Shown here piece after piece: positions 1 to 64,000 of a DNA stretch of 64,000 nucleotides. Origin of the DNA: a virus (Duplodnaviria > Caudoviricetes). The notes under the pieces were generated by a model, which saw only the letters and a list, made by a program, of their open reading frames with translations, ran no database searches and was not told the origin of the DNA. The stretch spans positions 32,001 through 96,000 of the IMG/VR virus record IMGVR_UViG_3300021400_001310. One strand, written 5' to 3'. Each line of letters opens with the position of its first letter. The stretch's first letter is position 1. Both the position numbers and the translations under genes were made by a program.

Positions 1-3000
1 AATAATGTTCCAAAGAAGAAGCAAATAGAGTTCTCCGCTCAAAATGCAGAGAAGACGCGAAACATAATCAACAACATTTCCACTTCGATGCAATCAGTCC
101 CCGAAAATAAATTTGTAAGCATTCTTCTTAACGTTAAAGAACAAGTAACAAAGGCGGCAGGTAGAATTTTAGCTAAGCTTGGAATTAGTTTGGCGTCCGG
201 AACTGTAAAGAATACGGTTGTTACTACGTCAACTACATATGGAGCACCAGCCAACAGAATGAAAATGGTGCGTATGGCAAAAGCACAAGGCACCGCCTTT
301 AAATCTGGTAACTGGGGAACCAAAAGTGATGGTGTCGCATTAGGCGGAGAACTGGGGCAAGAACTTGTTGTAAGAGACGGAAGGTTCTTTACAATCGGTG
401 ACGACTCGGCTGAATTTTTCAAGTACAAACGTGGCGATATTATCTTTAATGCCGAACAAACATCCGAAATTTTTAGGTTCGGAAAAATCAAGAACGCAAA
501 AGCAAGAGGTCAAGCCTTATCTTCAGGTAATGCATTTGTAGAAGGGAATGCGTTTAACAAAGGTGCAAACGGGTCTCAGGGCATTAAGTTAACCACTATT
601 AAAGCATCTGGTTCAACGAGTAAGACCAGTAAGTCGTCCAAAAAATCTTCATCTAAAAACTCCGATAGTTCAAAAGAAGATTCAAAGTCTAAGATTGACT
701 ATATTGAAATTGCGATAGACAGACTTGAAAGAGCAGTTAAAAAGCTCGAGCGTGTTGCTACGAGTTCCTTTAAGACTTTGGATAAGAGACTTAAAGCCAC
801 TACTGATGAATTTGCCAAACTTAACGAAGAGGCATCTACTTATCAGAAAGCATATAATAAATATCTATCTGCAGCAAATGCTGTTAACGTTTCTTCTTCC
901 ATTAAGAAAAAAGTACAAAACGGTTCAATAGATATAACAGAATACAGCTCAGAAACAGCCGACTTGATTAACGAATACAAATCTCTATATGAAAAAGCAT
1001 TAGATGCTAAAGACGCTATAGAAGAAATTAGAGAGACGCAGGCTTCCTTATATGAAAACAAGTTTAACGATATGATGGAAGATTATGAGAGTCAGCTTAA
1101 CCAATTTGAACATCAAGCCAATATCTACAATTCGGCTATTGAGACTTCTGCCGCAAAGGGATATTTGGCAAGTACCAAATATTACGAAGCGCTTATTGAA
1201 AATGAGTATAAGAACATCGATGTTTTGCAGAAAGAAATGAATAAACTGATCCAAGCAAGGGATGTGGCGGTAAGTAGCGGTTATATTGAAAAGTATTCTC
1301 AATCATGGTACAAAATGCAGGATTCAATTAACGGTGTCGAAGAAGCAATAAACGATGCGAATAAATCTTTAGTAGAATTTAAAAACAATATACGTGACAC
1401 CAGATGGGAAAACTTTGCATTTCTACAAGATGAAATATCTCAGATAACATCTGAATCAAATTTCTTAATAGACTTAATGAGTGATTCCAAATTGTTTGAC
1501 GACAAAGGAACAATAACAGATTCCGGTATGGCAACAATGGGATTACGAGCTATGAATTATGACGTATATATGGCACAAGCGGACAAATACGCCAAAGAGA
1601 TTCAGGAGGTAAATAAGGAACTTGCTTCGGATGAAAACAAGAAGAATACCAACCTTATCAAAAAACGTGAAGAACTTTTAGAGCTGCAAAGAGAATCGAT
1701 ATTATCTGCTGAGAATGAAAAAGGAGCTATTAAAGATTTAGTAAGCTCAGGAATCGATCTTCAAATATCTTCTTTACAGAAATTGATTAATAAATATAAC
1801 GATTCACTTGATAGTGCAAAGGATTTATACGATTATCAAAAGAGATTAAAGGATAGCACGTCTGAGATCGCTTCTCTTCAAAAGCAGTTAGCGGCATATC
1901 AAAATGATACTTCGGAAGAAACAAAAGCAACTGTACAGAGGCTTAAAGTCGAGTTACAAAAATCACAAGAGAATTTACAAGACACAGAGTATGATCGTTA
2001 TATTAGTGAACAGAAAAAGTTATTAGATCACTTATTTAATGAATATGAAGATTTGCTTAATCAGAGATTGGATAATATTGAGCTATTACTTTCTGACGCA
2101 ATTACGATGGCGAATGATAATACATACAGCATTAACGAAACAATCGAGACAGCGACACAGGATGTCGGCTATACATTAACTGACGAATTATCAAATGTCT
2201 GGAATGGTACTATTGTTTCGCTCGAAGGTACATTATCTGAATATGGAGATAACTTTGCAGAGAAATTAACAACCATCAATGCCGTTTTAGATTCCATATC
2301 ATCAAACGTAGGGTCTATGGTTGCTGAAAGTAATGCTAAAGCGACGGCTGCGACAGGCAAATCTTCTTCTACAAGTCAGAGTAAAACTGCATCTTCAACC
2401 ACACCGAAGGCAACAACTACCACAACTAAAACATCAACAACTACTTCTAAGGCTATTAAGGTTGGCGGAACAATCAATGCAGGTAATGCGAAAATCTACA
2501 AATCAAGCGACGGTAAGGGTGCGTCTACCCAGTATTATAAAAAGGATCCTATTTATACTGTTATTAGAGAAAACAACGGTTATGTGTTAGTAAGACATCA
2601 CACCTTGAAAAAGGGCAGTACAGGCTGGTTTAAAAAGTCAGATGTCAAGGCTTATAAACATGGTGGTCTTGCTAAAGAGACAGGCTTTGCTTGGTTGGAT
2701 GGAACTCCGCAAAAGCCCGAAGCGGTATTAAGCGCCACAGACACCAATAACCTACTCCGATTAACAGATATGCTTGATAAGATTAACAGGCTTAATAATA
2801 CAGATACTTATAGCAGAATGTTGCCAACTATAATATCCGACGTGTCTGAAACAAATAAAAAGATACTTGGTTCAATCAACACTGTAAGTGGCAATCAAGG
2901 ATTTAGAGATGCGATAGTTAATATTGGTATTGAACACGTTGAAGACTATAATGACTTTATGAGGCAACTCACACAAGATAACAACTTTATTAAATTCGTT

Positions 3001-3066
3001 CAATCTTTTACGATTGATAGAGTTGCAGGCGGAAGCCCATTATCAAAAAACAAATACAGATGGTAA
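1..3066 (+). CDS. Tail tape measure protein, C-terminal part (5'-truncated by window)
   Basis: Frame is open from base 1; long coiled-coil; ELGQELVV and GGLA..G.AWLDGTPQKPEAVL motifs typical of tape-measure C-termini; SH3-like GWFKKSDV segment; lies upstream of Dit/Tal. Confidence 0.85.
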   Translation, partial: NNVPKKKQIEFSAQNAEKTRNIINNISTSMQSVPENKFVSILLNVKEQVTKAAGRILAKLGISLASGTVKNTVVTTSTTYGAPANRMKMVRMAKAQGTAFKSGNWGTKSDGVALGGELGQELVVRDGRFFTIGDDSAEFFKYKRGDIIFNAEQTSEIFRFGKIKNAKARGQALSSGNAFVEGNAFNKGANGSQGIKLTTIKASGSTSKTSKSSKKSSSKNSDSSKEDSKSKIDYIEIAIDRLERAVKKLERVATSSFKTLDKRLKATTDEFAKLNEEASTYQKAYNKYLSAANAVNVSSSIKKKVQNGSIDITEYSSETADLINEYKSLYEKALDAKDAIEEIRETQASLYENKFNDMMEDYESQLNQFEHQANIYNSAIETSAAKGYLASTKYYEALIENEYKNIDVLQKEMNKLIQARDVAVSSGYIEKYSQSWYKMQDSINGVEEAINDANKSLVEFKNNIRDTRWENFAFLQDEISQITSESNFLIDLMSDSKLFDDKGTITDSGMATMGLRAMNYDVYMAQADKYAKEIQEVNKELASDENKKNTNLIKKREELLELQRESILSAENEKGAIKDLVSSGIDLQISSLQKLINKYNDSLDSAKDLYDYQKRLKDSTSEIASLQKQLAAYQNDTSEETKATVQRLKVELQKSQENLQDTEYDRYISEQKKLLDHLFNEYEDLLNQRLDNIELLLSDAITMANDNTYSINETIETATQDVGYTLTDELSNVWNGTIVSLEGTLSEYGDNFAEKLTTINAVLDSISSNVGSMVAESNAKATAATGKSSSTSQSKTASSTTPKATTTTTKTSTTTSKAIKVGGTINAGNAKIYKSSDGKGASTQYYKKDPIYTVIRENNGYVLVRHHTLKKGSTGWFKKSDVKAYKHGGLAKETGFAWLDGTPQKPEAVLSATDTNNLLRLTDMLDKINRLNNTDTYSRMLPTIISDVSETNKKILGSINTVSGNQGFRDAIVNIGIEHVEDYNDFMRQLTQDNNFIKFVQSFTIDRVAGGSPLSKNKYRW

Positions 3067-3113
3067 TATCGGGAGTGGGCAACCACTCCCCTATTATTAT
3101 TCGGAGGAAACTA

Positions 3114-3416
3114 ATGAGAACTAAAAATAAAATATTCCAACGCCTAAACAAAAAACAGGTAAAGGATTTAAAAGAAGAACTCTCTCTCTTAAAACATAAC
3201 AATTTAGAGTATGAAAAGATTATTTCATGCAAAAACAATGAAATCTCTGAATTGAAAAATCAAATCAATGATGCTATTAAAGAGCGAGAAGATGCTATTA
3301 AAGAGCTTATTGAATTCAAAAAAGTTTACTCTGCTCTGCTTGAAGATATTTATAAGACTAAGAAAGAGTATACATCTGAATTTAAAAAAATTATCAAACA
3401 AGTAAAGAAAATATAA
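3114..3416 (+). CDS. Hypothetical coiled-coil protein
   Basis: GGAGG RBS before ATG at 3114 (preferred over the ORF-track start at 3060). Confidence 0.6.
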   Translation: MRTKNKIFQRLNKKQVKDLKEELSLLKHNNLEYEKIISCKNNEISELKNQINDAIKEREDAIKELIEFKKVYSALLEDIYKTKKEYTSEFKKIIKQVKKI

Positions 3417-3434
3417 AGAAAGGACGGTGGTGAT

Positions 3435-4370
3435 TTGTACGCAGAAGATTTTGAATATGATGGCACAAAGCTCAGTGATTTTGGATTCGTGATATGTAAC
3501 TTTAATGAAGATTCAGGAATTACTAATTTATCTGCAGGAGCCGAAATTGTCTTTGACACCGTTCCAGTAAATCACGGAAGAAGGCGTATTCTTACAGGTT
3601 CTAAGTATCAGGAATGCCTGTCTGCTACTTTTGATATTATTAAAGATCCCTGCGCAAACGAAAATATTGCTATTTCCGATTCCGAATACATCAAGCTATT
3701 AACTTGGCTTAACAGGCATAAATTTTTAAATTTTAATTTTGTTAACACCGAAGAAGTTAATATTCTTCGTTACTATAAAGCCAGCTTTAATATAGAAGAT
3801 ATTAGAATTGACGATACGTTATACGGTCTACATTTAAATATGACAACCGACAAACCATTTTGTTATGGATACGATAAAAGCCTTTCAAAACTATATTATC
3901 CAACTTCCGTTAATTATATTTTACCAACAAACGAAAATGGTATGTTGATTTATTCACTTGATCAGTTTGAATCATTTGATGGTTATACAAGATATCAAAA
4001 TATCTACATAAACAATTATAGCAATGAATTAGGTTTTGTCCCGCTAAACATAAAATTTAACACCGGTTCGGCATCTGGTACTATTCGTTTTTATAATGAA
4101 ACAACAGGAGAAAATACTTATGTCTATAACACATCGCCAAATGAAACTATAACCATAGACAGCGAAAATAAAATTATTTCATCTGATTTAGAATTACATA
4201 AAATATACAACGATTTTAATTTTGTTTTTCCTCGATTAGAAAGAAAAACACTATCTTTATCTACATATAACAATAAACTAAAGTTCGGTTATGATAATCC
4301 AAATAAATCAGAAAAAATATCCAGCGTTGAACTGTCTTACCATCCGATAATTAAAGGTTCTATATTCTAA
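3435..4370 (+). CDS. Distal tail protein (Dit-like)
   Basis: DFEYDG.KLSDFG N-terminus, T(D)KPF.YG motif, ETITIDSEN..I C-terminus; position between tape measure and Tal. Confidence 0.75.
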   Translation: MYAEDFEYDGTKLSDFGFVICNFNEDSGITNLSAGAEIVFDTVPVNHGRRRILTGSKYQECLSATFDIIKDPCANENIAISDSEYIKLLTWLNRHKFLNFNFVNTEEVNILRYYKASFNIEDIRIDDTLYGLHLNMTTDKPFCYGYDKSLSKLYYPTSVNYILPTNENGMLIYSLDQFESFDGYTRYQNIYINNYSNELGFVPLNIKFNTGSASGTIRFYNETTGENTYVYNTSPNETITIDSENKIISSDLELHKIYNDFNFVFPRLERKTLSLSTYNNKLKFGYDNPNKSEKISSVELSYHPIIKGSIF

Positions 4371-4386
4371 GAGAGGAGGTGTACTT

Positions 4387-7300
4387 ATGGCAATAAGGAT
4401 TGACTTTGATTCCGAACATAATATTGTTGAGCCAACATTAGTCTTAACGACAAAGAACGGAAATAAATTAGGTGTTCTGAATTATTATGATTGGTCTTTT
4501 AGGGAAGAGATTGGTTCTTACGAAATGGCGTTTTCAATAAGCAAAACAGACAACGGAGAGGTTGCCGATATCTGGAGCATGGTAACCGATTTCAAATTAA
4601 TATGGTGTAAAGAATGGGATAGATACTTTGAGATAACGGTCGAAATAGACGAATCTGATGAGACTATAAAAAACATCTCTGCTAAGGCTTTAGGTATAGC
4701 TGAGCTTTCACAAATAATGCTTTATAATATTGAGATTAATACCGAAGATGACATTGCGAGGGATGACTATGAAAAGCCCACAGTTTTATATGACGAAACA
4801 AATAGTAAAATTTCCCTGCTGAATAGAATAACAGAAAAGGCGCCTCATTATACTATTGCCCATGTTGATAATAGTATAGCAAATATACAAAGGACTTTCT
4901 CTTTTAATAACATATCTTTATGGGATGCGTTTACAGAAATAGGAGAAGAAATAGGTTGTCTATTTGTAGTAGATGCAACAGAAGATGCTGAAAATACTCC
5001 CGGCATAAAAAGAGAGATAAGGGTTTACGATCTTGAGTATTATTGTTTAGACTGTGAAACAAGATCGGAATTCGAGGCAAGTTGCCCTAAATGCGGAAGT
5101 ACAAATATTAAACCCCCTTCGATTGGAGAAGATACAAATATTTTTATTTCAGTGGAAAATTTAGCTGATAATATTACATACGCAACTAATGATGGTGAGA
5201 TAAAAAACTGTTTTAAGCTGGAGGCTGGAGACGAGCTAATGACCGCCTCAATTATTAATTGTAATCCAAACGGAAGTGCATATATTTGGAATCTTTCTAA
5301 TAACACAAAGAGCGATATGAGTGAAAGTCTTGTATCCAAACTAAGAGATTATGATGACGATTTTAATTCATATCAAAATAGTCATAAGTATGAGATTAAT
5401 AATTATTCTGATTACAATAAATTGATTGACGATTATTCTGACTTTTTAAGATATAGATATAAAGTATCAGAAACCGATCCTCTTGATTTCAAGAAGATTC
5501 CTGCATCTGGCGTAACTGGTTATCCGAATTTAATGAACAAAATGTATGACATCATAGATATTAATTTGTTCTTGGAACACGAGCTTTTGCCCATTCCTGA
5601 TTCAGATATCTCCCCTGTTACGTCTGCTGAAAATGAATTAAATAAGATTATAGGTACTGGAGCGCTAAACACTTATGTTTTAAGCGCAGCAAGCTTAACT
5701 TCCGCTATGGTAACTAATGCAGTAGTTGGAACAGCCAAATCAATCATAAATCCATTATATAATGTAGTAGCAAGTGATACGAATTATAACAGTAGTGATC
5801 ATACTTGGTGCGGCAAAATAACAGTAACACGATATGCAGATAAAGATGATACAGCAATATCGGGCATTCTTTCCGCTTCTATTACTGTCGTAAACGATAA
5901 AACCAAGGATGCTTATAGAGAATATGTTAAGCAAAAAATAAACCGAATTATTAATCAAAAAACAGATGACCTAAACGGAATTACAACCTTATTTTCGTCA
6001 GAAGTTTCTTATAATGATTTTGTAAATGAGCTAAATAAATATAGCTTAAAATATCTTGAAACATTAGAAGCAGCAGCTATGTCGTGTATCGATATTTTAA
6101 TAGAACAAGGTGTTTCTGAGAAAACAAACGCTTTTTACAATACACTATATATACCTTACTATAGAAAGTATTTAGCTGTATTAAACGAAGAAAAAGAACG
6201 AAGAAACGAAGTTAAAATCTGCGAAAAGATTTTAGAAACTATAGAAAATCTTGTTATAGAAACACAACAAGATTTAAATTTTGAAAACTATTTAGGCGAA
6301 ACGCTCTGGAAAGAATTTTGTTCTTATAGACGTGAAGACGTATATCAAAACAATAATTATATTTCGGACGGTTTATCTAACGCTGAATTATTTTCACGTT
6401 CTCTTGAGTTCGTTGATAAAGCAGAAAAAGAGATTTATAAATCTTCACAACTACAGCATGTCATTACAGCCTCACTTGGCAATCTGCTTGTTATGGAGGA
6501 ATTCATTCCAATCGTTGATAAATTCTCCATACTTAATTGGATACGAGCAGAAATTGACGGACAAATATACAGATTAAGATTGGTTAGCTACGAGATAAAT
6601 TCATCAGATTTAAGTCATATAGATGTTGAGTTTTCTGATGCTACAAGAGCAGCGGATCATTTAACAAATCTGTCTGATTTATTAAACAAGGTTTCGTCAA
6701 TGACGTCTTCTTATAATGCTGTGATACACCAAGCCGAACAAGGAAATAAGGGATATAGTCGTTTAAACAACTGGGTTAATGACGGTCTATCTCTTACTAA
6801 TATGAAAATAGTAAGCGATAGTGATAATCAGGCAATAACTTGGGACGAGCATGGTATGTTAGCAAGGGAGTACGTCCCTATTACCGACGATTATTCTGAA
6901 AAGCAGTTGAAAATTATCAACAAAGGTTTATACCTGACAGACGACGGATGGGAATCTACCCGTGCAGCCATAGGAGATTTTGTTTTCTATAACCCTAACA
7001 GCAGGAGGTACGAAGAAAGCTATGGTGTAATTGCTAATACTTTGGTTGGTAATTTAATTTTATCAAACGAAGTGGGTGTTTACAATCCTGAAGGAAGCGT
7101 AAAGTTAGATAAAAATGGTATAAAAATTACCATTGATACAACGTTATCGGACTCATTAAAGCAAGCTTCTTTTGAGATAGGTAAACAAAGTTATAGTTAT
7201 GATGAGTACGGAGAAAAACGATACGACGAGGAAGGACATCCTCTCTACGATTATGAAAAACAGATTTGGTTTGATGCAAACGGCAATGCTCATTTCAAAG

Positions 7301-8949
7301 GTAAGATAACTGCAACGGAATTACTGATTGGAGAAGAGTCCGGAGGTTCCGTTTCTTATAATACTTTTGATAATGCAGTAAGCAATATTATTGATAGTTA
7401 TGACTTTTCAGATATAGAGGATAGTGTTAAAGAAGCCATTAAGGATGATATTGATGGTAAATCAACCATACATTATGACACTAATGAGCCAACAGATGCA
7501 AACGAAAATGACTTATGGGTAAAAAGCATTTCTGTGCCAAATAGTATAACTGGAGCCACAGAAAACACATATGAGTTGTATCGTTATACAATAGTAGATG
7601 ATATATTGCAGTGGGTAAAAATAAATGATACAACCCTTACTGGTGCAATTGCAGGGCTTGGTTCGGTAAAGGCTATTGCTGACGGTAAAATAAGAACATA
7701 CGCACAAGATGATGCTCCCGTTCATTCAGCCGCTAATCCTTTATCTGAGGGCGACCTGTGGATTGATACAAATGATAATAACTGTATGTATCGTTGGAAA
7801 GTTACGTCGGGAACGGGGTCTTGGGTAAAAGTTAGAGATAATAGTAAGACATCGACATACTACTCTGAAACCGAACCACAAAATCCAGATGATAGAGATT
7901 TATGGTTTAATACAGGAAGTAATAAAATAAAAAAATATAATTCAACCGCCAGTTGGAATTTAGATATTTCAAATGAGTTGAGGGATTTTATTAATGTGGT
8001 ATACAGTCAATTATCAGATTTAGACGGCAAAAGTATAAAATTCTTTTTTCAAACATCTACACCGCCAAAAGACGGAACAGATAATGACATTTGGTATTAT
8101 GATCGGGATGATAAAAAGGATTTACGACATTTTAGTGTATCAGGGAATTCATGGGGCACAGTATTTAATCCACAGCCCGATACAGAATCTATAACTTATG
8201 TCTACACTAATGTATTACACAGCGTGCAAACAACGAGTGGAAACCCTGTAAAAATACACTTCACAGATGCTGCGCCAGATACTTCTTCAGTCAATGAAAA
8301 AGATATTTGGTATAAACCTGACACCAAAGAAATCTATGTGTATACCAAATGGACAGACCTCAGCGAAAGCGTGTTCTCTGATATTAACGAAGATATACGC
8401 AAGATAATGACATTTGCGGAAGAAGTGAAAGACACTGCTGATTCAAAAGTTGATATATATACCATGAGCAAAAATGAAATGGATAGTTCTGAGATAATAT
8501 TTGATAAGGGCGATTTATGGATAAATACTGATAAAAATAATGAACTAAATTATTATGATGGGGTTACATGGAATGTAATTAGTAATGACCTGTCTGATTA
8601 CGCACTTATAACTGATGTTAATCAAAAATTTAACGATGCATACCAGCAAGCGATAAGCTATGCTGACACCATTTTAAAAAATTATAAAACTGACATAGGG
8701 CAATATCTAAATTTCAATTCAAACACAGGATTAGTGCTCGGAGCAAAAAACAGCAACTTTAAAACAATTATAGATAATCAATATCTAAGATTTACAGAGT
8801 CTGATACAACAGTTGCCTATATAGGTAACAAACAGCTAAATATTCAAGAGGCAATAGTTAGAGGGACATTTATTCTTGGGAATTTCGCTTTTAATCCACA
8901 TAATAACGATGACGGATTTTCAATCTCATATAAGGGCACAATATCATAA
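4387..8949 (+). CDS. Tail spike/baseplate hub (Tal-like) with fibre-type repeats
   Basis: 1520 aa after Dit; CxxC-x8-CxxC Zn knuckle; repeated GDLW(I/F)(D/N)T motifs; VAYIGNKQLNI C-terminus. Confidence 0.75.
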   Translation: MAIRIDFDSEHNIVEPTLVLTTKNGNKLGVLNYYDWSFREEIGSYEMAFSISKTDNGEVADIWSMVTDFKLIWCKEWDRYFEITVEIDESDETIKNISAKALGIAELSQIMLYNIEINTEDDIARDDYEKPTVLYDETNSKISLLNRITEKAPHYTIAHVDNSIANIQRTFSFNNISLWDAFTEIGEEIGCLFVVDATEDAENTPGIKREIRVYDLEYYCLDCETRSEFEASCPKCGSTNIKPPSIGEDTNIFISVENLADNITYATNDGEIKNCFKLEAGDELMTASIINCNPNGSAYIWNLSNNTKSDMSESLVSKLRDYDDDFNSYQNSHKYEINNYSDYNKLIDDYSDFLRYRYKVSETDPLDFKKIPASGVTGYPNLMNKMYDIIDINLFLEHELLPIPDSDISPVTSAENELNKIIGTGALNTYVLSAASLTSAMVTNAVVGTAKSIINPLYNVVASDTNYNSSDHTWCGKITVTRYADKDDTAISGILSASITVVNDKTKDAYREYVKQKINRIINQKTDDLNGITTLFSSEVSYNDFVNELNKYSLKYLETLEAAAMSCIDILIEQGVSEKTNAFYNTLYIPYYRKYLAVLNEEKERRNEVKICEKILETIENLVIETQQDLNFENYLGETLWKEFCSYRREDVYQNNNYISDGLSNAELFSRSLEFVDKAEKEIYKSSQLQHVITASLGNLLVMEEFIPIVDKFSILNWIRAEIDGQIYRLRLVSYEINSSDLSHIDVEFSDATRAADHLTNLSDLLNKVSSMTSSYNAVIHQAEQGNKGYSRLNNWVNDGLSLTNMKIVSDSDNQAITWDEHGMLAREYVPITDDYSEKQLKIINKGLYLTDDGWESTRAAIGDFVFYNPNSRRYEESYGVIANTLVGNLILSNEVGVYNPEGSVKLDKNGIKITIDTTLSDSLKQASFEIGKQSYSYDEYGEKRYDEEGHPLYDYEKQIWFDANGNAHFKGKITATELLIGEESGGSVSYNTFDNAVSNIIDSYDFSDIEDSVKEAIKDDIDGKSTIHYDTNEPTDANENDLWVKSISVPNSITGATENTYELYRYTIVDDILQWVKINDTTLTGAIAGLGSVKAIADGKIRTYAQDDAPVHSAANPLSEGDLWIDTNDNNCMYRWKVTSGTGSWVKVRDNSKTSTYYSETEPQNPDDRDLWFNTGSNKIKKYNSTASWNLDISNELRDFINVVYSQLSDLDGKSIKFFFQTSTPPKDGTDNDIWYYDRDDKKDLRHFSVSGNSWGTVFNPQPDTESITYVYTNVLHSVQTTSGNPVKIHFTDAAPDTSSVNEKDIWYKPDTKEIYVYTKWTDLSESVFSDINEDIRKIMTFAEEVKDTADSKVDIYTMSKNEMDSSEIIFDKGDLWINTDKNNELNYYDGVTWNVISNDLSDYALITDVNQKFNDAYQQAISYADTILKNYKTDIGQYLNFNSNTGLVLGAKNSNFKTIIDNQYLRFTESDTTVAYIGNKQLNIQEAIVRGTFILGNFAFNPHNNDDGFSISYKGTIS

Positions 8950-8964
8950 ACAGGGGGTGTTAAT

Positions 8965-11115
8965 ATAGCTTATATTTATAGTGCTGTAACTGCGCAAGGT
9001 TGGCAACTTCGGTTAGAATATAGCTCAACCCAGAATATCTCATCCAATAATTCAACTGTTAATTTAACATTGTCAGTATATAATAAATATACTTCGCATA
9101 ATAAGAACAGCAATTCAGCTTATTATATATTTAAAGTAAGTTATCAGGAAAATAATCAAGAAAGTAAAACTTTTGCGACATACGACTTTAGTAAATCATC
9201 AAAAACTTGGCATAAATTAGGTTCAAGAACAATAACCGTTCCACATAAAGAAGACGGAACACAAACCTTAAAATTAACTGGTACTTGGAGTAGCGGATTC
9301 GGCAGCTCAACATCTTACACTCCAGCAAGCATATCTCTCAGTGGTTCAATAACATTACCTACAATTCCAAGAGCTTCGTTGATTAGTAGTGCATCAAACA
9401 TTACACTCGGAGAAACCTGTAATATTAAATGGACTCCTGCGAATAAAAATTTCAAATACAAATTAAAATTTACATTAGGTGCGAAAAGTATTACTACTGG
9501 TGATTATATTTTACCTAATACAACTAATTCATATACTTATCAAGAACAAATTCTTTCTGTTGATGATTTTGCTCCGCAAATCACTACTTCGACAAAAGGC
9601 ACAATGACTGCATATTTATATACATATAACAGTAATGGCACTCAAGTAGGTTCTGCACAATCAAAAACTTTCCAAGTAACTGTACCAAATACATTAAAAC
9701 CAGAACTAACAATGGATTCAACTCCATGGGAATTTTCAAACACAACCGATTTCACAGACCGTTACGGAGAAATCGGTGTACGAGATATAAGCAAAATCAA
9801 ATTCAATATGTTGGCTTCCGTTAAAGAAGGAGCCACTGTCGTCAAATATATTATCTCTGGTGATTACAATAAAACAATCGAGACTACAAATGAAACTTAT
9901 TCACATACAATGGAGACACCAATAATCAAACCAGATAATGTAGCGGAAACTGCAATAACATTTGATAATACATTTCAAATTAAAGTTGTTGATTCTCGTG
10001 GTTATGAATCTAACTCTGTTTCTGTAAAAACAGGTGAACAAGGGAAAAGTATTTATAATTATCATAAGCCAAAAATAGATGTATTTCGGGGGACAAGGGA
10101 TAAGAGTAATGTTTCGACTGTTGGCATGGTTTGGATGCTGAACTGGACATCAATTAGAATTAATAATGAAGAAAAAAATGTTCTTAATCTAAGTATTGAT
10201 GAGGGTAGCACGAATATTTCCAAAGAATCAGGTTGTCACGCAATGGCTGGCAGTAAAAGCATATCTAATGTCACTAATTCACCACATACATATACACTTA
10301 CAGTTGTTGATACTTTTGGTAATAGTGACTCGTGCCAAATACTAATTCCCTCCCCTCAAGTATTATTAGACTTCAAATCTGGCGGCACTTGTTTAGGCAT
10401 TGGTAGGATGGTAGATTCATCCGATGACGGTCTTGTTGTTGCATTTGATTCAACTTTTGAAGGAGAATCGACATACTTCTATCCAAGATTAAAAACTACG
10501 AATAATGTAACATCTGTTGACACTTCATTTAAAACATCACTGCAAGAAATGCATAGGGCTTTATTCTACAAACCCGGAGAACAGGTAACATTGGAATATT
10601 ACGGCGCTGGTTACCTTCTTAATAGTGGAAAAGTATTAAGATTTCAAATACCCCTGAGTAAAGCTACATCGTTTGTAGAGGATTGTACTATATCTATCAA
10701 TACATTGAAATTAGTGGTGCGAGCGGAAAATAATTCGACAGGGACTCTTACAATATATAATAACGGAAGCAAAACTTCAGGATATACTGTGACGTCCCCG
10801 ATTGTTGAATCGGAAGGATTTACTGGGTCAAAATATAAGAATGGGTTATCTTTCGATGTAACTAAAACCAGCTCGTTTATCCAATCCGGAGCTACCGTAA
10901 CTGGGGCGGGACTTTGGGTCGGAGTAATATTCACATTTGTTACCCCACAAGTTTCAACCAATTCCGAAGATGAATTTTATGAAGATGAAACAGACCCGAC
11001 TAACGGTGACGGTACAGAAAATAATTCAGGAGATTCGATTAACACAGAAAACAACGAAACAAATAATTCAGATAGTCAATCGACTACCGAAAATACTGAG
11101 GAAGAGAATCCTTAA
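8965..11115 (+). CDS. Siphovirus minor tail protein (DUF859-like); probable ATA start
   Basis: LPTIPRAS motif, Ig-like beta content; frame open back to ATA 8965 with GGGGGTG RBS 5 nt upstream. Confidence 0.7.
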   Translation: MAYIYSAVTAQGWQLRLEYSSTQNISSNNSTVNLTLSVYNKYTSHNKNSNSAYYIFKVSYQENNQESKTFATYDFSKSSKTWHKLGSRTITVPHKEDGTQTLKLTGTWSSGFGSSTSYTPASISLSGSITLPTIPRASLISSASNITLGETCNIKWTPANKNFKYKLKFTLGAKSITTGDYILPNTTNSYTYQEQILSVDDFAPQITTSTKGTMTAYLYTYNSNGTQVGSAQSKTFQVTVPNTLKPELTMDSTPWEFSNTTDFTDRYGEIGVRDISKIKFNMLASVKEGATVVKYIISGDYNKTIETTNETYSHTMETPIIKPDNVAETAITFDNTFQIKVVDSRGYESNSVSVKTGEQGKSIYNYHKPKIDVFRGTRDKSNVSTVGMVWMLNWTSIRINNEEKNVLNLSIDEGSTNISKESGCHAMAGSKSISNVTNSPHTYTLTVVDTFGNSDSCQILIPSPQVLLDFKSGGTCLGIGRMVDSSDDGLVVAFDSTFEGESTYFYPRLKTTNNVTSVDTSFKTSLQEMHRALFYKPGEQVTLEYYGAGYLLNSGKVLRFQIPLSKATSFVEDCTISINTLKLVVRAENNSTGTLTIYNNGSKTSGYTVTSPIVESEGFTGSKYKNGLSFDVTKTSSFIQSGATVTGAGLWVGVIFTFVTPQVSTNSEDEFYEDETDPTNGDGTENNSGDSINTENNETNNSDSQSTTENTEEENP

Positions 11116-11140
11116 AATAAAAATCTCATTTTATTAAAAC

Positions 11141-11172
11141 AATAGGGACTGCCATTTAAGGCAGTCCCTATT
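11141..11172 (+). terminator. Intergenic hairpin (terminator/processing site)
   Basis: AATAGGGACTGCC..GGCAGTCCCTATT inverted repeat; related GGGACTG..CAGTCCC hairpin at ~14988-15008. Confidence 0.55.
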
Positions 11173-11192
11173 GCAAAGGAGGAATATATACA

Positions 11193-12431
11193 ATGGATAT
11201 GACTTTGTATGCACTGTTGAAGAAAATAATCAGAGACAGTGCAGTTACAGTTGATGATACGGTAAGCGATGTAAGTATAAATCCTGTTCAGAACAAAGTT
11301 ATTAAAGATTACATAGATTCTGAAGGCGAGCTGCTTGAATCAAACATAAATACAATAAACTCAAAAATTCCAACACAAGCAAGTTCAGACAATCAGCTTG
11401 CAGATAAAGACTTTGTTAATTCGTCAATTTCGACAGCAACGGCGACATTTAGAGGAACGTTTACAAATGTAGCGGAGTTGCAGGCAACAGATGGTGACAA
11501 AAACGATTATGCGTTTTATTCTCACACAGATAGCGCAGGTAATAGAATATTTGGAAGATATAAATATGTGGGTATCCCTGAAACGCGAGTACCCGAAGGA
11601 TATACTGAATTATATTCAATAGGTCGGTCACGTAATTCAACGGGATATATAAATACAGGCGTAACGATAAAAAGTAATTATAGTATTTACGCAAAAATAA
11701 ATTTTACTGGAAATAACTATTATATATCACCAATTTTCTTTGGAGCAAAAGATTCTCAGGATAAAAGAATATTTTTGTATAGGGATAGAGACAAAAGCGA
11801 TTTTCCACTTATATGTAATTCTATTTATCATCGTAACTTAACGTCTTATGCTAACGGTGAAAGAATATTTGAAATAAAAAATAACAAATATTACATAGAT
11901 AATTCTTTTATAGCTTCAATAAATATTCCTGATATTGAAGACGGTACTCCTTGTTATTTGTTTGGTATGAACTCCAACGGGGTCATTCAAACAACAAGTG
12001 GTACTAATGACGGAACGACTTTTTCAATTTGTGCGTTTAAGGTTTGGGATAACAACGATAATTTAATTTTAGACCTTGTCCCTTGCAAAAATCAAGAAAA
12101 TCGAGCAGGAATGTATGATGTTGTAAGCAATCAGTTTTTCAGCTCGCCAAATAACATACTCTTTACTGAAACCCCTCTTTCAACCGATAAATGGGCTTAT
12201 GAATACAGCTTAAACAATTCAAGCTTTACGTCTGAGCAGTGGGCGGCAGTAAATAGTGGATTGACTGACAAAATAACTAATGTTGGGTATAAATCAAATG
12301 CCACACAGGTTTTAAAAAACGTTAATGGCACATTACAATGGACTGATTCTGAGTCCGATGGCACGGTTGCCGCAGTTAAATCAGTTTATGAAAATTTCTA
12401 TATAGGAGATGATAATAATGGCAACACTTGA
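11193..12431 (+). CDS. Tail fibre / receptor-binding protein (concanavalin/LamG-like domain)
   Basis: S.NPVQNKVI fibre motif; YINTG...LILDLVPC...GMYDVVS lectin-like pattern. Confidence 0.6.
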   Translation: MDMTLYALLKKIIRDSAVTVDDTVSDVSINPVQNKVIKDYIDSEGELLESNINTINSKIPTQASSDNQLADKDFVNSSISTATATFRGTFTNVAELQATDGDKNDYAFYSHTDSAGNRIFGRYKYVGIPETRVPEGYTELYSIGRSRNSTGYINTGVTIKSNYSIYAKINFTGNNYYISPIFFGAKDSQDKRIFLYRDRDKSDFPLICNSIYHRNLTSYANGERIFEIKNNKYYIDNSFIASINIPDIEDGTPCYLFGMNSNGVIQTTSGTNDGTTFSICAFKVWDNNDNLILDLVPCKNQENRAGMYDVVSNQFFSSPNNILFTETPLSTDKWAYEYSLNNSSFTSEQWAAVNSGLTDKITNVGYKSNATQVLKNVNGTLQWTDSESDGTVAAVKSVYENFYIGDDNNGNT

Positions 12432-13638
12432 ACAGATAGCACAGGCTCAGACCAATTTCCTCGGTGAGCTTAAAAATAATCTCGATATGGTTGTTTCAGC
12501 CGCAAACAGGGTTTACAGCTACACTCATGAAGCAATCGTAACAGACGACCTTGAAAAAGACTATCAGGATATAATCACGGCAAATCCCGACCTTGCAAAC
12601 GTTTCCGCCGTAGGTCTGCTGGCGATTCTTAAAGACGGCGACACGGTTACAACTCATGGCAACCGTATGTTTATCAACGGCATTGAGGAACAGACAGATT
12701 ACTCTTTCAGCGGCGAAAATTCTCAAAATGGAATCGAATTTATAAAAGTATGGTATTTTGAGAATGAAGAGCCAATCACATTACAAGGTGATTGTCCGTT
12801 TGATATTTCAGTCTTAGAGTATAAAGTAAAAACAAATGCGCCAAATATGTCAGAATCTTACAAATCTGCTCAGACTGTAATAAGTGATGGTAATTATAAT
12901 ATTAGTGGTAATTGCATAAAAAATATGGTTTTTAAGAATAATGATAGCTCAAATGTTATTGAAAATATTATGGATTTTTATAGCGAGCAAGAGCATATTT
13001 CATCCAATCGAAACATATTTGGACTAAACAAGCCAATTAGCAATATTATATTACCTAATGTAGAGTCGATTTCAAATGGTTGGGTTGATGATGGTATGTT
13101 CAAATCCTGTAAAGCAAATATATATTTTCCAAAACTTAAAAGTGTTTCGGGGATATCGACATATACTAAATGTGCTTTTGTAGACAACGGAGTAATGACT
13201 ATAATTTTACCAATAACGGTAGAACGTATTGGTATATATAGTTTTTCTGGTAATTTTAAGTTATTAAGATTAGACTGTAAAGATGCCAAGGTAATAAATG
13301 ACAACTGGTGTATTAATGCGCAATCAAATTTTCAGATGTGCGATGATTGGGGCGCATCAATAAACATTAAAACAGCGGCGGCTAAATGGACAACGCAGAA
13401 CTTCATCGACCTTTTATCTAATAAAGACCGATTAAGAAATGTTGGTTTTGATATTGCTGACAATAATGGCGATGCAGACTATGATTCTGCAACTGGTAAA
13501 TATGTTATAAATCTTGAAAAAACTGGAGCCTATCAAACGAAAAGATATATTACTATACCACAAAGCATGCTGTCGTCTTTGGATTCAGAAACACTTGATG
13601 TGGCGTTCCAAAAAGGTTGGAAAGTTCAAGGAGGTTAA
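12418..13638 (+). CDS. Tail-associated protein with BspA-like leucine-rich repeats
   Basis: LPNVESI, FPKLKSV, LPITVERIG..SF repeats; GGAG RBS before ATG 12418. Confidence 0.55.
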   Translation: MATLEQIAQAQTNFLGELKNNLDMVVSAANRVYSYTHEAIVTDDLEKDYQDIITANPDLANVSAVGLLAILKDGDTVTTHGNRMFINGIEEQTDYSFSGENSQNGIEFIKVWYFENEEPITLQGDCPFDISVLEYKVKTNAPNMSESYKSAQTVISDGNYNISGNCIKNMVFKNNDSSNVIENIMDFYSEQEHISSNRNIFGLNKPISNIILPNVESISNGWVDDGMFKSCKANIYFPKLKSVSGISTYTKCAFVDNGVMTIILPITVERIGIYSFSGNFKLLRLDCKDAKVINDNWCINAQSNFQMCDDWGASINIKTAAAKWTTQNFIDLLSNKDRLRNVGFDIADNNGDADYDSATGKYVINLEKTGAYQTKRYITIPQSMLSSLDSETLDVAFQKGWKVQGG

Positions 13639-13640
13639 TT

Positions 13641-13931
13641 ATGAATTATCACGAGTTAAACGAACTTTTTTATCAAACAAATGATGGATTTGTTTTTAAA
13701 GACAAACGCAATCATTCTATTTGTACTACAATTTTAAAAGCATTTGTTAAAGGTTATGACTGTATCCCTGCTCCTGAGCCGCAACCTGAGCCGCAACCAG
13801 AACCAGAACCTGCTTCTCTTGAAGAAAGAGTTCAAAAGCTTGAAGAGGACAAAGAACCTCTGGAAGCTCAAGTTACGTTCACAGCAGTAATGACAGACAC
13901 TTTACTTGACGAAGAAGAGGATGAAGAATAA
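13641..13931 (+). CDS. XkdW-like fibre chaperone with PEPQ repeats
   Basis: GGAGG RBS; (PEPQ/PEPE)n linker then coiled coil; adjacent to XkdX-like ORF. Confidence 0.5.
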   Translation: MNYHELNELFYQTNDGFVFKDKRNHSICTTILKAFVKGYDCIPAPEPQPEPQPEPEPASLEERVQKLEEDKEPLEAQVTFTAVMTDTLLDEEEDEE

Positions 13932-14068
13932 TGAGAGCTATTGTTCGTAAATTTAGAAACTGGTTTTTAAAAGGTATTTATCACCTTGTAGATATTCAAA
14001 AACTTTATGATAACGGTAAGATTACCGCTGAGGAATTTGAGTATATTACCGGTGAGCCAGTAGAATAA
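13931..14068 (+). CDS. XkdX-family small protein (absent from ORF track)
   Basis: MRAIVRKFRNWFLKGIYHLVDIQKLYDNGKITAEEFEYITGEPVE; GKIT.EEF..ITGE signature; TAATG coupling to upstream gene. Confidence 0.75.
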   Translation: MRAIVRKFRNWFLKGIYHLVDIQKLYDNGKITAEEFEYITGEPVE

Positions 14069-14090
14069 AAATGAGAAAGAAAGGAATATT

Positions 14091-14279
14091 ATGGACAAAC
14101 CTATATCAATTTTAAGAGCGGACTTCATTAACGATTTCCGCTCTTTAATTAATGAGAGTAATTTATCTCCTTATATTATAGAGCCTATATTAGATAAGGC
14201 ATTACAGGATATAAGGAGTTTAATAAATCAGCAATACGAACATGATTTAAAAATTTATCAAGAAGAACATAATAAATAG
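14091..14279 (+). CDS. Hypothetical protein
   Basis: AAGGA RBS, in operon. Confidence 0.6.
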   Translation: MDKPISILRADFINDFRSLINESNLSPYIIEPILDKALQDIRSLINQQYEHDLKIYQEEHNK

Positions 14280-14302
14280 TCTGTCATAAATAAGGAGGCA
14301 GT

Positions 14303-14497
14303 ATGTACGAATTAATAAAAAGAAGCGATAGACAAAACAGTGAAACGCATGAGTATTATTGCGATACAACAAGTGATTTACAGAATATAGACGTTTCAAA
14401 AGTTCCTATGGGGAGCGTGGCATTTATTATTAACCCTTCTGATAATGAAGAGAAACTTTATATGCTCACATCGGACAAGCAATGGATTGCACAATGA
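14303..14497 (+). CDS. Hypothetical protein
   Basis: AGGAGG RBS. Confidence 0.6.
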   Translation: MYELIKRSDRQNSETHEYYCDTTSDLQNIDVSKVPMGSVAFIINPSDNEEKLYMLTSDKQWIAQ

Positions 14498-14627
14498 TTT
14501 TCTAAATAGTCTTTATGAAGGGTGTGATAAAAATGTTTGTAGCTTTATTATATAATATTGCAAATTTAGTAGGGCTATATAGCTGTTTTGCAGCAGTTAC
14601 AATAGCCAAGCTCACTGGGGCGATCTC

Positions 14628-14963
14628 ATGAAAGATTTTATTATTAAATACTGGCTTGAGGTGCTATTCGGTATAGTTGTAATGCTATTAACGGCAGCAG
14701 TCAAGCAACTTTTTAAAAAATTAAAAGAAGAAAAAGAAGATTATGAATCAATTAAATATGGCATGCTTTCTTTGCTTCGTGCAGAACTAATAAGAAGCGG
14801 TGAAAAGTATCTTGAACAAGGATGGATTTCAATTTATGCGAGAGAGGCTTTTGAAAAAGCGTATAGCGCATATCACGGTCTTGGGGGAAATGGTACAATA
14901 ACAAAATTATATGAAGATGTTATGGAGCTTCCTATTATAAATCCGTCGAAGAAAGAAGGCTAA
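14628..14963 (+). CDS. Holin-like / lysis membrane protein
   Basis: N-terminal TM helix, LLRAEL and Y.AYHGLGGNG motifs; directly before endolysin. Confidence 0.6.
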   Translation: MKDFIIKYWLEVLFGIVVMLLTAAVKQLFKKLKEEKEDYESIKYGMLSLLRAELIRSGEKYLEQGWISIYAREAFEKAYSAYHGLGGNGTITKLYEDVMELPIINPSKKEG

Positions 14964-15031
14964 CAATTAAATATCGTTATAAAAAAAGGGACTGTGGCAA
15001 ACAGTCCCTCGTTGCATTTAAGGAGGATTTT

Positions 15032-15871
15032 ATGGGTAATAATTATGCAATATATCCATTTAAAAATTTGAGAATTACACAAACATACAGTGGAGCCACT
15101 TCACATAAACCACATACTACAGGTTCGCCGAAAGATTATCCTGTAGACGAAGGTGGATTAAATACAGGTAAAGAATCTTGTTTTTGTCCGTGTGATGAGA
15201 TAGTTGTAATAAGAGTATACGGAGTAGGTAATCGTGGCGTAAATACAATATTCTGGGAATCTACGACACCTTGCAGTCTTGCAGATGGTACTACAGATTA
15301 TTTATGTGGTATGTTTACACATACTGTAGATTCTGATTTGAAAGGTATTAAAGCTGGTACAAAATTCAAGAGAGGTCAGATCGTTTGTAAGGAAGGAACC
15401 GACGGTGGTGTCGGCATGCACTTACATATGAGTTTCGGCAAAGGTAAACTTACTGGTAACGGTTGGACTTGCAATACAAAAGGTAAGTATGTTCTGACCT
15501 GTACACATGGCACTTTTAAGCCAGAGCAATTATTATATATTGATGATAAATTTACCACAGTCAAAGATACCAAAGGCTTAAAATTTAAAACAATACCCAA
15601 GACACCTGCTACTACAGGATATAAGCTTGGAGAATATAAGGTTAATACGGCATTACTTAGAGTACGTAAAGGTGCAGGCACTCTTTATGGTAAGAAAACA
15701 TTCAACCAATTGACAGCCAATGCTCAGGTTCAGATTAAAAAGCTTAATAACGGGAAACCTGCAGATGGATTAGTTAAAGGATGCACTTGTACAGTAACTA
15801 AAGTATCAAATAAAAACTGGGGAAAAATCCCCTCTGGTTGGATTTGTTTAGACTATTGCAAGAAGGTGTGA
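15032..15871 (+). CDS. Endolysin, M23-like peptidase plus SH3-like cell-wall-binding domain
   Basis: H..YPVD and HLH Zn motifs; LRVRKGAG...WGKIPSGWICLDY C-terminus. Confidence 0.75.
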   Translation: MGNNYAIYPFKNLRITQTYSGATSHKPHTTGSPKDYPVDEGGLNTGKESCFCPCDEIVVIRVYGVGNRGVNTIFWESTTPCSLADGTTDYLCGMFTHTVDSDLKGIKAGTKFKRGQIVCKEGTDGGVGMHLHMSFGKGKLTGNGWTCNTKGKYVLTCTHGTFKPEQLLYIDDKFTTVKDTKGLKFKTIPKTPATTGYKLGEYKVNTALLRVRKGAGTLYGKKTFNQLTANAQVQIKKLNNGKPADGLVKGCTCTVTKVSNKNWGKIPSGWICLDYCKKV

Positions 15872-15875
15872 TTTT

Positions 15876-16250
15876 ATGAAGAAGTTTCTTAACAGATTTA
15901 AACGCTTATTTAAAACTAAAAAGCGTGAGTTTTCAAAAGGAATTTGTGCGGTAACAGTAGCAGTATTTACTATTGTTGCACTATTCTCAATAATAGATTT
16001 TCATAGACTGCAAACATTGGCAATAGAAATGAATGCCGCAAGTATGCCAACCCCAGAGGTTCCCGTTAGACTGATTGAATGTGTAGTAGTGGTCATACTT
16101 GGATATTGCGGATACCAGCTTGGACTCAAAGGTAGTCGTAATCGATACGGAATTGACGAGACAGGAGTACCTTATTCTGAGCGTATTAAAGAAATATATG
16201 AATCAATTAAAAATGAAAACAACGAAAGTGAGGATGAAATAAGTGGATAA
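15876..16250 (+). CDS. Membrane protein (lysis module)
   Basis: Two TM segments. Confidence 0.55.
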   Translation: MKKFLNRFKRLFKTKKREFSKGICAVTVAVFTIVALFSIIDFHRLQTLAIEMNAASMPTPEVPVRLIECVVVVILGYCGYQLGLKGSRNRYGIDETGVPYSERIKEIYESIKNENNESEDEISG

Positions 16251-16578
16251 AACTACGATTTTATTAATTGTTGAAGCGGTCGCTTTACTGGTCGCATTTC
16301 TGATTAGCAAATTTTTACCTGTAACAAAACTGGAAGTTTTAGATACAGGCTTAGAATCAACTTCCAATATTGTCCAAGAAATTGCACAGTGGGCAGTATT
16401 CTTTGTCCACTATGCTCGTCAGCATTTAAAAGAACTGAACGGTTCGGATAAGATGAAATATGTTGTTGAACAGCTCGGCAAGATACTAAGTCAGCAAGAT
16501 CAGAGTATGTCCGAAGAGCAGATTACGGCGATAGCTCAAAAGGCGTATGATGATATGAAGGCAGAAAATAAAGAATAA
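16243..16578 (+). CDS. Holin (LL-H-like)
   Basis: N-terminal TM, G.DKM.YV and QI..I...AY..MK pattern. Confidence 0.6.
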   Translation: MDKTTILLIVEAVALLVAFLISKFLPVTKLEVLDTGLESTSNIVQEIAQWAVFFVHYARQHLKELNGSDKMKYVVEQLGKILSQQDQSMSEEQITAIAQKAYDDMKAENKE

Positions 16579-16585
16579 AATAGTT

Positions 16586-16617
16586 TAGGCGAAGCAATTA
16601 AGCTTCGCCTATTTTTT
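16586..16617 (+). terminator. Intrinsic terminator of the late operon
   Basis: TAGGCGAAGC-AATTAA-GCTTCGCCTA followed by T-tract. Confidence 0.8.
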
Positions 16618-16736
16618 CTGATTTCCACTTTATACATTCTTTCATATAACTAATATTTTAATTGTATTAAAGAATATATAAAATAACGTTTTGATTGATT
16701 GTTTTAGGTTTTAATTTTTAAGATTTACTAATGATT

Positions 16737-17113
16737 TTCTAACACATTTTTGCAGAGACTTTCTAACACTTTTCTAACAAAAATGCAAGCTTTCTGCAAA
16801 GCTATAAAAATTTAAGGCTTTTTTATCTGCATTTTCACCAAATTTTAAGCGTCGATTAAACGATTTGATGTTAAGAATGACTAAAAAATACTGCTTAAAA
16901 AATAGGACATATTTCTCCAAAACCGCGTGCCGAGGGTTCAAGTCCTTCTGCCCCTGCCATAAAAAGCCTTGAAAACTAAGGGTTTTCGAGGTTTTTTTAT
17001 TTGCTTTCTAACAGCTTAAAAGTACCTTTCTAACACTTTTCTAACACAATTTCGCAGTATTATTATTTTTCTTCTAACGTTTTCTAACACTTTCTAACAA
17101 AAACTTTCTAACA
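16737..17113 (+). repeat. Ten direct TTCTAAC(A) repeats, probable integrase arm-type sites
   Basis: Copies at 16737, 16761, 16772, 17006, 17028, 17039, 17072, 17082, 17092, 17106 flanking the att core. Confidence 0.8.
16914..16959 (+). mobile_element. attP core = 3' half of tRNA-Trp(CCA)
   Basis: TCTCCAAAACC anticodon region, GGTTCAAGTCC T-arm, GCCCCTGCCA end; 5' half absent; next to integrase. Confidence 0.85.
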
Positions 17114-17115
17114 GA

Positions 17116-18252
17116 TTACTTAATCTCAATCATTTCGTCTATAGCAGATGCTACCTTTTTTTGTCTTTCAGCATTTGTATGGGCGTAGAAATTGAATGTT
17201 GTAGTCGGACTGCTGTGCCCTAACCAGTCAGCAATACTTACTATAGGAACATTTTCTGCACACAAATTACTTGCCGTACTGTGACGTAAGTCATGGAATC
17301 TTACAACAGGGAGACTACTGTTAACCAAAATTTTATGGAACTGCTTCGTTAAATAATTTGGAAGAATTACTCGCCCGTCAGCCCATGTGCAAACATAATC
17401 TGATTTAATATAATGATCTCCCATTATCTTTGAACGTTCCTCTTGTTGCGCCTTCTGTTCCTTAAGAATCTTATAAGCGCTTTTGGTTAATGGCAATGTT
17501 CTATAACTACTTTCATTCTTTGGTAAGTCGGTATAACTACCTCCAGTATTTTGCTGCAATGTTTCTGAAATAGTTATAGTTCTTTTTTTAAAATCTATGC
17601 TACCCCATTTTAATCCCAAAACCTCACTTCGTCTAAAGCCATAGATAGAACATAACTGAACTGGTAATTCAATTACGCTGCCTTTCATAACGATTAATAG
17701 TTGCTCAAGTTGTTTGGGTGTAAGAAAATTAGCCTTGAATTTATCTGGTTTTGGTGGTCTGGCGGCAAATGCTGGATTAGAACTAATCAGCCCAGAGTGA
17801 ACTGCATCTGACAACGCCTTGCTTATGTTTTGATGATGATGCTTGACAGAGGATTTAGATAAACCACTTTTTACCATTGAATCATAATATGCTTCCAAAT
17901 TAATTGGACATAACTGCTGGAGCTTGGTTTTGTTATCCCTAAAGTACGGAATTATATGTTTCTCCATATTGCCTTTATATCCACGATAAGTATTCGGTCT
18001 TACCTTATCTTTAATCTCGGTCAACCAGAGTTCAAAATAATCAGCCACAAAAATATCTATCCCATTATCATCGGTGTTTTGGGAGTATTTTATGATCTGT
18101 TGTTCTAAAAACTTCTCTGCTTTCTTTTTGTTTCCTCTAACCGGCAAGCCACTATTAATCCATTTCTGTTTACGATTTCCTCTAACATCCTGTAAGTTTA
18201 ACACGGCATAAAACACGCCGCTTTTAGCTTGTACGCTTCCTGTAATAGCCAA
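17116..18252 (-). CDS. int: Tyrosine integrase
   Basis: GFRRSEVLGL, RFHDLRH, LGHS, FYAH catalytic residues; arm-binding N-terminus. Confidence 0.95.
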   Translation of the reverse strand: MAITGSVQAKSGVFYAVLNLQDVRGNRKQKWINSGLPVRGNKKKAEKFLEQQIIKYSQNTDDNGIDIFVADYFELWLTEIKDKVRPNTYRGYKGNMEKHIIPYFRDNKTKLQQLCPINLEAYYDSMVKSGLSKSSVKHHHQNISKALSDAVHSGLISSNPAFAARPPKPDKFKANFLTPKQLEQLLIVMKGSVIELPVQLCSIYGFRRSEVLGLKWGSIDFKKRTITISETLQQNTGGSYTDLPKNESSYRTLPLTKSAYKILKEQKAQQEERSKIMGDHYIKSDYVCTWADGRVILPNYLTKQFHKILVNSSLPVVRFHDLRHSTASNLCAENVPIVSIADWLGHSSPTTTFNFYAHTNAERQKKVASAIDEMIEIK

Positions 18253-18342
18253 TTAATACTTCTCCTTTCGTGGCTAAAACAATCAATCAAACGTAGGTAT
18301 ATTATATCATACCTTATGTATTCATTTTTTCGCAATAAGAAA

Positions 18343-18528
18343 TTACGCTTTATTCTCTGCACTATTCAAAAAATTAATTACATATTGTTTCGGTACAATA
18401 TATTTTTTACCTACTTTGATCGACTTTATTATTTCATTTTTTAATAGAGTATAAACTGTATTCTTTCCAAGTCTTAGCATTTGCTGAATTTCTTCCACAC
18501 TAACTACGTCTGGATATTCTTGAAACAT
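18343..18528 (-). CDS. Excisionase-like HTH protein
   Basis: 61 aa HTH_17-like; upstream of integrase. Confidence 0.8.
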   Translation of the reverse strand: MFQEYPDVVSVEEIQQMLRLGKNTVYTLLKNEIIKSIKVGKKYIVPKQYVINFLNSAENKA

Positions 18529-18579
18529 TATTACACCTCTTTAATCGTTTTATAGGGCGGATTAACCGCCCTATTTTTT

Positions 18580-19116
18580 TTATTTGTTTTTCTTTAATAT
18601 CTGTAAAACATCATTTACGACATTATCGTATCCTTGTTGGTTGCCTTGAAGTAGCTTATAATCTATATGGAATTTCTCTAAAAGATAATACATAGAGTTT
18701 TCAATCTTCTGAGCTTCCTTTTCAGTATGCATCCTTCCAATGGGATTATACGGTTTATCTCTTCTAACAAAGTAATTTATATTATCATATGTATTGAACG
18801 TTTTAAGAACAAATGAAACTAATTCTTCCTGAACGTTCATATCTGGATTATATACGATTGAAAGCGGCAACGGAGAGTCGGTTATTATCACATCGACATC
18901 ATCTTTACAACGAGATAATCTGTATGACTGTTCTCCAAATATATACGCTTGGTTTTGAAATGGAGCCTCAGCCTTTTCCCAAGTTTTGTCTTTTGCAAAC
19001 TCTGTTACCAGTTCGGCATTGATTCCTGCCATTTTTAATTTCGCAAAAATATATGCAGCTCCCGTTGACTTGCCAGCACCGGGAGCACCGAATAGATTTA
19101 CAACTAAAGTGCTAAT
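18580..19116 (-). CDS. P-loop ATPase/kinase (NadR/AAA_28-like); probable ATT start
   Basis: Walker A GAPGAGKST lies upstream of the ORF-track start; ITDSPL Walker B; GGAGTG RBS before ATT 19116. Confidence 0.75.
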   Translation of the reverse strand: MSTLVVNLFGAPGAGKSTGAAYIFAKLKMAGINAELVTEFAKDKTWEKAEAPFQNQAYIFGEQSYRLSRCKDDVDVIITDSPLPLSIVYNPDMNVQEELVSFVLKTFNTYDNINYFVRRDKPYNPIGRMHTEKEAQKIENSMYYLLEKFHIDYKLLQGNQQGYDNVVNDVLQILKKNK

Positions 19117-19120
19117 TATA

Positions 19121-19297
19121 TCACTCCCATTCTTTTATTATATCTAAAAGTTTTTTCAAAGATATTGATTTTCCGTCAAGCTTAAATTTATATCCCGCCC
19201 TTGACATATCTTTTAGCTGAGGTGGTAATGGAACGCACGATTTCTCGTGACATTCCATCATTCCGACTCCAAATGAATTAAATATTTCAAACTTCAT
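19121..19297 (-). CDS. Hypothetical 58-aa protein (absent from ORF track)
   Basis: MKFEIFNSFGVGMMECHEKSCVP...; fills the gap within the operon. Confidence 0.5.
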   Translation of the reverse strand: MKFEIFNSFGVGMMECHEKSCVPLPPQLKDMSRAGYKFKLDGKSISLKKLLDIIKEWE

Positions 19298-19517
19298 CGC
19301 TATTATTCTCTGTTTTATTAGAACCGCCCATCTTCATCTTACTTTCATTACAGTAATTAATTACAGATTCAAGACGTTCTTCTATGGTTTTATCTTCATC
19401 TTTTGCGTGCCTTAGAACATCATTGATTGCCAATAATGATCCGAGTTTTAAACCTTTAAGATATCGATCAGTTAATCTTTTTTTATCAGCCTTTTCTCTT
19501 AAAACCTTATTAACCAT
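19287..19517 (-). CDS. Hypothetical protein
   Basis: AAGGAG RBS, in operon. Confidence 0.55.
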   Translation of the reverse strand: MVNKVLREKADKKRLTDRYLKGLKLGSLLAINDVLRHAKDEDKTIEERLESVINYCNESKMKMGGSNKTENNSDEV

Positions 19518-19521
19518 TACT

Positions 19522-19725
19522 TTACTCCTTTTCTTCTATTGCGTTCCACAACCCACATGGACATAATCCCGGTTGATTTCTTTTTATTTGATTACTAAAT
19601 ATTTTACAAATACACTTTGTATCTTCTGACTTTTCCACCTGACAAGGGCAGTAACCATTATTAGCCTTTAACGCTGACCTTATTTGATCAACCTTCTTAC
19701 TATCAGTATTAAGTTTGACTATCAT
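19522..19725 (-). CDS. Ferredoxin-thioredoxin reductase catalytic-subunit-like protein
   Basis: GYCPC, CIC, CPCGL triple CxC motifs. Confidence 0.7.
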   Translation of the reverse strand: MIVKLNTDSKKVDQIRSALKANNGYCPCQVEKSEDTKCICKIFSNQIKRNQPGLCPCGLWNAIEEKE

Positions 19726-22108
19726 TAAGCTGCCACCCTTTTAACATTGTTTTAATCTCATTAACCCCAATAAGTTTGTTTACTTCACCATTCTTTATAA
19801 TTACAAGCGTAGGAGCTTGTCTTATATTAAATAATTTCGCAAGCTCTGGATTGCTGTCTGCATAAATTTTCTCATATGGAAATCCAACTTTATCAAGAGA
19901 GGCGGAAGCGATTTTACAATTCGGACATGTTGATGTTGCAAACAAATAAGTTTTATCATCAGCAGGCACATACGAAACCGAAGACGTTTCTGTTGTTTGA
20001 TATTCATTAGTTGACTCCATACTATTCTTTTTAAGATAAGAATGAGTAATATCGTAAACCTTACGGTCTATGTATTCCTGAGCTTTACCGTCGTTCCAAT
20101 TCTGAACGGGGCGGTAATAACCTGTGATACGGCTGTAAACTTCCGTCGGCTTACCACATTCAGGACATACCATCTGCTCTCCAACTATATACCCATGGTC
20201 TTTACATACCGAATAAGTCGGAGACATCGTGTAGTAAGGAAGCTTATAGTTTTCCGCTATCTTGCGGACAAGAGTTGCCGCCGCTTTCCAGTCCGGAAGC
20301 TTCTCGCCGAGGAATGCGTGGAAAACTGTACCCGAAGTGTAAAGAGTCTGGAGTTCGTCCTGAATATCGAGAGCTGAGAAAACGTCCTCTGTGAATCCAA
20401 CAGGAAGATGTGAAGAGTTGGTGTAGTAAGGAGTTCCGTTTTCGTTGGCTGTGATGATTTCGGGGAAATGCTTCTTGTCGTGCTTTGCAAGACGGTAAGC
20501 CGTTGACTCTGCGGGAGTAGCCTCAAGGTTGTAAAGATCGCCGTACTCTTCCTGATAGTCGGAAAGGCGCTCACGCATATGGTTGAGAACTTCAATTGAA
20601 AAATCCTGAGTCTCTTTGCTGGTCATATCTTTCCTTATCCAGCTTGCGTTAAGTCCTGCTTCGTTCATGCCGACAAGACCGATAGTTGAGAAATGGTTGT
20701 TGAAGGTGCCGAGGTATCTCTTTGTGTAGGGATAAAGTCCGTTGTCAAGAAGCTTGGTGATAACCGTTCTCTTAACCTTGAGCGAACGCGCGGCAATGTC
20801 CATCATCTTGTCAAGACGTCTGAAGAAATCCTCTTTATCTTTGGAAAGATATGCGATTCTCGGCATATTGATGGTAACTACGCCGACTGAGCCTGTGCTC
20901 TCGCCTGAGCCGAAGAAACCGCCTGATTTCTTTCTGAGTTCACGAAGGTCAAGACGAAGACGGCAGCACATCGAACGAACGTCCGAAGGCTCCATATCGG
21001 AATTGATGTAGTTTGAGAAGTAAGGAGTGCCGTATTTTGCGGTCATTTCAAAGAGAAGACGGTTGTTTTCCGTGTCTGACCAGTCAAAATCTCTTGTGAT
21101 CGAATAAGTCGGGATAGGATACTGGAAGCCTCTGCCGTTGGCGTCGCCTTCAATCATCACTTCTATAAACGCCTTGTTAATCATATCCATCTCTTTTTTA
21201 CAGTCTTTGTATTTGAAGTCAACCTCTTTGCCCCCAACAATACAGTTAAGCTCTGCGAGGTCACTGGGAACAGTCCAGTCGAGGGTAATATTTGTAAACG
21301 GGCTTTGAGTTCCCCATCTTGACGGAGTGTTTACACCATAAATGAATGATTGGATACACTGCTTAACTTCTTTATAACTAAGATTATCTGCTCTTACAAA
21401 TGGAGCAAGATAGGTATCGAATGACGAGAAAGCCTGAGCGCCCGCCCATTCGTTCTGCATGATGCCGAGGAAGTTTACCATCTGATTACACAGCGTTGAA
21501 AGATGAGCTGCAGGCGATGAAGTAATTTTGCCTGAGACTCCGCCCAATCCTTCCTGAATAAGCTGCTTTAATGACCAACCTGCACAATAACCCGTTAACA
21601 TTGAAAGGTCGTGAATGTGGATATCAGCGTTGCGGTGAGCGTTAGCAATTTCCTGATCATATATTTCGGAAAGCCAGTAGTTGGCTGTGATAGCGCCTGA
21701 GTTTGAAAGAATAAGACCGCCAACCGAATAAGTAACGGTTGAATTCTCTTTAACACGCCAATCGTTAACATTTAAATAATCGTCAACAATCGTTTTATAA
21801 TTAACAGTTGTACTGTCTATATTTCTAATATTTTCTCTTTGCTTTCTATATAAAATATATTTCTTTGCGATATCATCGAAACCGCCTTTAATCAAAACAG
21901 ACTCGACGCTATCCTGAATATCTTCAACTGATACTTTTGAATCTGAAATTTTATTATCTAAATCAGATATAACTTTTAATGATAAGAAGTCGATAGTATC
22001 GTCATTATATTGTTTGTCACAAGCAGTAAATGCTTTCTTTACTGCTACTCTAATCTTATTAACATCAAAAGTTTCAATGTCACCATTTCTTTTTACAACT
22101 TCGTACAT
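19709..22108 (-). CDS. nrdD: Anaerobic (class III) ribonucleotide reductase with ATP cone and C-terminal glutaredoxin-like domain
   Basis: VVKRNG ATP cone; RSMCCRL finger loop; CxxH..CxxC Zn site; SRITGYY glycyl radical; TCPNC..APTL Grx tail. Confidence 0.95.
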   Translation of the reverse strand: MYEVVKRNGDIETFDVNKIRVAVKKAFTACDKQYNDDTIDFLSLKVISDLDNKISDSKVSVEDIQDSVESVLIKGGFDDIAKKYILYRKQRENIRNIDSTTVNYKTIVDDYLNVNDWRVKENSTVTYSVGGLILSNSGAITANYWLSEIYDQEIANAHRNADIHIHDLSMLTGYCAGWSLKQLIQEGLGGVSGKITSSPAAHLSTLCNQMVNFLGIMQNEWAGAQAFSSFDTYLAPFVRADNLSYKEVKQCIQSFIYGVNTPSRWGTQSPFTNITLDWTVPSDLAELNCIVGGKEVDFKYKDCKKEMDMINKAFIEVMIEGDANGRGFQYPIPTYSITRDFDWSDTENNRLLFEMTAKYGTPYFSNYINSDMEPSDVRSMCCRLRLDLRELRKKSGGFFGSGESTGSVGVVTINMPRIAYLSKDKEDFFRRLDKMMDIAARSLKVKRTVITKLLDNGLYPYTKRYLGTFNNHFSTIGLVGMNEAGLNASWIRKDMTSKETQDFSIEVLNHMRERLSDYQEEYGDLYNLEATPAESTAYRLAKHDKKHFPEIITANENGTPYYTNSSHLPVGFTEDVFSALDIQDELQTLYTSGTVFHAFLGEKLPDWKAAATLVRKIAENYKLPYYTMSPTYSVCKDHGYIVGEQMVCPECGKPTEVYSRITGYYRPVQNWNDGKAQEYIDRKVYDITHSYLKKNSMESTNEYQTTETSSVSYVPADDKTYLFATSTCPNCKIASASLDKVGFPYEKIYADSNPELAKLFNIRQAPTLVIIKNGEVNKLIGVNEIKTMLKGWQLNDSQT

Positions 22109-22662
22109 TATTCTTTATCACCATCCTCGTCTATTAAGTCGACCACCTCTTTAAATGCCAAGACAGCCTCGTCTAAATTCATATGATACTCTGTGTTTGT
22201 AATGATAAAATCCGTTTCATTTACCAATCCGTAATATTGACCGACATCAGAAAGATTTCTTCTATAAGCCTCATCAATATCGTCTCCCCTTGAAAGAATA
22301 TTGATTAACCTTGACCTACGATCTACATATAAATATACAGACGAAACATCATATCCTAATTTTTTAATTAGTCTGAACATACTTGGCGTTATTGTACAAA
22401 TGGCTTTGTCTGACTTGCATTCTTCGGCAGGTATTCCATAAAACCAACCACGCCATACTTCAGCTACAAGAAGAAAATCATTTTTAATTAACTTCTCAAA
22501 TGCTTTCTCAGATACAAAATGATAATCAACTCCATCTTTTTCATCTGGTCTCTTAGGTCTTGTAGTATAAAGAACTATGTTATGATATTTTGGATTCTTA
22601 TCTACAAATGATTTAACTAATGACGACTTCCCACAGCCGCTCTCTCCTAAAACAGCAATCAA
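22108..22662 (-). CDS. gmk: Guanylate kinase
   Basis: GESGCGKS, TTRPKR..E.DGVDYHFVS. Confidence 0.9.
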   Translation of the reverse strand: MIAVLGESGCGKSSLVKSFVDKNPKYHNIVLYTTRPKRPDEKDGVDYHFVSEKAFEKLIKNDFLLVAEVWRGWFYGIPAEECKSDKAICTITPSMFRLIKKLGYDVSSVYLYVDRRSRLINILSRGDDIDEAYRRNLSDVGQYYGLVNETDFIITNTEYHMNLDEAVLAFKEVVDLIDEDGDKE

Positions 22663-22666
22663 ATTA

Positions 22667-23341
22667 TTACACCTCTTTCTTCGGCATCTTACCGCAACTA
22701 TTTGTTTCTGTACAATAGCCGTACAATTTGCATTTTGGCTTCATATAATTCTTAATGATGAAGCTCCACTCTGGTGAATACTCGTACAATTCTTTATATA
22801 AGTCACGCAGCAATTCTCTAAATTCCCAATTTGCACGAGAACATAATCTCTGATGTGACATATCTATTAAATGTCTAAGGTTGCATTTATCAACCATTGT
22901 CGTTTCCATACATAAAGGAAGCAGCATACCGGCGTCTTCTCTCGGTATTCCCATTGCTTCCAATTCTGCAACCGATTTTTGAATAGTCTCATTAGCTTGT
23001 TCGAATATGTATAAAGCTTTTGGATCGTAACTTACCGTTTTCGGTATTACATATGGATATTCCGAATAATTTATATATCTTGTACTTGCTTGTAATCTGG
23101 AAGGTGCTCCGCCGATATGAGTATAAAATTCACGAATAACTCTTGCCGAGTAACCCTCGGCAAGAAACTCAATGTTAGGAAACTCTAACGTTCTTCCATG
23201 ATTTGATTTTAAACATTCAAGACCTCTTTTATAATTTTTGTTATAGTCATCAACTTTTGCTCCCCAACAATAGCCTGCTCGTTCACCAATTAAGGATATT
23301 GGGTTTACTGTTGTGGAATTTAAAATTGTAATTCTTCCCAT
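22667..23341 (-). CDS. thyX: FAD-dependent thymidylate synthase
   Basis: H..TLE, QASTRY, REDA..LLP, RLC.RA.WE.R. Confidence 0.85.
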   Translation of the reverse strand: MGRITILNSTTVNPISLIGERAGYCWGAKVDDYNKNYKRGLECLKSNHGRTLEFPNIEFLAEGYSARVIREFYTHIGGAPSRLQASTRYINYSEYPYVIPKTVSYDPKALYIFEQANETIQKSVAELEAMGIPREDAGMLLPLCMETTMVDKCNLRHLIDMSHQRLCSRANWEFRELLRDLYKELYEYSPEWSFIIKNYMKPKCKLYGYCTETNSCGKMPKKEV

Positions 23342-23344
23342 TTA

Positions 23345-23545
23345 TTATTTCCTTTCGTTTTCGATAATAGGACTGGTGACGCAATTATCAATAAGATTGT
23401 CTAAGCATTTACAACAAATATGTATTTTGACGTGCTCTCCGTCATACTTACTTCCAAAGGCTAAAACACGTTCGATAACTGTTGATGCATTAACATCTAA
23501 CATATTTGATATTGATTCTCCGCAAACATTACATTTAAGATTCAT
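23345..23545 (-). CDS. Small Zn-finger protein
   Basis: CxxC...CxxC, FGSKYDG. Confidence 0.6.
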   Translation of the reverse strand: MNLKCNVCGESISNMLDVNASTVIERVLAFGSKYDGEHVKIHICCKCLDNLIDNCVTSPIIENERK

Positions 23546-23891
23546 TTGTATCGTCTCCCTTTTTGTTTATAAATTTAGATATTATTTTTTGAACCTCTTC
23601 GTCTTTAATAGCTTTACGTGAACTACTAATTGATGTCGCTTCGTCGGTAATAAAGAAACTTACGTAATTTGCATCTTCTTCTTTTGTATGTTCTTCTTGT
23701 ATTATTGCTATAACTAAAATTGCTATAAACATTATAATAAAAGAGAAAACAAATACAGCCTTATGTTCGTTTACGATGTTTGTGTACCGATTGTTTATAT
23801 TTATAAACGCTGCAATAATAGGCATTATAAAAATCATTAAGCAGGTTTTTATATAATTTAGTGGTGCTTTTATATAAATCAGTCCTTTCAC
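23535..23891 (-). CDS. Membrane protein
   Basis: Two TM helices. Confidence 0.55.
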   Translation of the reverse strand: MKGLIYIKAPLNYIKTCLMIFIMPIIAAFININNRYTNIVNEHKAVFVFSFIIMFIAILVIAIIQEEHTKEEDANYVSFFITDEATSISSSRKAIKDEEVQKIISKFINKKGDDTNES

Positions 23892-23924
23892 CGTTATAAA
23901 ATCACGGTTTTATTTTAAATTTTG

Positions 23925-24566
23925 TTATGTATATTTAACTATCTTGTTTGATTTTTGAAACACCCAAAAATAACTATGATATTTTCGAGCGCTTTTTTGG
24001 TTGGCTTTCTGCCAATCCGCTACTAATCGTACCTTAGCTGTCAGAATAAATAAGTCTTTAGGATAAAACCCTGCCTTTACAGCTTCGTTAGCGATAAATA
24101 CGTGACTCATATATTGTGTACTGCTGCTAACTTTATCCTGACATTTAAATATCAAGATTCCCTTATTCTTAAGAACACGATTAAACTCCACCATACTATC
24201 AATATAATATTGATGTAATAGTTTTTCATTTGGAAAAACCGTATACCATTTATTAATCTTATTGTTATCATCATCTTGCTCTAATGAACGACCCTTTGTT
24301 GCTAAAAATGGCGGATCAAACATTATGCAATTTATTGAGTTATCTTCAAGAGGTAACTCTCTACTATCTCTCTTTTCTACAAATGAAAATTTTGGATTTA
24401 TATCATAGCAATATTGTGGAATCTCTATTCCGTCTTTATAAAACAACCCGTTCCCATAGGTGGGATCGCAATCTATTTTCTTTCCCGGTACGTGTAAATC
24501 CAAAATACCCTTTATTATTTCTGTTTGTTCGTATGAAACACTTTTTACCATTCTATTTATTATCAT
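23925..24566 (-). CDS. Orphan DNA amino-methyltransferase
   Basis: DPTYGNGLF SAM motif and FDPPF catalytic motif; start placed after the dnaE stop. Confidence 0.8.
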   Translation of the reverse strand: MIINRMVKSVSYEQTEIIKGILDLHVPGKKIDCDPTYGNGLFYKDGIEIPQYCYDINPKFSFVEKRDSRELPLEDNSINCIMFDPPFLATKGRSLEQDDDNNKINKWYTVFPNEKLLHQYYIDSMVEFNRVLKNKGILIFKCQDKVSSSTQYMSHVFIANEAVKAGFYPKDLFILTAKVRLVADWQKANQKSARKYHSYFWVFQKSNKIVKYT

Positions 24567-24567
24567 C

Positions 24568-27500
24568 CTAACAATAAATTTTGTTATATCCGAGTAACCA
24601 ATAATATTGATTTCTTTTTTCCCATGACGTACATTGTATAGTCTCACCTTTTTCAATTGGAGAGTGTTTATATATATAATTAGGTAGAGTGAAAAGGCTG
24701 TCTTTTCCGCTTCCAATAGAATGTGTTTTAACACTATATCCAAAAAGTTTATTATCTTTATGCCTACGCAAAGGATAAATATCAACTATGTATAATTTTC
24801 TTCTGTCGCTCTCTTTCCCTGAGCTATACCCCGGATAACCCATAATGTCCACAAAGTTCGCCATTTTTAAATATGTGCTCAAGTCTTCAACGTGAAGGTC
24901 TTTGATTTGATTTTCAGTCTCTCTAAGCAAAGATTCTACGTCTAAAACTGTATAACTCTTTGCTTCACCGCCAGACTTTGTGGTGCTGATCGAATACTTT
25001 TTTATAACGGATTCTAATCGACTTCCTTCAACTTTGACTTTTGGAATCTTCCTTACTTGACCCTTATTAAAAATACCGTAGAAAAGCTCAAACATTTTCA
25101 GAAGTTCTCGTTGATTGCCAAAATCAGAGAAGAAATCAATCTTAATCAGTATGTCTAATTGTTTTTGGTCAATCTTTGTTTCATTTGCAATATCGTCTAA
25201 CAAGTCAAAGAAATAGTCATACTGATTATCCTTCGATAATTCGAATAGCTGTTTACCTGCTGAAGAACCCATATATTTAATTGAACCTAATCCTTTTGCT
25301 ATTGTATTTTTTTCGGTGTTAAAGAAGTATTCTTCTTTCGAGACTCCCCATTTTGGCATAGTTACTTTTATACCAGATTTGGTTGCATACTCTGTGCCGT
25401 TCTTTATATCATCTTCGTTGGCAGCGTTGTTAAGAAACGCTGTCAAAAATTCTAAAGGATGATAATATCTGTAGTACGCACATAGGTATCCAAGCATACA
25501 ATACGCAATGGAATGATTATACCCAAATTGATAGTTTGAACTATCTTCAATAATTTGTAAAAACTCTTTAGCTTCTTTTTCTGCTTCTTCTCTTGGTTTA
25601 GGTGACTTACTGCAATACCCGTCAAGTATTGAAGGAAGGGCGGCGTCTAATCTATCTTTCTGCTTCCGACCGATTGCACGCCTAATGTTGTCAGACGCGC
25701 TACCCGATAAACCACAAATCTGTTGCAAAAACTTAATTGTATCTTCTTGATAAATCAAATACCCAAGATTGTCTTTAAGTAATTCATCAATTATATCTGA
25801 GGGATTACTATGAATTTTTCTTGCAAGCAAGTCATCTCTGTATGAAGTTCCTGATGGTCTTATACAGGCTGTGACAATTGACATATCAAAAATATTTTGA
25901 GGTTTAAATCTCCTTAAACAGTCAAACGAAAATTTACTTTCAAACTGAAAAATTCCAGATGGACTTCTAATCATATCTGCCCATACATTTTTATCATTCC
26001 AATCTATTTCGTGCGATTTAGGATATGGTTGATTTAGATAATTACAAGTATCTCTAATTACCTGCACAGTCTTTAAAATCAAGAAGTCGTATTTTGCAAG
26101 ACCGGTATAATCGTGAACATTATCCATATCTAACATCAGACAAATTTCTCCGTCTTTATCAAAGACACCAAAGTTATCGTTTAATGTGATCGGACTGATA
26201 ACCATTCCGGCAGGATGAACAGATTGAGATACCTTTGTTCCCACTAAACCATCAAAGTAGTAGAAGATATCTGGGTATTTATTCTTTGTCTCCTCTGGAG
26301 ACTGTGAGTATTCGCTTTTTATTTGTGCTATTTTGTCATAATTATACGGGTTTTCTTTAATCTTTTCATTAAACTTATATCCACGATTCTGATTCCATCG
26401 GTACATTAACGCTCTGCCAATTTCGTCTATAACACTTTTATCAGCGAGAGTTCCGAAAGAAGCTACACGGGCTGTCTTATCAGCACCGAATCTTTGTATT
26501 ATATGTTCAAAAATAGCTGGTCGGTCTGATTCGACGCAATCTATATCGATATCTCCGATCTCTTCTCTATCTTCGTTACAGAATCTTGAAAATACCGTAT
26601 GCCAAGTTTCTGGATCAAGGTCAATGATATCAGTTACATAAGCTACTCTTGATCCACCGACGGAGCCTCTTGCTATGCCGATTGCCATATTCTGAGATTT
26701 GCACCAAGATATAAGCTCTGACATGGACAGCATAAACCCTTCCATGTGTAACTTTTTAAAAACCCTAACCTCTTCCTTAATTGCAGACTCAAAAGCTTCA
26801 ACTTGTTCAGGCGGGATTATCCTCTCTTCAACTTTTGAATCAAATTTCTCTTTGATAGTTTGCTCGAATATTTCAGCATCTTTTTCTCTTGTTCCGTAAA
26901 GAATCGGATACTTAATAGATGTATCTAATTCTATTTCTTCTGTTAGTTCATCAAGCAAATTTGTATTATTAAGCGCTTTAACATATTCTTCTTCCGGTAA
27001 AGCATTTTGCTCTTTGAACATTTCTAATATTTCATCATATGTTTTATATGTTAAATCAAATTTATCATCTGAGTATGACTTGCGTTTAGCTTCTAAAAGA
27101 ATATCTCTACACTCTGATTTATATTGAGATGAGCTGTGCGTGTCAGTTCCCACTATTAGAGGCTTATCAATTCTTTTGGATAAAACAAATAGTCGTTTAT
27201 TATACTCAGCCTGTTCCTCACAGATGTGAGGTTGTATTTCTAAAAAATCGTATTTTTTTGCCAGCTTCATATACATTGGATGTTTATCTGGCAATTTATT
27301 TAAAGGCGATGCAAGACAAGCACTTGTTGTGATTACATTATCGGACAAGTTCAAAAACTCATCAAAAGTAATTCGATTGACATAATAAAAGTGATCGTCC
27401 TTAAATGAACGGCTAACCAGATCATTTATTTCTTTTACCCCGTCCAGATTCTTTGCCATTAAAATGGTATGGTAATTATCTCTTACTTTTTCTTGTAAAG

Positions 27501-27717
27501 ATTCTGTCATATATATCTCAACAGAATGTATATATTTAATTCCTGCCCGTTTGCAAGCTGCCCATTTTTCTGTCCAATTGGAAATCTTGCCGTGTTCGCT
27601 TATTGATAAAGCTTTAGAGCCATCTCTTACACATAACTCTACATACTCTTTAGCATCCGTACAGCTATCAAGTAAACTATAATCACTATGACAGTGATAC
27701 ATTATATAATTATTAAT
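24568..27717 (-). CDS. dnaE: DNA polymerase III alpha subunit; probable ATT start
   Basis: HCHSDYSLLD PHP domain, RGSVGGS, DIDID, HPAG, FGYNHS; GGGGGTG RBS 5 nt before ATT 27717. Confidence 0.95.
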   Translation of the reverse strand: MNNYIMYHCHSDYSLLDSCTDAKEYVELCVRDGSKALSISEHGKISNWTEKWAACKRAGIKYIHSVEIYMTESLQEKVRDNYHTILMAKNLDGVKEINDLVSRSFKDDHFYYVNRITFDEFLNLSDNVITTSACLASPLNKLPDKHPMYMKLAKKYDFLEIQPHICEEQAEYNKRLFVLSKRIDKPLIVGTDTHSSSQYKSECRDILLEAKRKSYSDDKFDLTYKTYDEILEMFKEQNALPEEEYVKALNNTNLLDELTEEIELDTSIKYPILYGTREKDAEIFEQTIKEKFDSKVEERIIPPEQVEAFESAIKEEVRVFKKLHMEGFMLSMSELISWCKSQNMAIGIARGSVGGSRVAYVTDIIDLDPETWHTVFSRFCNEDREEIGDIDIDCVESDRPAIFEHIIQRFGADKTARVASFGTLADKSVIDEIGRALMYRWNQNRGYKFNEKIKENPYNYDKIAQIKSEYSQSPEETKNKYPDIFYYFDGLVGTKVSQSVHPAGMVISPITLNDNFGVFDKDGEICLMLDMDNVHDYTGLAKYDFLILKTVQVIRDTCNYLNQPYPKSHEIDWNDKNVWADMIRSPSGIFQFESKFSFDCLRRFKPQNIFDMSIVTACIRPSGTSYRDDLLARKIHSNPSDIIDELLKDNLGYLIYQEDTIKFLQQICGLSGSASDNIRRAIGRKQKDRLDAALPSILDGYCSKSPKPREEAEKEAKEFLQIIEDSSNYQFGYNHSIAYCMLGYLCAYYRYYHPLEFLTAFLNNAANEDDIKNGTEYATKSGIKVTMPKWGVSKEEYFFNTEKNTIAKGLGSIKYMGSSAGKQLFELSKDNQYDYFFDLLDDIANETKIDQKQLDILIKIDFFSDFGNQRELLKMFELFYGIFNKGQVRKIPKVKVEGSRLESVIKKYSISTTKSGGEAKSYTVLDVESLLRETENQIKDLHVEDLSTYLKMANFVDIMGYPGYSSGKESDRRKLYIVDIYPLRRHKDNKLFGYSVKTHSIGSGKDSLFTLPNYIYKHSPIEKGETIQCTSWEKRNQYYWLLGYNKIYC

Positions 27718-27728
27718 TTAGACACCCC

Positions 27729-28721
27729 CTAATTTAAACGACAACGTTGTTCATATAACTTTTGAAAGACTTCAACTCCTTTATCTACCGGGCTATCCTT
27801 TTCATTTAGCAAATTCCTTTTATCTTTAATGTACTCAACTGTTACAAACTGTTTTAATTTGTTAATCTGATGATCTTGTGTTACATCAATATCTTTATCT
27901 AAAGCGAAAACCACTCTACAGCCGAGCTTGGCAAGGATTTTTAATTGATTAGCATTTAGATGTGATGTTAAAATCGCTCCGGTATTACGAATTCCCCACG
28001 AATCCGCAAGCAAAACGCTCTTACATCCTTCAAAAATAATAATTTCTTTCTTCTCTTTTATATATTCAAGGTTGTCTGATAGTCCATAAATGGTATTCAT
28101 CGTTCCCCATTGATAAAAATAACAATATTTCCTTAATTTTTTTGCTTTCCAATCGCTATCAACGGTTCTTCCGCCGATATTTACTATCTTTCCATCAACA
28201 TTTTTGATTGGATATACTATTCTCTCGGAAAAACTATCATATTTTACCTGAAATTTTTCTAAAGATTCGTCCGAGATGCCTTCTGATCTCCAAATATTAA
28301 GCATATCATCACGATTTTCGTATCTATTCATATAATCATCAGCAAGAACGGTAGCTTTGCTTTGCTTAACTGTAGTTTTTGGCTTTTCAAATCGTTTAAA
28401 AACTGTCGTTGCGTTTAATTTATACCTTACCTTGATATCAACGTCGTTTAATCCTGCGTATTTCTTTAAAATCTCAACTGCTTCAGGTGCTGAACAGTTG
28501 TGATAGTGCCTAACAAACGTGTAAACATTCCCACCAATGCCAGAACTATAGTCAAAAAACACCGGTGGCTTTTGTCTGACCGAGAATGAAGGGGTTTTCT
28601 CGTCTTTGAAACAACTTAAACCCCACCATTCATCTCCTCTTTGAACTAAGTCAACATAATTCGATATAAAATCAACAATATCTATTGATTTAATTAAGTC
28701 ATCTAACTCTAATTGAATCAC
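27729..28721 (-). CDS. dnaG: DNA primase
   Basis: Degenerate Zn-binding region (EKTPSF), GGR, FEG, ALDKD Toprim. Confidence 0.85.
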   Translation of the reverse strand: MIQLELDDLIKSIDIVDFISNYVDLVQRGDEWWGLSCFKDEKTPSFSVRQKPPVFFDYSSGIGGNVYTFVRHYHNCSAPEAVEILKKYAGLNDVDIKVRYKLNATTVFKRFEKPKTTVKQSKATVLADDYMNRYENRDDMLNIWRSEGISDESLEKFQVKYDSFSERIVYPIKNVDGKIVNIGGRTVDSDWKAKKLRKYCYFYQWGTMNTIYGLSDNLEYIKEKKEIIIFEGCKSVLLADSWGIRNTGAILTSHLNANQLKILAKLGCRVVFALDKDIDVTQDHQINKLKQFVTVEYIKDKRNLLNEKDSPVDKGVEVFQKLYEQRCRLN

Positions 28722-28735
28722 CCCGCTTAGTTTTA

Positions 28736-30064
28736 TTAAAACGGCGATTGCGGAATGTGCTGTTTTGCTTCTTCGTATAAGATATGATTGCCGTCAAAGA
28801 ACAAATCAATATACTCTCCTTGAGACATCTGCATTCCATTACGATTAAACGTTACTTTAAGCTTTTTATTACCGCACTCAATACCATCAGCTTCAATTTC
28901 TTCTGGAGTTTTGTCTTGAATCATACAAATCGTACTTGCGTTTCTTGCAATTTTTGCAGAATCGGCTAACCTACCTGTTCCTGTCGCTTGAGCCGCACCT
29001 ATTGCAGCGATATTCATATCTCCGGCGATCTGATTCTTAACCATATCAACAAATCGTCCTAACTCTGCATAACTATCCCACGCATCTCCGTCACCTTTTG
29101 ATTTGAAATAATCAACAATCAGCACATCTATGCCTTGTATATGGTCGATTCTTTTAATCGCTGTATAAATAGACTGAAGATCAAATGTGGGAATATAAAT
29201 ATGTGTAAACTTCTTTGTTTTAATCCATTGAATAGCATTATCAATCTTCATCTCTTCTTCTTTTGAGTATGCTCCTACTAAAAGTTTGCGATATTCAATA
29301 CCAGACAAATGAGCTATTACTCTTGCAGTAAACATTCTTGTATTAAGCTCGCTGTCAAGATATAAAACCGACTTATCTTGCTTTAATAAATCAATAGCAC
29401 AGTTTAGAAGTAACATACTTTTACCTTGCTTTGCTTCAGCACCAAAGATTACTAATTCCCCTCTCTCAATCGAGACATAATCATTTAGTTTCGGAAACTT
29501 AAATGGTATTCCTGAGTATGTAGAATTCTGTCTCGACTTTATCTCAGCCCAATACGCATCAATTACATCTTTGTATTCAGGAAAATCATCTGCATGAGTA
29601 TATGACATTGATATTTGATCAATCTCGTCATATATCTTTTGCTCAAGATTGTCGATTGATTCGTTATAACAAAACTCTTTACTCTTATCAAGCGCAGAAA
29701 CCAAATCTCTTCGCATTGCACAATCTAAAACTTTATTAACAAGCAGTCTATATTCTTCCACTGTGTAACGAGCAATCACGTCACTCATTTCAATCAGTTC
29801 TTGTAGCTGAGTTACTGATATTTCTTTAGCAATTCTTTTCGTAGCTTCAGAAGTGTCTAATATTTCAAAAATGTTATACGCATCCACGTTGGTTACACCC
29901 TGTTCAACGAGCATTTGAATTGCTGTGTAGATATATGCGTTCTCCGATATTGAAAAATCAGCAGGATGTAAATTCTCAGACATATATATAAACTCTGGAT
30001 TATGTATAAGAGTCGCAATTATACCGGCTTCACTCTCTACGCTGCATATCTTATTGTTATCCAC
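28736..30064 (-). CDS. dnaB: Replicative helicase
   Basis: AEAKQGKS Walker A, LDSEL, LIVDY. Confidence 0.9.
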   Translation of the reverse strand: MDNNKICSVESEAGIIATLIHNPEFIYMSENLHPADFSISENAYIYTAIQMLVEQGVTNVDAYNIFEILDTSEATKRIAKEISVTQLQELIEMSDVIARYTVEEYRLLVNKVLDCAMRRDLVSALDKSKEFCYNESIDNLEQKIYDEIDQISMSYTHADDFPEYKDVIDAYWAEIKSRQNSTYSGIPFKFPKLNDYVSIERGELVIFGAEAKQGKSMLLLNCAIDLLKQDKSVLYLDSELNTRMFTARVIAHLSGIEYRKLLVGAYSKEEEMKIDNAIQWIKTKKFTHIYIPTFDLQSIYTAIKRIDHIQGIDVLIVDYFKSKGDGDAWDSYAELGRFVDMVKNQIAGDMNIAAIGAAQATGTGRLADSAKIARNASTICMIQDKTPEEIEADGIECGNKKLKVTFNRNGMQMSQGEYIDLFFDGNHILYEEAKQHIPQSPF

Positions 30065-30078
30065 GCTATCACCTCACT

Positions 30079-30861
30079 TTAATTATTGAACATCTGATAA
30101 TACTCACAAGAATTATTTAAACCACACAGGTATTTACATCTAAAATATTCTATTTCTGGATTGAATTCATCTGTTTCTTCGATTTTATGAATAGTATCAA
30201 TTGCCCATCTTTTAATTTCTTCATATCGTTCTAATCGAAAAGGTTCTTTAATAAAATTATTTGCAAGAAAAGAATTGATACATAAATATTTCGGTAACCT
30301 TTTATACTCTCTTTCTATTGGAACTGCGTATAAATATAACTGATCAAGCGTCTTTTCGATATCTTTATCATTCTTTGTTAAACGTTTCTTTTTTGAACGA
30401 GGTTTTAATCTTTTTGACTTATGATCTACTATACATAAATCATTTCCGTCTAAACCTAAATAATCAATTACTCCGACAAAATTATAATTATTTAATTTAA
30501 AAAACTGTTTTGACTCAACAGATATTTTTTCAAGAGGTATAGGTTCAAAACTATCTAAATAACTAAGCCCATCCTTGATATATTTACAAACAGTTTGTTC
30601 GCTCGGACGCTCTCCTTTAACCTCAGATGAGAAGTTCAGTAAAAATTCTTTTTTTAAATCTTCTTTTTTTATCTGTCCATTATAGAATTGTTCTAACAAT
30701 CCGTGCATAAATTTGCCGAAACTCGAATAAAACATCTCTTCGTTATTCGCTTTATATATATATCTTAAAAAAAACTGATATGGACATTCTTCAAAACATT
30801 TAATACGAGTGTAGCTCCATGTCATCTTGTCTATGATTGGTTTATATTTTGCCATAATCAA
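30079..30861 (-). CDS. PD-(D/E)XK exonuclease (Cas4/RecB-like, 4 Cys)
   Basis: SYT...CP, G.ID, VDHKS, QL.LYA, C..C....C. Confidence 0.85.
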   Translation of the reverse strand: MIMAKYKPIIDKMTWSYTRIKCFEECPYQFFLRYIYKANNEEMFYSSFGKFMHGLLEQFYNGQIKKEDLKKEFLLNFSSEVKGERPSEQTVCKYIKDGLSYLDSFEPIPLEKISVESKQFFKLNNYNFVGVIDYLGLDGNDLCIVDHKSKRLKPRSKKKRLTKNDKDIEKTLDQLYLYAVPIEREYKRLPKYLCINSFLANNFIKEPFRLERYEEIKRWAIDTIHKIEETDEFNPEIEYFRCKYLCGLNNSCEYYQMFNN

Positions 30862-30872
30862 TTACCATTCAG

Positions 30873-31256
30873 TTAAAACGGTAACGGCTCGTCGTCGATA
30901 TCTAAGTCTCCCTCAACGGGTTCAGGATCATCCTTTGAAACCGTTTCTTCATTCTTTTTATAATTTGAGGAAACAGATTCAAATGAAAAAACTTTATATG
31001 ATATATACTCTCTTTTGGTTTCTTTGTTATAGGATGTTGAAACATCAACCTCTCCGAGTTTAATTCTATCGCCTTTCTTCAATGCTAATGCCTGCTGTGA
31101 TACTGCAGAACCAAGACATCTGACAATTCCTGAAAAATCAGTTATGTATCCCTTATCTTCACTTTTCTTACTAATTGATACCCTAAGTTTTGTTACATTG
31201 TTTGAGATTGATTCAACTTCCCAAACCGTAGCATATGCGCCATTTCTAAATCCCAT
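30873..31256 (-). CDS. ssb: Single-stranded DNA-binding protein
   Basis: OB-fold size, acidic DDEPLPF tail. Confidence 0.8.
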   Translation of the reverse strand: MGFRNGAYATVWEVESISNNVTKLRVSISKKSEDKGYITDFSGIVRCLGSAVSQQALALKKGDRIKLGEVDVSTSYNKETKREYISYKVFSFESVSSNYKKNEETVSKDDPEPVEGDLDIDDEPLPF

Positions 31257-31269
31257 ACTTAACACTCCT

Positions 31270-31992
31270 TTAAAAATTTGTTTTCTTTAAAAATTTATTT
31301 TCAAATTCTGTTAAAATCTTTGAAGCCAAAACAGGTTCAGATACTTTTCTGTAATCTCCGTCTTTCACATACTGCGTCATAAATTTACGAACGTCATCTG
31401 TTCTTTCTGGATTAGCTGCCAAATATACATTAACATAATCTTTGATTAGACCTTTAATCGATTCGAGAGTTGCTTTCTGTTCAGCAATTTCAGCTTCTTT
31501 TTGTTTAGAACGATATGCATCTACATCAGTTTCCATCTGTGCGATTTGGAAAAAGCTTATAAGAAAATATCTTGTACAATAAGTAATTGCACTACCGAAG
31601 CTTTGGCTGGGATCAGCCTGAGAACCAGTCAGGAACCACCTTACATCCATTCTATCATCAGGATTATCGTCATTAATCCAAGTAAAAACCATCTCAGCGG
31701 TAACAAGCATCTCAGTTTTTGTTTCGTCATAAGTTCTTCCTTGTTTATCAACCTTAGTGCTAACATTAGTAATCGAACTAACTTCTCCTGTAGTTGGAAC
31801 GATTGAAGGAATAAGTGAAACTCTGTATTTTTCCATACCGGCAGTTATCTTTGCAAGAATATTTGTGATATCAGAATACTTATAGTTGTATCCTTTTTTA
31901 TCCTTCTTTACGGCTTCTGCAAACTTTCTGATCTTTGAAAGCTTTTGAACGAGATTAAGCTCGCTCTCTGTTGTATTATTCTGTGTTGGCAT
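31270..31992 (-). CDS. ERF-family single-strand annealing protein
   Basis: GYNYKY, QSFGSAITYCTRY motif. Confidence 0.85.
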   Translation of the reverse strand: MPTQNNTTESELNLVQKLSKIRKFAEAVKKDKKGYNYKYSDITNILAKITAGMEKYRVSLIPSIVPTTGEVSSITNVSTKVDKQGRTYDETKTEMLVTAEMVFTWINDDNPDDRMDVRWFLTGSQADPSQSFGSAITYCTRYFLISFFQIAQMETDVDAYRSKQKEAEIAEQKATLESIKGLIKDYVNVYLAANPERTDDVRKFMTQYVKDGDYRKVSEPVLASKILTEFENKFLKKTNF

Positions 31993-32019
31993 TTAATACC
32001 TCCTAATTAAAAATTACTT

Positions 32020-32060
32020 GAGAACCAACGGAGTTGAACCGCTGCACATCCCTTGTTCTC
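32020..32060 (-). ncRNA. tRNA-like minihelix (acceptor + T arm only)
   Basis: GAGAAC/GTTCTC stem enclosing CAGCGG-TTCAACT-CCGTTG. Confidence 0.35.
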
Positions 32061-32132
32061 GTATCGGGTATATTTTCTGTATTGATATGTATTAAGTAAA
32101 AAGATCCTTTCGGGTCTTTTTACAATTAAGTA

Positions 32133-33089
32133 TTAATAATAAAAAGCAGCTTTCCATCTGTCATAGTCTATAGAATAGTCTGTAGCAATTTTTCTGATAA
32201 CGTTCTTTTTTGTGCACTGAGCCGATATTAAATCATACTCCCTGCCCTCAGTATAGAACTCAGCTTCATCTATAAAATCAACAGGCAGTCCGGCAATTTC
32301 TTGTTCGTACTTACGATAGAATATCCCAGAATCAAATAGCCTTTTATAACTTAGCCTGCTGGAAACTTTACCATCGTTAAATGCGTTACGTATTTTTCTT
32401 GTTACTTCTGTGCTAATATAATCAATACTCCCAGCCGTTTCTTTAGTTCCTCTTAATATAGAGGTTCCATTAAATCTTGGCTTATTAATCTTTTCTGCAT
32501 ACATAGGATGAATATATACAAAATAATCATTATTCGCACAAACTTTAAACGCATCAATGGCTTCTCGGTATATCGGATATTTTCTTCCATTTAAAATAAT
32601 ACTCATTGATCTTAAATGGATGTTTTCTTTAGTAATTGACAATAAGTCTTCAATTCTGATTCCACTAAAAGCACACCAAAGATAGCATCTGTATACCGAA
32701 TCGTGTGTGCCTAATGTCGGCGGATCAAAGACCTTATCAAGAAATGTTTGTAGCTGTAACGGATTGGCGACCATCTGCAGTTTGACTTTATCCAAACCGA
32801 CACTCTCAATCCCTTTAATCGAATCACACGCCCCTGGGATATGATTGTTGTTTGCCCATTTAAAATATTCACGAAGAACATTGATTCTTGAAATATGAGA
32901 TCTACTCTTCCTTGTAGAAATATTATCAACCACAGTTTGAAGTTTTTCTAAATCGAATGTACATATATCAGCACCAATTTCCTGCTCCCATTTTTCTGTA
33001 GCATCAAACACATGTGCAGCATCTCTTTGAGACTTTAATCCACGATATCTCTCGTCGATAAATCGCTCCTTTATTTGTGCGTTAAACAT
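32133..33089 (-). CDS. Tyrosine-recombinase-fold protein (SPbeta YopR/MrpR-like repressor candidate)
   Basis: SAM-like N domain, FSGIR..DL..I, RLFDSG; lacks the HxxR catalytic motif; AGGAG RBS before ATG 33089. Confidence 0.6.
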   Translation of the reverse strand: MFNAQIKERFIDERYRGLKSQRDAAHVFDATEKWEQEIGADICTFDLEKLQTVVDNISTRKSRSHISRINVLREYFKWANNNHIPGACDSIKGIESVGLDKVKLQMVANPLQLQTFLDKVFDPPTLGTHDSVYRCYLWCAFSGIRIEDLLSITKENIHLRSMSIILNGRKYPIYREAIDAFKVCANNDYFVYIHPMYAEKINKPRFNGTSILRGTKETAGSIDYISTEVTRKIRNAFNDGKVSSRLSYKRLFDSGIFYRKYEQEIAGLPVDFIDEAEFYTEGREYDLISAQCTKKNVIRKIATDYSIDYDRWKAAFYY

Positions 33090-33114
33090 AATGTCCACTC
33101 CTATATTTAAATTA

Positions 33115-33543
33115 TTATGCAACTCTATTTAAGTCTTTAGCCTTTTGCCATATTGATAATAACAAATTCGGATTGATATATGCAATCGCTGATGTGGCTA
33201 ATAAACTACCTTCAGCAACTTTGCTCATTTCGTCTTCGGATATGGTTGTTAAATAAACTCCTATGTTGTCCTTCGACATCCTCTGTGGATTTTCACATAA
33301 AACAATGCTGTTATATTTTAAACCAGTATCGTCTGCTGAAAGAAATACGTGTGTCGGCTGACCCATTTTCTTAATTGCCGTGGTCAGAGGGAGCGCAATG
33401 ATATTAGGACTATGAGAATTACCTACATTGTTCTGAAAAACCAGTCCGGGTCTCCAGCCCTGCTGCTCGCAGCCTTCTCCACTGAATTTCATAAGATATA
33501 TTTCTCCAATCTTCGGAGATGTTCTTTTATTATTATCGTACAT
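33115..33543 (-). CDS. PemK/MazF-family protein
   Basis: GEIY...G.EQ.G.RP.LV.QN..GN..SP..I..PLTT. Confidence 0.9.
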   Translation of the reverse strand: MYDNNKRTSPKIGEIYLMKFSGEGCEQQGWRPGLVFQNNVGNSHSPNIIALPLTTAIKKMGQPTHVFLSADDTGLKYNSIVLCENPQRMSKDNIGVYLTTISEDEMSKVAEGSLLATSAIAYINPNLLLSIWQKAKDLNRVA

Positions 33544-33589
33544 TTAATGCACCCTTTCTTTAAGTATTGCTTTGTTATTGTTTGAGTGC

Positions 33590-33617
33590 ATTATAACATT
33601 TTTAAAGAATAAGTCAA
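33590..33617 (-). promoter_or_regulatory. Sigma-A promoter upstream of the mazF-like gene
   Basis: TTGACT-16 nt-TATAAT with extended TG. Confidence 0.6.
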
Positions 33618-33639
33618 TCCAGTTTTTGTGAATATTTTG

Positions 33640-33960
33640 TTAACATTTCCTTGCAGAGAATGTATATTTAACTATTTTTCCTGTGATAGAAGTACAGCAA
33701 GCTACAAAAAAATCCCTAAATGATGTAGAAAAATCAATCTTTTCAACGTATTTAACTGATCTAAGATAGACTTTAGAGTTCCCGTTTGAAAAAACAATAT
33801 AGTTAGGATTAAAATAAAAGTCAATACTATTAAAAATACCGCTAACTCCAATACACATATTTTTATTTAAGAAATCATTATCTTCTGGAACTATTGAATA
33901 TTCACAATATGTTCCGCTCTTACATATATCCTCTAATTCATAAAGCTTAAATTTTTCCAT
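33640..33960 (-). CDS. Hypothetical protein
   Basis: GGAGG RBS before ATG 33960. Confidence 0.55.
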   Translation of the reverse strand: MEKFKLYELEDICKSGTYCEYSIVPEDNDFLNKNMCIGVSGIFNSIDFYFNPNYIVFSNGNSKVYLRSVKYVEKIDFSTSFRDFFVACCTSITGKIVKYTFSARKC

Positions 33961-33977
33961 TATGTAGTATTCCTCCA

Positions 33978-34163
33978 TTGACAAAATTACCAACAATGTG
34001 TTATACTACAGTCGGTGATAACTTGTTTGCTGTCCTTTCATTAATAACTTTATTATTGAATAGTATATTTTGCTTTCATTGTTGCGAACAGGTAATCATC
34101 AACCGGCAGTAGTTTACTGTTGGGCAACGATCTTGTTAACGGCGAGATCGTTGTTTTTTTTTT
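33978..34163 (+). ncRNA. Putative ~150 nt antisense sRNA with its own promoter and terminator
   Basis: TTGACA(33978)-18 nt-TATACT(34002); strong hairpin 34124-34154 plus T-tract. Confidence 0.5.
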
Positions 34164-34172
34164 ATGCGTTGC

Positions 34173-34220
34173 CGAACAAATGTTCGTCTATATAATATCA
34201 CGCAAATTTCGGTATGTCAA
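34173..34220 (-). promoter_or_regulatory. Sigma-A promoter with Firmicutes LexA (SOS) box
   Basis: TTGACA-17 nt-TATTAT (34220-34192) and perfect CGAAC-AAAT-GTTCG at 34173-34186. Confidence 0.75.
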
Positions 34221-34243
34221 TAACAAATTTAGGAAAATATTTA

Positions 34244-35143
34244 TTAATCACCTTCCGAGACCTTAAAATCGTACTTGATTCCTGTTTTTAAATTGTCCGG
34301 TATATTATAATACTCTGGCAAAGAGTCGATGTACTCTAACAATAGAGTAGGTGTTCCGTCATCTTCCCATGCTCTTTCATAGTCTTGCTGGTATTTTCGA
34401 TTCATACTCCATACAAAATCATGATTGCGACCCATGTTGTGATAATATAAGTTAAGATATTTATTTATCCAGTCAAGCCTATAGCCATGTTCCGCATAAT
34501 ACTTTTTTAGATTATATTCAAGCCGTTGCGTAAATCTATAAAAATAAATCATTTTATATTTAGAGTCATCAGGTGAGCTTAAGCAACTATAACTCAAGAA
34601 GGGTTCAGCTTGTTTATGATATATTAATCCATCGTGCGATAATAATAAATCCAGAATTATTTCTCTTCCTGAATATGCATCTCTAATATCTGGTAAATAT
34701 AATCGACCTTTTTTAAATGCTATCGAATTCTTTCTATCTTCATACGAAGCATTGTTAGGAATGTTGTTATAAAAATCTAATAAATATTCATCTTTTTCCT
34801 TTGCTGCGTTTTTATAATCTTTATCAGAAAAAGCTACAGGATGAAAAAACTTCTTATAAGCTATATAATAATTATTGCCATAAATATACTTAAGGTCATC
34901 AATTACGTCACTGATTATTTCTTTCTGAAATGGTATAGTTTCTTTATTTGACACAAATGTGGAATCATCAATCTTTTTTTTTAGTTCATGCTCCTTGTCA
35001 TAGTTAGTAAATCTATTGTTCATATAAATACGTTCTCTTCTATCTTTGGCAATCTTTGCATCCGCATCAGCACTCTTACACATGTCAATATTAACCTTAA
35101 TTATCAACGCTATAACCGCAAATACCAGAATTACTATGTACAT
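34244..35143 (-). CDS. Membrane-anchored hypothetical protein
   Basis: N-terminal TM helix. Confidence 0.6.
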   Translation of the reverse strand: MYIVILVFAVIALIIKVNIDMCKSADADAKIAKDRRERIYMNNRFTNYDKEHELKKKIDDSTFVSNKETIPFQKEIISDVIDDLKYIYGNNYYIAYKKFFHPVAFSDKDYKNAAKEKDEYLLDFYNNIPNNASYEDRKNSIAFKKGRLYLPDIRDAYSGREIILDLLLSHDGLIYHKQAEPFLSYSCLSSPDDSKYKMIYFYRFTQRLEYNLKKYYAEHGYRLDWINKYLNLYYHNMGRNHDFVWSMNRKYQQDYERAWEDDGTPTLLLEYIDSLPEYYNIPDNLKTGIKYDFKVSEGD

Positions 35144-35144
35144 T

Positions 35145-35396
35145 TTACGCCATAGCCTCCTGAACTGAATTTATCACATCGTACAGCGACTCAAGTGCAT
35201 CGTCTAAATGACCAGCCGCATCTTCAATATTCTGAAATCTGTCCGTATCTGCAAAGCTCTCTGGCATATTATCAAGAGAATCCTGTTCTTCATCAGACAC
35301 GTCAGATATTATTTGTTCCGCCTGTTCTAATAAACTTTCAACCTGTTCTAAGCACTCTAATGCCTTTGAAAGTCTCTTCCTTTTCTTATTGTTCAT
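35145..35396 (-). CDS. Hypothetical helical protein
   Basis: MNNKKRK...DEEQDSLDNMPES conserved phage pattern; RBS favours ATG 35396. Confidence 0.6.
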   Translation of the reverse strand: MNNKKRKRLSKALECLEQVESLLEQAEQIISDVSDEEQDSLDNMPESFADTDRFQNIEDAAGHLDDALESLYDVINSVQEAMA

Positions 35397-35400
35397 CTTA

Positions 35401-35769
35401 TTAGCATCCCCTTTTTGTCCAAACGCTTGGATATGTAAAAGATAAGACAACATAATCTTCGTTATATTTGTCAGTAATAATATCAAAACTCAAGCTATTG
35501 GATATAAGTTTACAAAATATTTTTAGATTTTGATATACATTTAAAACAATGCCGGATAATTCTATTTTAATGTCATTAGTTCTTTCGTCAATGACCACAG
35601 AAAAGCTATCACTATCTATTTCATTACTTAAATAGTCAAAATAATCAGCATATTCTGTTAGAATACTGACATAGTTATCAATTAAGTTATATTCATTCTT
35701 AATCTTCTCGTTATAGAAGGCTACCGAAGCTATTATAATATCTTTACATTTTTCCATATCTTTTATCAC
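35401..35769 (-). CDS. Hypothetical protein
   Basis: ORF in operon. Confidence 0.55.
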   Translation of the reverse strand: MIKDMEKCKDIIIASVAFYNEKIKNEYNLIDNYVSILTEYADYFDYLSNEIDSDSFSVVIDERTNDIKIELSGIVLNVYQNLKIFCKLISNSLSFDIITDKYNEDYVVLSFTYPSVWTKRGC

Positions 35770-36290
35770 CCTTCCTCGGAAATAAATATATCATTAAAAC
35801 AAATCTCGAAATGAACTTTATTACCGAGTTTTCTATAAATAGAAATTTGAGATGCTCTACCAAGCGCAGTTGCAAATAAATTACTATTTATAAAATGCAA
35901 ACTCGATCCCTCAATACATATTGTCCATTGGTATAATGCATACTGCATCGTCTCGCACTTAATTTTTATATCATTATGCAAAGATATACAGTTATATATT
36001 TCCTTGTAAGATTGAAGGAAATCCTCAAATCTACCTTTGTTTAATTTCCACTTAATATCATTTATATCTTTTTCGTTTTCTTCATTGAATAACTGAATTA
36101 AGTTATTAAACTGTTCTTCTTCTAAAGCGTTTAGTTCTTCTTCTGACATATATTCAATTGCTTCAATATTCAAAACTTCCTTAAAGAAATTCCTTAGTTT
36201 TTGCTCTTCACCGGAACCATCGTCTATTAGACTTACTCCATCGTTCTCTATATAATCTTTCTTGTTTTCAATATTATCCGCCATAACCAT
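35766..36290 (-). CDS. Hypothetical protein
   Basis: GGAGG RBS. Confidence 0.55.
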   Translation of the reverse strand: MVMADNIENKKDYIENDGVSLIDDGSGEEQKLRNFFKEVLNIEAIEYMSEEELNALEEEQFNNLIQLFNEENEKDINDIKWKLNKGRFEDFLQSYKEIYNCISLHNDIKIKCETMQYALYQWTICIEGSSLHFINSNLFATALGRASQISIYRKLGNKVHFEICFNDIFISEEG

Positions 36291-36335
36291 CCTCCATTTT
36301 TAAAACCATAATTTATATTATCATAAAAATAAAAA

Positions 36336-37610
36336 CTATTCAAGTGTTCTATTCTTATTAAACGAATTCATCCAGTTTATTAATAAGTCCCTCATTCTCT
36401 TGCTCGGTACATAAATTGTTATAGGTTCACCTACTCTTATAGCGCTCCTCCAAATCCACTGAAGCATAGTCGATAACGCATATTTATCATCATTTAATTC
36501 GATTCCATTTCTATATAACATATTCTTAATTCCAACATTAATATATAGGTTTACGACATATGCAAGGTAGTTCTTATATATATACTCATTCGTTGCTCTT
36601 AAATTAAATACTGTATAGTTTTTTTTATAACCATTTATTGTAATTTTATCAAATGCTGACTTAAAGGTACTCCAAAGTAGATGGACATCACCGTCTAAAT
36701 ATCCTTGTTTTAGATAAGTGTTTAACGCTTTTCTTAATTCTACTATGCCTTTGTTGCCTTTACTTCTTTTTTTAAACCAGCTCTCAGACAAACTGTAATC
36801 AGCTCTGCCAACCATTTTATTATTTTTAACATAAGGCTCATAAATCTTTATTTTATCTTTTAAAGAATATATGTATTCTGGAATATAGTATTCTTTCTTG
36901 TTATCTGTAAACTTGATTTCGCCATCGATATCTTTGTTTATTCCAATATATTTATATTCCATTTTCTTCAACTTAAAAAGACCCCATATAGGCTGTCCTT
37001 CAAAGAGATATGTTAGCAGTATCACATCTTTAAAAGAGTTTATAAATTGTGGAGGTAACGCCCAATAGCATTCGATTATATGGTACTTTCCATCATCTGA
37101 TTGTTCGCAATACCATTCATACTGTTTTAAATCAATTTTACTATAGAGTTCTTTTAATGACGAACCTTCATATTTTTCATCTCCCTTACAGAGCATTCCG
37201 TCTTCGTTTATATTAAAGCACTTACATTTTATTGCCATGTTGAGATCAAAATTGTCATAATAGCATACATCAAATGCGTTAATTGCCTCATCTATTATCA
37301 AATAATACTCTTTTTGTTTAATATCATCGAGCATTTCGTCAGAGAAATTTTCAAAAGAAGAATGAGTTGTTACAACATTATTCCCTTCTGAAATCAGTTT
37401 TGCTATGTGATTAATCTTTTTACCATCGCATCCATCTTCTTTATTACTTGGTGCTACAAAATTACGATCTGCGCACCCTTTCTGAACCCTCTCAACCTCG
37501 GATAAGTATGGTGTAATGTAAATAAATTTCTTATCTTTCTCCTGATTCATGTAGTTAATAGCGGCTGTTGTTTTGCCGCTGCCCATTACTGCATCACATA
37601 TATAAATTAT
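36336..37610 (-). CDS. SF2 helicase-like / origin-binding protein; probable ATA start
   Basis: DAVMGSGKT, IIDEA, QWIWRSAIR; AGGAGG RBS 8 nt before ATA 37610. Confidence 0.7.
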   Translation of the reverse strand: MIYICDAVMGSGKTTAAINYMNQEKDKKFIYITPYLSEVERVQKGCADRNFVAPSNKEDGCDGKKINHIAKLISEGNNVVTTHSSFENFSDEMLDDIKQKEYYLIIDEAINAFDVCYYDNFDLNMAIKCKCFNINEDGMLCKGDEKYEGSSLKELYSKIDLKQYEWYCEQSDDGKYHIIECYWALPPQFINSFKDVILLTYLFEGQPIWGLFKLKKMEYKYIGINKDIDGEIKFTDNKKEYYIPEYIYSLKDKIKIYEPYVKNNKMVGRADYSLSESWFKKRSKGNKGIVELRKALNTYLKQGYLDGDVHLLWSTFKSAFDKITINGYKKNYTVFNLRATNEYIYKNYLAYVVNLYINVGIKNMLYRNGIELNDDKYALSTMLQWIWRSAIRVGEPITIYVPSKRMRDLLINWMNSFNKNRTLE

Positions 37611-37704
37611 ATGTATAGCCTCCTTTTATTAAATTTTGTAAACCAAATTATATTTATTTTTGTTAATTTGTCAATCAGGTTTTTGTAAACAAACTGTTAA
37701 TTTG

Positions 37705-38865
37705 TTATATTGATTTAAGAAGTTTTATACATTTAATAATTTCTTTGGCGGCTATTTCCGCCTCATATATGTTGTTTTCTCTGGAGAAAGAAACTCTAAA
37801 TACCGACCTTGCTTCTTCTGGTGTCAGTCCAATACTTGTTAAAACATGACTTGGATTTGTTATGCTATTATTGCAGGCAGATCCAGCAGACACGCATATT
37901 CCTTGTGAGTTTAACATAATAATCAATGTTTGAGTATCTATTCCGGGAACAAAGATACTCAAGATTCGATTTATTCCGTTGTCCTGATTTAGAAATTTCA
38001 GAGATATATTCTCCACCTCTGCTTGTTGGGTTAACATCTGAATAAAGTATTTACTCGTTTTAGATATGCGTTTATTTATATCTTTTCTATTGGATTTAAG
38101 CCATTCACAAGCACAGCCAAAACCAACAATACCTGCAACATTTTCTGTTCCGCCTCTCAGTCCAAACTCTTGAGCGTTGCCCCCATAAATTAACGGTTTA
38201 ATTATTGATTTATCCCTGATGTATAAAGCACCTACACCTTTAGGAGCATGAATCTTATGGGCTGAAATCGATACGAAGTCATAAAAATCCTTGGTGACAT
38301 CAATATCCAAACAAGTTATTCCTTGTACACAATCAGTATGAAATAAAGAACCCTTACTGTGACTTATATTACAAAGCTCTGCGACATTATTTATCGAGCC
38401 GATCTCATTGTTCATAGACATTACTGAAACCAAACCTGTATTCTTATCTATTGCTTGAGACAAAGAATCAGGTGATATCGTATTATACTCCCTGTTTGGG
38501 TATATTTTTTCGTGAATAAAATCCTCGTTTTGTGCTAACGCTTTTACAGAATTCAACACCGAATCATGTTCAATAGCCGATGTAATAATCTTTTTTCTAC
38601 CCACAGACTTGAGGTGTTCTTTCAATCCAAAGATCACCATATTATTCGCTTCGGTTCCGCCCGAAGTAAAGATTATGCAATTCGGATCATTACAGTTTAT
38701 TAAGGCAGCGACTTGTTCACGAGCTTTATTAATTGCGTTTTTTGATTTTATCCCTAAATCATAAATTGAACCTGCGTTGCCATACAATGTACCGATATAA
38801 GGTTTCATTTCTGTTTCAACGACTGGATAAACCCAGGTCGTAGCAGCGTTATCTAAATATATCAT
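37705..38865 (-). CDS. iscS: Cysteine desulfurase
   Basis: IYLDNAATT, FTSGGTE, SAHKIH (PLP Lys), SAGSAC. Confidence 0.95.
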   Translation of the reverse strand: MIYLDNAATTWVYPVVETEMKPYIGTLYGNAGSIYDLGIKSKNAINKAREQVAALINCNDPNCIIFTSGGTEANNMVIFGLKEHLKSVGRKKIITSAIEHDSVLNSVKALAQNEDFIHEKIYPNREYNTISPDSLSQAIDKNTGLVSVMSMNNEIGSINNVAELCNISHSKGSLFHTDCVQGITCLDIDVTKDFYDFVSISAHKIHAPKGVGALYIRDKSIIKPLIYGGNAQEFGLRGGTENVAGIVGFGCACEWLKSNRKDINKRISKTSKYFIQMLTQQAEVENISLKFLNQDNGINRILSIFVPGIDTQTLIIMLNSQGICVSAGSACNNSITNPSHVLTSIGLTPEEARSVFRVSFSRENNIYEAEIAAKEIIKCIKLLKSI

Positions 38866-39047
38866 CTTATCACCCTGTCATTCTAAATCATATCCCCAAT
38901 GACAGAATCCTGTCACTTCGGTGATATAATCACTAATTTCATCTTCACACTCATAGTTATTTAATTCTTCAGGAATTTCTATCTCGTTGGGCAGATATTC
39001 AAGTTCTAATGGATTATCAACATCCCATTTGATATTTATAGCTTTCA

Positions 39048-39473
39048 TTACAAATCACCCTTTAATAATTTCTCATACCATGAATCTATGACAACTTTAA
39101 TATGAGAAGTATTATAATCATTAGATGTTGTATCAAAGCTGCCTTCTCCAACGTCTTGCTGGTACAACCAAGCAAGCTCAGGTGAAATGATTTTAAATTC
39201 ATATTCGCCGATTGAGAAATAATCTCCAACTTTAAAATCCCCCAAATTTGAGATAATTAAAGCGGGACGAATGCCGTAACTGATGCTGACATCGTCGCCA
39301 TCAAGAAAGACATAGCCATTCCTACCGACGATACACGCATCATCACTGCTAATCCAGGGAGTGCGAAGCCACCAAGGATATTTATATTTTCTCTCTTGTT
39401 CGTTTAACAAACTTGATGCTTCATCTACAGAAAGAAGTGTTGCCCCAGAAAATTCAATGTTATGAGACTCCAT
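39048..39473 (-). CDS. DUF6273-like protein
   Basis: LLS.DEA, WWLRTP, GIRPAL. Confidence 0.6.
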   Translation of the reverse strand: MESHNIEFSGATLLSVDEASSLLNEQERKYKYPWWLRTPWISSDDACIVGRNGYVFLDGDDVSISYGIRPALIISNLGDFKVGDYFSIGEYEFKIISPELAWLYQQDVGEGSFDTTSNDYNTSHIKVVIDSWYEKLLKGDL

Positions 39474-39486
39474 TTTTATAACTTTT

Positions 39487-41490
39487 TTATTTAATATCAT
39501 TTCTAATTTCCCTCTCTTTCAAACAATCATCGTAGTTCTTTATTTCAATAAACCTTGAGCGTACTTTCCAGTAAATCCTATCCGAAATATTAAGTGCTTG
39601 CTGAACAGATATGTATTGTTTTGCTTTATTTAATATTGATGTGGTTTTAAAACCAGTCCAATATTCACCATTATCAAATCGGAGAACGTAACTCATTTAA
39701 AGAGATCCTTTTCGATTTTATCTAATTTATATCGACTAACAATCGCCACAATTAAATAAAATAAATAGTATGCAAAACCAATTATTTCAGGGAGTAAAAC
39801 ATAAAACCAATTCCAATCAATTTTTCCTGTAAGTTTAAGCACGATAAAAACCACCGCAAGTATTTCTGTAAAGCCCAATTACTTCACCCCGCTTCTTCTA
39901 TTTGTTGAATATCTTCTTTATTTCTATACCATCCGATACTTTGATGCCCTGTAACTGAGTTTTCTAATATCTCTACTGTAACATTATGATGAACTTCACA
40001 CATATCATAAATATTAGGATCAATAGTAGCATACTCAATAAATTGCTTCAATTTTTTAACACATTTATTACATAACATATATTGAATATTCTCTGACACA
40101 GTAACATTTTGTAGCGTGTCTAAGTTCTGTTTACATCTATTACAAATCATATATCATCCTCCGAAAAACGTAGATGTAGAACAAGTTGTAGTTGGGGTGT
40201 TGTATACTGAGATGTTATGTATATTCGTAAAGCTTCCCATTGTTTGACCTATCGTAAGGACTTCATCCAAATTAATACCATTTATCGTAAAAGTTAATTC
40301 CTTATGCTTTCTTACAGCTATGGTTAAACATTCGTCTTCATAAAATAATATTTTAATATAAGCAAAATCCTGTCCGTCTATATTTATCATATCAATTTTC
40401 TTAATATCTTTAACAATAAGTTTCTGATTATTGTCTAAACACTTTTTAATATAAATAAGACTATCTGTATCCCGCCGATTCCTTGTATTCCAATCAAAAA
40501 TTAAATCATTAGAATTATCGGCAGGTGCGAATATTAAATAATTTGGATAGAGTATAGATATTAATCTTGAGTTCATCAGCTTTTCATATTCAATCGATAA
40601 TGCTTCGTCGAACGACTCAAACATTTTTTCGTCACTCCTTTTTTTTTATTTAAACACCGGGCAAAAGGCTACTTGAAAGGACGAACTTATCGCTTTAATT
40701 AAAATAATATTAAATGCTATTATGGCAAGCGTAAATAATATATCATCACGTATAACAACTATTATATTATTACGCTCCACTACTCTTTCTTTTACTGTCA
40801 TTAGATTCAAAAACCAAAAGATAACAGTTGTTATGCCGATACCTACAAATACAATGCCTGAAGTTAATGCTAATCCTTTAATTAACACAATTAAAACAAT
40901 TTCTAAACCACTCATAATACACCTTTCTTTATAAAATAGTTCTTTTGTAAAAAAAGTTAAAATACTTTTTCACTTTTGAGCTTTCTACTGCTACCTCTCC
41001 ATCCAACAAATCAACTGTATCTTTATTTGTCATAACTCAATTATGACCATACGCAACTAATCCTGTTACCTTTGCAGTCAACGCATGGATGGTATAGCAC
41101 CGCTCTGCATTTACCTTCTGAATAAAATTGGCAAACACTTTTTTTGTTCTGGTCGTCTGACCTAACATCACTCAAAAGAGTGTTATCGTTTGGAGACATC
41201 GTAATAGCAACTATATTTGCTCCATTAAAATAATTAAAGAGGGCTTTTTTAATAATACTGTCTGCATCATCAATTAGAATTCCTTTTATTGGTTGACAAT
41301 GAAATTTACCTGTTCTAAATGTATCAGCCGTCATAGGTTCTGGAATTGTAATAGCAAGTTCTTTTGCTTTATTTTTCAGATTTTCTACTTGACTTTTACT
41401 ATCAACAATAATTGTATATCCCGTTGCTTCACTTGTATAAAGAAGCCCTAATGTTTTTCCTGTTGCTCTTTTTTTAATTAAAATATTCAT
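39487..41490 (-). CDS. Run of small hypothetical ORFs (39487-39696, 39693-39878 TM, 39884-40150 Zn, 40154-40624, 40646-40915 TM, 41041-41490 P-loop-like)
   Basis: Closely packed minus-strand ORFs with RBSs. Confidence 0.5.
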
Positions 41491-41547
41491 ATCTTACTCC
41501 TTATTAATGCGCCTCAAAATCTTCCTGATAAGGAACGATTTTTCCTA

Positions 41548-42167
41548 TCATAAATCCTCCTCAAATTGGTGTATAGAAATATATTGTTCATCATCTTCAG
41601 TATCTGTCAGGCTTTTATAATACGAGCCGTCTTTAAATAAATTTAAATCCAAACTCTCCTTATACCCATGTTCATTTAAAATATCCAAAATTCCCTCAAT
41701 ACTTGTCGCATAGTCGGTAAAATAATCACCGTTTATACAACCATCAACTACATATTCGTCTTTAAATATCCCAACATCATCATGCTTGTAGTAGACTTCG
41801 CATCCAGGCTCTTCGGCGATAAACGAAAATTTTATACAAGGAAAATTCTTTTTAATTATTTTTCTCCAAAATGAACTTTCAAAGTACCATGCTGTGAGAG
41901 TATTGATAGTGAAAAAATCATAATCATTATTGAAGGATTCAACTGATGAAACATAAGTTATATCTCCTCGTCCACCCTTGGCATAAGTGGGATCTGAATC
42001 CATATACTTAGCCCATACATTGCCAAGCCACCAATTACCAAAATCATTTTTAATTACACTTGGAGTTTCCTCCAAAGCTAAAAGTTCTTCATTAAATCTT
42101 TTAAGAACTGAATTGTTTTTCTTTTCTGTATAAAATGCAATAGATGTGTTACACCAATTTGGCATCA
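41548..42167 (-). CDS. DUF1281/YubB ferredoxin-like protein
   Basis: PNWCN N-terminus, TAW, EEPG. Confidence 0.55.
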
Positions 42168-42184
42168 CAATCCCTCTTTCCTTT

Positions 42185-42850
42185 TTAATGTTCGTTAAAA
42201 ACAACAGCCTGTCCGCTTTCTAAAGTCCAGCATCCGCCATCGGTCTTTGCACATTCTGCACAATTACCATTACACTCTATATAATTTTCTTTAACTGTTG
42301 TTGTTCCATCTCTATATCTAACGTGCGCTTCAGGCAACGAATATTTGTTGTTATATTTAAAATCCTTCCAGATGCTAAATATAATATGAAGATTTGACGG
42401 AAACTGATGGTTGATATCTAACCATTTATTAATTATGTCATATCTTTTAGTAAAGCAAAGTATTTGACAGTGCTGATTTTTCTCTGCAATCTTAACCATA
42501 TGATTAAGATAATCGTCATTAACTATGTCACCAGATACATGGAATCTAAAAAATCGAGTCAGCATAATTGCTGCCTCAACTTCTCTCCAATATGTATCAG
42601 GATCATTAAATAATAGTTCGAGGTTATGTTGATAAGCATCTCGAACAGTCTTCCTTAATCTTTCTAATTTACGCGCATAACATTTTGAAAAACATTTGCA
42701 GTTTTTTGCACATGTTTTACCTGCTGGCAAAGATACGCTTGGTATTGCTCCCATTTTAATATTACCCTGGCTGATTTTTACTTCCAAACTATCACCTCGA
42801 TTACTGAAAAAAAAGTGAGAGCCATTTCTGACCCTCACTTTATCACTCAA
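42185..42850 (-). CDS. GP88-like Cys-rich protein
   Basis: GN.KMG..S.SLP..TC...C.C...CYA, FRFHVSGD, C.GNC..C. Confidence 0.65.
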   Translation of the reverse strand: MSDKVRVRNGSHFFFSNRGDSLEVKISQGNIKMGAIPSVSLPAGKTCAKNCKCFSKCYARKLERLRKTVRDAYQHNLELLFNDPDTYWREVEAAIMLTRFFRFHVSGDIVNDDYLNHMVKIAEKNQHCQILCFTKRYDIINKWLDINHQFPSNLHIIFSIWKDFKYNNKYSLPEAHVRYRDGTTTVKENYIECNGNCAECAKTDGGCWTLESGQAVVFNEH

Positions 42851-43125
42851 GCATATCTTCCAGACAACTGATCTACAAAATAATCAAAAAAATCATAATG
42901 ATCGTTATCGAAAAGTTCGTTTTCTAACTTGACCACTTTATTATATGCGTGTCTTAATTCTTGTTTCGCTGCCGTATACTCTGAAAGTTTAGCATTTCGC
43001 GCTTCGGCTTCTTTTTGTTTTTTATCGCGCTCTTCTTGAATACGTTTATCATATTCTTCCTCGTCGGTTTTCAACTCTTCGGGAGAATCATATAATCGTT
43101 TTAATTTTGTAGAATAATATTTCAT
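42847..43125 (-). CDS. Hypothetical protein
   Basis: MKYYS..L..LYDS conserved phage N-terminus. Confidence 0.55.
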   Translation of the reverse strand: MKYYSTKLKRLYDSPEELKTDEEEYDKRIQEERDKKQKEAEARNAKLSEYTAAKQELRHAYNKVVKLENELFDNDHYDFFDYFVDQLSGRYA

Positions 43126-43163
43126 ATAGTCACCCTTTCTATATAATACTTTTATTTATTTTA

Positions 43164-43940
43164 TTACTCAGCAATTTTAACAATTTTGTCGTATAACACT
43201 TGATGTTTGGAATCAATCTCACGATCCTCATGATAGTGACCAAAATACCATTTACTATATTCGGTCTTATCTTTGATTGTCTCAAAATATTCAGTTAAGA
43301 TATCGTTACCATACATATCAGAGATACTTTTTTGTACACTTTTTGGACAACAGTGAGATATAATAAAATCTACTTTGTTACCACACTGTGATAAATTGTC
43401 AAGACCTCTTTGCATCTCTTCGTTTGAAGGAAGTTCTTCTTTCCACCAGCTTTGATGGTTTATTCTAAACATCTTATTAAGCGTAGTCATTAAGAATATT
43501 TCATTATAAAATTCTTCTTTAGATGAATAATCGTTACGATCTAAGATACCATCTGAAATATCATGGCTGCTTGCTCCGCCAAAAGCGAATATTTTTTTAT
43601 CGCAAATATCAAAAACATAACCTCTCATAAGATGATAAATATTATCTCTAATTTTATGCGCTCTGCCGCCGTGGAAATCTACCTCATTAAATTCGTCACT
43701 ATACAGCCGATCAAAGTTTTCATGATTTCCGTCCACAAAAAGTAACGTAAAATTACACTCATTTAAATAATCGAGCCAGTCACTTTCGCTTTCTGTGGCA
43801 CTCCATATTCCAAAGTCACCACAGACAATCACGTAGTCATCTCTTGTCATTGTTTTCTGAGCCTTAAATTTGTTTTTAGAAAAACGACTCCAATTTCCAT
43901 GACAATCTCCTGTTATATATATCATTTGTTGTTTCTCCAA
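43164..43940 (-). CDS. Calcineurin-like metallophosphoesterase
   Basis: GDCHG, GDFG, GNHE, GHYH. Confidence 0.9.
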   Translation of the reverse strand: MEKQQMIYITGDCHGNWSRFSKNKFKAQKTMTRDDYVIVCGDFGIWSATESESDWLDYLNECNFTLLFVDGNHENFDRLYSDEFNEVDFHGGRAHKIRDNIYHLMRGYVFDICDKKIFAFGGASSHDISDGILDRNDYSSKEEFYNEIFLMTTLNKMFRINHQSWWKEELPSNEEMQRGLDNLSQCGNKVDFIISHCCPKSVQKSISDMYGNDILTEYFETIKDKTEYSKWYFGHYHEDREIDSKHQVLYDKIVKIAE

Positions 43941-43941
43941 T

Positions 43942-45114
43942 CTAAATGGTTGTACTGTGTTTTAGAAGATACTTTCGTGAAACATTTTTAAACGAATCTT
44001 TTCCATTTAACGATCTATATACAATTCCCTCTCTTGCAACATCAGGATTGATTACTGAAAAACCATCAGCCTGTGCCTTTATTTCTTCAATAGTGTTTGG
44101 CAACATATCTAATTTCAAGATTGGCACCCACTTCATTCCCCATTTTTCAATAATTGCACAACCTGTATTAGAGTCAAGTCTGCCTTCGGAAGAAGTGACA
44201 AAATTAAAGATATATAAATCGTTTTCTTTTAGTTTATAAGGGTTTCCTTGAACGTTACCAATTGACTCACCTTGTATGTAAACCCAATCAAGATCATATC
44301 TATTGTTTAAAAACTCTATAAGTCTTTCTTCTATATGATATTTCTCTTCCATTTCCCAATATATATTTTTGGATTTATCATCAGGTTTTGAAAGATTAAC
44401 ATTTCTTGAGCAAACATAAAATTCATACTTTTCTTTTCCCTTTTTTATACGTTTGAGAGCGTAGGTACTTGATGTTCCATCCAACTTTTCTGTTAGAAAA
44501 TATAAACCATCGGTATGACCGTTATTATATCGCCAAGGCTGGTTCTCTATTCTTTCTTCATCAGTCTTCTTTACAAAATCCGGGAATGTTTTCCCTTTAT
44601 ATTTAGATTTTTTAAAGAAAGACAGTATAATTTTTCTACCAAATTTATGTTTCATTAACTTTTTGATTATAGGGTTTTTAAAAAATCGTGAATGCTTAGA
44701 CTTGATCTTTTTTAACATCATCTCTTTGTCGTCGCTTTTCCTGATATTATCCTCGGCACTATAGTATTTTACCTTTAAATCATCGGTTACATCATCACCG
44801 AACTTCTTGTTAGATAGTTCAGGAAATTTATCAAGCGGCATCAATAAACCCTGACTTACAACGCCACACATTCTTTGGGTTTTAATTTTATATTTTTTCT
44901 TTTCCAAAAAACTAAATCTTTCGTCTGACGAAGGAACCAAGCTATCTATCTCAAAGTAAATACATTTGTCTCCAATTTTAAGATGGTCGTTTTTACTTAT
45001 AACAACCCACCATCCATTAGTTCTTGCATATTCTACTCTGTCGTATCCAACCAATGGTTTTATTTCGTCTATAGTTACAACATATGCTAATGCTCTTTTA
45101 CCGTTTATTAGCAA
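43942..45114 (-). CDS. RNA ligase (DRB0094/Rnl5-like, N-terminal OB domain)
   Basis: YFEIDS, SQGL, KTDEERI, TEKLDGTS, QGE, REGIV. Confidence 0.85.
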   Translation of the reverse strand: MLINGKRALAYVVTIDEIKPLVGYDRVEYARTNGWWVVISKNDHLKIGDKCIYFEIDSLVPSSDERFSFLEKKKYKIKTQRMCGVVSQGLLMPLDKFPELSNKKFGDDVTDDLKVKYYSAEDNIRKSDDKEMMLKKIKSKHSRFFKNPIIKKLMKHKFGRKIILSFFKKSKYKGKTFPDFVKKTDEERIENQPWRYNNGHTDGLYFLTEKLDGTSSTYALKRIKKGKEKYEFYVCSRNVNLSKPDDKSKNIYWEMEEKYHIEERLIEFLNNRYDLDWVYIQGESIGNVQGNPYKLKENDLYIFNFVTSSEGRLDSNTGCAIIEKWGMKWVPILKLDMLPNTIEEIKAQADGFSVINPDVAREGIVYRSLNGKDSFKNVSRKYLLKHSTTI

Positions 45115-45140
45115 TTACAATTTACCTCCTATGTATTTTA

Positions 45141-45365
45141 TTATGCGTATAGTTCTTTACGAATCAGGTCATCAATGGTTATTCTTCCAGCGAGAACATC
45201 GTGTAACTTAGTATCCATTCTTTCTCTGTTTTTACACTTTGAAAGAATATATCTTACTTCTCTCTCTTTTCTCGTTGTCCTGCGATTAAGAATATGGAAA
45301 TCCATAAGTAAAGAAATCTTCTCATCAATTTCTTCTAAAAAAGTTTTAGGTTCTTCCCAATCCAT
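45141..45365 (-). CDS. Hypothetical protein
   Basis: AGGAG RBS before MDWEE. Confidence 0.5.
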   Translation of the reverse strand: MDWEEPKTFLEEIDEKISLLMDFHILNRRTTRKEREVRYILSKCKNRERMDTKLHDVLAGRITIDDLIRKELYA

Positions 45366-45477
45366 TAAATCACTCCTTTCAAAAATATTACTCATATTCG
45401 TATAAGTCTTTTTCGAATTTATTTATAAAAATCCAAAAACGAATAAGTGTAAACAAAATCATTTTCAATCTCCTTTT

Positions 45478-45785
45478 ATCTGTGTCTTATAAAGGATATG
45501 CGGGAAAAACGGGGGGATCCGGATGCGTGCCCATACGATGGATATTAATATCCAGGGATGACGCCGCGATGCTATCTTCGGGGTGTTGTCTCACAACAAA
45601 AATTCAGTTGGACGATAAAAGCCGAATACGAGGCAGGGAAGGCTCAAAGTGTACTTGGAATACTTCGAGTCTGAAGCTGCAGATATCGCCTGAATATTAT
45701 TGCTGGTGTAGTCATCCTTTACCTCTCAAAATGTAACTTCTGCGAAACGCAAGAAGCATCACATAAGTGATAATTGCACACAGAT
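45478..45785 (-). ncRNA. Retron-like ncRNA unit D (remote copy)
   Basis: Conserved head CTCTCAAAATGTAACTTCTGCGAAACGCAAGAAGCA (+ strand); terminal IR ATCTGTGT 45478-85 / ACACAGAT 45778-85; unpaired G at 45777. Confidence 0.75.
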
Positions 45786-45804
45786 TATGCGTTATAAATT
45801 ATTT

Positions 45805-45832
45805 TGAGACAGGATAAAAAAATCCTGTCTCA
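45805..45832 (-). terminator. Hairpin between the SPFH gene and ncRNA unit D
   Basis: TGAGACAGGAT-A6-ATCCTGTCTCA perfect 11-bp IR. Confidence 0.6.
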
Positions 45833-45836
45833 TTAT

Positions 45837-46709
45837 TTATTTACTCGACGAATTGCCGATATCTGTTATGACCGAGCCATTACTCATAACATTCGGCAGC
45901 TTTCCGTCCCATTTTTCATAGAATCTGGATTCTAAAACCTTTTCTGTGAGTGAATCCTGGATTATCTTATTAGCTTTCGCCTGAGCTTCGGCTTCCACAA
46001 TCTTTGCCTTTGCATTTGCTTCTGCCGTCGCCACTTTTGTATCGTTAGTATAATCAGCTTTAAGCTTATCCTGTTCGGCTATCATTTTATCTTCTACTGC
46101 TTTCTCAAAAGCATCAGAGAAGTCGATGTTTGTGAGTGTAACAGACGAGATGTTAATATAAAAGCGCTCGTCTATTGCTTTGCGCATTGCTTCCTCAATC
46201 TCAGCCGAAAGTTCTCCTCTTTTTGCAATAATATCCATTGCTTTATTTCTCGACATAACTGTTTTTGCCTGTGCCACAGCTATTTTTTCAACCTTGCTCT
46301 CTAAAGCGCTGAGTCTTCCGTATTCTGTAGCAATATCAGTTACTTTATCCTGAGAAATTGTATACTGGATTGTTAAAAACAGATCCATTGTTTGAGCGTC
46401 GCTTGAATAAGCCATTGTTTCGATATCTAAATTCTGAACCTTAGTATCATATTTTTGATATTTTCTTAAAAACCATAGATCAAAATTCAATCCTGCACTT
46501 TTTACATCTACAACCTTGCCAAATTGTTTTACGACAGCAACCTCGCCTGTGTTAATAGAATGGAAGCTGAGCGGAACAATTAATAAAGAAACAACTAATG
46601 CAGCTAATGTTATCCAATACCAAGCTTTTACATCTTTATTCTGATTCAAAAATATTAGTGTAGCTATACCAGCGACAATTAGAATTCCAGTTAATAATCC
46701 TATAATCAT
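45837..46709 (-). CDS. SPFH/prohibitin (band 7) membrane protein
   Basis: TM helices, GEVAVV..FGK, F..AVE.K..AEQ, EKWDGKLP. Confidence 0.9.
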   Translation of the reverse strand: MIIGLLTGILIVAGIATLIFLNQNKDVKAWYWITLAALVVSLLIVPLSFHSINTGEVAVVKQFGKVVDVKSAGLNFDLWFLRKYQKYDTKVQNLDIETMAYSSDAQTMDLFLTIQYTISQDKVTDIATEYGRLSALESKVEKIAVAQAKTVMSRNKAMDIIAKRGELSAEIEEAMRKAIDERFYINISSVTLTNIDFSDAFEKAVEDKMIAEQDKLKADYTNDTKVATAEANAKAKIVEAEAQAKANKIIQDSLTEKVLESRFYEKWDGKLPNVMSNGSVITDIGNSSSK

Positions 46710-47030
46710 TTTATCTTCCTTTATTTCAAATATTATAGTGCGTTTTTGTCGCCTTCAGACATAGTTGGTGATCGGTTCAACGCACAAACCGGACGCATTG
46801 CTGGTCGATTTCCCACCCAACAGAGAAATCGTTTTAGCCTATAATAACGATCTCCGTTTGTCCTGAGAGTAATGTACACTCTTCTCATTCAAAAACGGAG
46901 ATTAAAAGAACTATGGGAACGACAGGTTGTCGCTTCCATTACAAGAAATTCTTATTTCTTTATTATCAAAAATCCATTAGGCTTCAAGCGCTGATTTACT
47001 ATGTAAACTGAAGCGTAACAGAAACATTTT

Positions 47031-47125
47031 GGTTATTTGGCAGGCGTGTCATCTCCTGCATCTCTCGGTTTCCCTGTCATGCCATCGGCGTGTGGTCGAC
47101 ACGAAATTTACCACCTCAAATAACC
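47031..47125 (-). ncRNA. Structured RNA element with kissing-loop potential
   Basis: GGTTATTTG/CAAATAACC closing stem; two hairpins with complementary loops CGTGTC/GACACG. Confidence 0.5.
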
Positions 47126-47321
47126 ACGTCTAAAAAAAGCTCCAGACCTCGGCACATCCCCTATAATCGGGAGGTCTACTATCTGGAACTATGATTAACT
47201 TGATACGGTTTCTAAACGCTCGCCGAAGAACTGTGCCGTATCTAATTGCATACATGTCGCAGTAGTATTGCAATTAATCTTCGGTTTTTATTATGTTTGC
47301 TGCGACAAAACATAATGCGAT

Positions 47322-47397
47322 TGGTGCTCCAATTCGGATTTGAACCGAAACTAACTTGCTCCTAAAACAAGTGCCTCTGCCGTTGGGCTATTGGAGC
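47322..47397 (-). tRNA. tRNA-Leu(TAG), short variable region
   Basis: Cloverleaf, loop TTTAGGA, GTTCAAATC T-arm, encoded CCA. Confidence 0.8.
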
Positions 47398-47401
47398 AAA
47401 A

Positions 47402-47920
47402 TCAAAAATCTTCAATAGACTTTCCAATAGCTCCTAAATTCTCTTCGATAACCTTAATTTTAATATCGTTATAAGCGTCAATATAATCGTCGTTGTCGGA
47501 GAGAGTAGCAAATATATCCTCACCCATTTCTTTAAGTTTTTCGTCTGAAAATGGGCAAGTCTGATTAAACTCCTCAAAGTATGATTTGATATCATTGGCA
47601 GCAAACCTGTTTCTCATTTTTAAAAATATCTGTTCTGATTCCACATCTGTTAATTGTATTGACTTGCCGTTTCTAATTATTGATATTCCATAATCCATAC
47701 ACTAATTTTTCTCCATAAAATAATAATAAAGAACCCGTATTCTTGGTCGTTCTTTAGGTTTAAAGTCTTGATTAACAAAACTTTCAAGTGCATCCATACC
47801 TTCTCGTTCATATATTCCAAGACAGGTATAATACAAAGAATCAAGAGACTGAGGAGAAGAATCGCCACCAAAAGCCAAATGCTTCTCTGTATATTTAGCT
47901 AAAGCTTCATTAAAGTCCAT
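47402..47920 (-). CDS. Two hypothetical proteins (47402-47698, 47702-47920)
   Basis: ORFs with RBS. Confidence 0.5.
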
Positions 47921-47972
47921 TTAACAATCCTCCATGATAAGGTCTTCTATTTCAAAAATAGTCTTACACTCC

Positions 47973-48431
47973 TTATCGTTGGTATATAACAACATTGCAA
48001 TCTGTTAACTCATCTTCAATCATTTTGCAGACCACATTCCAATCTCCGCCGCCTCTATCACATCCCATATGAAACGGTATAGCCACACTATAACCAGCCC
48101 ATTGCTTGTTCACGATTTTAAGACAATTCCTTAATGCATCATAGTCGGTATATCGTTTTCCATCGTATCCAAACTTGTCTTGAGAAAACAAATTAATAAT
48201 TGCACGATTTTCTTCATTGTCAATATATACTGTCTGAATACTACCCAGTAATCCCGGTTTAAGATGTGGATCGTCGCACCACATCTTATAATATTTGTAT
48301 ACTATAGGATATTTTTGTTTGACCTGCTTTGCTATTCCGCTTCCCATTACACCCTGACAATTAACCTGATGTAAAATTACATTCGCATTACTATCAAAGA
48401 TATCACCTTTTATATATTTCATCTTGATCAT
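47973..48431 (-). CDS. Macro-domain (ADP-ribose processing) protein
   Basis: KGDIF, HQVNCQGVMGSGIA, MGCDRGGGDW. Confidence 0.9.
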   Translation of the reverse strand: MIKMKYIKGDIFDSNANVILHQVNCQGVMGSGIAKQVKQKYPIVYKYYKMWCDDPHLKPGLLGSIQTVYIDNEENRAIINLFSQDKFGYDGKRYTDYDALRNCLKIVNKQWAGYSVAIPFHMGCDRGGGDWNVVCKMIEDELTDCNVVIYQR

Positions 48432-48765
48432 CCTTTTCTTTTATTAAATATGAGACAGAAACCTCAATTTCAAATTTAATATCGTCCCACGTATCAGGAA
48501 GATCACTTCCTAACCAGTCGGAATAAAATAGGTCTAAAAGATTTATCGATTCTGACAATAGCAGCTCAGTAGTTCGATCTGTAAAATCTATGTATCCTGA
48601 ATTAAACATTTGAGTTACAATATCCTTATAAACTATTTCATACGCCGAATTAACTATTTCTTCTGGCGTTTTACGTTTAATTTTGTTTAGGAAAAGATTG
48701 TGTTCAGATTCAATCCTATTAACTAATTTTTTAAAAATAAGGTTATTTGATATATCATTTGACAT
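48403..48765 (-). CDS. DUF3848-like protein
   Basis: PEEI...AYEIV.K.I pattern. Confidence 0.5.
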   Translation of the reverse strand: MSNDISNNLIFKKLVNRIESEHNLFLNKIKRKTPEEIVNSAYEIVYKDIVTQMFNSGYIDFTDRTTELLLSESINLLDLFYSDWLGSDLPDTWDDIKFEIEVSVSYLIKEKDDQDEIYKR

Positions 48766-48780
48766 AATAACACTCCTCGT

Positions 48781-49077
48781 TTAATTATCTTCCAGATGAT
48801 TAATTAACTTTTTGAATTCATCAAAATCTTTTTTGGATAATATAATATCGCAATACAGATAATCTTTATTTTTCAAAACAAACCATATCCTTTTGATTTT
48901 TTCTTTGAGAGTATGCCATTTTTTGTTTTGTTTATTATAAAAATCACCACTCGTTATCGATAAAAGAAGATACCAATCTTCATCATCTTTATCAAATCGA
49001 AATCTTATTCCTTCACAGCAACCACATTTACAATCAACGATAAAATCTTTTTTATCTTCACTTGTCATTACAGACAT
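48781..49077 (-). CDS. Hypothetical protein
   Basis: CKCGC motif, in operon. Confidence 0.5.
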   Translation of the reverse strand: MSVMTSEDKKDFIVDCKCGCCEGIRFRFDKDDEDWYLLLSITSGDFYNKQNKKWHTLKEKIKRIWFVLKNKDYLYCDIILSKKDFDEFKKLINHLEDN

Positions 49078-49089
49078 GCTAATTCTCCC

Positions 49090-49521
49090 TTAAACCAAAA
49101 GATAATTTATAATATACCTTGCAGCATCTTCCAAAGTATTCTCTTGGTGAAAAATCCCAAGTGAAACCCATGGATGGTTGATGTTGGGCTGCCCAACGCC
49201 AACCACAAAAATATTTTTATTACAAATTCTATTTATTGATTCGATTATTCCGAGTTCGATGTGGGTTCCAATACTGTCGGCTATTGTTGTTAAATCAACG
49301 ATTACAATATCACTATTAATGAGTTGATTAATTTCCCAGTTTCTCGATTCTATATCGTTATTTAAATCATTTTCTTTATACTGATAGAACAAAGGCGGAT
49401 GGATAAATATTATTTTTTTATCTGTTCCCGAAGTGATTAATTTTTCAATCTCTGATCTCCACCTCATCTGCTCCTTTAAATCAAGACCGCCCATCTTTCC
49501 GGAAGTAAATATCTTAAACAT
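49090..49521 (-). CDS. Nucleoside 2-deoxyribosyltransferase-like protein
   Basis: IFTSGKM, WR, SDIVIVDL, SIGTHIELG. Confidence 0.7.
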   Translation of the reverse strand: MFKIFTSGKMGGLDLKEQMRWRSEIEKLITSGTDKKIIFIHPPLFYQYKENDLNNDIESRNWEINQLINSDIVIVDLTTIADSIGTHIELGIIESINRICNKNIFVVGVGQPNINHPWVSLGIFHQENTLEDAARYIINYLLV

Positions 49522-50074
49522 TTTCGCACCTTATCGTTTCCAATGTCTGAGGACTCCAGTCCATATACGGAATCATCACTCCGACATTATACATGTTGCA
49601 AGGTTTATCATATAAATCTTCTGACATTTTTTTAAAATACTTCATCATATTCCACTCATATGTATTGTGAACATGACCGTATAGATGAAATGCTCCATAG
49701 TAATGGTTTTTAAAACAAGTAATCGGATAGTGGCACAAGACTATTAAATCATCTTTGCTACCCAATTCTTTATAGTCTACTACCTCATTAAAACACTTGC
49801 GAAAATCAGGATTTTTCACATACCTTGAATCATGATTTCCGATAATTAAATGTTTGTTTCCATTTAAAGACTCCATTATTTGTATGGTTTTCGTGACATT
49901 ATGCCAAGATACATCACCTAAAATATATACTTCGTCTTTATAACCTACCTGGTCGTTCCAATTTTCAATTAATGCATTATCGTGATCTTCTATATTAAGC
50001 CACGGGCGGTTATCGTATCCTAAAACATTCTTATGACCAAAATGCAAGTCAGATATAAAAAATGTTTCTCCCAT
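49514..50074 (-). CDS. Metallophosphoesterase
   Basis: SDLHFGH, LGD, GNHD, HYP, GHVH. Confidence 0.9.
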   Translation of the reverse strand: MGETFFISDLHFGHKNVLGYDNRPWLNIEDHDNALIENWNDQVGYKDEVYILGDVSWHNVTKTIQIMESLNGNKHLIIGNHDSRYVKNPDFRKCFNEVVDYKELGSKDDLIVLCHYPITCFKNHYYGAFHLYGHVHNTYEWNMMKYFKKMSEDLYDKPCNMYNVGVMIPYMDWSPQTLETIRCENV

Positions 50075-50100
50075 TAAATACCTCCTCTTATTGATTTTAT

Positions 50101-50180
50101 TGGAGCTTCAGGCGAGACTCGAACTCGCAACCTGATGCTTACGACAAGCACCTGCTCTACCTATTGAGCTTTACTGAAGC
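50101..50180 (-). tRNA. Atypical tRNA-Thr-like gene (9-nt anticodon loop)
   Basis: Paralogue of 51331-51406; loop TTGTCGTAA; 2 extra nt after the acceptor stem; CCA present. Confidence 0.6.
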
Positions 50181-50630
50181 ATATTGATATGATTCCCTCG
50201 CAAGGACGCTCATATCAGGCGCAAGTATACTTTTAGAATTTACTCCCTCTTCACAGTCGTCGACTTGCCTAATCGCGTACTGCCTTATCATATCCTTTAT
50301 TAAACGAGTGGAGTGGTAAGGAACCGCCTCTCGTTGTTCTTTGGGCTTCAGTCGGGTTATGAGTATACTCACTTACCAACAAAACTTACAAGTCGTTTTT
50401 AGACGATTGTCATGTAATAAAAAGCCTTAGCCCAATGACTTTTTTATTTGAACAGCGTATGGTACTCCTTCCTCATACAGGACAACTCCGTTGTATTATT
50501 AAGGCTCCAACGGAAGAGCAAGGTATGGCTGTTCTTCATGCCTTTAACTTATTGTGGAACATTAAACACACTCCATAAACTAACACCTCATGCTTTTTAT
50601 AAAACAATATATGAAATATAGATTGAATCA

Positions 50631-50915
50631 TTATTCAGATTCTATCTTTGCTCCACACTTGGGGCAAAATTCACAATCCCAGTAGAATTCAATGATACCC
50701 GGATTTAGTGTGGAAATCTGATAAGGTCTTGTTTTTCTACAATTACTGCATACTAATAAACCAGAGATTTTATTTTTAATCCATTTTGCGTTTTTGACAG
50801 GAGCTACCTCGATTAGTCTATCACAATCACGAAATTCTTCTTCTATATCTTCTATTCTATCTGCATATTCATAGCTACAACCTATGCAGTGGAATCCTTT
50901 TTCGCAAATAAACAT
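50631..50915 (-). CDS. Zn-ribbon hypothetical protein
   Basis: CSNC...FCPKCGAK; AGGAG RBS before MFICE. Confidence 0.6.
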   Translation of the reverse strand: MFICEKGFHCIGCSYEYADRIEDIEEEFRDCDRLIEVAPVKNAKWIKNKISGLLVCSNCRKTRPYQISTLNPGIIEFYWDCEFCPKCGAKIESE

Positions 50916-51330
50916 TGTTTTTTCTCCTTCTGTTTTTTTTATGTAGTTATTGTTTTTTTGGTGAAAAATCTTTAATGTTCCGGCGATACGCCCCGCGAGC
51001 ATTATCGCACGATCCCTATCCCAACTTACGGCATGGGTCTCCGATTTGAATGTTTTCTTTCAGGTTAAACCCTATTCAAGTTGCGGTTATCATACAACCC
51101 ATACAAGGCTCAATAACAAACTGCGACTTGAAACAGCTCGTTACTTCAACGCCACACGAACAGTCTTGTGAATGTGATTAATAGCATTTGTGGAAATCTT
51201 GCAGGAGGTGCTCTGCCTGTTCGCTTCCAACTTTTTCACAGATGGTACGCATTGTTAAGAGGCGTCTGTGCATCTGGTATTGGGTACGAAGGACAGCTTT
51301 CCTAACCAGCCCCTTGTACTTCGGGGATGT

Positions 51331-51406
51331 TGGAGCTTCTGGACAGACTTGAACTGTCAACCTGATGCTTACAAGGCAACTGCTCTGCCAATTGAGCTAC
51401 AGAAGC
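51331..51406 (-). tRNA. tRNA-Thr(TGT)
   Basis: Cloverleaf, loop CTTGTAA, CCA. Confidence 0.9.
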
Positions 51407-51474
51407 ATAGATTATAGACTTCCAATTATAATATTTTTAAACAATTTTACCGCTCTTATATTGAGTTTAACTCA

Positions 51475-51600
51475 AATAATTAGGTAGGATTTGAACCTAC
51501 TTTTACCGTCTGCTGCTCATTCAACATTTCGGCTCTTGGTTATCGGTATCAATGAGTTTTCCTATACCTTAGCGTTCTTCCCCTTGAACTACTAATTATT
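51475..51600 (-). ncRNA. tRNA-like RNA with expanded central domain
   Basis: Acceptor-like stem, GTTC/GAAC D arm, GTAGG-TTCAAAT-CCTAC T arm; ~70 nt insert; no CCA. Confidence 0.5.
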
Positions 51601-51735
51601 CAAGCTTTTTAAAAATGACAGTTCTTGGCGAACTTATCTGATGTAGAACTGTTAAGATTATCCAGATACCAATTACGTTGTTAAGTATCATAATCCCGAA
51701 TAGCATAAGTTACGTTTTCCTATTACTAACGGCGC

Positions 51736-51823
51736 TGGTGGGTAGGGTTGGACTTGAACCAACAATGTCCCGTAGGAGCCAGATTTACAGTCTGGTGCAA
51801 TACCAATTATGCTCTACCTACCC
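51736..51823 (-). tRNA. tRNA-Tyr(GTA)
   Basis: CCAGA-CTGTAAA-TCTGG anticodon arm, long variable arm, CCA. Confidence 0.9.
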
Positions 51824-51977
51824 ATATAATTAAGGGTTTTCCTTCAGTTATAATTAACCTATCCAGTTTGCGGGTAACCCATAACCCTATAAAACTCCAT
51901 TAAAAACTGCTTTCTGGAACAACTTTTAATATCAACGTCACACTGACAATCTTGTTGCCAGCAACCTTTAAAGGTTT

Positions 51978-52070
51978 TGGTGGGAATAGTGGGATTTGAA
52001 CCCACATCAAAGGCGTTTCGTCGCATATACCCTTTCAAAGCGAAAAGCTTTACCATTAAGCTATATTCCC
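51978..52070 (-). tRNA. Atypical tRNA-like gene, anticodon unassignable
   Basis: Perfect acceptor GGGAATA/TATTCCC-ACCA, D and T arms; no canonical anticodon arm. Confidence 0.55.
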
Positions 52071-52330
52071 ATAAATTGCGTGTTTTTGTTGCCTAATGGC
52101 GTAGTCGGAAACAGGCTCAACACGCAAACCCTTTCAGAGCCTCCACACTTACTGTTCCGACGGAGCAATGTGCTTCAATGGCATTTGCCTGTGAATAGCT
52201 TCTTTAGTCTATAGCGACATCACCAGGCTATGGAGAAATTAGCCTCACTATGAGTCTCCTTACTCTTCTTTTGCGCAGTGGTAAGAGTACAACCACTTGC
52301 TGTTTATCTTGTCCGTTGGATAATCAGCGT

Positions 52331-52405
52331 TGGCAGGGATAGCTGGATTCGAACCAGCGGATAATGGAGTCAAAGTCCATTGCCTTACCGCTTGGCTATA
52401 CCCCC
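52331..52405 (-). tRNA. tRNA-Gln(TTG)
   Basis: ATGGA-CTTTGAC-TCCAT, GTTCGAATC T-arm, CCA. Confidence 0.92.
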
Positions 52406-52632
52406 ATGTAAGCAACTGGCTGTTCCTCAAACTCCATTTACCTTTTTCTTGATAGGACTTACCCGTTTCCTTTTCAAATTAGACGTGGTTGTACATTTGC
52501 CATTTCCATCAAGCACCAGTTGTTTTATTATTACTTATAATTCGGGAGCTTCTCCTGTGCTCATCACAAATCACCTCAATGGGTCATTGTTTTTAACATC
52601 TATTTTCAAATCTTTAACATCTTTATATTAAT

Positions 52633-53037
52633 TTACCACCATAGATCATAAAAGTATTTTGAAAAAAGTTCAAAGAATCTTTCTTTATCTTCGACACCCT
52701 TTTTCTCAACTAATTTCGTTTGTTCGATATCATACTTATATGTTTTATTTTTTTTATCGTATATAATACATTCATCGGTGCGCTTGTCTATGTCCATACC
52801 GTCCAGACACTCAATCATTTCAGACAGAATATATCTCCAATCTTCGATACTTCGACATTCATTATCCTTTGGATACGAGCAAGTTTTATCTCTGAACTCT
52901 GTTAACATATGCCTCATTATGTCGATAAACCAATAATCAATATCCCATAAGTCGTAGTTTGAATACCCTTTTATAAACCTTTGACATCTTCTTATGAATT
53001 TATCGAATTTATCTTCGATTCTATATTTAAGTTTCAT
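52633..53037 (-). CDS. Hypothetical protein
   Basis: DLW..D, W..IL.EMI, F.LF.KYF..LW conserved phage pattern. Confidence 0.6.
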   Translation of the reverse strand: MKLKYRIEDKFDKFIRRCQRFIKGYSNYDLWDIDYWFIDIMRHMLTEFRDKTCSYPKDNECRSIEDWRYILSEMIECLDGMDIDKRTDECIIYDKKNKTYKYDIEQTKLVEKKGVEDKERFFELFSKYFYDLWW

Positions 53038-53831
53038 AATTCAGCTCTTATCTCCCCGGGGTATTTATAATAAGGCATCGGCTGTAACTTAAATTTGTTC
53101 TTTTTATGAAGGTAATCGATGCGCTCTTTGATTGATTCGTCATCGCATACCCCTTCTCGAATATAACGATTTAATACAGCATATGAAAACCCTAAATTTT
53201 CTTCATCTGTTTTCCCACAAAGTCCGTCGGATGGTGTCTTATGAGTTAAATATTCTGGAAGACCGCAGGCATCGCCTACTGCAATAACTTCGTCAGTTGT
53301 CAGCATAGACAGCGGACTAAAGTCACCAACACTATCTCCGTATCTGGTTGAATACCCAACCCAATCTTCTGAAAGATTACAAGTGTTTGCAACCCTACCA
53401 TTAACGCTCTGTGAAACAGCATATAATGTTGCCATTCTTATTCTCGCCGGTAGATTAATTATTGTCTGTTCGGAAGGGTTAAAAATTTCCTCCAGTTTAT
53501 CCATAATATCTATAAAGGGATCTCTGATATCAATAGTGTAACTTTGGATATCAAGGATAGACAATAATAATTCGGAGTCTTTTATTGAATCATCGTCGTT
53601 ACAATCCTTATATATGGTATCGTCAGTATTTGGCATCAATACACCAATAACTCTGTCCTTTCCAAGAGCTTCTGCGCACAATGCGGCGACAACTGAGCTA
53701 TCCTTTCCGCCTGAAATACCAACGACAGCATTACAATCAGAACCTATCTCTTCGAAAGTCTTCCTAATCCACTTAACTATTTCATTCTTAACTTCTATAG
53801 CGTTGAAGTTAGATGCCGATTCATTTTTCAT
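53034..53831 (-). CDS. nadE: NH3-dependent NAD+ synthetase
   Basis: GISGGKDS, N..ARIRM..LY, GYSTRYGD, K.PSDGL. Confidence 0.92.
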   Translation of the reverse strand: MKNESASNFNAIEVKNEIVKWIRKTFEEIGSDCNAVVGISGGKDSSVVAALCAEALGKDRVIGVLMPNTDDTIYKDCNDDDSIKDSELLLSILDIQSYTIDIRDPFIDIMDKLEEIFNPSEQTIINLPARIRMATLYAVSQSVNGRVANTCNLSEDWVGYSTRYGDSVGDFSPLSMLTTDEVIAVGDACGLPEYLTHKTPSDGLCGKTDEENLGFSYAVLNRYIREGVCDDESIKERIDYLHKKNKFKLQPMPYYKYPGEIRAEL

Positions 53832-55300
53832 CAGAAATTACCTCCGTGTAATACTTTTCTTATATCACTCAAGCTTTGTTCACGGAGTAGTTCTCCATCT
53901 TTAAATACAGGCTCCAGTAAGTTACAATCATTACAAGCTTCATCCCATGTAAGTTCATCTTTATAAACTAATTTATTATCATAAAAATAAACCGAACAGC
54001 ATCCCTTTTGTGACTTTTTAAATCCGCCATCTTTGGGATTCTTAAATATAGGCACAGGCTTACCGTTAATCTCACAATATGTAGCTTTAATGCAAGAACT
54101 AAACGTGTCTCTTGTAAACGGCTTAAGAACGCCATCTTCTTCTATGCACTGGAAAGAAAAAGAACCAACACCAAGAGCTACGTTTGAACAGGCGAACCCA
54201 TTATCTGCTAAGATTTTATATATTTCCTCGCATCTTTGTATTGTGATTGAGTCGCCATAAATCGCCTTAACGTGTGGATCGAGAACCTTATATCCTTTAC
54301 TGTTAATTGTGCCACCAAACTCATCCCAAAGCTTGAAGACGGTCTTTGTTACAACATCAACACAATCTCCTGAGTCTCCTCTCATAAGCATGCATCCGTT
54401 ATGAGCCATGATTTCATCTTTAATCTGAGGAAGAACATTATCAATTATATTCCAGTAATCATAGGAATCCAGCACCGCTGAAAAACTTGTGTTAGGATAT
54501 ATCTCCGTAAGGAGCCTCTTCAATAATGTGATTTCGTCCCCGTCAACTGCGAAATTAGAACACATAACGGAATGTTCTGTGCTGGGACTTCCGAACGCAA
54601 CCGGTTCTTTCGTACAGTCACAGTTATACATATTTTCTAAATAGGGAATTGTCGGGACGGTAGCGGTGTTTAAGAATGATAAACACCAACCAGCTCCGGC
54701 TTTGATAGCGGATTCTGTGCACTCTTCTCCTCTGAAATCAAACGCTCCCAGAGCCTTGGCTCTGGGTATATTATCGTCGCATGTTAAATCATAATACTTA
54801 TTTACTATCTGACGATAGGTATACCCTACCGTGGCTGCAATCATGGGATGCCAGCTCTCTGCTGATATCAGGCTTTCAAGTGACTGAGGTAGCCACGCAA
54901 AATCAGGATGTGTATTTGTAATACCAAACATCGGGACATGCATAGGTACGATTGTCCCTTCGGGTAAAGCGACTATTTCAATAGGAAGATATCCCAATTT
55001 ATGAAGTTCGATTATCTTTTTTATACCATATACATCTTCTCCGAGAGTTGCATCCATTACTCTTTTATATTCAAACATTACATCTAAAAATGGCTTGTTA
55101 AAAAACTCATTATTAAAGTAATCAATAAGATATGTTTTTATGAATGCCTGAAGCCCAAACATAACAACGTTATCCCATCTCTTTACTCTACTCATTCGTG
55201 GCGTAAAGTATGAAACTGATTTATTAATGCCTTTAGGAAGCATCTCTGCATGTACTGATTTATAGAAATCAATTAGTAACATAGGGTTGATTTTGTTCAT
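53831..55300 (-). CDS. Nampt-like phosphoribosyltransferase (Namat-like candidate)
   Basis: DFYK..H, DFRG, STEHSVM, DSYD, RGDSGD, YGDSIT, GVGS, KKSQKG. Confidence 0.88.
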   Translation of the reverse strand: MNKINPMLLIDFYKSVHAEMLPKGINKSVSYFTPRMSRVKRWDNVVMFGLQAFIKTYLIDYFNNEFFNKPFLDVMFEYKRVMDATLGEDVYGIKKIIELHKLGYLPIEIVALPEGTIVPMHVPMFGITNTHPDFAWLPQSLESLISAESWHPMIAATVGYTYRQIVNKYYDLTCDDNIPRAKALGAFDFRGEECTESAIKAGAGWCLSFLNTATVPTIPYLENMYNCDCTKEPVAFGSPSTEHSVMCSNFAVDGDEITLLKRLLTEIYPNTSFSAVLDSYDYWNIIDNVLPQIKDEIMAHNGCMLMRGDSGDCVDVVTKTVFKLWDEFGGTINSKGYKVLDPHVKAIYGDSITIQRCEEIYKILADNGFACSNVALGVGSFSFQCIEEDGVLKPFTRDTFSSCIKATYCEINGKPVPIFKNPKDGGFKKSQKGCCSVYFYDNKLVYKDELTWDEACNDCNLLEPVFKDGELLREQSLSDIRKVLHGGNF

Positions 55301-55343
55301 TTATAATCTCCTTATATTGCTTTCACAAATTTATTCATTTCAT

Positions 55344-56165
55344 TTAGATATGACAGTCAACGATTGTGATTTCCCAATCATTTTGCTGTGCCTTTTTTAG
55401 AATTCTTTTCACTTTACTACGCCAAGCCTTAAAGTCCTCAGCGGTGGCGTGAGATATACCCCACCAACCCATTTGTCCGGGTTCTAACCATTCGCCTGAT
55501 GGCAAAAGCGCAGCATAGAATGTAAATCCAGAAACCCAAGCCGCATATTCTTCGGCATTTGCATATCGTTCGGTAAAGTATTCCCTCTTATACAAAATGA
55601 ATTCGAGAAGTTTTTTATCTTCTTCAGTAATAGGTTCTTGCCCCTCGATATACAACTGCCAAAATCTGATTGCGTTTTTGTATTTCTCTTCATTTCGGTA
55701 GTCAATATTAACATTACACATAGACGCTTCGTTTGTATAACTACCGTCTTTGAGCGGCACAATATCTGAAAATCTGCCGCCAATACAATACCAATCCCAC
55801 TTAGAATTAGGATTATAATTAGAAAATACAGAACCATCGGGTCTAATATTTTTCTTTGCGTAGTAACGGATGCCATCAAGGTAACAATCTTCGTCAGTCC
55901 AATGGAGTTTTTTTTGGAACTCTTTGGAGATATACTCGATATGAGCCTGATTATAAGAATGTTTTTCGATATACGCCTTTGGATCTTTTAAATATTCTGC
56001 ATAAACACCGTTTTTGTATGTTTCAATGTCACTGCGAACTTTTGCAATGATATCTGCCTTTGGTATGTGATGAGGTACAGGAAGATTCTCATCAAAAGGA
56101 GCGAGTAGTTCTTCAAGGTTTTTGCCGTCAGGATCAAGGAACACTGCAACAGCATAGTGACTCAT
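55344..56165 (-). CDS. Conserved phage hypothetical protein
   Basis: MSHY.V.V, YNPNSKWDWY.IGGR, VDCHI. Confidence 0.65.
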   Translation of the reverse strand: MSHYAVAVFLDPDGKNLEELLAPFDENLPVPHHIPKADIIAKVRSDIETYKNGVYAEYLKDPKAYIEKHSYNQAHIEYISKEFQKKLHWTDEDCYLDGIRYYAKKNIRPDGSVFSNYNPNSKWDWYCIGGRFSDIVPLKDGSYTNEASMCNVNIDYRNEEKYKNAIRFWQLYIEGQEPITEEDKKLLEFILYKREYFTERYANAEEYAAWVSGFTFYAALLPSGEWLEPGQMGWWGISHATAEDFKAWRSKVKRILKKAQQNDWEITIVDCHI

Positions 56166-56974
56166 GCAACTTCACCTCGCTTCAGAACTGTAATTTTTTC
56201 GTGCGCCAGAGTAAAGACGCTTCGAGTTGTGTAGATATGCTTAATCAAATTGGAATTGATAAGCTCACCTTTAAAGATTGTATTTTCACAGTGTGTAACG
56301 TATAAATATATATCATTAGCGCCAGCTTCTTTTAATGCCTTAGCTGAATAATAGAAAGTTCCACCCTTGCTGCAAATATCGTCTACTATAAGAATATCTT
56401 TTCCTTTTATAATCTCCGTATCTGCAACCATAATTCCTTCTATTTTACCGGTTCTCCAGTCTCTCTTTTTAATTCCGAAAGTGTATGGTCTATCTTTTGA
56501 AAGTTTCGACTCAGAGTATCGCTTCATTGCACCCTCATCTGGATAATATAGAACAACGTCAATATTTTCTTTTTCTAATAAAGACAATGCTTTGTGAGGA
56601 TAATAATCAATATCGGTAACAATTAAATTATTAATTAAAGCACAACTTACATTTGAATGTGGGTCTCTAACAAACACTTCCTCAAAGCCAAGAGAGTTAA
56701 TGAATTCTGCAAAATATTTAAGTGTAAAAATTTCGTCTGGATTTTTCACCCTATCCATCCTTGCGTTTGGTATATAAGGCATATATAAATGTATTTTATT
56801 ATTAGCGCTTCTTAGGTGCGAAGTAATATAGAATAAAACTGCCATTTCATAATCAGATTCATAATACCAAGAGATATTTGTTCGTGCGTTCCGTTCTACA
56901 TTAAGCCTGAGCGACATAGTTCCGTCTGGAAATGTATTATTATAGTTAATTACCTCTCCATTTACTTTTATCAT
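56162..56974 (-). CDS. PRPP-synthetase-like pyrophosphokinase (Adps-like candidate)
   Basis: FPDGT, MPYIPNARMDR, DPHS, PDEGA, VDDICSKGGTF. Confidence 0.88.
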   Translation of the reverse strand: MIKVNGEVINYNNTFPDGTMSLRLNVERNARTNISWYYESDYEMAVLFYITSHLRSANNKIHLYMPYIPNARMDRVKNPDEIFTLKYFAEFINSLGFEEVFVRDPHSNVSCALINNLIVTDIDYYPHKALSLLEKENIDVVLYYPDEGAMKRYSESKLSKDRPYTFGIKKRDWRTGKIEGIMVADTEIIKGKDILIVDDICSKGGTFYYSAKALKEAGANDIYLYVTHCENTIFKGELINSNLIKHIYTTRSVFTLAHEKITVLKRGEVA

Positions 56975-57240
56975 TTATGAGTCTCCTTTATACATCGTAT
57001 AGTATATTCGGGCATTCTTGACGCCCACCATTCATCAATCGCATTATCAAGTTCCAATTCATTAACATTATCATCTAATTCGTAGTTAGGCATTCGTTCT
57101 CCCCACCACTCAAGAGCCTGATCTAACGCTTCCGCTTCTGAGCTTGAAGTAATAATATAATATACTTCGTCCCAAAACTCCCCTATTCCAGCATAATATA
57201 CACGATCATAGAGTTCTACTTCAAAAATATAAAGTTCCAT
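56971..57240 (-). CDS. Hypothetical acidic protein
   Basis: ORF in operon. Confidence 0.5.
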   Translation of the reverse strand: MELYIFEVELYDRVYYAGIGEFWDEVYYIITSSSEAEALDQALEWWGERMPNYELDDNVNELELDNAIDEWWASRMPEYTIRCIKETHK

Positions 57241-57256
57241 TTTAATTCTTCTAAAA

Positions 57257-57796
57257 CTAATCTTCGTTAACTACGTTGATATGACAAGATTTCATAACGG
57301 CAAGCGCAGCTTTATGCTTATCAGGTGTTACACCTGCACAGCAACTTGCATCGACCGTAATATCTATCTGAGGATACATAGCTCTTATGATAAGCGCATT
57401 GGATACAACACATATATCTGTACATAACCCAACAATTTCAACCTCGTTAAGATGTCTTTCACCTATATTGTCTTCTTTATCGATTTTCACGTCCCAAGCA
57501 TCCCAACCAAAGGTAAACTTATCAATATGTTCACATTCGGGGATATCTATCTTGTCTGATATCTGCCAACCATCAGTACCACAAATACAATGCTTTACCG
57601 GCAGCATCTTTCCTTCATGTGTATCAAGATAGTTTTCATAGTGCGTATCCCTTGTAAATATAACTTCGTCGCCTCTGCTTACATACTCATCTATTTTCTG
57701 TTTTACACGAGGGACAATTTCTACAGCTTCCTTAGTTCCAAGTGTTCCATCAATAAAATCATTTTGCATATCAATAACTATTAGTGTTTTTCTCAT
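57257..57796 (-). CDS. pncA: Nicotinamidase / isochorismatase-family hydrolase
   Basis: IDMQNDF, D.H, HC..GT.G, K.TF, GLCTDICV. Confidence 0.8.
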   Translation of the reverse strand: MRKTLIVIDMQNDFIDGTLGTKEAVEIVPRVKQKIDEYVSRGDEVIFTRDTHYENYLDTHEGKMLPVKHCICGTDGWQISDKIDIPECEHIDKFTFGWDAWDVKIDKEDNIGERHLNEVEIVGLCTDICVVSNALIIRAMYPQIDITVDASCCAGVTPDKHKAALAVMKSCHINVVNED

Positions 57797-57807
57797 TACG
57801 CTCCTCC

Positions 57808-58134
57808 TTAATCAGTTGTACTATAGTAATAATCTAAATCCTCATTTTCTAAATTTTCACAGCACCAAAGGTCTAATTTAGCCCATAAGGTATTATATAA
57901 TGTTGCTAATTCCTTATTACTGTCAGCGTGTTCCCAAATTTTCCAATTCAAAACCATAACCAATTCAGTTATATATTCGACGTTATCTTTCCAACTTTCA
58001 AATGATCTGTTATATGTATCTCTGACTGCATCCGCACCAAATGAATCGGCAATGCTGAAATCCATATAGAATGTTGTTTTTGGTTTATACCCAGTTACTT
58101 TTTCAATATTCCAGTTTTTATACATATTATTCAC
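57808..58134 (-). CDS. Hypothetical protein
   Basis: TTFY.DFSIAD.FG conserved pattern. Confidence 0.6.
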   Translation of the reverse strand: MNNMYKNWNIEKVTGYKPKTTFYMDFSIADSFGADAVRDTYNRSFESWKDNVEYITELVMVLNWKIWEHADSNKELATLYNTLWAKLDLWCCENLENEDLDYYYSTTD

Positions 58135-58627
58135 ACTCTTTTCCCATGAAATATTCTGTAATCGGGGCTGAGACCCAACAGCTTAATTCACATGCGACTT
58201 CAACGGCTTTAGTCGGTGAGTTCCCGAAATATAAAGCTGCTAAAGCAAAATCCTCACCTGCTCCTATCGCAATATAATCAGTAATCTCGGTTACAAACAT
58301 TCTTTCTATAAGAAACAAATGACCTTTCACTGCAATCAAATAAGAATTTTCAATATGGCTTCCGGTGTAATCTTTTTTCCAAGAGGAGAACTCTACGATG
58401 AAATTAAGAACATCTTTTTCTGTTGGCGTCTCAGGCTTATGAGTTTGCGAAAAGCGGTACATCAGACTTGTTTCTTCCGCAATTCCCACGCCTCCGATTA
58501 TCATTTCGTTTATCGCTGAAAGCTTCGAGAAATCTAATTGTGGGTATTTTGTTGACCCCTTTACCGAAATTGAATCAGCAGCAATAACAATTTTATCCTT
58601 GTACACTTTCCCTGCCACTACACTCAT
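58127..58627 (-). CDS. Ntn-hydrolase, HslV/proteasome-beta-like peptidase
   Basis: M-S-VVAG, IVIAADS, K, AIGAG..FALAAL. Confidence 0.7.
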   Translation of the reverse strand: MSVVAGKVYKDKIVIAADSISVKGSTKYPQLDFSKLSAINEMIIGGVGIAEETSLMYRFSQTHKPETPTEKDVLNFIVEFSSWKKDYTGSHIENSYLIAVKGHLFLIERMFVTEITDYIAIGAGEDFALAALYFGNSPTKAVEVACELSCWVSAPITEYFMGKECE

Positions 58628-58854
58628 CACAAATCTCCTTTATAATACTGTTTTTAATAAATTCTATATTTCCGCTCGTTTGTGCTAATTGAATAGTATA
58701 ATGTATAATATTTTCTATCATACGATCCGTGTATGCACATTCATTGCCAAAATTATTTAAATAGTTTAAATACTGCTTACACTCATTAATTATTTTTTCT
58801 ATAAAATATTTTGGAACCACACTAAATTTCCTTTCTTTAATATCATTTCTGCAA

Positions 58855-59099
58855 AAATCCATATCTAATAATGGATTGCTGGGTTTAATTTTTACATGTG
58901 TCCGACAGGACATCCTTAAAAATTAAACTCTATAAATCCTGTTTACTTTGTTTCACTAATTTTGAAATATTACAAGTTAATATTTCAAAATTAATAAATA
59001 TTTAGTTTCTAACAAAGTGTCACTTCTGCGAAACGCAAGAAGCAGTTTAACGTATTCTTTATGTAAATTACCAAGTTAAACTAATCTGCATATGGATTT
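58855..59099 (-). ncRNA. Retron-like ncRNA unit C
   Basis: Head variant CACTTCTGCGAAACGCAAGAAGCAG; terminal IR AAATCCATAT 58855-64 / ATATGGATTT 59090-99; G at 59089; two long internal hairpins. Confidence 0.65.
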
Positions 59100-59104
59100 A
59101 TATC

Positions 59105-59401
59105 TTACCGATCTAATAAATATGTTACAGGGATAGTAGATCTATGAAGACGACGAGTCTGAAGGAGGAAGCCGGTCTTGCAGGCGTCCTGAAGACTTGG
59201 TGAACTGTTGCGAGACAACGCCGCTGGTATGGAACCAGGATGATGGAGGTGCATCGATTGATCAGTGTGAGATGAGGCGCTGCTCTGGATTATGGGCTGT
59301 ATTGGGGCGCAACCTACTGGGTGCCGTCGTCATTCTCTCAAAATGTAACTTCTGCGAAACGCGAGAAGCAGTTCAGAAATTTGAACTCATTGCATCGGTA
59401 A
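59105..59401 (-). ncRNA. Retron-like ncRNA unit B
   Basis: Head ~62 nt nearly identical to unit A; terminal IR TTACCGAT 59105-12 / ATCGGTAA 59394-401; G at 59393. Confidence 0.8.
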
Positions 59402-59444
59402 TAATAAGCCTTTACTTTTAGGTTAAAATATTATGTTTAATATT

Positions 59445-60596
59445 TTATTTCGTAAAATATGTAATATCGTTTTTAATCATATTTAGAACATTAACATTAT
59501 TTTTTTTGTTAATATGTTCGATTAATCGCATTATCCCCTTTTCTTCGACCATTGAATAATAGCTTCTTAACCCTTCCATATATTGAAGACGATCTAATTC
59601 GTAATTTTTACCAGCCTTTTTATCTCTGATATAGTTTGTAAGCATAGCTTCAAACTGTCTTTTCTTTTTATAGCCAATTGTTATTTCGTTATCTCTATTA
59701 AGCATAATTCCAAGATTCCAGTTTGAACCTGATGAAGAACCGTATCTCGTCTTTGAACAATTAATCTTAAATGGAGCGTTATATTTTTTCAGTACCTCGT
59801 TTATAATATTTTCAATTTCTTTATGGTTAAAATCGTATTTTGAAGAAATAAGAAAGTCGTCTGCGTATCTCGTATAAATATACTTTTGTTTGTTATAATC
59901 ATTTAATTTATTAGACAATTCAAAGTCAATCGGAATCATCATAACGTTAGTAATTATTGGAGATATTGGCGTACCCTGTGGCAGCCCGCCATTTAAAAAG
60001 GCTAATTCTATAGCCTTTGTCAGTTCTTCTCTTCCCTCTGAATTTTTCATCACTTCGCTTAACGGAAATATTTTAGAGAACATTTCTAATACGAAATCTA
60101 ATGTAGTGCTTCCAAAAAAGTCAGATAAATCATATTTACCAAACCATTTGCTTTCATTTGCCTGATGCTTTTTAACAGCATCTATAGTGCTTCTATGCTT
60201 AATATAGGCAAATGCTGATGTATGATATAAAAGCCTGCAATCATTTTCCAAAATATGCTTTAAATGACGGAGGCTCGATTTTAATTCATCATTTGGAGCG
60301 TCAATTCTTCTAAACGATTTTCCACTCCTCTTCGGAATATAAAATGTATTGTATAAATCAGCTCTATTAGAAGCTCTGAGGTAATCAGTATGCTTATTAA
60401 ACAATTTAAGCTTGTTGATTATTTCGTCTACATCGACAGACGAAAGAAGTCGCTGACTTATATTTTCTACACAATATGTTTTTGTGTTTGACGTATTAGG
60501 GGTTATCATATATGATTTTGCGTTTTCATCATTTAAAAATTCTTCTAAAGAAATCTGGTGATATTTGGGTTTTTGAAAAACAGTAAAAAAATACAT
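59445..60596 (-). CDS. Retron-like reverse transcriptase
   Basis: IPKRSG..R.I.AP, AFAY, DAVKKH (region-X-like), YDLSDFF, LPQGTPISP, YTRYADD; WNLG in place of VTG. Confidence 0.92.
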   Translation of the reverse strand: MYFFTVFQKPKYHQISLEEFLNDENAKSYMITPNTSNTKTYCVENISQRLLSSVDVDEIINKLKLFNKHTDYLRASNRADLYNTFYIPKRSGKSFRRIDAPNDELKSSLRHLKHILENDCRLLYHTSAFAYIKHRSTIDAVKKHQANESKWFGKYDLSDFFGSTTLDFVLEMFSKIFPLSEVMKNSEGREELTKAIELAFLNGGLPQGTPISPIITNVMMIPIDFELSNKLNDYNKQKYIYTRYADDFLISSKYDFNHKEIENIINEVLKKYNAPFKINCSKTRYGSSSGSNWNLGIMLNRDNEITIGYKKKRQFEAMLTNYIRDKKAGKNYELDRLQYMEGLRSYYSMVEEKGIMRLIEHINKKNNVNVLNMIKNDITYFTK

Positions 60597-60610
60597 ATTA
60601 TTTCCTTTCT

Positions 60611-60955
60611 CTGTGATCTATTACATAATGATAATTATTAATTTTATCTATATAATTTTCTTTTGATGGAGGTGGCGTTGGTGATTTTTAATGGAGACAG
60701 CAGGAGTGATTGTTGTACAACCTTGATATGGATGCCAATTGCCTTCATTGGATTTGTTGGGGGACAACGTAGAAATTGGGGGTCAATCATGATCCTGCAT
60801 TAGCTTCAGCTTGGACTGCAAGTTCGATTAGATGGAAGCTTGGGTTGAGTTACCATCTTGATATGGACTATCCTTGGCTATTTCCTTACCTCTCAAAATG
60901 TAACTTCTGCGAAACGCAAGAAGCAGTTCAGAAATTTGAACTCATTGCATCACAG
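60611..60955 (-). ncRNA. Retron-like ncRNA unit A (immediately upstream of RT)
   Basis: Conserved head; terminal IR CTGTGAT 60611-17 / ATCACAG 60949-55; G at 60948; ends at the RT RBS. Confidence 0.8.
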
Positions 60956-60981
60956 TTTATATTTATTTAAATTAAGATATT

Positions 60982-61006
60982 ATCCCGCCGCTTTTTGCGA
61001 CGGGAT
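60982..61006 (-). terminator. Hairpin between the ThiF gene and ncRNA unit A
   Basis: ATCCCGCCGC..GCGACGGGAT inverted repeat. Confidence 0.55.
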
Positions 61007-61014
61007 GAAATTTT

Positions 61015-61689
61015 TTAGAAACAGTCAAGAACGCCGTGAAATCCGTCCATCTGACAGAATTTCCAGATGCCGTTTCCTTTTACGAAATTCACAAAGTTAT
61101 TAACTCCTAATGCACAAATTAACCTTACGGTTGTGGCGACGCCAAGTGTGATACCACAGGCAGAAACAGGAGTTTCTGCAGAAGCTTCGTCATGTGTAAA
61201 TTGCATTGAGTTAAGCAGATTCTGTTTGCTCTTATAATCTTTCCAATCTGCTGCGTAATGCTGGGCAGAGGTAAGACCTGTTCTGAAATCAAATACTGCT
61301 TTTACGTTCATATTATTAAAATGTTTTTTTACAATTTCCTGACGAGTTTCAATAGAGTCAACGCAAAGGAACAGATAACCTGAAAGCATTTGTCCATTCC
61401 ATCCGTCTGGTTTAAGTTTAATAGTCTGTTTTACATCCGGGTTGATATCATATAGGATATCGAAAAGAGCCTCGACTTTGGGCTTGCCTATATCAGCTTC
61501 TCGGAACATCTGATTCGCAATATTGTGAGAGCATACCGTATCCATATCCCAGAGTACGATATTAGTAAGACCAAATCTCACAAGGTTTTCCGCAAGTGTA
61601 GAACCTACTGAGCCGCACCCGATTATATGTATAGTGCTATTAACCAAGCTTGGCTGAAAAAATTCATAAGACTTGTTTAAATCAATCAT
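61015..61689 (-). CDS. ThiF/E1-like adenylyltransferase
   Basis: IIGCGSVGS, DMDTV..HN..NQ, G.PKV, CVDS..R, SACG. Confidence 0.9.
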   Translation of the reverse strand: MIDLNKSYEFFQPSLVNSTIHIIGCGSVGSTLAENLVRFGLTNIVLWDMDTVCSHNIANQMFREADIGKPKVEALFDILYDINPDVKQTIKLKPDGWNGQMLSGYLFLCVDSIETRQEIVKKHFNNMNVKAVFDFRTGLTSAQHYAADWKDYKSKQNLLNSMQFTHDEASAETPVSACGITLGVATTVRLICALGVNNFVNFVKGNGIWKFCQMDGFHGVLDCF

Positions 61690-62564
61690 TTCTTCGACCC
61701 CTTATCCCAAATTTTGTTATATCTTTCCTTAACTTTTAAAGCAAATCCTTCTTTGGTTTCACCTTTATTATTTGTTTTCTTGTTATTATCAGACTTATTT
61801 GTTTTATCAGAGGTTTGTTTAGCGTGCGGAGATCCATAGTAATAGCCAGAATTGTACCCGTAATCATATGGATAAGACGGATATGACTTAGTTTTGTTTT
61901 CGTTTGCTTTTGATGTATATGTTTTCTCAACAACAAGTGATTTTGCCTCTTTTATAAAATCACCAAACTCTTCATCGATTATATCAACTTCAACATCTGA
62001 TGTCTCATACATAATATTGTTTTTAAGATCGTAAATCTTAGACCAGCACTCAAGTTTCTTGTTCCATATCTGAAAGATATAAAACGAATCAGTCTGAGTT
62101 TTAAGCAGTTCAAGTATCTGAGACTGCTGTGTTGTGTCAACCGATGACGGGCTTGTGCCCATATTTACATGTGAATGTCCCTGCATTCTTATCTTATTAA
62201 ATATTTCATCTTTGTCATCATCCATAAGCCACATCTGGTATTTAGACTGATCGGTATTAACCGTGCTTCCTGTGACTTCTTGCGGATAAACCATAATATC
62301 TGTGATGATAAATTCATTAGGCTTATCGGTGCGTTCGACTACCCCGTGCCAAGCAACCTCTTTATTAAAGTGTTTAAGTATTAAAACCATCTTTGACCAA
62401 GCAATAGTTGTGTACCAAACTTTTGCCTTATCGTCACTTTTAAACACCTTGCTGAAAGTAATTTTACCGTTAGAGTCAATCAGATCTCCGCTCATTAGAG
62501 CCTTATTAAACTCATCAATCAAATTTTTTCTTGTCTTGTCATCAATGATTATCTTATTACTCAT
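61686..62564 (-). CDS. JAB/MPN metallo-isopeptidase
   Basis: EVAW, GHSHVNM.TSPSSVD (HxH-x7-S-x2-D). Confidence 0.8.
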   Translation of the reverse strand: MSNKIIIDDKTRKNLIDEFNKALMSGDLIDSNGKITFSKVFKSDDKAKVWYTTIAWSKMVLILKHFNKEVAWHGVVERTDKPNEFIITDIMVYPQEVTGSTVNTDQSKYQMWLMDDDKDEIFNKIRMQGHSHVNMGTSPSSVDTTQQSQILELLKTQTDSFYIFQIWNKKLECWSKIYDLKNNIMYETSDVEVDIIDEEFGDFIKEAKSLVVEKTYTSKANENKTKSYPSYPYDYGYNSGYYYGSPHAKQTSDKTNKSDNNKKTNNKGETKEGFALKVKERYNKIWDKGSKK

Positions 62565-64000
62565 CTTCAGATACCTCCGCCTTAGATTTTATATATTCAA
62601 TAGCTTCTTTAACAGACATTGCGTCTCCGTTTTCATTAACAATATACTTTTTTGAGTCATTGGAATAGTCTGCAAATAAATCTCTTGCGAACTCTCGAAT
62701 AACAACCGAATCCCCAAAGTTCAAGCTTTGAGTAGATGCTATACAAACATTAAAACATTCCAGATATTTTCCGTCTCTCTTTAAACCAAAGAGTATATCC
62801 TTATAATTTCCTAAACACGCATGATAATTAAGATGAGGGTTAGGCATATGAGTACCAATATAATGCATATATGCTGTATACATATCATTAGAGTGGGTAC
62901 GTGCTTCCAATTTGTTAACTTTAAAGTTAATATACCAATCGGCAATTACATTTATTTTCATAGACTGTTTTATAAACACTTCTGTATATAAAAGTTTCAT
63001 ATCAGAATTAAGGTTTGTATTATAATCAAATCTTTCATATCTATACAGAAGACTATTATAGTTTTGAATCATTTTTTCAGCGAGATCGGTATCGAAATAA
63101 TCGATAAATGTTTTAACATAATAGAATATTGTTGAGTCGGTTACATTATAAACTTCAACTGATTTATTTGAATTTAAGAATTCTATCCAGTCATAATCTT
63201 CAGCCGAATCCTCATTAATTCTTTTTTCAAGTCCGAAAAGTTCATCTTTAAAACGTTCAATATCTTTTAATCTTGAAGATATCTCCTCGTAGTAATAATT
63301 AACATCCCTCTGATAAGCGGTGATATTACTCTGAAGTGAATTTTTTCTTGATGTAAACGCATAATTCCCAACAGTAACTAACATCGTGGATATCGTATTA
63401 GCAATAAATGTATTATTACGAACGAAGTTTGACAGCCATTCGTTGTAAGCGTTTAAATCCTTGGACTGAATTATTTTTATAAACTCGGTCTCTTCTTCAC
63501 TCAATTTATTCTTGTTAAAATACCACGGAAGGATTACAGGAATACAACACTGAAGTTTATGAAAATCTTCAACGTTTTTTAAATCACAAGAAATGTAAAC
63601 TTTTTTGTCTGATGGTCTGATAAAACAATATATTTTAAAATCTTTTTTATAAAAATCAGTAACCTTTTTAAGCAGAATAAAATCAGGATATTTTTTTATG
63701 AATTCCTTACCGATATATTCACAATTTGCGTCATCTGAAATATTGATCTGGATAGAAGTTATGGCATCGCTACTATTAAGGGATAAATATGTAGTCAGAT
63801 ATTTCATATCCGCATCTCTTGCTGGAGAAACCATCTCTGAAGTAGACAACTCATAATCTGTTATCACTATATCAACCTTATCCGTATCAATACGTTCAAA
63901 CAATAAAGCTCTTGCTGCCGATAAAAATGTTTTATCAACTAAATCGCTCTTATTGCCACTATATGCATAACCAAACGCTGAATCTTGATAAATAGAATTA
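62557..64000 (-). CDS. Prokaryotic E2-like protein with coiled coil (5'-truncated by window)
   Basis: C-terminal PNPH....ACLGN motif; frame is open to the window edge; precedes JAB and E1. Confidence 0.55.
   Translation of the reverse strand, partial: NSIYQDSAFGYAYSGNKSDLVDKTFLSAARALLFERIDTDKVDIVITDYELSTSEMVSPARDADMKYLTTYLSLNSSDAITSIQINISDDANCEYIGKEFIKKYPDFILLKKVTDFYKKDFKIYCFIRPSDKKVYISCDLKNVEDFHKLQCCIPVILPWYFNKNKLSEEETEFIKIIQSKDLNAYNEWLSNFVRNNTFIANTISTMLVTVGNYAFTSRKNSLQSNITAYQRDVNYYYEEISSRLKDIERFKDELFGLEKRINEDSAEDYDWIEFLNSNKSVEVYNVTDSTIFYYVKTFIDYFDTDLAEKMIQNYNSLLYRYERFDYNTNLNSDMKLLYTEVFIKQSMKINVIADWYINFKVNKLEARTHSNDMYTAYMHYIGTHMPNPHLNYHACLGNYKDILFGLKRDGKYLECFNVCIASTQSLNFGDSVVIREFARDLFADYSNDSKKYIVNENGDAMSVKEAIEYIKSKAEVSEDE

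Follow-up and report, generated by a model that had tools for sequence, protein, structure and literature searches.

A retron-type reverse transcriptase in a large gut phage and four non-coding RNAs that it may serve

Four retron-like units and one reverse transcriptase

The usual retron has one template RNA per reverse transcriptase (RT), yet the phage locus described here has four candidates, raising the question of whether a single RT could serve them all. The units, named A to D, lie on the minus strand in a 64-kb window (the whole stretch of DNA analysed, 64,000 nucleotides) and are the only copies in the 104,556-base record. Each reads, 5' to 3', as a 5' arm (a1), an unpaired G, hairpin 1, a near-invariant hairpin 2, TKACAYTTTG, a cargo of 180–290 nt unrelated among the units, AG and a 3' arm (a2). 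The original prediction had described these four units from sequence inspection, and its coordinates, arms, unpaired G, hairpins and 5-nt gap between B and C all proved correct.

Unit A (60611..60955; 345 nt; covariance model 65 bits, E = 2e-10) is immediately upstream of the RT gene, with a1 at 60949-60955, the G at 60948, hairpin 1 at 60925-60942, hairpin 2 at 60904-60923 and TTACATTTTG at 60894-60903, then its cargo, a mini-hairpin (60756-60768), TAG and a2 (60611-60617), which is followed by the ribosome-binding site and ATG of the RT gene. Next downstream, past the RT gene, comes unit B (59105..59401; 297 nt; 64.3 bits), which comprises a1 (59394-59401), the G (59393), hairpin 1 (59370-59387), hairpin 2 (59349-59368), a mini-hairpin (59207-59219) and a2 (59105-59112), and matches A at 98% identity across a 62-nt scaffold. 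Unit C (58855..59099; 245 nt; 48 bits, E = 3.7e-7) has a1 at 59090-59099, the G at 59089, a long hairpin 1 (59044-59082), hairpin 2 (59023-59042) and a2 at 58855-58864; its cargo is AT-rich with a strong fold (z = -6.9). A listed ORF (58593-58913) overlaps the 3' end of this unit. Unit D (45478..45785; 308 nt; 58.9 bits) lies 13.7 kb downstream of the RT, between an SPFH gene on one side and an 84-aa ORF and RNA ligase operon on the other, and contains a1 (45778-45785), the G (45777), hairpin 1 (45758-45771), hairpin 2 (45737-45756), a mini-hairpin (45585-45597), AAG and a2 (45478-45485).

The arm pairs, CTGTGAT/ATCACAG in A, TTACCGAT/ATCGGTAA in B, AAATCCATAT/ATATGGATTT in C and ATCTGTGT/ACACAGAT in D, close the minimum-free-energy fold of every unit (4 of 4), and in all four the G after the 5' arm stands opposite the G of the AG preceding the 3' arm. 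Hairpin 1 has the stem AGTTCA/TGAACT in A and B, AGTTTAAC/GTTAAACT in C and ATCAC/GTGAT in D, while hairpin 2 is CTTCTYGCGTTTCGCAGAAG in each. Allowing up to three mismatches, this 20-mer occurs at four sites in the whole record, on one strand and in these units only; the reversed control pattern had 0 matches there. With covariance model E-values of 2e-10 to 4e-7 for the four units and 0.97 for the next match in the window, the four-unit pattern exceeds chance. GTTG-N5-CAAC, expected 0.48 times in the window, is found exactly three times, once each in the cargos of A, B and D. A search for sigma-70-type promoters ahead of the units found none, which counts against reading them as templates of a multi-template retron.

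The RT (59445..60596, minus strand; 383 aa; Pfam RVT_1, 3.1e-22) is the sole RVT_1 match in the 104.5-kb record, in agreement with the single RT originally claimed. It contains LPQGTP and an intact YADD (TRYADDFLISS). Its proposed retron-like character was upheld by PADLOC (best model RT_II-A, 9.5e-47; top 25 models all retron RTs), by NCBIfam (retron_St85_RT) and by the best PDB matches (the Ec83, Ec78 and St85 RTs), and we assign it by these comparisons to the retron clade. Two observations on this RT count against a multi-template retron, namely that the retron_St85_RT score of 182.6 bits does not reach the curated cutoff of 235 and that two retron RT signatures are altered (VTG to NLG and NAXXH to AVKKH).

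By RT, the nearest classical retrons are Retron-Eco4/Ec83 and Eco7/Ec78 (type I-A) and the St85/Sen2 family (type II-A), whose RTs belong to the same clade and align over the full length, C-terminal region included. This RT differs from theirs by the altered signatures and by an N-terminal extension (about 55–65 residues relative to the Ec83 RT), and the locus has no PtuAB- or NDT-type effector, its conserved neighbour being a Ubl/E2-like/JAMM/E1 operon. Shared with classical retrons are the a1/a2 inverted repeats, the unpaired G by a1, the msr hairpins and one ncRNA that immediately precedes the RT gene on its strand; unlike them, the present system has at least four ncRNAs per RT, one of them distant, and is carried by large gut phages.

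Conservation among related phages

We sampled 73 related loci around the RT, carried by large uncultured gut phages. A covariance model search, suggested along with the original prediction, added 110 units from 69 related loci, all of them (110 of 110) on the RT strand. Relatives have from 3 to 6 units; five of them (G001-G005) have 4–5 each, with one upstream, two downstream and one distal, 6–13 kb away. G006 and G008 likewise have distal units, and those of G001-G006 and G008 occupy the place equivalent to unit D. On this comparison the layout of several units per RT, distal unit included, is conserved in related phages.

Pairing was also retained. For hairpin 2, 99.2% of cells were paired, with compensatory changes in 8 of the 9 pairs; 0 of 500 shuffles scored as high, and slid controls were 35–51% paired. 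Hairpin 1 was found in every one of 96 units, formed by 84 distinct stems. Arm pairing in homologous loci, on which the original prediction had staked itself, was conserved (7.7 of 8 positions vs. 5.1 with partners shuffled), and the arms of 111 distinct units, representing 53 distinct 7-nt arms, were at least 94% paired at positions 1-7. With a2 chosen without use of the G–G facing or the AG, G stood opposite G in 88% of units and AG preceded a2 in 70%. Judged by this covariation, the units carry the hallmarks of retron ncRNAs: a1/a2 arms, an unpaired G by a1 and two covarying msr-like hairpins. Within this phage, scaffold identity among the four units, with distal D counted, is 0.91, vs. 0.66 to other phages, and the sharing of lineage-specific scaffold variants by all four fits one RT serving them all. 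What the sequences themselves show is the architecture of the RNAs, their covariation, the clade of the RT and the conservation of the layout.

Cargos and a proposed mechanism

The cargos have no ORF signal and no period-3 signal and are non-coding. They are weakly structured (fold z about -1), without the long, stable msd hairpin that classical retrons have, which counts against the multi-template retron reading; the earlier proposal that one RT makes several msDNA-like products, favored by the shared scaffold variants and conserved layout, must be qualified in this respect. In the same comparisons, divergence was 5–24% for cargos, 0–3% for scaffolds and 12–32% for RT 4-fold sites, so cargos drift at roughly the synonymous rate.

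We regard it as fairly probable that a single retron-clade RT here serves all four non-coding RNAs as its cognates, making the locus a retron variant borne by a phage. Each RNA would close on itself through its own a1/a2, leaving the G beside a1 unpaired opposite the G of the conserved AG, and the two msr-like hairpins would provide a shared handle for RT recognition, followed by an A/C-rich, mostly unstructured template of 180–290 nt, AG and a2. By analogy with classical retrons, the RT would bind the handle, use the 2'-OH of the G as primer, and copy the template from the AG beside a2 back to the purine-rich tract just 3' of hairpin 2. We infer transcription and function, as we do priming and the extent of the cDNA. 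Four different long branched RNA–ssDNA products would result, from the RT leader, the tandem pair downstream (two) and, in trans, the locus 13.7 kb off. Since template sequence changes about as fast as synonymous sites, whereas length, composition, the handle and a few short islands persist, these products may be abundant ssDNA or RNA–DNA species whose action depends little on sequence.

Genomic context and a possible defence role

The units and the upstream Ubl/E2-like/JAMM/E1 operon would form one conserved module amid genes of host takeover and counter-defence. The last gene of the operon, ending about 60 nt before unit A, encodes a ThiF/E1-like adenylyltransferase (61015..61689, minus strand; 224 aa; Pfam ThiF, 2.7e-21; PADLOC E1-E2 models, about 1e-16) with an E1 homologue upstream of the RT in 65 of the 73 loci. 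The JAMM/JAB-type metalloprotease (61686..62564, minus strand; 292 aa) had no Pfam match and is recognized by an Atlas lead to Prok-JAB and by its motif (E69...H130-S-H132-x7-S140-xx-D143), invariant across 31 homologues; its gene is in 55 of the 73 loci. A tentative E2-like candidate (62557..64000, minus strand; full protein 499 aa, start past the window end) matched nothing in Pfam or PADLOC, but has a conserved P405-N406-x-H408...C414-x-G416 and an Atlas lead to Prok-E2_D at 0.83; weak RWD/UBC-like fold matches of its C-terminal domain (Z 6.1–6.9) are within the noise range. Directly upstream of it in the genome is a 76-aa ORF ending KMDNAA. The original remark that no obvious toxic effector is present holds, with the qualification that this operon is conserved directly upstream in most relatives, a link to the RT that could be plain synteny inside one phage lineage. 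Genes downstream of the unit arrays are not conserved among the 73 loci; genes nearby include NAD salvage, tRNAs, RNA ligase and phosphatases.

We lean slightly toward counter-defence or takeover over phage-borne defence. The 2–3 tyrosine recombinases in these phages, with two records classed as proviruses, make lysogeny, and hence a defence role, equally plausible. A phage- or prophage-borne anti-phage retron, its several msDNAs serving as parallel sensors or antitoxins against competing phages and its effector being the Ubl/E2-like/JAMM/E1 module or an unrecognised protein, is a possible though doubtful alternative. The part of the literature consulted describes every characterised retron as a defence system. 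Known retrons differ widely in msd sequence, and the order Ubl, E2-like, JAB, E1 resembles that of bacterial Bil/ISG15-like defence operons; these points, with the recombinases and proviruses, favor this alternative. However, no recognisable toxin adjoins the RT, neither the JAB nor the E2-like protein has a match among PADLOC defence models, the region otherwise contains counter-defence-type genes, and the cargos are unstructured and drift near-neutrally whereas known effector-binding msDNAs are structured.

Leaders or relics

It is unlikely that the units are mainly cis-acting 5' leaders controlling translation or stability of the operons that follow them (that of the RT itself, the genes past unit C and, behind unit D, the one with the RNA ligase), through reverse transcription, RNase H cleavage of the leader or RNA fold alone. 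A Shine-Dalgarno and start codon do lie 5–20 nt past a2 in this phage and relatives, but phage genomes are compact, and whatever lies between genes will border the next ribosome-binding site; moreover B is followed by another unit rather than a gene, and the genes past the arrays vary among relatives. The purine-rich cargo start resembles the downstream ribosome-binding site (AAGGAAATA occurs in both cargo A and that of the RT), yet across the family the segment after hairpin 2 did not pair significantly with the 3' part of the cargo. Non-canonical type VI retrons, whose RT-DNA is proposed to regulate translation, reportedly by derepression, rather than to scaffold an antitoxin, offer a possible analogy for units within 5' leaders, although they are bacterial, with another RT type, a single ncRNA and a defined toxin/HTH pair (10.1101/2025.10.22.683967).

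Still harder to sustain is the idea that unit A alone is a working retron ncRNA and that B, C and D are functionless duplicated relics or non-autonomous hitch-hikers. The 98% identity of the A and B scaffolds suggests recent duplication or gene conversion, and near-neutral cargo drift and the varying number of units among relatives would also suit relics; against this, strong purifying and compensatory selection acts on the scaffolds and arms of every unit, whereas in relics the arm pairing would decay, and the positional set and position-specific hairpin-1 sequences are kept where RT identity to that of the window is only 55–60%.

Short words and matches in the cargos

Over-represented 6-mers include CTTCAG/CTGAAG, in 19–21 of 96 cargo clusters vs. 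4–5 expected, which suggests some sequence-specific constraint outside the multi-template retron model. Such type IIS-like words (CTGAAG/CTTCAG, about 4–5 fold enriched in family cargos), a GC-rich palindrome (GGCGCC, 14 vs. 4.2 expected) and the strong avoidance of several 6-bp palindromes by the phage genome could make the cargos 'natural polylinkers' whose RT-DNA is a decoy for host restriction-modification enzymes. We consider this highly improbable and already weakly contradicted: the cargos show no general enrichment of 6-bp palindromes (z = 1.2) and a depletion of 4-bp ones, GAGCTC, CAGCTG, AGTACT, GGTACC, CGATCG and CGTACG, which this genome avoids completely, are also missing from the phage's own cargos, and CTGAAG/CTTCAG is not avoided genome-wide (59 observed vs. 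about 61 expected). Single-stranded DNA is also a poor substrate for most restriction enzymes.

Least probable of all is action of the cDNA by base-pairing, as a donor resembling diversity-generating retroelements (DGRs) or recombineering or as antisense to host or phage RNA: the cargos are variable and DGR RTs are the commonest phage RTs (PMC13681634), but no cargo matched elsewhere in the 104.5-kb record, a relative's cargo was unmatched in its own metagenome-assembled genome, cargo B had only chance-level matches in 399 Clostridia genomes, and the substitution spectrum is ordinary, without adenine specificity. DGRs share with this system a phage RT and a non-coding template, but differ in RT clade, lack the a1/a2 and (here putative) branch-G architecture, and have the TR/VR pair and adenine-specific changes that are missing here.

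A parallel to the four-RNA retron variant that we favor is found in engineered multitrons, built artificially from Retron-Eco1 by arraying msds and supplying the msr in trans, in which one RT uses several tandem templates and can also use one located away from its own gene (10.1101/2023.07.17.549397); each unit here is instead a complete natural msr-plus-template cassette with private arms. Our literature search found no published description of a multi-unit phage retron family. A survey of viral 'retron-like' RT clusters (PMC13681634), which covers RT proteins only and is silent on ncRNAs, arrays and the Ubl operon, records such RTs in uncultured viruses, most of them from animal guts, and speculates that host defence is interfered with.

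Architecture of the four units

Four units of one design lie on the minus strand of the window: A (60611-60955), B (59105-59401), C (58855-59099) and a distal unit, D (45478-45785). Each reads, in order, a private 5' arm (a1), a G (at 60948, 59393, 59089 and 45777, respectively), a short linker, hairpin 1, hairpin 2, TKACAYTTTG, a variable cargo, AG and a 3' arm (a2). In all four the a1/a2 pairing is perfect over 7-10 bp, the G after a1 opposes the G of the pre-a2 AG, and the arm helix closes the minimum-free-energy fold. Hairpin 2 is near-invariant across A-D (CTTCTYGCGTTTCGCAGAAG) and hairpin 1 varies in sequence from unit to unit. The original prediction had described these minus-strand units from the sequence alone, and on re-reading every detail (coordinates, motifs, arm pairing and unpaired G) was confirmed. 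The retron hallmarks found are thus the a1/a2 inverted repeats, an unpaired G 3' of a1, which is the candidate branching G, and msr stem-loops. Rfam holds no family matching the units at either gathering or lenient thresholds, and a search of the 104,556-base record for the hairpin-2 word, allowing up to three mismatches, returned only the four sites, all on the same strand.

The scaffolds, that is, the conserved 5' parts, of A (60890-60951) and B (59335-59396) are 98% identical over 62 nt, hairpin 1 included, and the arms and cargos of these two units differ despite that near-identity, suggesting a recent event of duplication or gene conversion inside this phage. Scaffold identity is 0.91 within the phage (D included) vs. 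0.66 to other phages, and A-D have in common lineage-specific variants, namely GCGTTTCGC as inner stem and, at the place of ACAACTTG in relatives, ACAYTTTG. Variants shared in this way would be expected either from a single common RT partner or from gene conversion. Contigs of four sequencing runs break at the repeated scaffolds.

A divergent retron reverse transcriptase

The only reverse transcriptase (RT) gene of the record (59445-60596, minus strand) encodes 383 aa with a YADD box. The 25 PADLOC models that match this protein best all describe retron RTs, RT_II-A coming first (9.5e-47); the closest solved structures are the RTs of the characterised retrons Ec83, Ec78 and St85, with Ec83 at 3.7e-28 vs. 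7e-10 for a group II intron RT. The top NCBIfam model is retron_St85_RT, whose 182.6 bits fall under the curated cutoff of 235. These matches, together with an intact catalytic motif (TRYADDFLISS in translation), bear out the claim of a retron-like RT. Twelve homologues show little or no variation at A245, D246 and D247. Two other motifs are altered when aligned to the Ec83 RT by HMMER: NAXXH, where NAKIH of Ec83 aligns to AVKRH (AVKKH in the window RT) with the H alone kept, and VTG, which reads NLG with the G alone kept. The N-terminus is longer by about 55-65 residues. Given the retron matches, the sub-cutoff score, the changed motifs and the extra N-terminus, the predicted protein is therefore placed on a divergent branch of retron RTs.

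Conservation and covariation across the family

Relatives of the RT numbered 20 in IMG/VR contigs (identity 43-61%), with another 53 in gut-derived metagenome-assembled genomes, most of them binned as Clostridia; a large protein collection yielded 4,918 proteins at E <= 1e-10, other retron RTs counted in. Among the matches listed there, the top hits are close relatives of about 380 aa on phage-sized contigs of up to 190 kb. At the DNA level, the locus matched nothing in a cultured-phage collection. A covariance model built on the 5' scaffold, an approach proposed with the original prediction, picked up 110 units across 69 loci, all of them on the strand of the RT, so that arrays do stand beside homologous RTs in related phages. 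Five whole related phage records carry 4-5 units apiece in one layout: a single unit precedes the RT, a tandem pair follows it, and another unit lies 6-13 kb further downstream. Two metagenome-assembled genomes also have the distal unit. The recurrence of this layout in five records and of distal units in two genomes marks the array plus trans unit, as read from these sequences, as a conserved trait and no accident of this genome. With four units per RT here and 3-6 in relatives, the family departs from the one-ncRNA-per-RT rule of retrons.

Arm pairing, the other expectation for homologous loci, proved to be conserved among 111 distinct units. Positions 1-7 of the arms pair in at least 94% of these units, which contain 53 different 7-nt arms, and observed pairing averages 7.7 of 8 positions vs. 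5.1 of 8 with shuffled partners, values inflated by the choice of a2 as the best partner. Two features that played no part in that choice are also kept: G opposite G in 88% of the 111 units (chance 25%) and AG before a2 in 70% (chance 6%). In hairpin 2, 99.2% of 927 cells pair, in an alignment fitted to the model and so favouring pairing, with compensatory changes in eight of the nine pairs and 35-51% pairing in slid controls. All 96 representative units contain hairpin 1, with 84 different stem sequences among them.

Composition and fold of the cargos

The cargos are 180-290 nt long, A/C-rich and T-poor, with a purine-rich tract straight after the TTGA motif. Leaving unit C aside, they fold little better than shuffled sequence, with z-scores from -2.9 to +1.3 (mean about -0.9); the cargo of unit C is AT-rich and has two strong hairpins (z -6.9). 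The classical long stable msd hairpin of retrons is thus missing from the cargos. A mini-hairpin, GTTG-N5-CAAC, is confined within the window to cargos A, B and D, and a looser form of it occurs in 28 of the 96 family cargos (7 expected), about 106 nt before a2 and so in mid-cargo. Pairing around this central mini-hairpin is modestly over expectation (21 pairs vs. 15, mean z -1.3), and a closing helix between the cargo ends is non-significant family-wide (median p 0.34); the template would therefore preserve, if anything, a much-degraded form of the classical msd hairpin. The four cargos share six 8-mers vs. 4.2 expected, overall at chance, with two shared 11-mers standing out.

Genes around the array

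On its upstream side, unit A is directly preceded by an E1/ThiF gene and by a gene for a protein with an invariant JAMM motif. They belong to a co-oriented minus-strand operon (61015-64000 of the window, continuing at 96230-96460 of the genome) made up of a 76-aa ORF in the place of a ubiquitin-like protein, an E2-like gene, JAMM and a short ThiF/E1. The 76-aa ORF lies just past the window end, and its terminal residues are KMDNAA. The 499-aa E2-like candidate has a conserved NPH...C...G motif, a MoaB-like N-terminal domain, a long coiled coil and a possible UBC/RWD-like C-terminal domain; it had no Pfam or PADLOC match and nothing in Foldseek, and VIA-align gave RWD/UBC-like hits at noise level only. 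Its family, which is without a Pfam entry, has 1,329 representatives at E <= 0.001. Among 73 related loci, 65 have E1 and 55 have JAB upstream of the RT, the association reaching RT identities as low as 37-43%; no conservation is seen in the genes that follow the arrays. This suggests that the RT locus and the Ubl-like operon form a conserved module, and the shared operon may also come from common descent within one phage lineage.

Elsewhere the region encodes enzymes of NAD salvage, phosphatases and an RNA ligase, along with six tRNAs and with drum and skipping-rope RNAs; phages use genes of this sort for host takeover and counter-defence. The NAD-salvage cluster (53034-56974, minus strand) comprises genes for a PRPP-synthetase-like protein (56162-56974), nicotinamide phosphoribosyltransferase (53831-55300) and NAD synthetase (53034-53831), and resembles phage NAD-reconstitution counter-defence pathways. 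The tRNA genes (47325-52405) lie between the RT locus and distal unit D; among them, on the minus strand, are two drum RNAs (51045-51154, 93.5 bits; 51829-51940, 89.6 bits) and a skipping-rope RNA (47032-47124, 59.3 bits), members of orphan structured-RNA families. Downstream of unit D is an RNA ligase gene (43942-45114, with PHA02142 OB-fold and RNA_ligase domains), and a phosphatase (47973-48431) and a phosphoesterase (49514-50074) are encoded nearby, all on the minus strand; a tRNA-repair set is possible. The distal unit of one relative (G002) likewise stands directly before an RNA ligase. An HslV/proteasome-beta-like peptidase (58127-58630, minus strand; phrog_1040, 9.6e-20) is encoded just downstream of unit C, a position at which it is not conserved in relatives. 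Three tyrosine recombinase genes (Phage_integrase) were found, at about 17167-17727 of the window (minus strand) and at 1739-2278 and 8546-9082 of the genome; relatives have 2-3 each, so these phages may be temperate or plasmid-like.

A probable multi-template retron and its possible role

The best-supported reading of the locus, from its sequence and conservation, is a natural multi-template retron of one RT and four cognate ncRNAs. Hence the RT would probably copy the four ncRNAs, each into a long branched RNA-ssDNA product, with unit D copied in trans; we infer the RNA-to-DNA steps from retron biology.

As to the purpose of such products, we lean slightly towards counter-defence or takeover over phage-borne defence. 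To our knowledge, all retrons studied so far serve bacterial defence, each enzyme having a single RNA and a toxic partner. This phage family differs: its RT has several private templates, one of them distal, no classical toxin accompanies it, and a Ubl-like operon is conserved alongside. A 143-aa protein (49090-49521, minus strand) has a weak match to nucleoside 2-deoxyribosyltransferase (phrog_1817, 1.9e-4), the effector type of type II-A retrons; its gene lies 10 kb from the RT and no PADLOC model matched it. None of the PADLOC effector models was matched by the E1, JAB, E2-like, HslV-like or 143-aa proteins, and we know of no retron with E1, JAMM or E2-like proteins as effectors. It is possible instead that the leaders act cis-regulatorily: the RT ATG lies 14 nt past the end of the a2 of unit A and relatives likewise have an upstream same-strand ncRNA. 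Sigma-70 promoter and terminator scans gave nothing informative on the units. That the units are relics is unlikely with arm pairing and hairpin 2 kept across the family, even if most of the template drifts.

Returning to the multi-template retron, our fullest proposal, which we offer tentatively and think somewhat improbable as a whole, is that this gut-phage retron family and the Ubl-like conjugation operon form one system, a counter-defence or takeover device in which long, unstructured ssDNA of arbitrary sequence, made from at least four private templates, would flood the infected cell; it would be a natural 'multitron' whose unstructured templates of 200-280 nt are copied both in cis and in trans. 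Should the products prove to be made, retron biology would take in the phages' side of the conflict as well, and a natural retron RT would be seen to serve several templates, also in trans. Genome editing would then gain a scaffold that tolerates long, unstructured templates and natural arraying; present editing tools, as far as we know, achieve arraying only through heavy engineering. The phage family keeping this RT is large, abundant and of the gut. A full-text literature search gave no account of phage retron arrays or of any natural retron possessing several ncRNAs; a metagenomic survey recorded retron-like RTs in viruses and did not look at their RNAs (PMC13681634), and retron arrays have been engineered as 'multitrons' (10.1101/2023.07.17.549397).

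Cargo divergence and the search for cargo meaning

Close relatives differ by 0-3% in the scaffold, by 5-24% in the cargo and by 12-32% at 4-fold degenerate sites of the RT, and conserved islands within the cargo are its start, the mini-hairpin and the last ~40 nt. Thus most of the cargo drifts at about the neutral rate, with length, composition and landmarks kept. A rate faster than neutral was considered and dropped as inconsistent, one pair giving 21-29% vs. 11.7% at 4-fold sites and another pair 7-24% vs. 31.5%. Because most template sequence is free to drift, the products would act largely independently of sequence.

No second copy of a cargo exists elsewhere in the record, the cargo of a relative had no match in its own genome bin, and cargo B had chance-level matches only in 399 sampled Clostridia genomes. 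Over 105 units the longest open frames on both strands equal those of composition-matched shuffles, and the cargos give no period-3 signal of codons; with a Drt2 HMM score for the RT of 45.6 bits, no more, a DRT2-like cDNA-encoded gene is not supported.

Restriction decoys would be an unlikely role for cargos in which palindromes as a class are not enriched, those wholly avoided by the genome are also missing, and CTGAAG is a word that the genome does not avoid. DGR-like or antisense targeting by cDNA is likewise unlikely, the record having no template/variable repeat pair and the cargo changes being ordinary substitutions of all kinds (mainly transitions, with transversions) with no adenine bias. 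As a separate observation, the record is wholly without GAGCTC, CAGCTG, AGTACT, GGTACC, CGATCG and CGTACG, a strong restriction-avoidance signature. Across the 96 family units, cargos that are otherwise unrelated contain a 3-5 fold excess of the 6-mers CTTCAG/CTGAAG, CTCATC, CTCCAG (4-5 fold for these) and GGCGCC, words neither avoided in the host phage genome nor tied to palindromes.
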